Part shown: positions 1 to 64,000 of the stretch, in pieces | Numbering within the stretch: the stretch's first letter is position 1 | How the letters are laid out: every line of letters starts with the position of its first letter | Assembly: GCF_018350175.1 (NCBI RefSeq) | Contig: NC_058368.1 | Location: 124,001-188,000, forward strand | DNA: 64,000 nt | Direction of reading: 5' to 3' | Source: Felis catus | Taxonomy: Eukaryota | Position numbers and translations under genes: made by a program | The notes under the pieces: model-generated | Databases searched by the model: none | What the model was told of the DNA's origin: nothing | What the model saw: the letters and a program-made list of their open reading frames with translations, nothing else

Positions 1-985
1 AAAAATCAGTTGCATTCTTAAACACTAATAATGAAGCAACAGAAAGACAAAGAAACTGATCCCATTCACAATTGCACCAAGAAGCATGAAATATCTAGGA
101 ATAAACCTAACCAAAGATGTAAAAGATCTGTATGCTGAAAACTATAGAAAGCTTATGAAGGAAATTGAAGAAGATATAAAGAAATGGAAAAACATTCTGT
201 GCTCATGGATTGGAAGAATAAATATTGTTAAAATGTCAATACTACCCAAAGCAATCTACATATTCAATGCAATCCCAATCAAAATTGCAGCAGCATTCAT
301 CTCGAAGCTAGAACAAGCAATCCAAGAATTTGTATGGAACCACAAAAGACCCCAAATAACCAAAGTAATATTGAAGAAGAAGACCAAAGTGGGAGGCATC
401 ACAATCCCAGACTTTAGCCTCTACTACAAAGCTGTAATCATGAAGACAGCATGGTATTGGCACAAAAACTGACACATAAACCAATGGAATAGAAAAGGGA
501 TTCCAGAATTATACCCACAAAAGTATGGCCAACTAATCTTTGACAAAGCAGGAAAGAATATCTAGTGGAAAAAAGACAGTTTCTTTAACAAATGGTGCTG
601 GGAGAACTGGACAGCAGCATGCAGAAGAATTAAACTAGACCACTTTCTTACACCATTCACAAAAATAAACTCAAAATGGACAGAGGACCTGAATGTAAGA
701 CAGGAAACTATCAAAACCCTAGAGGAAAAAGCAGGAAAAAACCTCTCTGACCTCAGCCACAGCAATTTCTTACTTGACACATCCCCAAAGGCAAGGGAAT
801 TAAAAGCAAAAATGAACTATTGGGACCTCATGAAGAGAAAAAGCTTCTGCACTGCAAAGGAAACAGTAAACAAAACTAAAAGGAAACCAACAGAATGGGA
901 AAAGATATTTGCAAATGACATATCAGACAAAGGGCTAGTATCCAAAATCTATAAAGAACTCACCAAAGTCCACACCTGAAAAACA
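1..985 (+). mobile_element. LINE-1 ORF2 fragment (post-RT region), inactivated and 3'-truncated
   Basis: ORF 86..472 reads as L1 ORF2 ([15 protein letters not shown]...[27 protein letters not shown]...AWYWHKN). The same frame continues past stops at 470-472 and 563-565 (LIFDK...NKWCWENW...). Similarity stops abruptly near 985 with no 3' UTR or poly(A). Confidence 0.95.
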
Positions 986-2315
986 AATATTCTGTCAAAT
1001 TTAGGTAATGAAATTCTCTGGGTTGGTATTTAAAAGAGAAAAGAGGAAGAACTTGCAATGTTACAACTAAGTGGAAATATAAAACACATATTCTCACACT
1101 TGAGTAACCTCACTTACGGAGGTTTCCATCTGGAGATAGGAGGAGGGGGGGATACACTAAGGAAATGACATGAGTTGAGACAGGATCCTACTGGTCATGG
1201 GCTGTGGTTCTCTGGGCCTTCTCTGCCTGAAATGTTCTCCCACACCCCCCTCCATTTTTTTTTTTTTTGGCCTGGCCAATTTTTATACATTCTTTAGTTC
1301 CTTGTCTAAACATCATGTCTTCAGAGAGGAACTCTCTCCCTACCATCCACTAACCACATACTCTTTCAGAACTTGCTACTTTCCAACACTGTATGATTTG
1401 GGACTATATTTTTAATTCTGCTATCTTCATTTTATACTGTTTTCCTCACTAGACATTAGTTTTACAAGGCCAGGGACCTCCCCAGTGTATCCCTAGCTCC
1501 TGAGACAGTGTCAGGTACAGTAGCACATAATGGCAGTCCAACATGTATTTGTGGAATGAATGAATATTCTTGGTATCTTCTCTGCAGCTGTGGGGTTGAA
1601 TTAGGTGACCCCGGTATTTTCCAGTTATAAGGGTCCCAGTGTGTGCTCTGACTCCAGTAGAGGTTAGGGTAGAAGGTGGGTGAGGGAACAACAGCAGAAG
1701 GGAGCTGGAATCCTGCCCCAGCTTGACCAGGAAGGGGTGCAGGCGGGCTGGCTCTCTGGCCAGGGCGGGGGCCATGCCAGCCCTGGTGGGTGTGGAGTTG
1801 GAGTACCTGGTGCCAGCGTATGGGTCCTGGCAGGCACAGGCGCAGGCACAGGGAGGAAGGGAGAATGGTTGGAGATGCGTGCAGACTTCCTGGGCCAGTT
1901 GCTACAGGGGCCTATCACGGTGTATCACGTGTTGGCATCTCGTACTTGTGGCCACAAAACTTCTTGGCACATCAGATGACTAGTGGCAAGGTGGCCTTTC
2001 CTGAGATGGAGGTTACAGGGGTGCCCTGCCTGCCATCCTGATGGGTTCCCAGCACTGCCCTGGAGCAAATCTGCTTGCTTTGGTTGGCTTCTGCTTCCTG
2101 GGCCCTCACAAACAGCCCCACATTCCACTGCCTTCTCCAGGCTTCGCTCCCCACCCTCTTACTGTCACCTTCCTGCCACCTTGCAAATATGCCTGCAACC
2201 CCATTCCCAAAGTTCTCTTCACATCAGCCTCTGGGGTGATGAGTCCCCTCTTCATTAAGGTCCAACTTTCTACACCTTCCCTTGATTTCCTGCTGTGCTC
2301 CTTTGGAATCCTCCT

Positions 2316-2535
2316 TTTTGTTTTTAATTTTTTTAACATTTATTATTGAGAGACAAAGAGACACAGAGTGTGAGCAAGGGAGGGGTACAGAGGGGGAAAG
2401 ACACAGAATCTGAAGTAGGCTCCAGGCTCTGAGCTGTCAGCACAGAGCCCAAAGCGGGGCTCGAACTCACAAACTGTGAGATCATGACCTGAGCCAAAGT
2501 TGGTCGCCTAACCGACTGAGCCACCCAGGCGCCCC
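2316..2535 (-). mobile_element. Can-SINE (SINEC, felid type)
   Basis: Reverse complement starts GGGGCGCCTGGGTGGCTCAGTCGGTT, with a tRNA-derived head, CT-rich body and A-rich tail. Confidence 0.95.
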
Positions 2536-2559
2536 TAGGATCTTTTTAACTCATCACTT

Positions 2560-3180
2560 TACCTCCCAAATTTATATTTATAGCCAAAACATCTTTCCTG
2601 AACGTAAAGTTCCAATTCTAAATCTGTGCTTTTCTCAATTTGGATATCTAATGGCATCATAAACATTCATGCCTGAAACTGAGCAGATAAAACTTCTAAA
2701 ACTTCTCCTACCAGTCTTCCCCAGCTCAATGAAGGGAAATAGCATGCTTCTAGTTGCTCAGGCCAAAGCCCTTGGGCAACACCTTTCTTTCTCTCATTTT
2801 CTTCATCTGGCTAACTCTACCTTCAAAGTGCATTCAGCATTCAGCCACTTGTCAGCACCTCCTTTACTGCCACTCTGGTTCAGGTCACCACCATCTGTCA
2901 CTTGGAATGATGCACTGGTCTCCTAACTGATCTGCTGAATATGCTGTCCTCATCCCTGGAACCTATTCTCAACACATAAGCCAGAGAAATCTATTAAAAT
3001 CCAAGTTAGATCACAATTCTCCTCTACTCCGAACCCTCTGATGGCTTCCCATTTCACTCAGAATAAGAGCCCAAGTTCTTATATGGCCTCAAAGATCCTA
3101 CACAAACTGGCTTTGTTTTGCTTCCAGCCACTTCTGCTACTACCTCTCCCCTCTCTCACTTCACTCCAGCCTTACTGGCC
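2560..3180 (+). mobile_element. Degenerate LINE-2 (L2) fragment
   Basis: L2-like phrases such as 'ctagttgctcaggccaaagcccttggg', 'acctattctcaacac..agccagag' and 'atggcttcccatttcactcagaataa'. Recognised from memory of the L2 consensus. Confidence 0.6.
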
Positions 3181-3187
3181 TCCCCCA

Positions 3188-3229
<42 letters not shown>

Positions 3230-3977
3230 CTTTCAGTGATGCTGTTTCATCCATTTGTAATGCAGTTAGATTTAAAAATTACACTATGCATTCTATTTTG
3301 GAATTCTTCTTACCTCCTAAATTATTTTTTTTTAGTTTCATACACTTAGGATCGTTCTTGCTACCGTATAGTTCAAAGGGTTTTGACAAAGCACAAGTGC
3401 AGTATCACACAGAATAGTTTCACTTCTCCCCAAATCCTCTCTGATTCACCTACACAACCCTCCCCTCAAACCCTGAACTCCTGGCAACCACCGATCTTTT
3501 TACGATCTCTGTAGTTTTGCCTTTTTCAGAATGCCATATAATTAGAATCATACGGTAGATAGCCCTTTCAGACTAGCTTTCCCCCCTTATCAATATGCAC
3601 TTAAGGGCCACCCATGTCCATTTCTTTGTAATTGATGGGTAACTGACGTACCACAGGTGACATAGCCACCTATCAAAGGACATCTTGGTTGCTTTTGGTT
3701 TTTAGAGATTACGGATAAAACTGCTATAAGTTTTTGTCTGTATATAAGTTTTCAAATCAGGTCCCTAGAAGCATGACTCCTAGTTAATATTGTAATGCTA
3801 TATTTAACTTTATGAGATTATTATCTTCCAAAAGAGCTATACAATTTTGTTTCCAAAGCGTTCAGTGAATGAAAGTGCCTGTTGCTCCTCATCCTCTCCA
3901 GCTCAGTTTTGTTTTGTTTTTTTTTTCAGATTCTAGACAACCCAACAGATATGTAGTAGTATCTCATGACTGTTTTA

Positions 3978-4198
3978 TTCTTTATTTTTTTTAATGTTTT
4001 ATTTATTTTTGAGACAGAGAGAGACAGCGCATGAGTGGGGTTGGGGCAGAGAGAGAGAGACACACACAGAATCTGAAGCAGGCTCCAGGCTCTGAGCTGT
4101 CAGCACAGACCCTGATGCGGGGCTCAAACTCACAAACCATGAGATCATGACCTGAGCCGAAGACAGTCACTCAACCGACTGAGTCACCCAGGCACCCC
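3978..4198 (-). mobile_element. Can-SINE with 16-bp target-site duplication, nested in an older L1 3' fragment
   Basis: SINE head on the minus strand. TSD TCTCATGACTGTTTTA at 3962-3977 and 4199-4214. Confidence 0.95.
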
Positions 4199-6541
4199 TC
4201 TCATGACTGTTTTAGTTTGCAATTCCTTAATGATAGATGGTGATCCCTCTCTGAGCTCCAGATCCATTTGTGCAATGGACTGAGCAATGACCATCCTAGC
4301 TTTCAAGTGTCCAGCAGTAAGTGTACCTCCTTTCCCCCAAAGCCTTTCCATAGATGGAAAACTCCATGGCTCTCTTTCCTCCTCCTCTTCATCCACAGCT
4401 AGTATGGAAGGCAGTACTGCTACCGATTCAGGGTGTACAGTTTGGAGCTGGACTGACACTGGGACCACATCTAAGCCCCAAGGTTATTATGAGGACTTCA
4501 CAAGATAATGCAGATGAAGTGCTTACAATTAGCTGTAGTCTTCTGGTTTTGAGCTCAGAAATGTCTCCTGACTCTAAAATCTCCTTTCCTTTACCACACC
4601 TGAGTTAATGCCATTGTTTCTCAGCCAAGTACTTCATTAGGCACGTTATTGCCTCCTCATTTTTCATAGTGCTGATGGTGCAACCTTTCTTAAAACAAAG
4701 AAAGCAATCAATCAAACAAGAAACAAAGTCTGACCTGTCAGGCCCTTGTTGGATTCTTGTTACCCATAGGATGATATGAAAACTTCTTATCTTGGGATAC
4801 CAGGCATTTCATTCTCTGCTCTCAGACCTCCCTCCCTTCCTTCCTCATCCCCTTGATTCTCTCTTGACTAAGCCAACACACCTGTTCCCTGAATATACCA
4901 GACCCATTCTCAGGTCTGCCTTTGAACATGCTGTTCCATCTCCTTGGGTGTTCCTTCCCTTGCTCCTCTGCCTGATAACCTGATGGCCCTTAAAAACCCA
5001 GCACAAACATCACATCTTCTATTTATCCTTCCTCCATCCTCTAAGACAGAGGTCCTTGATTTGAGACCCTGGGAACTCTTGCTTTTCATTCTGTGTTAGG
5101 ATTTTACCTTATTTCCCAATATCGCCTATGAAGTTGTGGGCTTTGAGGAGGGTGACATTCTGTATTATTTTGAGATGCTCCTCCAGCTTATAAGGGATCA
5201 GTAAACATCTGTGCCATGGTTCATAAACTAATGGTATTGTTATCTATTTGTTTTTCCACTAGAAGTTGAGGTCCAGAAGGGCTAGGACCTGTGTCCATCT
5301 ATCTTTGTGTCTTCAAGGTAGAGCCCATTCCTGAATAGTTGCTTAATAGTTGCTTAATAGTTTGTGTGACTGAGCAGGAAAGTGAGAAAATGAGCCCATG
5401 AATAAGGGTAAAAGGATGCCCTCAGGTTACAATTGCATGGATGATCCTAGAGTGTGAGGGGATCAGACTGGGTTAGACCCCAGCAAAAAGATCTAGGAGT
5501 CTGCTGGAAGTTCCTTGAAGCAGAATTCCCTTAGTCCATGGGAATGACTTCCTGGTTTTTCCCTCCAACCCCTGTCCCTACACCTATCCATTCCTCCTCT
5601 ACCATGATGGGGTTTTCCTCAATTCTAAGGTGATGTTAAAATAGACAACAAAAATAATAGAAATAAAAATAAACTTGGTGTCTCAGGATAGATTAACTAA
5701 TCTCTCAGAACCTCAGTTTCTTCATCTGTATCTATAAGATAGTTGCTGTGGGAGATTCATTTTGTTTACAACAGTGATGGAATGACAATCCTTTTAGTAG
5801 TATGAAATTGTTTGTTGGTCTTAATTAACACAATTTATTTCTCTTAATATTTTTGTATTTTCTTAAAAAAAGCAAGTGGCTTCATAAAGGTAATGACCAA
5901 GTGGGTCTCAATAAATGCCAATGAGGAGCCCAAGATGGCCCAGCTGGTAAGGGAACAGACCAGGTTCTGCAAACAAGCCCATCTGACTTCAAAGCCAGTG
6001 TACTTTTTTCTAATCTGATGTCCAGTAGAGATACAGGGGTACTCTACCACTCTTCTGTGGAAACTATGACAAAGACCTGTGAGCCCTTGTCAGAAAATAC
6101 CACAAGGGTACCTGTAAAGTGTCGAATGTAGGCAAACGCTTGCAGGTCTAGGAAGGAAACCTCCAAACTTTCGCTCCAAATGACATATAGAGAAGGTGCA
6201 GGGCTACTGCTTACTAGTAGGAGGCAGGAGAGTCTGTTTGTGTTCACCAGTGTGGGATGCAGGAGGCAGGAACACTGAGTCAGGGACTCTCAAGTAGATT
6301 GAAATTGTAAAGCAGCAACAATGACTTCCTTCTATCTTGATAGGGGTTTATAACTAAGAGTGCCACAGCAGTCATGTGAGATGGACTTTATTGCCCCTAT
6401 TTTACAGAGACTCAGGTTGAATAATCTATCTAAGGTCACACAGGCTTACAAAACTTGTGTCCCCAAATCCGATTATTTTACTGCACATCTTGGGCTCTTT
6501 CTGGCACATCACACTGGTAGGTCAGACAATTTTAAACACAT

Positions 6542-6575
<34 letters not shown>

Positions 6576-6719
6576 ATATTGTGAGACTTTCCAGCAACAG
6601 AGAACTCCCCACCTTGAAATGCTTTCTTCAGGAGCAGAGAGAGCAGATTAAAACAAAAACAAAAACAAAAACAATGATTTATTTCATTTTATTTAGGGGG
6701 TTTTTGGCTTATTTTTTTC

Positions 6720-7117
6720 AGTTTTTATATTTATTTAAATGTTGGTTAACATGCAGTGCAATATTGGTTTCAGGATTAGAATTCAGTGATCCAACCCTAA
6801 CATACAACACCCAGTGCCCGTCAAAAGTGCCCTCCTTAATACTCATCATCAATCTAGCCTATCTCACACCCACATCCCTCCATCAACCCTCAGTTTGTTC
6901 TCTATCATTAAGAGTCTCTTGTGGGTTATTTCCTTCTCTTCTCTCCCCCTTTTCCCTTATGTTCATCTGTTTTGTTTCTTAAATTCCATATATGAGTGAA
7001 ATCATATGATATTTGTCTTTCTCTGATTCACTTATTTCACTTAATACATTCTAGCTCCAACCACATAGTTGCAAATGGCAAGATTTCATTCTCTTTGATG
7101 GCTGAGTAATATTCCAT

Positions 7118-7120
<3 letters not shown>
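6720..7120 (-). mobile_element. Carnivore L1 3' end fragment
   Basis: Typical antisense L1 3' UTR text ('ttccatatatgagtgaaatcatatgatatttgtctttctctga...gttgcaaatggcaagatttcattctctttgatggctgagtaatattccatt') preceded by a T-rich tail. Confidence 0.8.
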
Positions 7121-7161
<41 letters not shown>

Positions 7162-7284
7162 ACTTTGAAGGAAACTGTCCAGGTGCTACTGCTTCTTCTG
7201 GGTCTGGATGCAGAATTTAGAGAAGGCTTTTGTTATTCATTTATCAAATAAATGCTAGTTATCTACTGAGTAGTCAAAAAATCC

Positions 7285-7630
7285 ATGTCTTGGTCATCTT
7301 GGGCTAAATACCATAGATTGTGTGGCTTAAACAACAGATAATTATTTTCTTACAGTTCTGGAGTCTGGCAGTCAGATCAGGGTGCCAGCAGTGTTGGGTT
7401 CTGCTGAGAGCCTCTTCCTGGTTTTCAGGCAGCTGCCTTCTTGCTGTGTCCTCACATAGCAAGGAGATAGAGAACACATCTCTTCTTATAAGGGCAATAT
7501 CATGAAGGCCCATTCTCATGACCTCATCTGAATCTAATTCTCTCCCAAATGCCCTACTCTAAATATCATCATACTGAGGAGTAGGGCTTCAATATATGAA
7601 TTTGGAAGGGACATAATTCAGTCCACAGCA
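7285..7630. mobile_element. MaLR LTR (MLT1-like)
   Basis: Matches the remembered MLT1 pattern 'ggcttaaacaacag..attattttcttacagttctggagtctgg...agggtgccagca...ttctgctgagagcctcttcctgg...gggcttcaatatatgaatttgg...acataattcagtccacagca'. Confidence 0.7.
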
Positions 7631-9475
7631 GTCTAGATGATAGTATAAAGTTATATCCTATGGTATTGTCATTTATAAGTAATATAGATTTGGTCTTCAC
7701 CCTTGTTCCTGGCACAGAGCTCTCCTAAAACTCTTGGAATTTACTATGAAGAGACCTATAAAGATGTCTTTTGTAATGTGTTAGTGAGGCAACATTTGGG
7801 AGGCACCTGAGGATGGGGGCAGGTTGCCAGGGGCACAAACCCTGTGATTACAGAGGGTTGGAGATTTCAGTCCCCATCCCACTCCCTGCCCCCACATAAG
7901 AATTATTATCTACATTTTGTGTGTGAGAAAGGAGATGGCAGAATTTAGGGAAATTGACATGTTCAGGGTGCTGTTCTCTGTGTCTGACTACCTTGGTCGC
8001 CAAATCATAAAATACTAGTACAACTTACAGCCTGACTTGTGATGGTCATATCATAGAATTTATCACTGTCAGAGCTGGAGGGACTCAGATAAAATATAAT
8101 TCTGTTTTTCAAAGAATGCACTTTGAACATCTGCATCAGAAATACCTTGGGAAATCATTAAAATGTAAATTCCTAGGTTCTACTTCAGGTCTATCATACT
8201 CTCTGAGAGGTGAAAATTGGGAATATGTACCTAAAATTAACACTCCAGGTAATTTTTATATACACACAAAGATTTAGGGGTACTGATTAGTTTATCCCTT
8301 CTTTCTTACAACTAGGACATTTAGGTTCAGAGATGACACCTAGCAAGTTGTATGAGGACACGTGACGTCCATTTGAATTTGCACTGGTATTTGGGTCTCC
8401 CAGATCACCTCATCCAGGACTCTAGATCTGACTCTGGCCCTGAGCAGTGACCTTAGCTAAATGAGTGTAACTATTCTGGGCCTCAGTTTCTTCACTGATA
8501 AGATGGCATAATTTCCACTCTGTCTACTTCACAGGAGTGAAAAGTCAAGTAGGAAGCAGCCATGGAAGGTGCTTTGTAAATTGTCATTGTTGTTATTACA
8601 TTGTTGTGTATCTGAAATGAGAGCTCTGGACACAGGGCAAGAGACCAAGAGAAGGGTAACCAAAAAAAAGTAAAAGCATTCCAAATGAATAGACACAGTG
8701 AAGAAAAGAAAATGACCAGAAGAGCTGAACTTGAGCTGTGTGGATGTATGTGTATATGTGTGTGTATGTTCATCCTCTTTTATCCATAGTCAATGAAAAT
8801 AGATTTTGCTTTCAGAGAGAATGGAGGCAAAACAAATGGAGTCAGGGGCTGTGGCTTTAGAATTGATGTGTGGGGTAGAATTAGCACAATTTAGGAAAGA
8901 CTTCTAAGTTAGCTTCTCACCTGAATTGAAAAACTCCAGTAGCCATGTTGCCTAAGAACCAACTTCTTGCAAAAGTTTTCCTAAAAGTCTTTAGTTATGA
9001 CTCCAACAGTCAATGTAGTGAGAGAGCTCAGATGTTTTTTAAAAGAGGAAACTCACTGGTTCAAACATGGAAGCTATTTTAACGAAATCACAGGAAGATT
9101 TCTAAATGAGAATTGGCATTGCCTTGAAAGGTCAGAAGAATAAAATCTTCTGAATATTTACTGTACAGAAATCTTCTTCTCCAATACCTTTCCCACTCTC
9201 TCAAAATAATACAGGATCCCCTTATGCAAACTGGTGCAGGCACTGTGTTATGGTTTTTTTTTGTTGTTTGTTTGTTTGTTTGTTTGTTTTAAGGAAAATG
9301 TTAGCATTCCTTCTATGGTTACTTGTTGCTCTCATTTCTGTGAACTATTTAGGTCACTGTCTGCAGGTGAAGATTATTCCCTATGATAAGTAGAGTAAAA
9401 AAGGTGGAAAATCAATATAAATGGATATTTAAATATATGGACTTGTGTTTACCCCATTAAAATGAAAACAAAACA

Positions 9476-9711
9476 GGGGCGCCTGGGTGGCTTGGTCGGT
9501 TAAGCATCCGACTTCGGCTCAGGTCATGATCTCACGGTCTGTGAGTTCAAGCCCCGCGTCGGGCTCTCTGCTGACAGCTCAGAGCCTGGAGCCTGTTTCA
9601 GATTCTGTGTCTCCCTCTCTCTCTGCCCCTCCCCTGTTCATGCTCTGTCTCTCTCTGTCTCAAAAATAAATAAACGTTAAAAAAAATATTTTTTAAAAAG
9701 AGAAAAAAAAA
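9476..9711 (+). mobile_element. Can-SINE with ~18-bp TSD
   Basis: Head GGGGCGCCTGGGTGGCTTGGTCGGTTAAG and an A-rich tail. TSD TAAAATGAAAACAAAACA at 9458-9475 and 9712-9729. Confidence 0.95.
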
Positions 9712-9934
9712 TAAAATGAAAACAAAACAAACACAAACACAAACACAAAAACAGTTTATCCAACCAAATAACCAAATTCACATTGTGATTCCACTCTGTG
9801 AAAATAGTGTTCATATGTAGAAAAATAGGCTGTGACTGTCTTTGAATGCCAGGATTTTTATTTTCTTCATTATCCTTATTTTGTCTTTCCAAATAGCACA
9901 GCAAGCTACTGGCAAATGTAACCTGGTTTGCTTA

Positions 9935-11035
9935 AGCTGCTTAGGGTTTGGATCCAGGATCTACAAGATAGTGTGTGCCAAGGTTAGGCAAGGACACTGG
10001 ATCTCCTCCTGCAGCTCCAACCTGATTGTGGAAATGTCGTGGTGAAATGCTGGCTTCCACGCAGAGATATTCCCCATTGGCCACTGGGACAAATCAATTC
10101 TTTTCTCAGACCTCGATGGTGGGCCCACTTAGGGCCACAGCCCTGTTTAGCGTTAGGGTTAGGACCCAGGAGGCACTGGGGGCTGAACCACCAGCAGCAC
10201 AGTGGTCTTCCAGGTGGGCTAGGTTGAGGGCACATGGTCTGATGCCAGTCAGGCTTAGAGTTTGGTTTTAAGAGCCACAGGATTGTGTGGGCCAGGGTTA
10301 GGCAACGTCTCAGGATCCCTTCCTGCATCTCTATTCTGGCTGTGGAAATGTCATGGCGATATTCTGTCTTCCACACTGAGATATTCCTCATTGGCCACTG
10401 GGACCAAATCTGTTCTTTTCCCAGACCTCCATGTGGGCCCTGCTAGGGCCAGAGCCCTGCCAGGAGTTCAGGTTAGGTCTCAAGAGGCACCAGGGCCTGA
10501 ATGCCCAGCAGTACAGTGGTCTCCCCAGAGGGCTGAGTTGAGTGTGCATGGTAGGGTGCAGGTCAGGCTTAATCTTTGAGTTCAAAGTCTGGCATTGTGT
10601 GTGTCAGAGCTTAGACTTGACCTCATGATCCCCTGTCAGCAGTTCCTTCTCTGCTTTGGAAATTGCATAGCGATTTTCCAAATCCCATGCTGAATATTCC
10701 TGCACCAGTTATGGGCCCCAAAACCATTCTGCTCTCAGACCAAGGAATTGTACCCCCATCAGGAAAGAGCATTGACTAGGATTATAGTTAGGTCATGTGA
10801 ATTTCACCAGTCCAGTGATCTCCCAGCAGGGCATATTTGGGTGCCACTGTTAGTGTGCTGGACAGACATAGGATTTGGGTGCAGTGGACAGTCCAGTATG
10901 TGTTCCATGCTTAGCACTTGGCCCCAGATCCCCTTCTGAAATTCCTTTCAGGATTTAGAAATCTCATGGTCAACTCCAGGGATCCTCGATGGATATTTCA
11001 GTGGCCATCATGTGGTCCAAATCTGTTCTTTTGGT
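9935..11035. repeat. Degenerate tandem repeat, ~310-bp unit, ~3.5 copies
   Basis: The block 'tgtgtg..cca.ggttaggc...gatcc..tcctgca...tggaaatgtc.tgg.ga....gagatattcc.cattggccactgggac.aaatc..ttctttt.cagacc' recurs at ~9971, ~10284, ~10596 and ~10898. Confidence 0.85.
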
Positions 11036-11042
11036 AAAAGGT

Positions 11043-11575
11043 GCACCCTCTTAGAATCAGTGGGGTGACTGAAATGATAAGGGACTAGGACTGGCCCAGA
11101 TCATAAGAGGTGGGAAGAGTCCAGAGGATAAGGCTGGGCTCTGCCTTTTTTTAGGCCCTGGCTCAACCCCCCCCCCCCACACACACACACACCATCTACT
11201 TTGCTTTAGAAATGAGAGACTCTAATATTCTGGGAGGGAGGAATCGTGCCCACTTGCTCTCCATTTGGGGTCATTTTACTATCCAAATCCCCATGTGCAC
11301 TGGCACACACATACTGAAGTTGTGTTCAAGAAAGAGCAGACACAGGGGAAGTGACAAGAGAGAAAGAAGAAAGAAGTTAGAGAACGCTCTGCCACGGGAC
11401 AGCAGCATGCATTTTCTTAGCTGCATGCACAAAGACCCAAAGATAGGCAAGGATTTCCTAATGTTCATAGGTTTCTGCTGGACTCAGGGCCATCCTTGGT
11501 CCAGCCCCCAGAGGAAAGGACTAGGGTCCTGCAGTCCAACTCTTTGGGCACCTGGAATTAGGACGAGTAACTCCT
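11043..11575. repeat. ~500-bp element, copy 1 (duplicated at ~29993-30556)
   Basis: Long colinear similarity, including 'ctaggactggcccagatca...gaggtgggaagagtccagaggataa.gctgggctctgcc' and 'tgcccacttgctctccatttggggtcattttactatccaaa'. Confidence 0.9.
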
Positions 11576-12297
11576 ATTAGGTTAAACAATAGCTACAGAA
11601 GAAAAGGCCTCAGTGTTCTCCCATAGAGTGTTATGTTACAAGTAGGTTTCTCCAGAGTTCCATATAATCACAAACGTCAGTTGGCCTTGGTTCTCCATCA
11701 GTGACTCACTGTGTTCTGAGATACCAGAGAAATGCTTTATACTTGCTAGAAATCTTTGAGAGCCTAGAAGCTTGGGGACTTGGGTTGGTGAGGACCTGGG
11801 ATAGGGAAGGACATGTCAGAGCACTGTACACTGAGTCTAGAGTCCAAGTACAATGCCACTCCTTGTTGGACCCACAGGGTCTTCATTTGGAAATAGAGGG
11901 TCATTGTCCCAGCTGACATTAGGATGCCTGATGAGTAAAGAGGATGAACCAGAGAATGAACCAGGGATGAACAGAGAAAGGGAAATGGCAGAAGCCTGAG
12001 ATCCCTTGCACAGCCCTGGAGCCTGTAGCTCCTGAGATTTATCCTGGAACATTAAAGGGCCACTGCCTTCATATCAGCCACATAAAGATGCTGATTTTGT
12101 TTAGGAAGGTGGAAAACGTGGCTGTGGGATCCTGGGAGAGGAGAGGCAGGGAGGAAGCAGAGCATAGAACAGATGCTGGGACCTAGTAGACTGCTAGTTA
12201 TCCATTTCTCTGACAGCATTATCCATACACCTTGAAACAAACCTACAAATATATAATAGCTCACACTTTTGTGGTAGAGGAATTCAGGCTTTGTGGG

Positions 12298-12361
12298 GAC
12301 AGCTCAGAGCCTAGAGCCTGCTTTGGATTCTGCGTCTCCCTTTCTCTCAGCAATTCCCCCA

Positions 12362-12392
<31 letters not shown>

Positions 12393-12660
12393 AAAATTAA
12401 ATAAATATTTAAAAAAGAAAAAAATAAAAAGAGAAAAAGGAAGGGGCTCCTGGGTGGCTCAGTCGGTTAAGCATCCAATTATGGCTGAGGTCATGATCTC
12501 ATTTGCAAGCTCAAGACCCACATCAGGTTCTCTGCTGTCAGCACGGAGCCTTCTTCGAGTCATCTGTCCCTCTCTCTCTTACCCTCCGCTGCCTGCACTC
12601 TTTCTCTCACTCTCTTTCTATCTCTCAAAAATAAAAATAAACATTAAAAAACAGTAAAAG
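12298..12660 (+). mobile_element. Two tandem Can-SINEs (5'-truncated copy 12298-12440, then full copy 12443-12660)
   Basis: A 3' half SINE with (CT)n and an A tail is followed by a head GGGGCTCCTGGGTGGCTCAGTCGGTTAAG. Confidence 0.85.
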
Positions 12661-12946
12661 AATGGAAAGATACCCAGAGGGACAGTGTTCCTATGAGATA
12701 TTAGAATGGGATAAGTCTGAGGATGAAATGACTAGTAAAATCTCCTGCTAAACTAACTGTCTCAGGAATAAGAAACACATATGGGCTAGGGCAAAGGGAA
12801 AATGCCATCATTTACAGTGGGAGCCCTCATGGCACGATGCCTGTGTGCCTACTTGAGAAAGAAGAGAGGGAAAGCTTTTGGAGTTCATTGTTTTCCCTTC
12901 CCATCCTATCAGTGGATAGAGGCAGCAGTGATTCAAGAGTAGTGGG

Positions 12947-13024
12947 CATTGAGGATGATACTTGTTGGGATGAGCACTGGGTGTTGTATGGAAACCAATA
13001 TGTCAATAAATTATATTTTTAAAA
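12947..13024 (+). mobile_element. Very short L1 3'-end insertion with 12-bp TSD
   Basis: Sequence 'cttgttgggatgagcactgggtgttgtatggaaaccaat...aataaa' followed by an A tail. TSD AAGAGTAGTGGG at 12935-12946 and 13025-13036. Confidence 0.8.
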
Positions 13025-14483
13025 AAGAGTAGTGGGTTTGTGCACAAGTGTTTAGAACTGGGCTGTGGTCTCAGTAAAACTGAAAAAAAAGTTTTAAGAA
13101 AGGAATGAAAACAGAAATAAAAAAGTAAAATCAAAAGTCAAAAAAAAAAAAAAAGAACTGGGCTGTGGTGCAGTAATTCTTGGATGGTTTCTTTCTGTGT
13201 AAACAGGTCACCGAGAATACTGCACATGGGTGAATAAACTGCTCTTCAGAGCGAAAGCATCTTTAACAGCCAGAGAGGGAGGCAAGTTGGCTAACCATCA
13301 TTTCTTTTATCAGCCAGGCAAACACTAAGTACTCCCAGGAAGGCAATCTTTCCTTTGGGTATCAGAAACTGATTGCTCTTGGTTAGGACAGACCAGAGTC
13401 AGAGCTCATTAGGAATGGCTGGGCACTCGCTATGTGGGGGACAGCCTCATTCGCCTTGCCTGGGACCCAAGACATAGTTATCAATACAGCCAGGGAATTG
13501 GAATGGCTACACACAGGGCCAAAGGTTTTCATTTCAGCTGAGAATGGGATAAAGCTGAGAATGAATTGTCTAGCTCCATGTTCCTCTTGTCCCAGAAGTG
13601 AGGATAGTTCCTTCCTGAAACCTCTGACCCTGACTACACACGAGCATTCCTGCTGGGCACCATGAAATTCCCTGGGTTTTTCTTTGTCAACATAGTACTG
13701 AAAGGCAATTTTTGAGGGACCCTGTGTACCAGCATACCTCTGAGCGACAAGAACTTGGCCAGACTTTCTAGTTAAAAGTAGAGAAAATGGCTCTGGGACA
13801 CTGTGCCTGAATGGACAACAGGGAGAACTTAGCTTTAAAAACAGCAACAGGATGGAGGAGAATACACAGAAGGCCAAAGTGCTTTATTAACAGAAGAGAA
13901 TTGGATATAGCAAAAAAAAATGAAGCGACTAGCACAATCTCCTGGCAAGATGGTTGTCTCAGGAATAAGAACACTGTGTGGGTTAGGACCAAGGGAAACC
14001 TCCTGCATTGCTCCTTCAGAAGGAGGGGGAAAGTTTCTGGCATTGGATTTTTTTCTGTTGCCCTGTTCTTTGAGGCAGTCATAATACATAGTTAGCAGTT
14101 TCTGTCTTGTGGCTGACCCTCAGGTATTTGGAAAGTGGCTCTAGAGCACTGGTCCTTGAATGGGCTGTTTCTGCACATTCTGCAGGTCCTGAAGAATACT
14201 GCAAATGGGTGAACTGTCTGCTCTTCAGATGAAGACATCGATAGCAGCCAGTGGTTGGAGTTCTGCTGTCTAACTGTTACCATGCCAACTCCAGGCTTTC
14301 AAGTATCAATTTATCAGTGACAGGGGGTCAATGAATCCTTTTATGTATCAGAAACTGAATGCTTTCAGTTAGCATGGGAGCAACGTGGGAGCTTTCCACC
14401 AATCCCTGGTTTTTCACTGAATTCTTGACAGGCCCACTGTGCCTAGTGGGAACCAACAAATAATTAGACAAACAGCAAGGGAT

Positions 14484-14646
14484 GAGGCACCTGGGTGGCT
14501 CAGTTGGTTAAGCAGCCAACTCTTGATTTCTGCTCAGGTCATGATCTCACACTTGTGAAGTCAAGCCCTGCATCAGGCTTTGTGCTTACAGTGTGGAAAC
14601 TGCTTCGGATCCTCTGCCTCCCTCTTTCTGCCCATACCCAGCTCAT

Positions 14647-14700
<54 letters not shown>

Positions 14701-14745
14701 TCTCTCACTCAAAAAAAGAATGAATGTTTTTTAAAAGTTAAAAAA
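14484..14745 (+). mobile_element. Can-SINE
   Basis: Head GAGGCACCTGGGTGGCTCAGTTGGTTAAG, long (CT)n and an A-rich tail. Confidence 0.9.
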
Positions 14746-17580
14746 GGAAAGAAAACCAGTGATGGAATGTAGATGGACACATGGAGAGCCAAAGTTCTTC
14801 CTTTGAGACTGGGATCAAGCTGAGAATAAAGTGACTAGTATAATCTATTTGAAGCTGGCTGTCTTCAGAATAGGAAGCACCTCTGCACTGGGGGAAGAGA
14901 AAATACTACTGGTTTTACCTGGAAGCCCATTCCAGAGGAAACCATCTGAAATTCAAATGAGAATGGGATACAACTGAAAATGTACTGTATGGCTCAGTGT
15001 TTCGTTGTTCCATAAGCAGGACTGGTTTTCTCCCAACTCCTCTGGGCCTGCCTACATGCAAACATTCCATGCTGGGCACCTTCAAATGCCCTAGGTTTCT
15101 TCATGTATGCATAGTTCTAAAACACAAGTTTTAGCCCAAAGTATTCCAGAGTCCAGAGAACTTGACCCAAGTCCTCGGTTAAATGAGAGGGAATTCTTCC
15201 TAAAATCTGGCCCCAAATGCCTATCAGAGAAAACCTAGTTTTAAAAAAAAAATCCAAAATGGACATAGATATACAGAGGCCCAAAGTTCTTTCTTACAGA
15301 GGAGAATAGGATAAAGCAAAGAAAAAAGTGACTGGCACAATCTCAAGTGTAAAACACACCAATGGTTTGGGCCTAGGGAAATGTATATTGACTACACATG
15401 ATGCCCCTACTGCAAGAAATGTTCATGCAGAAATTTGGTAAGCCAGGAATTCTTCTGGCCATTACCTTTTCTCCTGCCCTTGCCATCAATTATAGATGCA
15501 ACATTCATTCAGTGATTCATGGTCTCCCTGCTGACCTTCAAGTGTTTAGAACCAGTCTCTGGTGCAGGAGTCCTTGACTGTGCTCTTTCTGCACTGACTC
15601 ATATCTGGGAGCAAACTGCCCATCTGAGAGCCTTCTGCTTTTCAGAATGAAGGCAGCTCAGTGAGCCAAGTGAGGGACACAATCAGGGTAAACATTACCG
15701 TGCCACCTGCAGCCTGTCAAGCATCATACTTTCAGTCAAAGAAGAGCAATTTTCTCTTTGGATGTCAGAAACTGATTGCTCTTGGCTAGCACAGGCAGTG
15801 AGGGGAAGGTCTCCATTAATCCCTGAGTGCTTTTATGTGAGTGAAAACCCCATTTCTCCTAAGTGTGACCCAAGACCTTGTTAGAAAATCTGCAAGAGGA
15901 TGGTAATATATGGAGGGCCAGAGTTCTTTATTTTGGAGAGATACAGGATATAACTTTGAATGTGGTGCCTAGCTTCATTTCCCCTTTCTGCAGAACTGAG
16001 GCCAGCTCCATCCCACCCTGTTCCTGCCTACATGCAAACATTCTGTGCTGGGCTCCTTCAGATACTTTATGTCTTTTGTGGCCAACGGTAAGGCTGAAAG
16101 ACAAGCCCTGTGGGTGGGCCCATGTAGTCCAACTTTTCTTAAAGTTGGGAGAACGTGGCCCAACTCCCTACGTGACATGAGAGAACATTGCTCTTATATC
16201 CTGGCCCTAAATCCCCACAGTGAATGCCTAGGTAGAAAAAGTGCAAGGGGATAGGAATGGAGACATCAATGGCCCAGGTTCTTCACTGCAGATGAGGACA
16301 GCATAAAGCTGAGAATGAAATGAGTAGGTAAGATTCTTCTGGCCCCATAAGGGAGGCCAGCTCCCTCCCAGCTCCTCTGGACTTGGCCTATGGGCAGAAA
16401 TTCTGTTCTGGGCACCTTCCAAACCCTTAGGCCTCCCCTTGTCAACATAGTTAGGAAAGGCAAGTCTCAAGGGGCCCCGTTGCTCAACCTATGGCTGAGT
16501 AAGGTAATCTCAATGAGACTTCCAGTTAAAAGCCAAGGAGATATCTTGTGGATGCTGTCTGTGAATATTTCACTGGGAAGACCTGGTTTGATAAAGGGCA
16601 AAATGATGGAAATGGATACATGGAGTGCCAAAGTTCTCCTTATCAAATGCAAATGGGATAAATATGAGAATGAAGTGACCAGAACATTCTTTTGGCAAGC
16701 TGGAGGTCTTGAGAATAAGAAAAACCTCTTGGCTGGGGCAAAGGACACCATCATCGGCTACCCTGGCAACCAGTTTTGCAAGAATTGTTCATTGAGACTT
16801 CAGAAAGGGTTGAGAAGCTTCTGACACTGAGTGGATTTCTTATTCTGCTCTACATTGGATAGTCACCAATGGCTTTGATGTAATGGGTTTTGATACCTAT
16901 GTGTTTGGAATCAGGCTCTGTGGAAGTATTCCTGGAATAGGCAATGCACTGGCCAGTTCTGGGAGCTAAATGACCATCTGGGAATCTTTTGCTTTTCTCA
17001 AGCAGCCAGGGGATGGAGGCACACTGGGTAACCATCAATGCCAAGCCCCACATTCTCAGGAACAGGTAGTTAATCTTTATTTGGATCCCCAAAATCAGAA
17101 ACTGATTGCTCTAGGCTAGCATATGAATGGAGTGGGAGCTAACCACCAATTCCTGGGCATACGCTATGTGAGTGAAAGCCCTATCACGTCTCAGTGTGAC
17201 TCAAGTCCTCCTTAGAAAAACAGCTAGGGGATCAAAATGGATACATGATGGGTCAAAGGCCTTCATTTCAGCAGAGAATGGGACAAAACTGAGAAGAAAG
17301 TGACTAGCTCTGCTGCTCTTCTCCCCGTAAGTAAGGGTGCTTCCTCCCAATTCTCTGGCTTTGCCTATACACCAACATTTTGTCTGGCAAGCTTCAAGTG
17401 CCCTGTCTTTTTATTGTCAAAATATTTCTAAGAGGAAAGTTCCAAGGGGCTTTTTGTCCAATCTATGCCAGAGTCAGGATGACTTGGCCAAGCTCCCCAA
17501 TTAAAATGAAGGGACATTGCTCTTAGGTCTGTCCTTGAATTCCCCACCATGGGGACTTATTTTTAAAAAGAGCAAGGGGA

Positions 17581-17799
17581 GGGGCGCCTGGGTGGCGCAG
17601 TCGGTTAAGCGTCCGACTTCAGCCAGGTCACGATCTCGCGGTCCGGGAGTTAGAGCCCCGCGTCGGGCTCTGGGCTGATGGCTCAGAGCCTGGAGCCTGT
17701 TTCTGATTCTGTGTCTCCCTCTCTCTCTGCCCCTCCCCCGTTCATGCTCTGTCTCTCTCTGTCCCAAAAATAAATAAACGTTGAAAAAAATTAAAAAAA
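17581..17799 (+). mobile_element. Young felid Can-SINE (SINEC_Fc-like) with 16-bp TSD
   Basis: CpG-rich, near-consensus copy. TSD AAAAAGAGCAAGGGGA at 17565-17580 and 17800-17815. Confidence 0.97.
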
Positions 17800-17969
17800 A
17801 AAAAGAGCAAGGGGATGGGAATGGATACACAGAAAGCTAAAGATCTTATCAGGTGAGAATGGGATACTTCTGGGAATAAAGAGAATAGCACAATCTCCTG
17901 GCAAGCTCACTGTTTTCTGAAGGAAAAAACACACGTGGCCTGGGTAAATGGGAAGCATCCATCTGCTTC

Positions 17970-18775
17970 ATGAGGGAGAAGAAGGAAATCTGAGGACCAA
18001 ACACAAGCTAGCATTACCTGTCCCAACCCCAGGAGGGATATGTGTGACATTCCTCAGGCACTCCTGGCTGCGGAAGGACAAAGGAAAGGGCAGAAAACAA
18101 ATGGGTAAACTGATAGAGCCCCCATTAATTTACAAGTATCTTAGTAAATTACAAGAAAAATGCAGGGCTAATATCCAGAAACCTATAGACTCAGTTTTCT
18201 ACAGCCCCAACAGCACCCTGTCCTCCATAGTGATGGGAGGAACAAAGGCAAGAAGGAAATGGCATATAAAACTGAATTTCCTGGCGTGTCTGGGTGGCTG
18301 AATCCCTTAAGCCTCTGACTTTGGCTCAGGTCATGATCTCACAGTTCTTGCGTTCCAACCCCATGTGGGGCTCTTTGCTGACAACTCAGAGTCTGGAGCC
18401 TGCTTCATAATCTATCTCTCTCTCTCTCTGCTGCTCTCCTGGTGCATATTCTCCCTTTCTTTCTCTCTCTTTCTCTCTCTCACTCTCTCCCCCTCTCTCT
18501 CAAGAAATAAAAATTAAAAAAAATTAAAATGTAATTTCCTTGTCACCTGCAGCCCATTGACAAATACTTGAGGCTGTCAGAGTAAAATGCCTCTCCAGGA
18601 ACTCTCTGCTGTCTTAATGTTAATGTTTTGCCAGAGGGAAAAACAAAACAAACTTAGCTTGACAACATAGCTAGGCCTCCACTAATCTGTGAGTCCTTAG
18701 CATGTGAAAGTCCCCTTGTAAACTTGCCTTTTGACTTTACCTTCCCCAAACCCATATTATATAACCAGTCTTCAC
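17970..18775 (+). mobile_element. Probable ERV1-class LTR fragment (3'-truncated), interrupted by a Can-SINE at ~18283-18530
   Basis: Interrupts the 1-kb repeat, begins TG, has LTR U3-like composition and a TATATAA near 18758. The SINE is flanked by a duplicated AATTTCCT. Confidence 0.5.
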
Positions 18776-18896
18776 ACTATTAATAACAATAACAATAGCA
18801 ATAATAATAATAATAATAATAAATCTGAAAAAACACCCTGAGGACCAAAGTTGTTCACCTCAGGTGAAAATGGAATGGAGCTGGGACCTTTGACAT

Positions 18897-19188
18897 TGTT
18901 GGAGAAGTGGATAAAGTACACCAAAGATGGCTGATTGGACTAAAACAAACTCTGGTCACTAGCTTAGAGACCCCTCCTCCGGGTTCTTCTTCCTTTGTTT
19001 GCTGTGTGCGTGAAAACCCCCACAGATATGGAGGCTGTCAGCTATAAATTACCCTCCCCATTCAGGGCTCAGACCTTTGGAGAAACAGTCTCCTCTGAGC
19101 CCGCTGGTGTAAAATAAATCTCCAATCCACCAAGATCTCCGAGTGCCACTTGGTTTTTCCACCAGCATTCCAGCCTGGTTCCCTAACG
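18897..19188 (+). repeat. ERV 5' LTR
   Basis: Runs TGTTGGAGAAGTGGATAAAGTACACC...TAAC(G) with TATAAA and AATAAA. Direct repeat of 25131-25443. Confidence 0.95.
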
Positions 19189-19192
19189 TACT

Positions 19193-19210
19193 TGGTTCCC
19201 TGACTGGGAA
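19193..19210 (+). promoter_or_regulatory. Retroviral primer-binding site, tRNA-Glu(CTC) type
   Basis: TGGTTCCCTGACTGGGAA is a 17/18 match to the complement of the tRNA-Glu-CTC 3' end (TGGTTCCCTGACCGGGAA) and lies 4 nt after the 5' LTR. Confidence 0.9.
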
Positions 19211-20199
19211 ACCCAACCGCGCTGGCCCATTGTTGCCACTGGTTTGGGAGAACAGCGAGGTGGTGATGGAATGAGGGATCACAAGGGAGAGCACGCACCC
19301 TGCCTAAATTTCGGCAGTCACCTTCTCTGTCCCCTTCAGGCCGGCCTTGCTCCGCCGTTCCTGCTGGACTTGAGGAGACTTGGCAGATAAGGACCTGGAC
19401 CTGACGTTGGAACAGGTAAGACTGGGGCCCAATCTAGTCAGGCCCACTCCCAAGGGTGGAAGGGGGACCTGATCACTCCCTGAGACTTCAGAAGTCTCAC
19501 AGGTAGGGAATCTATGGTAGGAAATATAATAACCTCTGGTGTGTACGTGAATGTGAATATGCGACTTGGTCTGGCTTGCCTGCTAAGTCCGATTCTGTGG
19601 CTCCACAGGCAGGCGCCCTTGGGGTCCCCAGGGGGCTACAGAGTCTGAGTGGGCCCATCTGCGTTTCCATGATGGATGGAGCTAGGTCTGTGGCGATATC
19701 AGAATGTTTCTGATCATGGGTCGCAAGGCTGGGACCTGTGGAGTTGAGCATCGCCTGGGTTCCTTCAGGACACTGCCAGGTGGGCATCTGGCTGGTCTCC
19801 TCACTGGAGGGGGCGCCCCTGTCCCTCTGTCTTTGTGACTCTGCCTCACAGGAGCATTGTGGGGTCAGGATGGAGCCACGAGAGCCAGGCAAAGGTTTTA
19901 ACTGCTTTATCCAGAGACTCACCCGGGGAGCCAAAGAAGCGACTCACAGCTCCCCTAATGTTCCCCACTTCATGACTCTTTAGGACCCCTCCCCTCTCCC
20001 CTGAGCTTGAAAATCCTCCCCTGGTGGACTCGCTGCTGCTGCCAGGGCACTGCCAGGGCGCTGCCAGGGGAGCTGCCCATTTCTCCTCCCCTTCCAGGCC
20101 AGAAGACCCTCCCCCACAAGGCCAGGCGCAGGCACTCTCCAGATGCTGGTCCACATCCGCTGATATCAAGAGGCTATCAGGAGGATCAGAGCAGGTGGC

Positions 20200-20740
20200 T
20201 GAGAAGGCCATAAATATGCCCAGCTGCAAGGGGAAAGGACATTAAAAAGAATAAATGTCCCAACCAGGGGAAATCCCAAAAAGCCAGCGGAGATCAGGAG
20301 GAACCTCAAGAAGGGGACCTTATTGGTCTAGCTGAGATAGAACCAGACTAAAAGGGGACACTGACTCTCTCTGTTCCTCTGCTAAATAGATGTGAGGGAT
20401 TCTCCCTCATTTCCCAGGTTAACAGCTATAATTGGAGCCAACTGTGGTTAGTCTACCTCGGGACAGGGACTTTAAGGAATATTCCCAAGCAGTTGCTCCT
20501 TCTGCCTTCCCCTCCCCCTCATGTTTCTGCACCAACTTGGGTGTGGTCCTGTACCATCCTCAGTGTCTCAGGTACCATTGGTTCCTCCTCCCACCCTCCA
20601 AGTCAAGGAGCAAAGTGTACCTCCCCTTGGACCACCCATTTAAGATATCTCCACTGGTGCCCAAATGAAAATTGACAATGGGAAAAAATTGATTGACTTT
20701 TAGGTGGATGCAGGTGAAACATATTCGATGTTTAAACTAA
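20200..20740 (+). pseudogene. gag-pro: ERV gag C-terminus (CCHC knuckle remnant) and protease N-terminus remnant
   Basis: ~20215-20260 reads as a broken C..SCKGKGH*K..KCP knuckle, with the gag stop near 20349. ~20680-20735 reads KLIDF*VDAGETYS, a decayed LVDTGA active-site motif. Confidence 0.7.
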
Positions 20741-23220
20741 TTTAAGTTTATGGGACCTGTCTTTAAAGTTATCAGCAAAGGTCAAATAAGCTCATGTTAT
20801 CTCTGTTGCAGTTTGCTAATGATACTTAATTTTGTCTCAAAGTTTTCATGGGTAATTGTTAAGATAACTTTCAAGGTCCTTGGTAACCTGAAACTTTCCA
20901 AATAGGATGGAATGCTACAGCTTTGATTATTGAACATAGGTTTGCGTTTTTAACTTCTTATTGCTGAGAAATTAAGGCTATTTGGACCTATTGGGAAACA
21001 TGCTTTGTACTTAATTGGTTCATGAATTTACCATCTAAAAAAATTCTGATGTAAACACCTCTCAACTGGTTACTAAGTCCTCAATTGGAGACTAAGTGTT
21101 CCTAAGAGTTAAAATTCTGCTAAATGTACTTAAGACTGATGAAAATAAAGAAAGCAACTCTGTATGTAGGAAAATAGGACATATATAAGAAAAATATAAG
21201 GAATGGAAATACAGTTTTGTTGAGGGTAGAAGAAAGTAATTTTGTCCTAAATGGGACTGGTTATTTGGAAAGAAATAGCTTTGGGACAAAATTTAGAAGC
21301 AAAAGAAAGTTATAGAAGGTTGAGATGAATGGAATTTTAAAAGTACACTAGTATAAGGTTGAAATCCTGCTTTTCTCTCTGCTCAAATGACAAAGTTTTC
21401 TTGACCTGTTGATCTGCTCTTGTTAAGACAATGCAAACAAAGATTTATCCTCCAGGAAAATCAAAGTTTTAGGTCTCATCTCTATCAGGTCTTTGATTAC
21501 TTAGTTAAAACTTCTGAATGTTAAAGGAGCTAGGTTTTGATAACAACTGTATAATGCTATACATTCACCTTTGGGATCTTTTATTGCCACTTTGGTTGAA
21601 TATATAAAATGGTAAGATTTGTAATGATCTGTAATCCTATTTAGGATGCACTTATGACTTCTGGGGCTTTAACAAACTTCTCAGGATTTAAATGGTAAAT
21701 GAAGTCTTCTTGGCCAATTAGGTCTTTTTATTTGGGATGTTAAGTTATTTGGAAAAGCTGTCATACAATAGTAAACCTTAGATTGCACAGGTAAATTCTG
21801 TAACTGCCCGGATATATGCAATTCCTAAAATTTTAATGTTTTGATATGAGGTCATCACTTAATATTCTGATTACTTGAAATGTTGTGTGCTACAGAAATA
21901 ACCGAATTTCTTTGTCAATTGCATCATAATGAACTCTCAGATCTTTAACGATGTCTATTTCCGAGATTTTGCCATTTATAATTGTTCTTATTCTCTCACA
22001 AATCGTGTTTGTAAAAAAGGACTTTGGGGATAAATACAGGTATTTGACATATTTAAGATTAATACTAAAATGGGTAAAAATTTCCGGAACTAAAAAGCTG
22101 CATTCAAATTGAACAAGAATTAGGAACATGGGATTAAATGAACTGAGGAAGATTATAGTTTTGTGATTCTTGTTGAAAATATTGCTGGTTCTCTAATGTT
22201 TCATCTTCCAGATTAAGAAAACTTTCTCTTAAGATATCTATGACATACAAAAATGTCATAAAGTATGCATTTGTAAACTGAAGCATTTATCTTTTCTCTC
22301 TACATAACTCCCCTGAAATTCAAAACTCTCAATGAGTATTCTTTCTTTCATGGCAATCACAATTGTTTGCATATAAGTTCAGTAAGAATCTGTTCATCTT
22401 GTAACAGGTCACCACTGGAAATACTGGTTATTTTACCAAAGCTTTGACTGGAATGTCATATTTGAGGATGACATTCATAGACTCAGATATGACCAGACAG
22501 ATTTAAGGAATTAGGGTTGGCTTTATAAAACATGGAGCCATAAAGCCCCTTGGAAATGTGGGCCTGGTGCCTTGCTTACAGAGTTCCCAGCAGCCTCACC
22601 AGATAGGTAAAGAAGGTCACTTCCTGGCAGGTGCAGGAACTTCAGGATATCTTGGGGACCTCATGAAGAGGAATTCGCCCAATTCTACAGGTATTGCAGG
22701 CCTGTCTGATGAGAAGTATTTGGCTTGGCTTCTGGCCTGGAGAGGCTACTAAAAGTTCAACCTGGAGATTCCTTATAAAAGATTCCAACAAAGTAAACTT
22801 TAAGAGATCCTCATGATCAATCGCTATTCTTGCTGAGCTTATGTAAATAATTAGGCCAGATTTGTTAAGACTGCATTTGCTCTACAAATGCATTGGTCTC
22901 AATTTGGCTATCTCTGGAAAGGGGGGGGGGGTGTTTAGAGAGAACAACTATGTTTCAACAATGCACCATTATGGATGTTAAATTCTAGTTATGATTGCAT
23001 TTAAATGTTTGTTGTTTGCCTAAACTAGACAACTTGAGGTAAACTTCAGAAAATTGTCACAGTATTTCATGTATAGGCAATCTTCTATGCTTGTTATTCT
23101 ATGGGGATAATAATAAGACCCCATGAGCATATGATTATTTAAACAACTGGAAAACAGGATGGATCTCTAAATATGCAAACCATATCTTCCCTAAACCTGA
23201 TCTGACAGTTACCAGAAACC

Positions 23221-23400
23221 CGCCCCTTTCGAAGACTTGGAAGTGGACTTTACAGATATACAACCAAATAGAGGATTTAGTTTCAGGTAACACCCCATGG
23301 GTCCATCACTCCAGAGCTAAGAAGGCCAACTCAGAGGAACCCTCAACTTGGCAAAGTGATCCAGATCCAGTCAACCCGCTTAAACCGACTCTCAAAAAGA
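23221..23400 (+). pseudogene. pol: ERV integrase remnants
   Basis: PFEDLEVDFTDIQPNRG (integrase core start) is joined almost directly to GNTPWVHHSRAKKA...DPVNPLK (integrase C-terminus). Confidence 0.75.
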
Positions 23401-23488
23401 CACTGGCTCCTGAGATCTCCAGCCCTGCTCCAGTCACACCCCAGAAGCTGGCTGGCCTGCGCATGGCAGAAGCTTGAGGAATCAACAT

Positions 23489-25077
23489 ATGGACAGAGCC
23501 CAGGGGCTTGGATGCAACTCTGCCAGCCCTTGTCCCTTACTGGTGTCATAGCCCTGATCTTCTTGCTTTTGGATTGATAGAGACTGCACCAACAAGCTGG
23601 GCATGGGACAAAAGATGCATGCCGGGTCTCACATACCTCCTCTGGATGGGAGAATTATTAAGTATTGCCTGTATATTATAACCTCTCTCACCCTCACAAC
23701 TGCCACTTACCCACTTTGCCCCCAGGATTGTTATACGACAATAAGGGGGGTCAAGGGCATTCAGTGCCTTCACCTCCCTCCACAAAGAGTGCTACAAGGG
23801 AAAAACAGCCACTCTCTGTCAGTCACCTGGTGCCCCAAGGACTAAGTATTGGACTGTAAAGATAACCCAAAATGTCAGGAACCCATGTCACAACAAGGGC
23901 CTCCAGAGTGCTTTCTACACTTACCTTCCTCAATGGGGGATCTCGAGGGATATCAGACAGGGGAGGGAGGCAAGACAGGGCCCTTCAAAAGGGCATACTC
24001 CTTATTAAGCATACCCAGGACAAGGTAATACAAGCCATAAAGGTGACCACTCCCCCAGCAGCCTACCAGGGTTTGAACCTTTCAGCCCTAAATCAGATGC
24101 TTACCAATTCCCCACTCCAGTGTTGGGTCAACACTACAAGTCCTCCATAAAATAGATAATCACACCCAAACCTGCTGGATGTGCTTGCCCCTCAGCTGGA
24201 GGGCTTACTTAGCCACTCCTCTCCCTTTGACCTGGGAATCTCCTGAAGTTCTCAAAACCAACACCTCTGTCTTAATTGGATCCCTGGCCACTGGGATCCA
24301 TCTCACAAATGCCGACAATCTAACCTGTACGGTCCCTGAAGGTATGAATGGTACCTCTCTATATGGAAGAAATATAACCTCAAAGAGGAATACAACCCAT
24401 GTTCAACCCCTGGGGTGTTCTATCTATGTTCTCATTTGGCCTAACGATGCTTAGAGGCCAACTGGACTCTGATATGTTATTCCGTCTTCCTAACCCCAGA
24501 GATATCCGTGTACACTGAAGATCAGCTCCTAACAGCCTTTAGCCCCAAGTCCTGGGCTAAACCAGCAATCCCACTACCCGTTCTGATAGCTGAAGGAATT
24601 GCGACGGGAATAGGAACTGGAATAGGGGGCATAGGTTCATCCATAGAACTATACCCTAGACTATCTCAAGAGCTAAATGAAGACATGGAACAGGTGGCAG
24701 ATTCTCTGGTAACCTTACAAAGCCAAATAAACTCTCTGGCGACAGTGACCCTCCAAACTTCAGAAAAAGGAGAGACTTGCATCTTTATGGGGGAGGAAGG
24801 TCGCTGTTTTGTAAACCAGTCAGGAATAGTTACAACTAAGGTTAAGGAACTCAAGGAAAGAATTCAATATAGACAACAGGAAAATATCAATCAGTGGAAA
24901 GGATGGGATCTCACAGATTGGGCATCCTGGCTTCCTGCCCTGGTGGGGCCCCTCCTCTCCATAATTTTACTTGTATCCATCGGCCCCCATATACTGAATG
25001 CCATGGTATGTTTTATTGAAATCACTGCTGCTCGCCAAACTGCATGTATCTTAGCCTTCCAAGAGCATCAACTGTAA
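23489..25077 (+). pseudogene. env: ERV env pseudogene, gamma-type, TM similar to HERV-W/syncytin-1 family
   Basis: CWMC motif at 24173-24184. ORF 24508-25077 contains a fusion peptide (GIATGIGTGIGGIG), LSQELNEDMEQVADSLVTLQSQINSLA, VNQSGIVTTKVKEL and a hydrophobic anchor. SU has stops and frameshifts; the furin site and CX6CC are degraded. Confidence 0.9.
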
Positions 25078-25130
25078 AACTGAAAAGTGATGCCTACTAA
25101 AAGTTTTTTTAAAGGCATTAAAGGGGGGAA

Positions 25131-25443
25131 TGTTGGAGAAGTGGATAAAGTACACCAAAGATGGCTGAATGGGCTAAAACAAACTCTGGTCTCTGGCTTA
25201 GAGACCCCTCCTCTGGATTCTTCTTCCTTTTTTTGCTGCACACGCAAACCACCCCCCCCCCCACACACACACACATATGGAGGCTGATAACTATAAATTA
25301 CCCTTCCCACTCGCATTCAGGGCTCGGATCTTTGGAGAAACGGTCTCCTCTGAGCCCGCTGGTGTTAAATAAATCTCCAATCCACCAAGATCTCTGAGTG
25401 CTGCTTGGTTTTTCTGCCAGCATTCCAGCCTGGTTCCGTAACA
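25131..25443 (+). repeat. ERV 3' LTR
   Basis: TG...TAACA, preceded by the polypurine tract. Homologous to the 5' LTR. Confidence 0.95.
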
Positions 25444-28127
25444 GCTTCTTTCACTCTCACCTGCTCTGGAAACAGACTGGGCATGCGGGAACTTTTAGAG
25501 TCTCAGAAAGCAAAATTTTCAGGCAGTCTATGGCAGGGGCACAGAGCACAGTAATAGTCACTGAACAAACATAAGACTTCAGTGCCCCAAGTTTTTAGGA
25601 GGACAACATTGTTCCCTTGATACCAGAAATTAGTTGTTATGGGTATAGAAGACAACCTTCATGTACGCTCACTTGAATTAATCAGCCCTATCAGTGTGGC
25701 TTTTTTTTTTTTTTTCACTTCTGACTGTGACCCTGAAGGCCACATTTCCATCAGTTTTTGCCATAGAAGTGAGGCCAACTATCTCTGAATATCACTGGCC
25801 CCTACTCACAAGTAATCCTCCTGTGCTTAACACATTCAAGTCCCCAATACCTCCTGTTCTCAAGGTAGATCTGGCAGACAACCCCAGGGACACCTCTTCC
25901 TCAAGATCTTCCAAACTAATGGGAACTTGGCAAGACTCCACAAATAAAATTGGAGAAAAAGGCTGCCAGACTCTGGCACTGGATGTCTCACAGTGAAAAC
26001 ACGGTCAAGTGTAAGGGAATTAAAAAGGGTACACTGAGGGCTAAAGTTCTTCATCTCAGAACAGAATGAAGCTGTAGATAATGCTACGAGCACAATTCTC
26101 TGGGCACGTTTGGTGTCCAAGGAGTAAGAAAGACCTGTGGTCTGAAGAGAAGTGGACCATCCACTGGCTATACCAAGGAATTCTGTAGGCAAAGTCATGC
26201 ACCCGAGCTTCAATAAGGTCTGGAATGTGTCAAGCCATCACCAGCTTTCAAGCCCTTCCTATCTGTGGACAGACACAGTTGTTACTAACAAGATAGGATC
26301 TTGCTCCTGGCAAGTCTGCAGATTCGGGCTCTTATATTTTAGTCTTTGAGTATTTTTGTGCCCTAAGCTGCTCAATGAATGCACTTGACATGCATGAACC
26401 CTGAGTGTGTCAGGAGGTCAGTAGCTCAGACTTTCCTGAAAGGGGTGGACAGAGAGCAGGACTATGGTCCTGTGCCAACAGAATCCTGCCAAACACAGAG
26501 TTCTTCCTGGCAGGAGGTCAACCTTTCCTTTTCTATAGCAGAAATTAACTGCTATGTGATGACACACGGTGTGAGTGCAGGCTCTCCAGGAATTACTGGG
26601 TGCTGTCTGAGGGACAGCCCTGTAGCTCCTGAATTTGACCCTAGGCCCTTTCTCCAGAAAGGAGATCAGATCCTTCCCAACATCATCCACCCCGTGCACA
26701 TGCAAACTTCTTCTGCTGAACAGTTTCAAAGGCCCTGTGCCTCCTTCATCTTGTGGAAGAGTTCCATGGACACCTGTTGCCCAGCCTATTCCAGGTAACT
26801 GGGAACCAGTCACAACTCCATGATTAAAATCAGAAAATGTTCCCCAGTTATGTCTGTGTATGTCCCCTAATGAAATCCTCATTAATGAAACAGCAAGGGA
26901 ATCTGAAGGGATGCACCAAGGGCCAGATGTCTTCATCTCAGAGGAAAATGGTATCAAGCTTCACATGAGGGCACTAGCACTTTTCCCAAGGTAAGGTTGG
27001 TGTCACCAACATAAGTGGGCCAAATCTAAAGGGAACATCCTTGAGCTACACTTAGGAGCCCTGTGTGCAAAAGGGCAGTCACTCTTTTCCATTCCTTTCC
27101 TTCAGTGATAGAACAGTGGTGGTTTGGGGGCTCTTGTCTGGCTCCTGGCTCACACCCAAGTCTGTGGAAATGGGCTCTTTTCTTGTAGTTATTGAGTTTA
27201 CTTTTTTCTATCCTTGCCTCTCCAAGGTATGGACTTTGCACGGACAAACCGTTAGTGTCTCAGAATGAAGGAAGTTCAGGCATTCCACGAGGTGGGGAGA
27301 GAGCAGGGAGTGACCATCTGGGCCAACACAGTCCTGCCAAGCACTGAGTTCTCAGGAACAGAAGAAAAACCTTTCTTCCCCAACGAAGCAATCAAAACCT
27401 AATGGCTGTGTGGCAGCACACCACCCAAGTGGGAGCTTGCCTAGAGTTTCTTGTCACTGTCTAAGGACAGCCCAGTTGCTCCTGACTCTGACCTCTGATC
27501 TCAGTCTCTTCTTGCTCCTGAAGTGAGGTGGGCTCTTTCCAGGACCACCTGCATTGAAGTGCATTTGGGTTTTATATTCTCTACTCTTTTTCACATCTAA
27601 CCATATTGCTTTGCTGCGTGATACCTTTCTTTGGATTGCATTAAACACAGAGAGCACATCACTCTTTGCTTTTATGTCTTTGGCTATATAGACATTAATA
27701 TAACATGTTTGACTAAAGTGGGAAGCCTTCCAGAGGTTGAGCTTTGAGTAATTCTGTGTGATCTCCAAACAGGTAAGTGATATCTAACACAAATATAGAA
27801 ATATCTAAATTCACTTGAGAGGCAGTCCGTCATGTGTGGCTTCTGAATTTTGTCAAATTCTACTATCACCTAGGAATGATGAGTTTGAATATTTTGAAAC
27901 TCTTCTGATTAGAAAATGTCATAAAGAAACATTGAAACTTCATGATAACACATTCTGCTCCCATTTTTTTCTTCATTTATTCCAAATATTTGAGTGGCAA
28001 ACATTTGATTTAATGATATTACTGCTGAACTATAAGCATAAAGACAAAATAAAAACAAACATTCTTGGAATAAGTGAGTCAGTCACAATAAATCATTAAG
28101 CATTTTTTTCTTTCTCTGTTATTTTTT

Positions 28128-28685
28128 TTAAGTGCTCTTTGGAATATGTTCAACAATGATACCTCCAGCTTTGCTTTTCTTTTTCAGGATTACTTTGCCG
28201 CTTCTGGGTCTTTTGTGATTCCATACAAATTTTGGGATTGTTTGTTGTACCTGTGTGAAAGATGCTGGTGGGATTTTGATAGGGATTGCATTACCTGTGT
28301 AGATTGCTTTGGATAGTATAGACATTTTAACCATGTTTGTACTTTCAAACCATGAGCATGGAATGTTTTCCCATTTTTTTGTGTCCTCTTCCATTTCCTT
28401 CATAAGTTTTCAGAGTACAGAGCTTATGCCTCTTTGGTTAGGTTGAATTCTAAGTATCTTACAAAGTATCTTTGGTGCAATTGTCAATGGGATCAATTCA
28501 TTGATTTCTTTTTCTGGGTGGGTGGGGGATGGGATAGATGGGTGATTGGTATTGAGGAGGGCACTTGTTATGATGAGGGTGGGTGTTGTGTGTAAGTGAG
28601 GAATCACCTAATTCGAATCCTGAAACCTATATTGCACTGTATGTTAACTAACAAGAATTAAATAAAAATTTGGAAATAAAACTAG
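28128..28685. mobile_element. L1 fragments: ORF2 piece on minus (28128-28515) abutting an L1 3' end on plus (28516-28685)
   Basis: Minus ORF MKEMEEDTKKWENIPCSW...FVWNHKRPR. The plus strand has a carnivore L1 3' terminus ('cctgaaacctatattgcactgtatgttaactaac...aataaaaatttggaaataaaa'). Confidence 0.85.
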
Positions 28686-28924
28686 GAAAAAAATGAGCAG
28701 ATGATTTGATCTTGTTATTTTTACACTTCCATTTTGACCCCACATTCCTGACTCAGACATTTTATCTCGGAGAACATTGTTCACAAACATGATCACTTTT
28801 GTTTTGGGGCTGTGCTTACTAAGCATTGAAATCAGAAATACGAAGATAGGATGTCTGTGGATAAAGTGCTTTTCAGGGAAAAATAGGAAAACATTTCAAT
28901 TACTTGATCAATTTAAAAGGTATA

Positions 28925-29061
28925 AGGGCACCTGGGTGGCTCAGTTGGTTTAGCGTCCAACTTCAGCTCAGGTCATGATCTCACAGTTTGTGAGTTCAAA
29001 CCCCACATCAGGCTCTGTGCTGAGAGCTCAGAGCCTGGAGCCTGCTTCATATTCTGTGTCT

Positions 29062-29106
<45 letters not shown>

Positions 29107-29180
29107 CCCCTCCCCCACTTGCGTGTGAACTCTTTCTTCTTAAAAATAAACATTACAAATTGAAAAAATAAAAAAATTAA
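28925..29180 (+). mobile_element. Can-SINE
   Basis: Head GGGCACCTGGGTGGCTCAGTTGGTT, (CT)n and an A tail. Confidence 0.92.
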
Positions 29181-29992
29181 AAATATAGCTCAATGTAACA
29201 GTTTTAGTTTATCTGAATTTATTTTATAATTAATGAAAATTTTTTCAGGACCAATTAATTTTTATGTAAGTGACTTGATGTTCCAGTGACAACATAATGC
29301 ATTAGGTATAGATTCTGCTTTTTAAATTTTTATAATAGGAAATTTTATAATAGGAAATTTATATGTTAGAGCAGGGAGATCAATGATATGTGATCTCCCA
29401 TGGTGGACAATCCATAATCAGTTATAAACTAGCCACATCCGAGGTTCATTTATACGAAGAAGAAACACATCTGTATTCTGTTTGTGCCACTTTGTGTTAC
29501 TTTGACATCTACTGCAGGTTCCCAAATCTCATCCTTAACCAAAGCAAGAACTTTATCATTGGAGCACTGTGTGACTTTGGAAAGGATCTATCCTGAAGGA
29601 CAGATCTCTACATACCAAGCAGCAGAGGCAGGTGTGGAAGTAGACTGATTCTGAGATACAGTGCTTCTTCCTGTTTGATATCCATGCCCTCTCTACTGGG
29701 AACAGTAGGTGGTTGTGGGGTTGGGTGGTTGCATAAGACCTACTTCCTGAGCAGAGTCTTTCCTTACCGTACTTCATAAGACAGGGAGCACACTCATGCA
29801 CTGCTGGGTTAGTGATGTCCTGCGTATCTGGTGGTGGACACAGACCTGATATTTTCCTCATCAGCTCCAAATATTTGCCTGTTTTATGAAGTTTTTTATA
29901 CCTGTCTAAAATAAACCGGTATACTTAGTACACAGGTGTGCCTGAACGCTCCCCACCTGACACCCTATCCAGTGTTAATGGAGCCTAACATC

Positions 29993-30269
29993 ACACCCTC
30001 TTGAGAACTGCAGTTTGTAGTTATGTTTCCAAGCTCTCATTGTACTGTGGGGTGACTGAAATGATCAAGACACTAGGACTGGCCCAGATCACAGGAGGTG
30101 GGAAGAGTCCAGAGGATAAAGCTGGGCTCTGCCTTTATAGGCCCTGGCTCAAATCCCTCCCATCATGTTTGCTTTAGAAATGAAAGACTTTAATTTTCTG
30201 GGAGGAAACATGCCCACTTGCTCTCCATTTGGGGTCATTTTACTATCCAAAACCCCACATGTGCACTGG

Positions 30270-30312
<43 letters not shown>

Positions 30313-30556
30313 AAAGGTGTGCTCAAGAAAAAGCAGACACTGGGGAAGTGACAAGACAGAAAGAAGAAAGAGGTTAGAGAGAGCTCTGCCATGGGGCACC
30401 AGCATCCATTTTCTTAGCTGCATGCTCAAAGGCCCAAATATGGGCCAGAAATTCCTGATATTGGTAGGTTTCTCCTGAATCCAGGGCCATCCTTGGCCCA
30501 GACTCCAGAGGAAGGACTAGGGTACTTCAGTGCAACTCTGTGGTACCTGGAAATAT
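29993..30556. repeat. ~500-bp element, copy 2 (duplicate of 11043-11575)
   Basis: Colinear with copy 1. Carries an expanded (CA)n at ~30270-30310. Confidence 0.9.
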
Positions 30557-30569
30557 GAGGTCACCATAA

Positions 30570-33500
30570 TAAGGACACCACCAGACTCCCAATCTGAAAA
30601 AGATGATATTACTCTAAGATGCTGTCTGGGAATTATCCCCATCCAAACCCTATCTAAACAAAAGGGCTCAGGGGTGGCCTTGGGACACACACACTGCCAG
30701 AGTTCTTCATCAGACATGAGATTTGGAGAATGCTGAGAATGAAGTACCGAGTGCAGTCTCCTATCAATCAGGTTGTATCCTGAATAAGAAAGGCCTGTGG
30801 GCTTAGGCCACAGGAGCATCCTGAACACTACACCTGGGAGCCCTGTCAGCAATAAGCTGGCATTCTTTTTTACACTCAGTGATTTCTGGCTTGGTCTATC
30901 CCTGCCACTTTCCCATCAGTTGAGGGAGGCAGCGCTGTTTGAGCTGTAGTTATAGGGTTCTGAGGGCTCTTGCTCAGGAATCTGCAACAAGGAATTGGTT
31001 CCCTCACTCTTGGCAAGGGCTCTTCCAATGCTGACCCCTCCTGGCTCATACTGCCTATGTGCAAGCTGTCTGCTTCTCAGAATGAAGGCACCTCAGTCAT
31101 CCAGGTCAGTGAGGCAAGCTGGCTCCCCTAGACCCTCCATAGCACAGCAGGCCAAGCACCAAGCACCCAGGCACTAAAGGCCTTCTTTCCTTTGGTAGAG
31201 CAGATCCTGATAGCTCTCACTGAGCACAGGAGCAGAGTGGGAGTTTGCAGGCTACCCAGGGGTGCCAGCTGAGTGAGTGACAGCTCAATGTCTCCTAAGG
31301 GAGAAAAAAATTCATTGTGAGAAACACAATGATGGAAAGGAAATGGGCACCACTGGGTCAAAGCTTGACATTTCCAGTGGGAATGGGGATACACTTGGAA
31401 AGATGGCTTTCTTCATTTGTCTCTGCCCAGAAGGAGGCCTACTTTCTGCCCAAATCTCTGGCCTAGCCTAAATACCAGACGTCCTCTGCTGGGCCCCTTC
31501 AAATCCCTTAGCTCAGAATGGCTGCATACTTCTGAAACCCAGAGAATTAATGAAGAAGGAGCCCTGTGGCAAGATCTCTCCCCCAGTCACAAGGACTGGA
31601 CCAGACTCCCAGGTGGAAGGCAGAGACACTGCCTCTAAATCAGAGACACTGATTCTAAACAGATGTGTGAATAACCTTGTTTTTACAAAAGGGCAATGAT
31701 GTGTCAAGGTAGAAGAGGAGGGCCAGGGCTCTTCATTGCTTGGAAGGGGAATTCTATGGAGAAGAGAGTGCCCAGCACCAGCTCCTGGCATCCTGGCTGG
31801 ATGTGGGAAGAAACACCAGAGGGTTTAGGCAATAGCGCCCTCTAGGGACTCAATCTGGGAGCCCTGTCAGCACCAGGCCTGCCTTCTTCCTTCAGAAGGA
31901 CCTAGAGAGCCCTGGGACTTGGTCTACTTTTGTTGCTTTTCTCATCTTTCAATGGAGTGAGCAGTGAAAGTGCTGTAGCTGGGAGATGCCCCAGCTGTGG
32001 CTCAAAGTGTGGAGACAGGCATTGATGTCCTCTTCCTGTAAGAGGCTCTTTCTGTGCTGACCAGCTTCTGGAGCCTACTGCTCCTGTGTGAACTGTCTGA
32101 TTTTCAGAAGGAAGGCACCTCAATCAGGCAGACCAAAGAGGCGAGCTGGCTCCACTCCCCACACCCCACCCCCCACTTCTTGCTACAAACAGACTAGCAC
32201 CAAGCTCAGGGACAGGAGGGCTATACTCCTTTGGGATGGCTATCTGATGCTGATGGCTATAATTGATTACAGTCCTAGTGGGAATATGATGCCTGTCCCT
32301 GGGTGCCTGCTGAGTGAGTGCCAGCTCCATGACTCCTAAGGGTGAAAGAAGAGGCAGTCAGAAACACAGGAAGGGAGAGCGGATGGTTGTAGTCAGGACC
32401 AAAGGGTGTTCAATATTTCCATCCAATGGGAATGAGATCAATGTGGAATGGAGATGTTTATCTTCATTTCCCCTAGGCCCAGCAAGGGGGCCAGCTCCCC
32501 ACTAAAACGTCTGACCCAGCCCCCCGACACACAGCTCTCAGCTGCACCCCTTCTGATGTCCAAGGACTCTGGATGTCCAGGTAGTCTTGAAACCTAAAGG
32601 CCAAGGCCACTTTGGCTCTACCTGTCCCAATGCCATAAGGGCTGGTCCCCATTAGAAATCTGCAAGGTGGAGATAGTACTCAGAAAGACCGAATTTGTAT
32701 GGACACCAAAATGAACCTTGATGGATGATAAAGCAGTGTCATGAAACTGGATACAACAAGGGCCATAGTTCTTCATGTTTAGAAGAATCTGACTAGCACA
32801 ATGTATTTGCAAGCTGTCTTGCTCAGGTATCAGAAGCACCTTTTGTGGGCTTTGGCTCCAGGAGTGCTGCAAAAGGATGCCTTTGGAGCCCTGTGACCAA
32901 GGGGCCCACATTCTCCATTAAGAAATAGAGGGGATCTTTGGCTTCTGGTGTGCTTCTGCCCATCATATGCATCGAGAGGGGCAGCAGAGACTCTGAGATA
33001 TGAAGAATGTGCTTCCATGCGACAATCAAGAGGTTGGAACGAGGCCTTGGTGCACTATTTATTCAAAAGACTTTTTGTACACTTATCAGGTCATGGAGCC
33101 TGATGTATTTTCACAGAGTGTCTGTTCTTTCAATAGAGGGTAGCTCCATCCATTAAGGGCAGGGATCCACATGGCTCTCATTCCCATGATACTGTATCCT
33201 GACTAGCACCAGAAGATCAGGGACAGGGGGTGTAACTGTCCTCTGGGACATCAGCCTTTGAGAGCCCTGCATTGGGTCAGGAAAGGTTTGGAAACTCACC
33301 TCCAAACCGGGGATCTCAGTTGGCATAGGGGACAGACACAGGGTCTCCGTGTGTGAATTGAGACCAAGTTAGGAAAGCAGCAATGGGAGAGGAATGACTA
33401 CAAGGCGAGTCAAAACAGTGCATTCAGATGGGCATGAGGGAAACCGGGAAGGGTGACCCCAACCTTCCCTTCCCCATGTTCCACACATGTTCCACACAGG

Positions 33501-36500
33501 GATCCATCCACTACCTATGCCTTAGCCTACTCACAAGCATTCTTCCTGGGCACCTTCACACACTCTGGGTGTGGAGAGGGCCACATAATCCTGAAACCAA
33601 ATTGAGAAGGGCCCTATGCAGTACCTCTATCACCATCACAAGCTCACCACCAAAGCCCCAAGATGAAACAAGAAGATATTATTCTGAGACACTGTCTCAG
33701 AATACTTTACCTTCTTTGATCAAAAGTGCTAATGGATGACAATGGAGACACACACTGCCAGAGTTCTTCATCCCACATGTGATCTGGAGAAAGTTGACAG
33801 TGACTTACCCAGAGCAGTCTCCTATCAACCAGGTTGTATTTGGAATAAGAAAGACCTGTGGGCTTAGGCCCTCTGAGGGACTATACCTGGGAGCCCTGTC
33901 AGCAAGAAGCCTGCATTCATTCTTTAGGAGCCAGTGATTTCTGGCTTGGTCTATCCCTGCCACTTTTCCCATCAGTTGAGGAAGATAACAATGTTTGACC
34001 TGGGGTTATTTGTTTCTGATGGCCCCTGGTCAGGAATCTGCAACAAGGTCTTGGTTCCCTAATTCCTGGCAATGGCTCTTCCAATGCTGACCCCCTCCCA
34101 GTTCATACTGCCCATGTGCATACTGTCTGCTTCTGAGAATGAATGCAACTCAATCTAGGTGGGTGCGGCAAGCAGGCTCCTTTTCACCCTCCATAGCACA
34201 GAAGTACAAGCACCAACCACCCTTTCCTTTGGTAGAGTAGAGCCTGATAGCTCTCACTGAGCACAGGAACGGCGTGGGAGTTTGCAGCCTACCCAGAGTT
34301 GCTAGCTAAGTGAGTGATGGCTCCATCATTCCTAAGGATGGATGAAGAGGCAGTCAGAAACACAGTAAGGGAGAGGGAATGGCTGCAGCAAGGACCAAAG
34401 TGCATTCAATGTTTCCATCTAATGGGCATGTTATCAATTTGGAAAGGAGATTTTTCTCTTCCTTTAGGCCCAGCCAGGGGGCTAGCTCCCTTTTATATGT
34501 CTGGCACAGCCTCCACACAGGCAGGTCTTGGCTGGAACCCTTCCAGTTCCCTAGGGTTCTGGATGTCCATGTGGTCCTGACACCAAAATTCTAGGGCCCC
34601 TTTGCCTTCACCTGTCCCACAGTCACAATGGCTAGTCCACATTGGACATTAGGAAGACGGAGGTAGTACCCTGAAGGACTGAGTTTCTATGGGCCACATG
34701 TCAAACCGTGATGGAAAATAAAGCAATGCCATGAATCTTGATACATTGAGGGCCATAGTCATTCATGAAGGATGAGAATTGGAATTTGGCTTCTGGTGTG
34801 CTCCTGCCCATCCTATTAGCATGTAAGGGCAGCAGTGTTCTGAGATATGAAGAATATGCTTCCATCTGATGATCAAGAGTTGAGAACGAGGTCCAAGTGC
34901 ACCATTTATTCAAAAGGCTTTTTGTGCACTGATGAGGTCATGGAGCATGCTGCACTAGCACGGACTGTCTGTTCTTCCATAAGAGGGTATCACCATCAAT
35001 TAGGGGCAGGAGCTCTATGTGGTTACCCATTCCCATGATATCTAGCCTGCTAAGTATGGAAGGCTCAGAGACAGGAGGGATACCTGTCTTCTGGGACATC
35101 AGACTCTGCACATGGACAGAATGGGAGTATGTGGCCTACCCCAGGGTGCCACCTGAGTCAGTGACAATTCCATGGTTCCTATATGTGAATAAAACTATAT
35201 TTAGAAACACAGCAATGGGTTGGCAATTGCTAGGAGGAGGAGGGCCAAAGCTCGACATTCCAAATGGGAAAAGGATCAATCTGGAAAGCAGATGTCTCAC
35301 TTCATTTCCTTTCAGCCCATAAAGTAGGTCAGCTCTCTCTAGCAACCTCTGGTCCAGCATAGAAACATTCTCCACTGGACCTCTTTCAATGACAGGCCTC
35401 TAGATGTCCCTATACTCCTTCAGGAAGGAAATAAATATCTTCATTTCTTTTTACCCCATGCAGAATCCTGGCTCCCTCCCCCAGACCTCTGAATTAGACT
35501 ACATACAAACATTCTCCTTTGGGTAACTTCAAATGCCCTAGGCCTCTGTATGTCCACATAGTTCTAAAACCAAATTGAGAAAGTCCCAATGCCAAACCCA
35601 TATCACAGTCACAAGGATACCACCAGACTCCCAAGTCGGAAGCATAAAATATGACTCTGAGACACTGTCTCTGTTTGGATTCCATGTAGAACGTTGTTTC
35701 CCAAGAAAAGACAATGGTATATAAAGGGAAACCACAGATGGCCAGAGTTCTTCCCTAGAAATGTTAATGGGGGAATGTTGAAAATGAAGTACCCAGCACA
35801 ATATCCTAGCAGTATGACTGTATTACCAATACTAAAAGCCTGAGAGTTTAAGCAAAGCGAGCCCTCTACAAGGTACACCTGGGATCCCTGTCAGCAATTG
35901 TCCTGAATTCTTCTTGCAGCAGGAGCCTGAAATCCCTGGCTTTGTCTCTTTTTCCCACTTTTGCCATCAGTGTATGGACACAGCAGTGGTTGAGCTGTAG
36001 TTGTTGGGTGCTCCTGCCTGTTGCTCAGGCATCTGGAACCAGAACCTGGTACTGTCTTCCTAGAAAGGGCTTTTCTTGCACTCACCAGCTTCTGGAGCAT
36101 ACTGCCCATGTGTGAACTGTCTGCTAGTGAAAATTAGGACATCTCAAGCAGCCAGGGGAATGAAGCAAACTGGTTCTCCTTCACCTTCCATAGCACAACT
36201 GGCTAAGCACCACGTGCTCAGGGACTAACAGACCATCTTCTCTTTGGATATTTGTCACTGGTCACTCTCACTGAACACAGGACCAACGTAGAAACTCCCT
36301 GCCTCTTCCTGGGTGCTGGCTGAGTGTGTGAGAGCTCCATGGCTCCTAAGTGTGAGCAAAGACCTGGTTAGAAAAAACAGTGATGGGAAGGGAGGGCCCC
36401 CAGGAGGGCCAATATTCTACATTTTCAATGGGAATGGAATCAAACTGGAAAGAAGATGTCTAATTTAATTTCCACTCACCCCAGAAAAGAGACCAGCACC

Positions 36501-36850
36501 CTTCCGAAACCTCTGGCTTACCCTACCCACAAACCTACACAAGGCACCTTCACATGGCCTAGGCCTCTGGATGTCCAAATTGTTCTGAAACAGAATTCAA
36601 AGGGACTGTTGTGCAACATTTACCCCACAGTTACAAGGACATCGCCAGACTCCCCACTTCCAAGCAGGGGATATTCCTCACAGAGCCCAACTCTGAATGG
36701 ACCCTAGGGATAACTTCCCCTGTAAATTTAGCAAAGTGGTGACAATGGATACATGGAAGACCAGCGTTCTTTATGAGAGATGAGAATTGGACAATGGTGA
36801 GGATGAAGGGATTCTCCTAGCAAGCTGGCTGTTTCAGGCATTGCATGAAA
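30570..36850. repeat. Array 2 of the degenerate ~1-kb tandem repeat (~6-7 units)
   Basis: The 'gccagagttcttcat...gagaa' motif recurs at ~30695, 31720, 32760, 33757, 34750, 35740 and 36760 (period ~1.0 kb). The second motif recurs at ~31355, 32395, 34392, 35242 and 36405. Confidence 0.85.
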
Positions 36851-37014
36851 GATGCTTAATGTGCAATGTAGCTTCAGATAGTTAAGGACAAAGCTCTTTC
36901 CTAGGGTTTAAACAGAGTGGTTAAGAATACTTTTTACTACATTCATCTAAAATGCTCGTTGACAGCTGCTTTAAGCACACTGTAGTTCAAGGCAGTTAAG
37001 ACAAGGCATTTGTT

Positions 37015-37202
37015 GGGAACCTGGGTGGCTCAGTCGGTTAAGCATCAGACTCTTGATCTTGTTTAAGGTCATGATCTCACAATTCAAGCATTATATCCCC
37101 ACATCAGGCTCTGTGTTGATGGCCTTGGGATCTGTGCTGATGCAGTGGAGCCTGCTTGGGATTCTGTCTCTTTCTCTCGGCCCCTGCCCCCACGTGTGCA
37201 TG

Positions 37203-37239
<37 letters not shown>

Positions 37240-37254
37240 AAGTAAACTTAAAAA
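37015..37254 (+). mobile_element. Can-SINE with 14-bp TSD
   Basis: SINE head and (CT)n. TSD AAGACAAGGCATTT at 36998-37011 and 37255-37268. Confidence 0.9.
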
Positions 37255-37314
37255 AAGACAAGGCATTTCTATAATATTTATGGAGTACACATAAGGAGCA
37301 CCTTTTTACAAAGA

Positions 37315-37542
37315 CTTATTTTTTACTTTTTTATGTTTATTTTTGAGAGAGAGAGGGAGAGACAGAGGGCACATGCAAGTGTGGAAAGGTGTGAAGGGTA
37401 AAGACAGAGGGAGAGAGAATACCAAGCAAGCTCCACACTATCAGTGCAGGGTCTGATGTGGGACTTGACCCCACCAACTGATAACAACCTGAGTTGATAT
37501 CAAGAGTCAGGCACTCAACTGACTAAGCTACCCAGGCACCCC
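37315..37542 (-). mobile_element. Can-SINE
   Basis: The minus strand begins GGGGTGCCTGGGTAGCTTAGTCAGTTGAG; the plus strand shows a T-rich tail and (GA)n. Confidence 0.88.
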
Positions 37543-49032: not shown

Positions 49033-52000
49033 TCAAGCAGACTCAGGCTCCAGCTGCTTGAGTTTTTCCTGGAGCCCCCGGAGCTGGCTTCGACCCCAGT
49101 CAATGCGGATCTGAAGGGTGGCCATGTCTGCAGCCAGCTGCAGGCCTAAATGAAGAGATACGATTGTCACCATGGTATCTGTGATGTGACACATGACTTA
49201 GGGGACATCCCCAGGGACTGGAAAGGCTCCAGAACTCTGGCCTCCATGCTATTCCTAAAATATTCCAGGAAGAGCCTTGCATTGGCTACTTCAGAACTTC
49301 ACTAGACACACAAAATTCTACCTCTTCAACAGACCTCCTTGACCCCCTTACTATCACCCATCAAGAACTAAAAATTCACAGATCATAACACTGTTGCATG
49401 CCCTCATTTCCTTCCTTCTTTCTTTCATTATCACAGTACTTCACTGTTCTCTCCTCTATCTGTATTCTCTGCCTCCAAGAGTGCTCCACATCCTGGATCC
49501 ACATCGAGGTGGCTTTTGCCTGACGCCTCTATTGAGTCATCTGGGTCCTCCATGCTGCCTAGTCCACTGGCCAGTTCAGTCTTCAGCCTACCTGCCTAAC
49601 AGCAGAGCTGGCCATGCATCTGATCACCTCTCTCCAGGAAGCACTTTCTCTTCTTTTCTTCTGGGGTCCCTTACCCTCTGGGTGATGCTCCTGCCTCACC
49701 ACTGCTTCTCAGTCTCCTCATCTGGTTTCTCCCCTATCTCTTCCCATCTCCTCTCCACACTCCAAGGCCCTCTGCTGATCTCAGCTTTAATGCCGTGTGT
49801 CAGCAGCTTGAGAATTTAAACACCAGTGTCATGCAGTGGGCTCCCAAATCACTCTTTCAAGGCCAGGTCTCTTCCAGACTCCAGACTGCATGTGCCCAGA
49901 CACCTGATCAAAGTCTCCACCACCCAGCACTGGGAACATACTCACACCCAACTCCTGACTTTACCCTTGGCTGCAACTCTGCAGCCCTCTCACAACAGGT
50001 GAGGGCAGCTTCAGTTCCCCAGGTGGTCTGGCTCAGGTGGAATCCCCAGGTGGAATCTAGGGGCTCATTCTTCACTCCTTTCCTTACTCTCAAATTGATC
50101 TATCAGCAAATCCTATGGCTTTTACTCTCAAAACATACAGGTTCCCACCACTTACCCCCTCCTTCACAGCCTTCACCTGTATCTCAAGCATGGCTGCTCC
50201 CTGGCACCTGCTTCCTCCCTTTGCTCTTGTCTTTTCCCACCCAGTACCCACAACTTTCCTACCACTCTGTGGGTCCAGTGCACCTCCCTCTGTTCAGAGC
50301 CAAAGTCCTCATCAGGGTCTACACAGCCTCAAATCACCTGGCCCAGCCCCCCTCTGACCTCAGCTCCTGGCATTACCCCCTGCATTAATTCCACTCCAAC
50401 CTATTGGCTTCCTCTCTGCCATCTCAAACACCATCTCATCTCAAAGCATTTGCCCTGGCTAATACTTCTGCCAACAACACTAATCCCCCAGATCATCCAG
50501 AAAGTTCTCTCCATCTCTTCAGAGAAGCCTTTCCAGACCACCCTTCATAAAATAACTCCTCTAGCCCACTCCTGTCCAACTCCATCCACTGTACCCTATC
50601 TTATTTTTTCATAACAATCCCCTACCTGGTATTATGTATAGGGCTTACTTATTTACTTGCATGTTCTCTTTCTCCCCTCAACAGAATAAACATTCCATGA
50701 GGGGTGTTTATCCCTTTTGTTTCCTGCTGTATCCCCAGCACCTAGCATGGGCCTGGAACACTACCAACAGCCCGTAAATGCTTTTTGAAAAAACAGCAGG
50801 TGTACAACAAAAGTCTGCTGGAGAAAACCTGGAAAATCCTTTGCAGATTAAGCCCAGCTGTGGCATGGCATTAGTGCTCAAGTCCTTCCAGGAGATAGAG
50901 GATCCACTCACCCTCCCGGAAGCTGGCTTGGGCCTGCCGTAGACTGTGAGGAACCAGGATTCCAAACCAGTTCAGAGGGTCCCGGAGGGCTGGGAAGGAC
51001 TCTGGCTCTGGGGTTCTGGTGAGACCCTTGCGTCTTCGCAAAGCTGGGTAAAGAAAGACTGGAGGTTGGGGGTTTCATTAAGTATTCCTTGTCTTCTCAG
51101 TGACAATGTTGAACTTGATCTGAGCTCATGATCCTGACAAACACCGATGGTTGGAAAATTCCCCCAACCATTTATGTTCCAGAAAGCAGCTTACCATAAA
51201 GAACAACCCTTCCCTTTGTGACTCAGATGAGAGGCCCTGACCACTCTTTCTCAAGACTCTCATAACATCAGCAAATGACTCCCTTGTTAACCTGTGACAG
51301 AACCACACACTGACTTTTCTCATTTGCCTGAACATGCTGAAAGGCCAGACAGAACCTCCAACTCCCCATTCCTCTCATAAGTGACTGCGATTAGAATTTT
51401 GTCCCTCTAAGGTAGTTAGACATATAAACATTTTCTGTCCAACTGACTGAAACCTACCCTGATTGCAAAACTATCACAACTGTAAAGGACCTTATCTAAA
51501 ACTTGTCTACCCTGCTGAGACATTCTGATCCTCCAATCTGGGCCGCTCTCTCCATCGCAACACCCTTAATAAAATCATCTCCTCAATTATCCTGTACATT
51601 TTGTTTTTGACATCGGGAGGGCGCCCAGGCGGGAAGAAGCGGGGGAGGGAGGGGGACCCACCTGCCTCTCGGGGCCCCACCTCCTCTGGAGTCTGGGCGC
51701 TGGCTCTCACCAGCCAGAACCTCTGGAGTCCGTCCTGGGCCTCGCTGAAGAACGAGAAGGTAGGATCGACATTTGGAGGCCCCAGCCTGGACCCCTGCCC
51801 GCCCACCCGCTCCAGCATGCACAGCTCCTCACCTGGTGTAGACGCAGACCTGGGGCTCCATGAGGGAGGCATACTGCAGGGGACCTACCGATTTGGCACC
51901 CATAGAGTAGCGAGCTTTGGAAAGCGAGAGCCAGCCCTGAGATGAGAGGAGAGCGGTGAAACTCAGTTTACCTCCGCATGCCCTCTCGCCCTCCCTCCCC

Positions 52001-52121
52001 AGCCTCCCACCTCCTCCACCCGAGCGTTCAGTGCCGCCCGTTTCGCCTCCAGTTCTTCCAGGTCCTGGAACAGCTGCAGAAGCAGCGAGTCCAACTCCGC
52101 TCGTAGGTCCGGCGCAGCCAT
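49033..52121 (-). CDS. CCDC115: Coiled-coil domain-containing protein 115 (V-ATPase assembly factor VMA22), 180 aa
   Basis: Coding exons 52121-52011, 51936-51833, 51744-51662, 51043-50912 and 49145-49033 are all GT-AG and phase-consistent, totalling 543 nt. The protein [16 protein letters not shown]...[24 protein letters not shown]...[30 protein letters not shown]...LEPESA* matches mammalian CCDC115. Confidence 0.97.
49600..50790 (+). mobile_element. Degenerate LINE-2 in CCDC115 intron 4
   Basis: Pyrimidine-rich L2-like 3' region ending 'ctgctgtatccccagcacctagcatgggcctggaaca...taaatgctttttgaa'. Confidence 0.65.
51107..51612 (+). mobile_element. Solo LTR (MER34A1-like, ERV1) in CCDC115 intron 3
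   Basis: Begins TGTTGAACTTGATCTGAG, ends AATAAAA...TTTTTGACA. Family assignment is from memory. Confidence 0.65.
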
Positions 52122-52896
52122 GGGCCCAAGGAACTGAGGTCTGGAACCAGCCTCTTCCCAGGTCGTCCAATCGCCGTTCGCCATGCCGGCATGACAGCCA
52201 ATAGGCCCCGGAGACCCACCTTCAAGGGGCGTTCCCAGACGTGGGCCTAGTCTCCCGATGTTTAGAGGTAGCAGGGTAGTCGCTTCTAAAGGCAAGCGCG
52301 CCTTGAGCAGCGGCACAAAACTGATTAGTCGGTTTCTCTGAAGTAGGCCAGCCTACCAAACAGTCGGCTAGAATTATGGGTAGTTCTGAGTTCCTTCTGG
52401 CGATGGCTGCATTTTAAAAGTAGGGCTATAGTTGTGGCGATGGACGAGGCAGCCATTTTAAGGGAGGAGGGGTTTCAAATTCCCGGAACCCGGAGGCGAG
52501 CCTCTGGTCTACCGCTGTGCTGCTTTTATAGTTGCTGGGTCATTTAAGGCCGCCAGTTATGAATATTTTAGCAGTTCGTCATCTTAAAATTGGGCATCCT
52601 GCACAGCAGTGACAAGTAGCGAAGCCACACACTGACATCTTTATTAACTGCTATCCTATGGGACAACACTTTGACGCCAGCCTATTGGCTGCTCCAGTGA
52701 GCATGCGCTTCCAGACTGGCCAATCGCCTTGCGACTTCCACCCCACCCTTCACCATCTTAACATTGGGCGCTTCTAGCAGTAGCAGAGTCTAGTGAAGCT
52801 TCTGGCTACCTTCTTGGTTGAGGGCAGAATCGAGGGTGGAGCTGCGCGGGCTGAGCCGGCAGATTCTCCGGGACCCACGTGGAAGCCGCGCTCAGA
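52122..52896. promoter_or_regulatory. Bidirectional promoter shared by CCDC115 and IMP4
   Basis: 775 bp lie between the divergent start codons. CpG-rich flanks, CCAAT boxes (~52167, 52198, ~52684 reverse, 52720), a ZNF143/Staf-like site at 52371-52384 (minus strand ACTACCCATAATTC) and repeated YY1-like CCAT(C/T)TT motifs. Confidence 0.85.
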
Positions 52897-55800
52897 ATGG
52901 TAGGAGGAATGTTTGAGCTCCTGCTTTTGATGTTGGGGGTTCGCGGAGGGCTGGGGATGGTTCCTGGACTTGGGGCGGGTGGCTCTCGGGGCCCGGGCGT
53001 GTGTGGCTAGAAAGAGGTCGACCGGACCCGCTGTTCCCTAGCTGCGTCGTGAGGCCCGCCTTCGCCGGGAGTACCTGTACCGCAAGGCACGCGAGGAGTC
53101 GCAGCGAGCCGCCCAGGAGAAGAAAGAGAAGGTTCGGCGCGCGCTCGAAGGTATGCCTGTCGCCGCCCCTAGGCAGTTCTAAATGTGTCATTATGAAGAC
53201 CATTGGTTTGCATTTTAAAACCCAACGGAATAAAACCCTTTTATTAGCATTTCTTAGTGTGGCTAAGAACACTGGGCCGTTTTCCTTGCCTGTTGGGTCT
53301 CCTGTTGGTTTGCAGATGCCCCTTCCGTGATGGTATGAGTTACTTACATTTGTGCTGCAGTATCCAGATTTTACAGTTTGCCTATTAATTTTGTTTACAG
53401 TGTGTTCTTACCAAATTTAAATTCTTTACGTTGTCCTATAGATATTTTACCTCCGCCCCCACCGCCCTTATTTTTCTTTTTGCTACCTTCAGTACAAGGT
53501 AGCAAGAATATCTCACTGTCTTAGCATTGTTATGATTCCCTTGCTTTTTAAAACTGTTGAATTGCAGAGAACTTAATTTTATTTGAGTTGTTAATTAGGA
53601 TCTAACTTTGCAGTATTTTTTCCACTTTTTTTAAAAAAGTATTTTCTATGCTTTTTATTTGTCATACTAATGAAGAGTGTTACACATGCCTAATGGGAAG
53701 TCCCGTATCCATCCCTATTTTCTTGGTTCTTGTGTGGATGGAACTTTGTTTTCTATTCTGATAGTACTTTAGCTTAATACCTCTAATTATTTAAAAAAAC
53801 TTTTTTTTCAACGTTTTTATTTATTTTTGGGACAGAGAGAGACAGAGCATGAATGGGGGAGGGGCAGAGAGAGAGGGAGACACAGAATCGGAAACAGGCT
53901 CCAGGCTCTGAGCCGTCAGCCCAGAGCCCCACGCGGGGCTCGAACTCACGGACCGCGAGATCGTGACCTGGCTGAAGTCGGACGCTTAACCGACTGCGCC
54001 ACCCAGGCGCCCCGTCCTCTAATTATTTTAAATTCACTTTGACTTTCTTATGGTATAGACAGAAAGTGCATATGTTTTGTATATATATGTTTGCATTAAG
54101 CATTGTGTTAACCACTTGTGACCTATCTGCCCACATTAGAAATTAAAAATGCTCAATATATTGAAATTCAAGAATATTTACCCCAACTCAGATAACCACA
54201 GCATTGAATAGTGTTTGAAAATAAACCGTTTCCTTGTTTTTCTTTGTGCTTATGTCATGCTTGTGTGTATCCCTAAATCATATGGCTCGATTTTTAGTTT
54301 TAAATGTAATTTTTAGGTTGTATGTATTCTTTCACAGCTTTATATTTTCACTCAGCATTGTTTCTAAGATCAGTTGAGTGTAGTGGGGGCTCCCATTTCC
54401 CTGTGCTTGGTATTGAGCTTATTTTTAGTTTGGGGCAGTTAAGAACAGCACTGCTGCTATGAACCTTTTCTTCCATGTGCAAGTATTTCTCCAGGGCATA
54501 TTGGAAAGAAATCTTGGGTCTAAGGACATGTTCATATTCTGTACTTCAGCTCTGCCTACAGCCCAGCCCTTCTGCCAAGTACAGCTTTAGTTCACAGAAG
54601 AAACCTCTGACCCAAAGCATCAAGATTAGCAGTTTGGGGGCACTTGGGTGGCTCAGTCGGATTTAAGCATCCGACTTCAGCTCAGTTCATGATCTCACAG
54701 TTTGTGAGTTCCAGTCCCACCTCAGGCTCTACACTGAGTATGCAGACCCTGCAAGATTAGCAGTTTTGTTATCAGAGGGTTTCAGGATTTCTGGTCCACC
54801 TTTGTACAGAGCACTCTGCATTTATTCTTTAAAAAAATTAGTTTGTTAATTTTTTTCTAATTACAAAAACAGTATATACTCGCGATTAAATATTTTTAGA
54901 AAGCCCTCAAACCATGAAACTCAGGAACAATAAACAACCTGTAACCATTGTTAACGGGTTGGCATGTAAGACAAATTGTTTTGTCTTTCCCTTCCTCCTG
55001 CCAAAAAATCATGAATCTTCTTTCTGCACAGAAAGGAGTAAAAAGGTACTTTTTCATCAAGTCTGTACAGTTTTTGTAAGCCACGGTGTTGTTCAAATGA
55101 AGAATCCATGCTTGTGTCTTACTCAGCCCCTCTGTCTTCCCCCTGCAGAGAACCGCCTGATTCCTACGGAGTTACGCAGGGAGGCTCTGGCCTTACAGGG
55201 ATCCCTGGAGTTTGATGATGCCGGTGGTGAAGGTGAACTTTCCTGACACTGGGCCAGCTTTTCTCCCTGCACTTGAGCCTGCTGGCTTCCATGTCATTCC
55301 TCAGACACCTTGAAGGAAAAGCTCTGCAGCTCCTGCTCCCACAACTCTCCCAAGTGCCCTCATGGCTCTGCACAGATGGCACCTCAGAACAGCTCTTCTT
55401 TACTGCTCCCCATTCCATTTATGTAACACATACAATATTATCCCACTTTCTGTTTTGTCTGTTGTTTCCCTTACTAGAATAGGAACTCTGCCAGGGCAAG
55501 ACAGTGTCCATTTTGTTCACTGCCATGTCCCCAGCTCCTGGTACTTCCTTGGCATCCGCATGTTTCATTCATTGCGTTATTCAACAGATATTAAAGGTAT
55601 CAAAGACATTATAAATTTTTGTTATGAGGGAAAGGAGTCTGTTACCTTTGGCCTAACAATCTGGACTTGTGCTAGTATGGTAGCAACTAACCCTGTGTGA
55701 TAAATATAATTAAAATGAACTAAAATTAAATTCTTTTTAAAAACTTAGTGTCTCAGTCACACTTGTGTTTGTGATCAGTGTGGCTGGGGAGCCACCTTCC

Positions 55801-57087
55801 TGCCCAGTGCAGGTGTGGAGCATTTTCATTGTTGAAGGTGTTACCAGACAGTGTTGCTCTAGACAGATTCACGCTCCCTCAAGTTAGCGTTTTACTTCCC
55901 AAGACGATGTCCTGTTCTTGCCCCTCATGCTCCTGACAGGTGTGACCAACCACATGGATGATGAATATCGATGGGCAGGGGTTGAGGATCCTAAGGTCAT
56001 GATCACTACCTCTCGAGATCCCAGTTCTCGCCTGAAGATGTTTGCAAAGGTACCAGTAGTGGGGAGCAAGTGGGAGATGCTAAGGCACTAGTGGCCCCAG
56101 TCCTAATTGGAGTGTGTTCGTGTGCAGGAGCTAAAGTTGGTGTTCCCGGGTGCCCAGCGCATGAACCGTGGCCGGCATGAGGTGGGGGCGCTGGTGCGAG
56201 CCTGCAAAGCCAATGGGGTCACTGACCTGCTGGTTGTCCATGAGCATCGAGGCACACCTGGTAAGTCTGGTGGGCAGGCACCAAGGTGTCTGCTGGGGTT
56301 GCTGGGGTGACCGTCTGAGAGCAGAGCGGGTCTCTGACGGCCTGCCTGGCCCCGCCAGTGGGGTTCATTGTCAGCCACCTGCCCTTCGGCCCCACTGCTT
56401 ACTTCACACTGTGCAATGTGGTCATGCGGCATGACATCCCTGACCTGGGAACCGTGTCAGAGGCCAAGCCTCACCTCATCATGCATGGCTTCTCCTCCCG
56501 CCTAGGCAAGCGGGTGAGTCTGGGTCCAAAGGGTGAGGGCTGGGGGCAGGGAGTTCCAGGCTGGGCATTTGCCGCTCTCCTTCCCTCTGACCCAGGTCTC
56601 TGACATACTCCGTTACCTGTTCCCTGTGCCCAAAGATGACAGCCACCGGGTTATCACCTTTGCGAACCAAGATGATTATATCTCCTTCCGGTGGGTCCAG
56701 GGGCTGGCCTTAGAATGGTGTCCTGACTTTTGTGTCCCTCTGCTGTTTATTGTTGACCCACATCTGCTCCCTGTCTCCCCTCATCCCTGCCCTGCCTCCC
56801 CTCGCCCCAGGCACCACGTATATAGGAAGACCAACCACCGCAGTGTGGAGCTGACTGAGGTTGGGCCTCGCTTTGAACTGAAGTGTGAGTTTGGGGCTTT
56901 ACTCTACTTCTGGTCAGGGATGGGGAGGGAGTCTGGCAGTATAGATGACAATGTTCCAATCTGCATCCCCCCAGTGTATATGATTCGCCTGGGCACGCTG
57001 GAGCAGGAGGCCACCGCAGATGTGGAGTGGCGCTGGCACCCGTATACCAACACCGCACGCAAGAGGGTCTTTCTGAGTGCTGAGTGA
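52897..57087 (+). CDS. IMP4: U3 snoRNP protein IMP4 (Brix domain), 291 aa
   Basis: Coding exons 52897-52899 (ATG only), 53042-53150, 55149-55232, 55940-56049, 56128-56260, 56359-56513, 56596-56690, 56811-56884 and 56975-57087 are all GT-AG and phase-consistent, totalling 876 nt. The protein reads MLRREARLRREYLYRKAREE...ITTSRDPSSRLKMFAKE...ELTEVGPRFELKLYMIRLGTLEQ...NTARKRVFLSAE*. Confidence 0.98.
53800..54013 (-). mobile_element. Young felid Can-SINE in IMP4 intron 2 with 13-bp TSD
   Basis: Near-consensus copy. CCTCTAATTATTT at 53780-53792 and 54016-54028. Confidence 0.97.
54636..54751 (+). mobile_element. 3'-truncated, tail-less Can-SINE with 15-bp TSD
   Basis: Only the SINE 5' half is present. 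CAAGATTAGCAGTTT at 54621-54635 and 54752-54766. Confidence 0.85.
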
Positions 57088-57141
57088 GCCCACTCACTGA
57101 TCAGGACATAGACCTGGACCCAGGAGGAAGGGAGGGGTCAG

Positions 57142-57147
57142 AATAAA
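57142..57147 (+). terminator. Probable IMP4 polyadenylation signal
   Basis: AATAAA 55 nt after the stop codon, followed by a GT-rich downstream tract (tttgtctctgtgtgg). Confidence 0.75.
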
Positions 57148-57857
57148 GTCTGTGTGCCACACTACCACATTTGTCTCTGTGTGGTCAGGACAAGCCCACT
57201 GTCAGGCTGAATGTGAGGGACAGTGTTCCTGGGGTCCCCTCGGGGGGAACCTGACAGCTCAGGGACATTTTGAGGCCTGGTATTGATATTGTGTGTAGGA
57301 CGAGGCAGGCCCAACCTGCTGGCTTGTACCTTAGCCATAGGGAAGGTTTGGGAGATTTGATGCTGCTGTGACTGGAAAGTCAGAGGCCCTCTGAGAACTC
57401 ATCTCAGACTGGGGATGGACAGTGGTACGGGTTTTACACAGAATGTTTGTGAAGACCCGACAGCATGCACCCAAGCAACAACCTTCGGAGAGAAATCCAT
57501 CACACCACAATGGGGCGGCCTGGGAACAAGTCAGGCAGGGGCATGGAGAGTGGAGAGCTACAGGGTAGCGTGAAGCAGCAGGGGCCATCTGGATGATCCA
57601 TGTAAAGACCCTGAGCTGGACATACTCATGAGGGTCCCAGGAGCAGGAGTGGCCTAGTGGGGGGGGGGGGCTTGAGGGGGACTGGCGATAGGACCTCACG
57701 TGATGTCTGTGGCTTTTGGCTCCACTCGTGAATCCAGAGGCTTCTGGAGCCTCTCACCTTGCCATCCCCTCAGTTCATGAAGAATATGCCACTAAAATTT
57801 TTGTGTAAGTTACAGAAATTCCAAAATATATACAAAGCAGAGTAGTATAATATTTTA

Positions 57858-58145
57858 TGTTAGTTTCCAGGGGCTGCTGTCACAAATTGCCATAAACTGG
57901 GTGGCTTAAAACAACAAATTCATTTAAATTCTGGAGACCAGAAGTCAGATTAAGGTGTTGGTTGTATTCTCAACCCCTCCTCCGTTACTTGCCTCTTCCA
58001 GCTTCTGGTGGCTGCCAACAATCCTTAGTGTTCTTTGGCATGTGATTGCAGCATTGTGGTTTCTGCCTTTGTCTTCACATGATCTCTACTGTCTGTGTCC
58101 TTTGTGTGTCTTTTATACGGACACTTGTCATTGGATTTATAGCCC
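57858..58145. mobile_element. MaLR LTR (MLT1-like) fragment
   Basis: Matches the remembered pattern 'ttagtttccaggggctgctgtcacaaattgccataaactgggtggcttaaaacaac...cttgcctcttccagcttctggtggctgcc...ggacacttgtcattggattta'. Confidence 0.7.
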
Positions 58146-58160
58146 ATGAGAAAATCAAGG

Positions 58161-58350
58161 TTTTTTTTAACATTTATTTTTGAGAGAGAGAGAAAGAGCG
58201 TGAGTTGGGGAAGGGCAGAGAGAGAGACACATCCGGAGCAGCTCCAGGCTCAGCTGTCAGCACAGAGCCCGATGTGGGGCTCGAACCCACAAGCCATGAG
58301 ATCATGACCTGAAGTCCGACGCTTAACCGACTGAGCCACCCAGGTGCTCC
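58161..58350 (-). mobile_element. Can-SINE
   Basis: The minus strand begins GGAGCACCTGGGTGGCTCAGTCGGTTAAGCGTC. Confidence 0.9.
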
Positions 58351-59984
58351 TTATTTTTTAATAGCACGGAAGTCTCACTTAGAACAGCCGCCTTTGTGCT
58401 GGGGGCCAATTTTCAGCCAGGGACAGGCAGAAAATAAGATGCGAAGTATTTAGTATTCCCTTCATTGTGAGTTCTTCTGTGCTAAAATTAGCCTTCAAGT
58501 GTAATTGTTTCAAGTTCCTGAGAAAATCCACACAGGCTCACTGGTAGTGGAGGGCTTTCGACCACTGGGTGTGTGTTTTGCTTATCAGCTGCATTCAGCC
58601 ATTGGGATGAGTGGTATAAATGTTAACTTTTGTAATGTTAAGTATCCAAGTTAATGGAGGATACTCAGTAAGCAGGGAGGCATCCTCCTCCGGCCTGCCA
58701 TGTCTGCAAGAGGTACAGGGAGATACAGAAAACAGGAAGGGCAGGAGCCCCACACCTACTGAAGGTGAGGCATGAGGACACGCAGTTGTTTGAATGGCAC
58801 CCCCTCCCGCCCCCCTCCCCCCCCCCCCCAGTATGGCCACAGCCTAATTCTTGGTGCCTGTGAATATGACCTTATTTGGGGAAAAAAAGGTCTTTGCAGA
58901 TGGGGGGATAATCAAGTTAATGTTAAGTCCTGTTTTCCCTGGAAAAACATACTGTGCTGGTGGAAGAACCTGTGAGTAAAGTCTTTTCAGATGGCAGTTT
59001 GGTAGGTTTCTTAGCATTTAAAATGTGGTTCTACTTCTTGAGTCACCATGCTAGGGTCAAAAATAGTCCCTGTGATGCTGCTGAGGACAGTTTAGGCCTG
59101 AATGTTAGGCATGGACAGCTTTACCTGGATGTTTGACCAGGGGAGCTTGTAAAGTTTGTCAATAAAATAACAGTAGTTAAAATAAAGCAAGAGACGAGTT
59201 AGGGGAAACGTCCACTCTAGCACTTGTGTATTGCACAGATAATATCTGAGGACTCAGGGAGCCTTCAATTTGAGGCATGGTACAGCAATTAAAGGGATAT
59301 TTGTGCATCTTTTGTTTGACTTTTCTAGAAAATCAGTTAATAAATTATACAGTTTTGAAATATGAAGGACAAGAGAGGAGGCAGAAGTGGGTGTGGGCTT
59401 TTGGTGCCTACCATTTGGAGCATCTGTCCTGGCCAGGGAGCAGTGGCCCAGGGAGAACAGAGGGCTGTTGGGCTCAGGAAACGCCCTGTTTCATGTCTGC
59501 AACTGATCTTCATGTTCTAGTATTCTTCTCAATATTCAGAAATAATAACGTGGGGAATCCAAGTCAAGGGCATGAGAGATCCGTGCTCTGTTTTTGTAAC
59601 TTTTATATATAAACGTGACATTTCAAAAGTAGAAGTTTTAAAGGAATTATTGCTAATCTTATTGAATGACAATATTGGAGTTCCTTTAGAAAATGTTTCA
59701 TTAGTTTTTAGAGACATCGTGAAGTATTTGGAGGTGAAATATCAGCTCCATAACTTGCTTGAAAATGCTTCAGGAGAGGGGAGGAAAGTAGCTAAAACAA
59801 AATACTAATTGTCATATTTAGCAGAGGGTTTGTAACATTCTTTCTAATTTGTTGTATGTTTCAAATTTTTCACAGTAAAGGCTTAAAAGGAAAATAATTA
59901 AAAATGCCTTCTGTTGTTATTTAAAGCATATTTTTAAGTTACTGAAAAGCTTCAAGCAAAAAAATTGAGGTGTGAAAATAAAAG

Positions 59985-60432
59985 GTAACTTCAGATACAG
60001 TGAGGTTAATAGGCCAGCAGGGGGTGTTCTCACCCCCAACCATTCCTTGTTAACTGCAGACCCAACTGGAAGAAAAACCTTTTAAGTCCCTTGCTACTTT
60101 AGCTGCTGGTTTGCTATTTCCCACCATTCTCTTGCAGGAGAAAGGTTTTCTACTACCCTGGCAACAGCCCAGCCAATGAGAGACAGTCACAGCTCAGCCA
60201 ATGAAAAGCCACTATACTTTGAACTCCCAGTTTATTTGCATGGACTTTTTGTTTAGAACACCCCTCCCAACTTCCCATTTTCCTCTATAAAAGAGCATTC
60301 CATTCCTCTCCTTTGTTCTCTGGACTTTCCTATGGTTTTGCCCAATCGTGCTTGTCTTGGATTACAGTTCCCTACTATTCCCAGATAAACCCATTTTTTG
60401 TTGGTAAATAACTGGCAGTTTTAAAGTTACCA
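59985..60432 (+). mobile_element. Solo LTR (ERV1-like) with intact promoter motifs
   Basis: Short inverted termini (GTAAC...GTTAC(CA)) flanked by AAAG on both sides. CCAAT at 60173 and 60198, ATTTGCAT at 60234-60241, TATAAAAG at 60286. Confidence 0.6.
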
Positions 60433-61488
60433 AAAGAGACATGCTAAACAGTAATGGTGATTGAAAGCCATGGAGAGGGCCAAGGGGTGGGGAAGAAGAG
60501 GAGAGAGAATGTATTCATTTTTCACTTTTAGGCATTGGTCCACCAGACTGGCTGCAGTGAACATCATGCCCACTTTCCCTTATTCTCCCTTATTATTTCC
60601 TTAGGGCACATTCCTAGAAGTGGAATTTCTGATCCAAGGAGATGCATAAGTGTAGTAAGCCTTTTGATATTTGCTACCAGAAAGTTTGTAGCAGGAGACC
60701 ATTTTTATCAGATTGGCAAAGATGAAAAAGTTTCAGTATGGTTCATACTGTGGGGAATTGAGTTTTGAATAGATGCAAAGCTTTAGGGGGAAATTTCATA
60801 ATTTCGACTTTGATCCAGTGGCCAGACCTGGGAATGTGCCTGACCTGCACACCATGTGCACAGTGGTCACCATACAACCATCTGCACCATTGTTTCTAGC
60901 ACAGGGAAACGGCCTAAGTGTCCATCAGTAGCACTAAATTTACATAAATTAGGATGCATCCACAGAGTGAAACACTGCAGCCACAGAAGAACACCTCAAG
61001 ATAGAGTGTTAAGTAAAAAGCATGGTGAAATGCCATATGTGATATGTTACGGATTTGCAAAATAAAGGGCAAGGGCCCTGTGCTGGTGTATGAACTGCAT
61101 GATCTCTAGGAGTAAACATTCAAATGGTGCCTTGCAGAAGGGAACCAGTGCACTGGGATCCAGGGAGGAGGGAGACTTTACTTCAGTGCTGTGAGTAGAC
61201 ATTTCATTTACTTCTTGACCACTTTTGTGAGCTCCCTTCTGGGTTCCCTGCCCACTTTTCTTTGGAGTGGAGGAGAGGCACTTTGATTTGTTCTGATTGG
61301 CTTCAGGAGTTTAAAGATGTTGGAAATACTTCTCTAAAACTGACACTTCTTTAAGTTGTAAAAGGAACACACCCTTATGTTTAAAAAAAAATACAGAAAT
61401 GCACAGTGAAAAATAAGCCACCTTCCTACTCCCCGTGACCCTAACAATCCAGCCGTATTCTCCAGAAACTATTGACTATTGACTTAAA

Positions 61489-61660
61489 ATATATATATGT
61501 TATTAATATATATAGATATATGTTATATATTATTAATATATAATATATATGTTATATAGATATATGTTATATATTATATAGATAGATATAGATGTTATAT
61601 ATATATATATAATCTACCGTCTATATACCTATATATCTATATATAGACATATATATCTAG
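61489..61660. repeat. (TA)n-rich low-complexity microsatellite
   Basis: Direct reading of the sequence. Confidence 0.9.
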
Positions 61661-64000
61661 GGATCATGCTGTGCACACCATTCTGAAACTTGGTGTCTTT
61701 CCCTTTAATAATCTCTTTAGGATACCTCTAGGTTATCAAAGATACCCAGTACACGTGAATCCACTTCCTATTTAATGGATGCACACTCAAGTGTTTCCTA
61801 TTTTTACTCTCAGAAATCTTGCTTCAAAACATCATTGAACATACTTCTGTGTACACTTACCTGAGTATATCTGATGAATAAATTCCTGCGAGTGGAATTT
61901 TGTCTTTAAAATGATCATAGATGCTGCTGAATTGTCCCCCAAGAGGCTGTCCCAGCCATTGTCAGTAGGTCTGTTTCTGTGTCCTTGCCAGTACTGAGTA
62001 CTATCAGACTTATCAACATAAGCCAAGCTCTAGATGCAAAATGATTTGTAGTTCTTTAATTATGACAGGTGTTGTGCATCTTGTCAAATACTATTGGGAA
62101 TTTGTATGTGTGTGTTCTCTGTGAGCTGTTTGCTCTCCTTCTCTATAGAAATGACTGTTCACCTCTGTATTGATTGTTTTAAATATTTACTTGTGCAAAA
62201 TTTCAAGCATAAGAGCAAGAGAGGACCATATGGTAGCCCCTCTCAATGTTGGCCAGTCTGGTTTCCTTTGTAGCCCCACCTACTCCCTATATCCACTCCA
62301 CTCATTTATTTTGAAACAAATCCTAGACACCATGTTATTTTATCCATGAATATTTCTGCATATATTTCTAAAAGATAACAAGAATAACAATACCATATTA
62401 TACCTAAAAAAACAATTATTCCAAATATATATTTTATATATTCCAAATATGTTATTTTAAACATCCAGTTACTGTTCAGTTTTCCCTGATTACAGTATGT
62501 TAGTTTGAACTAGGATCCACATTAGGTCCATTCGTTGCAAATGATTGACAAGTCATTTGTCATTCTTTTTTTAAACAGCTCTATTGAGATATAATTCACA
62601 CATCACACAGTTAACCCAAAGTATACAATTAAAAAATACAAACAATTAAGCTTCTTCTATTATCTTCACAGGGTTGTACAACCATCGCTCTAGTTTTAGA
62701 ACATTTTGTCTCTCCGACAAGGAACCCCATCCCCATAAGCTGTCACTCCCCATTCCCCTCCAACCATCCCTTCACCCTCAGCCCCTCGCAACCACTAATC
62801 TACTTTTGGTCCATAGACCTATTGTGGGTATTTCATATGAATGGAATCATACAACATGTGGTGTTTTTGTGACTGCCTTCTTTTATTTAGCAGTACACTG
62901 TCAAAGTTTACCCCTGTTGTCAGTACTCCATTTCTTTTTGGTGCTGAATAATGTTTGGTGCTGAATAATAATAATTTGGGTGGTTTCTACTTTGGAGCTA
63001 TTATGAATAGTGCCACCATAAATACTTGTGTATACATCTTAAGTCTCTAGTAACCTATAGGATTCCCTGTTTTTAATCTTTTCTTTGAAATATATTCAAT
63101 TATTCAATTAGGACACTGGTTTATTTGTCTTGTAGAGTTTCCACAGTCTGATCTTGTTCCTGCTGTGTCACTTAATATTTTCCTGTGCCTTTATATTTCC
63201 TTTGCATTAACATCTAGATCTAAAGGTTCGGTCAGATACAGGTTTAAATCTTGTTGGCAGGAATGCTTGTGCTCTTTTACCAGGAGGCTGATAACGTGTG
63301 TCTTTTTTTGATGTTAGCAGACATTAATATCATTGCCTAGCTTTATTAATTCACTAGAGATTTCAAACCTGGTGGCTATTTTTCAGTAAATATGAAATCT
63401 TTCTTGCATTATAATTTCAAGTTCATTTTTTGCTAGTATGTAGGGAAGTGATTTCTGTGTGCATAGGTGTGATATGTGTGTGTATTATATTTCAACCAGA
63501 TACTTTATTACACTTTCTTATAAGCCCTTTTGGTTTTTCATAAGATTTTCTAGAACATTCTAGCTGATTATGCCATATGCCATATGCCAGTTACAGCATT
63601 TTTGACAGACCCCTCCTTTTTTTCTACTTGCCAGAGTGCATCGGCTAGGAACACAAAACACCCAGCAACAGCAGCAGCAGCATGAGATGCCCCTGCCCTT
63701 GCTCTTGGTCACCTTACAGGAATCCTTCCAGAGATGTAATACTTACCCAGACATAGATGTACAATTAGCTTCTCTCTAGTTTTATAACCGAGTGGCAGAA
63801 GCCGGTGGAGACAGACCCATACCTCCCTTTGGTTGTGATGCCATGGGTTCTGCACTCAGCAACCAAAGAGCCCTTAGCTATGCAGGACCCCAGCCAGACT
63901 AAGATTAACAGAATGTGGCCAGTTGGTCTTTTCAAAATAAAGTGCCACATACAGAGGTGTGTGTGCACCAGGCTAAAATTGTGTATAGAAAGTGAACGCC

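Follow-up and report, generated by a model that had tools for sequence, protein, structure and literature searches.

Among the closest described systems are the SST1, ZAV, PRR20 and TAF11-like macrosatellites, which, as presented in PMC3018141, occupy few loci as head-to-tail, kilobase-scale units in one orientation, with monomers of 2.4–6.6 kb that are, where stated, 92–99.7% alike, often carry CpG islands and are polymorphic in copy number. Change in such an array (DXZ4) has been linked to hybrid sterility in the cat group (PMC8662614). In the window analysed here (a stretch of 64,000 nucleotides of Felis catus DNA, numbered from its first letter), a similar arrangement of head-to-tail units in one orientation was found, at the small end of the kilobase range (~1.0 kb) and without a conserved ORF, SST1 and ZAV being described there as having none. 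In contrast to those macrosatellites, its copies are CpG-depleted and on average only ~54% identical (82% at best), far from the >90% monomer identity that ongoing homogenization maintains, and the term macrosatellite, used in the first-pass annotation, is not supported in its strict sense. We consider it probable that what remains at this locus is the fossil of a tandem array, now without function there, lying within a subtelomeric patchwork of repeats and later spread by segmental duplication.

The tandem repeat itself, reported in the first-pass annotation, was confirmed. Twelve near-complete a subunits (about 650 bp) and 14 near-complete b subunits (about 350 bp), all on the + strand, share a 110-bp head, and a b+a dimer makes up the ~1-kb unit, with an extra b in certain units (15870/16221 and 35190/35400). 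From one a subunit to the next, block 3 shows a spacing of 994–1041 bp, and the motifs given earlier for the units were found in the order claimed. A profile of the unit head (110–160 bp), trained on the array's own copies, gave 30 matches, 26 of them at E ≤ 4.1e-10 and all of these on the + strand within 12641–36842, while the weaker ones comprised three on the + strand inside the array and one on the − strand outside it. In a leave-one-out test every one of the 12 a subunits was recovered, at E 5e-137 to 2.5e-55, and so was every one of the 14 b subunits, at E 3e-71 to 1.6e-15; the reversed window, used as a decoy, gave a best E of ~3. The array is split into three blocks (Table 1), the second of which forms one side of a starred branch in both copy trees, and the youngest local duplication lies in block 3, where 33630–35108 copies 30561–33260 minus one unit at 75–82% identity.

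Table 1. Repeat domains, insertions and landmarks in the window
Feature	Position	Strand	Remarks
Array D	9939..11063	+	~3.6 copies of 314 bp; neighbours ~78% alike
Segment X, copy 1 (~500 bp)	11060..11563	+	aligned columns 87% identical between copies 1 and 2
Array block 1	12640..18895	+	a12640, b13467, a13822, partial a14750, b14895, a15229, b15870, b16221
Array block 1, rest	to 18895	+	a16576, b17201, partial a17799, head ~18830 truncated by ERV
Presumed L1 3'-tail in a12640	12947..13036	+	12-bp target-site duplication
Second poly(A) insert	13070-13153	+	in a12640
Shared-head example (~110-bp core; starts a and b alike)	13469..13633	+	head profile
Young carnivore SINE at unit head	17581..17799	+	96% identical to SINEs outside array; 16-bp target-site duplication
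Decayed ERV inside array	18897..25442	+	env remnant matches TLV_coat; LTRs ~18897-19187, 25131-25442
Array block 2 (most diverged)	25443..27550	+	a-subunit tail, b25700, a25989, b26600, a26871, b trace
Segment X, copy 2	30047..30558	+	directly before block 3
Array part (with adjoining segment X) richest in 90-93% contigs	30320..34363	+	three runs
Array block 3	30561..36841	+	b end, six near-complete a, seven b (one short), partial a36729
Array C	36842..41050	+	~330-bp units = three 110-bp monomers; ~10 degenerate copies
Degenerate GT-rich tract	41060..44960	+	T+G = 78%, no long period
tRNA-Glu(TTC) gene	47108..47180	-	landmark adjoining CCDC115/IMP4

As had been proposed, the array is older than its inserts, since SINEs, L1 tails and an ERV are nested within it, partly with target-site duplications (those of the insert that we take to be an L1 tail and of one SINE in Table 1, 16 bp for the poly(A) insert and 12 bp for an LTR-like piece); for the SINE at 14485 and for the ERV a search gave no convincing duplication. 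The LTRs of the ERV, described earlier as diverged, agree at 89% of their aligned columns (K2P 0.116), corresponding to 0.058 per lineage. The copy tree is star-like with tips of 0.28 changes per site, about five times that value, suggesting on a rough internal clock, with no non-felid orthologues seen, that the array arose well before the cat–dog split and has roughly double the age of Carnivora; the carnivore origin first suggested is therefore probably too narrow.

Gamma shapes of 9.3 and 10.0 in the copy trees indicate little rate variation among sites, the CpG observed/expected ratio is 0.09–0.13 in the three blocks compared with 0.12 in the left flank, GC content is 48–49% and the array contains no CpG island. 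Only 9 of the 63 deletions in a, and 3 of the 30 in b, had lengths that were multiples of three, and the stop-free runs of the consensus reached at most 70 aa (a) and 97 aa (b, minus strand), consistent with the earlier statement that no reading frame is conserved; no conserved ORF of the DUX4, USP17 or PRR20 type was found per unit, and a protein search with a 132-aa unit ORF gave 0 matches among four candidates (lengths of 72–231 aa only). Substitutions showed no significant strand asymmetry (A>G/T>C ratio 1.19, p 0.21). A profile built from six flank pieces that we take to be MIR found five of the six pieces used to train it and otherwise nothing below E 0.8, and was too weak for dating.

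Four unrelated repeat domains, the main array among them, lie side by side over 9.9–45 kb, a setting that the first-pass annotation had missed. Array D, the main array, array C and the GT-rich tract have no mutual similarity except for SINEs, TE pieces and segment X, and array C begins exactly where the main array ends. Beyond them lie a tRNA-Glu gene, IMP4 and a gene that, from its peptide, we take to be CCDC115; a tRNA-Arg called by ARAGORN at 9481–9566 sits in a SINE head and was discarded. Distance arithmetic, combined with cat miRNA coordinates and human distances that we assume, places the window probably within a few hundred kilobases of the end of chromosome A1 in felids.

Also missed earlier were contigs, in three runs from three species, that are 90–93% identical to the array and cannot derive from this window, which shows that paralogous copies of part of the array exist elsewhere in cat-family genomes. 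For seven of the eight listed pieces at 90–93%, the second site in the window was no better than 62–77%, the eighth being segment X, with a second site at 89%. Of 16 sites inspected, six differ between contigs and window in such a way that the contigs have the base found in most array copies. The pieces are many and short (110–210 bp each, across 30.3–41.0 kb, with no single long paralogous contig), and array C has paralogues at 90–93% over 40184–41037. Contig depth was uneven, with bin means of 14–16 over 30644–32503 compared with 0.7–2.8 over 34364–36967 and one contig at 143. A 20-base array motif had one match in metagenomes (L001), where the resemblance ended with the motif itself, and the match was set down to chance.

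In the three runs, which come from three studies and are only guessed to be RNA, the high paralogue depth may reflect transcription. The strongest alternative, which we regard as unlikely, is that a multi-copy family of felids originated from this old locus and that its younger members, located at subtelomeres or in the ampliconic Y, give rise in the germ line to a lncRNA or piRNA precursor, much as TETY1 arose from an autosome. Five to eight different contigs over the single sites 31130, 31765 and 32100, summed depths of 44–87 in the array and 143–165 at the end of array C in the three runs, and depth profiles that correlate between runs (Spearman 0.62–0.81, 19 bins) are consistent with this, although copy number alone would raise depth, and the 90% cut-off passes the same best-matching patches in all species and could itself yield a correlated profile. 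One contig joins a unit end like 33273–33317 to a stretch like 40776–40915, but no canonical splice ends could be read there. Of the 24 listed runs, four were examined by read or contig mapping; the seven that are on record as holding RNA are all metatranscriptomes, and 0.06–0.29 of the words occur in the other runs for which RNA is a guess. Poly(A) raw reads from a single library of unlabelled tissue, mapped over 29900–41040 only, gave block 3 a coverage of no more than 0.32x for either strand. In cats, autosomal segments are documented to have moved to the Y and to be expressed in testis (PMC1420679, PMC6280758), and several human macrosatellites are expressed in testis according to PMC3018141; however, the cat transpositions described in PMC6280758 came from A2 (two) and A3, not A1, as far as ~10% of the ampliconic Y shows, and four of the five supplementary files of that paper contained none of five array motifs, a weak test by exact match in gapped alignments. 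The bolder version, in which an undescribed array of placental age at the felid A1 tip seeded a multi-copy cat family with germ-line-transcribed younger copies (lncRNA or piRNA precursor, possibly Y-ampliconic) and the old locus marks an ancestral chromosome end traceable beside CCDC115 in other mammals, appears to us somewhat less likely still.

It is improbable that the array is already catalogued, whether as a Dfam or Repbase satellite, as a eutherian repeat without a class or as a tandem stretch from inside some old mobile element. Repbase holds many unclassified old families (EUTREP, Eutr and MamRep among those given in PMC5753468) and multi-copy paralogues would make pick-up by de novo repeat finders likely, but the unit itself has neither paired LTRs nor terminal inverted repeats nor any remnant of coding sequence, and the copies cluster by position in the tree (two label changes compared with shuffled means of 5.4 and 5.9), as in local tandem growth; no description of the array was found in the literature searched.

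Against the reading as a fossil, the 25-bp profile of conservation along subunit a is uneven, its spread being reached by 1 of 2000 column shuffles, with a peak at the head, its best-kept part, reached by 83 of 2000, while b gave no signal (376 and 780 of 2000); the shuffle ignores autocorrelation of alignment quality. A TEAD-like word occurred 49 times compared with 20 expected, which is no evidence because repeat copies are not independent. A scan of the window with Rfam models brought the tRNA alone to its gathering score, none of the 13 weak matches, mostly on SINE microsatellites, coming near it. It has also been suggested that a miRNA- or snoRNA-like small RNA is, or once was, encoded in each head or each unit of the array; this is very improbable. 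In its favour, the array resembles imprinted eutherian clusters in the size of its unit, in its single orientation and in an age that probably goes back to early eutherians, the well-kept head can be drawn by eye as a short stem-loop, and two of 56 consensus windows fold at z −2.9 and −3.2. Against it, RNAalifold found 0 consensus pairs across 22 heads, head windows of the a consensus on the + strand gave z −0.2 to 0.9, no Rfam family matched, the C-box occurred once against 4.2 expected and, in a table of cat gonad miRNAs, the 17 precursors on chrA1 all map at 21.5 Mb or beyond, with none near the A1 tip. XIST/TSIX, SNORD115/116, miR-379/410 and X-linked miRNA clusters were considered and dropped in view of the neighbouring genes and the empty Rfam scan.

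Of the first interpretation, the old, non-coding array of ~1-kb units in one orientation stands, while the carnivore origin, the strict macrosatellite and the small-RNA host are not supported. The array began with the duplication of a 110-bp head that gave two subunit types, the b+a dimer then being multiplied head-to-tail. Most copies may have come from one early burst of unequal crossing-over, probably on the early placental lineage, roughly 95–130 My ago by the crude internal clock, and later local duplications would have made block 3, the last at ~0.20 changes per site. Homogenization then ceased, and the copies decayed like methylated neutral DNA while gaining SINEs, L1 tails and the ERV. 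Before the cat-family species of the three runs diverged, a segment spanning at least 30.3–41.0 kb would have been copied to one or more other places, from which the copies that are now 90–93% identical descend; the simplest route would be an exchange between the ends of chromosomes.

Even if only a fossil, the array is a useful marker, since kilobase units can rarely be read after what may be 100 My and since its bursts, its insertions and the later duplication, at what is probably a chromosome end, can be dated. Its 90–93% paralogues cause mismapping beside CCDC115/IMP4 in cat genomics. Should the paralogues prove to be germ-line transcribed or Y-linked, an unrecognized amplified family would be added in cats.

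Among described systems, the ~1-kb Martes macrosatellites presented in PMC9957230 are abundant and have 57–71% GC, and are set apart from the 48–49% GC found here by description, not by alignment of sequences. TETY1, NTY1 and NTY2, cat Y-ampliconic transcripts, offer a model for multi-copy non-coding paralogues of autosomal origin from the felid stem; TETY1 itself derives from chromosome A3 and was rejected as a paralogue, and the accounts in PMC1420679 and PMC6280758 describe no segment from A1. Felid DXZ4 is likewise a compound cat locus with more than one divergent tandem array, but it is X-linked by PLS3, rich in CpG islands and carries CTCF sites in each unit (PMC8662614), whereas the present array adjoins CCDC115/IMP4, is CpG-poor and has 0 matches to the CTCF motif. 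The human subtelomeric composites named TELO_Comp (Hoyt et al., 10.1101/2021.07.12.451456) belong to another lineage, the core of the cat array being far older and more decayed. As characterized there, and likened by organization without sequence comparison, they share with the cat locus unrelated subunits and arrays lying side by side, here array D, the main array, array C and the GT-rich tract; their spread to multiple loci by segmental duplication and the neutral evolution of their subtelomeric arrays probably have a parallel at the cat locus.

We compared the window sensitively with itself and found numerous plus-strand matches of 55-72% identity across 12.6-36.85 kb. A profile of the recurring head, the core of about 110 bp with which the repeats open, gave 30 matches, of which 26 were strong, every one on the plus strand and within the bounds drawn by the first-pass annotation, so that the same-orientation array of about 1-kb units described there is real (main array in the table). 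The head opens two kinds of subunit, a and b, whose models are 668 and 355 bp long, and the 1.0-kb unit is b followed by a; in the last block, successive a copies are spaced 994-1041 bp apart. Alignments were built from 12 a subunits that are nearly complete and from 14 b subunits, excluding three partial a copies and one a tail; leave-one-out scoring recovered all 26 (E <= 1.6e-15), while the best E in the reversed window was 3. Pairwise identity averaged 54.5% among a subunits, with a range of 45-82%, and 53.7% among b subunits, with a range of 37-75%.

Repeat domains, insertions and the tRNA gene in the window
Feature	Position	Strand	Description
Array D	9939-11063		314-bp unit, about 3.6 copies
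Segment X	11060-11563; 30047-30558		500 bp
SINEs at unit heads	12440-12640; 14485-14745; 17581-17799
Main array	12640-36841	+	blocks 1 (12640-18895), 2 (25443-27550), 3 (30561-36841)
LTR-like piece	17990-18850
ERV	18897-25442		decayed provirus
Array C	36842-41050		~330-bp units of three 110-bp monomers each
Insert in array C	39660-40050
GT-rich tract	41060-44960	+	3.9 kb, degenerate
tRNA-Glu(TTC)	47108-47180		right of array

The a and b trees, from which the short b35190 was excluded, were both star-like, with tips of median length 0.28. In each, a well-supported branch set block 2 apart, and another did so for block 3; this positional clustering is compatible with local unequal crossing-over, through which an early burst of copies may have arisen. 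Two deep pairs were separated by a K2P distance of 0.60, and an internal duplication of block 3 by 0.27-0.31 and 0.20; the X segments differed from each other by 0.14 and the LTRs of the ERV by 0.116. Calibrated on the LTRs (0.058 changes per lineage = 20-27 My), 0.28 changes correspond to roughly 95-130 My. The clock is crude, since the ERV lacks an evident target-site duplication and part of the array is gone where it sits, misalignment exaggerates deep distances, and felid subtelomeric DNA can evolve fast, as indicated in PMC5155386. Against the 50-60 My used for the cat-dog split in PMC1420679, the carnivore-only origin suggested by the first-pass annotation would require about a doubled rate on this crude clock; the array may have originated at early-placental age.

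The three SINEs at unit heads occupy an equivalent A-rich spot at the head start, which suggests a reused L1-endonuclease target. They differ in age, being 66-72% alike mutually, and the third is 96% alike to SINEs outside the array. We take the SINEs and L1 pieces of the window to be carnivore or felid from their look, and the insert in array C, to which related contigs are abundant in the compared runs, to be a piece of an LTR element. The LTR-like piece in block 1 is split by a SINE and has a 12-bp duplication of part of the unit head on both flanks. By eye, ~19410-19510 of the ERV resembles a cat ERV family aligned in Supplemental Figure S13 of PMC6280758, where the family is X/Y-enriched and its Y copy dated to about 20 My (14-27).

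Four repeat domains abut: array D, the main array, array C and the GT-rich tract. Array D has an age gradient, its first two copies being 78% alike and copies two steps apart about 60%, and array C, a second old array, starts exactly where the main array ends. The GT-rich tract, without a long period, has a CpG observed/expected of 0.41, above its neighbours; since its G-rich strand is directed away from the presumed telomere, it is no simple telomere remnant. No similarity was found among D, C and the main array besides inserted elements and segment X, whose two copies, in the same orientation and each adjoining an array, are 87% alike over aligned columns. To the right lie the Brix-domain gene IMP4 and a first exon, presumably of CCDC115, in which Pfam gave no match. 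Human distances from miRNAs to ATP7B and SCEL, combined with cat miRNA coordinates, would place the window end, as an unmapped estimate, ~0.1-0.4 Mb from the A1 start, and the main array in a subtelomeric position. The cat coordinates are A1:21.52 Mb for miR-15a/16 and A1:63.67 Mb for miR-17-92 (PMC9548565, Table1.XLSX).

We considered 24 sequencing runs for 30561-36850 and aligned four (X8, X12, X13 and X24) to 29900-41040. Word shares were 0.85-0.87 in six runs of unstated kind and 0.06-0.29 in seven guessed to be RNA; the seven runs recorded as RNA were all metatranscriptomes, and the remaining four runs were unindexed raw reads. In X24, a raw poly(A) run (about 2% read, tissue unrecorded), block 3 reached at most 0.32x on either strand. 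Contigs of X8, X12 and X13, from three cat-family species and RNA by guess, fell into two classes, one 97-100% identical at depth 2-6, which is the locus itself in three species, and one 90-93% identical to the window. For seven of eight 90-93% pieces the best second window site reached only 62-77%; the eighth was segment X (other copy 89%). Because X8 has both classes, we read the 90-93% contigs as same-genome paralogs, the alternative being a similar contaminant in three separate studies; the 90% identity floor truncates the range, so that the true distance of these paralogs may be a little greater, with just their best patches visible. Of 16 listed sites in aligned units, the contigs had the array-majority base at 6, where the window had another, and the window had it at 5, with 5 ambiguous, a count that shows homology, not rate, as the table favours well-supported sites. 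Single sites had up to 5-8 contigs. Mean contig depth was 14-16 over 30644-32503 vs 0.7-2.8 over 34364-36967, and 143 in one contig at 40835-41037, summed depth measuring neither copy number nor expression. The deepest paralogous contigs, up to 143-165 in X13, lay in the last 250 bp of array C. One X13 contig links a unit end with array C, skipping ~7.4 kb, a joint that may be a deletion in a paralog or a splice, as splice ends are unreadable. A metagenome contig interval (L001:500-1140) was a chance match to an array motif; the contig apparently carries two small genes, paired as in a phage or plasmid, that have no bearing on the array.

The unit of the array is dimeric, its clades follow position, insertions are nested in it, its decay looks neutral and it has paralogs in three species. 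It is probably a fossil array with a later segmental duplication; exchanges among chromosome ends would have distributed the paralogs, roughly when the ERV inserted or later. That the paralogs form a family transcribed in the germ line, as a lncRNA, piRNA or Y amplicon, is unlikely, if still worth weighing. The cat Y transpositions described in PMC6280758, whose sequence covers only about 10% of the ampliconic Y, derive from A2 and A3. There is a small chance that the array is an already catalogued repeat; the literature searched, with most subscription papers outside its scope, held no description of it, and relative to that literature it is probably undescribed.

No function of the array at the locus was shown. 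Deletions with lengths in threes numbered 9/63 in a and 3/30 in b, the consensus was free of stops for at most 70 aa in a and, on the minus strand, for 97 aa in b, and a protein search found no homolog of one unit ORF. Among-site rate variation was low (gamma 9-10), CpG was depleted to a flank-like level, CTCF patterns gave 0 matches and substitution asymmetry in the array had no significance. The first-pass annotation had proposed to look for conservation peaks within the unit; the profile of a was uneven, its spread reached by 1/2000 shuffles and its peak, in the head, by 83/2000, which counts against uniform decay, and the same test found nothing uneven in b. The repeated small-RNA host proposed earlier is very improbable, with 2/56 consensus windows folding near z -3 (25 shuffles each), 0 pairs predicted by RNAalifold on 22 heads, no Rfam match near threshold and 0/17 chrA1 precursors of the cat gonad miRNA table of PMC9548565 near the A1 tip.

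Returning to the fossil array with later duplication, we see the main interest of the locus in its paralogs. As for the macrosatellite of the first-pass annotation, the main array falls short of the identity asked of living macrosatellites in PMC3018141, and of the CTCF and CpG features given for DXZ4 in PMC8662614. It behaves like a decayed macrosatellite within a presumed subtelomeric composite, to be compared with TELO_Comp as outlined in 10.1101/2021.07.12.451456.
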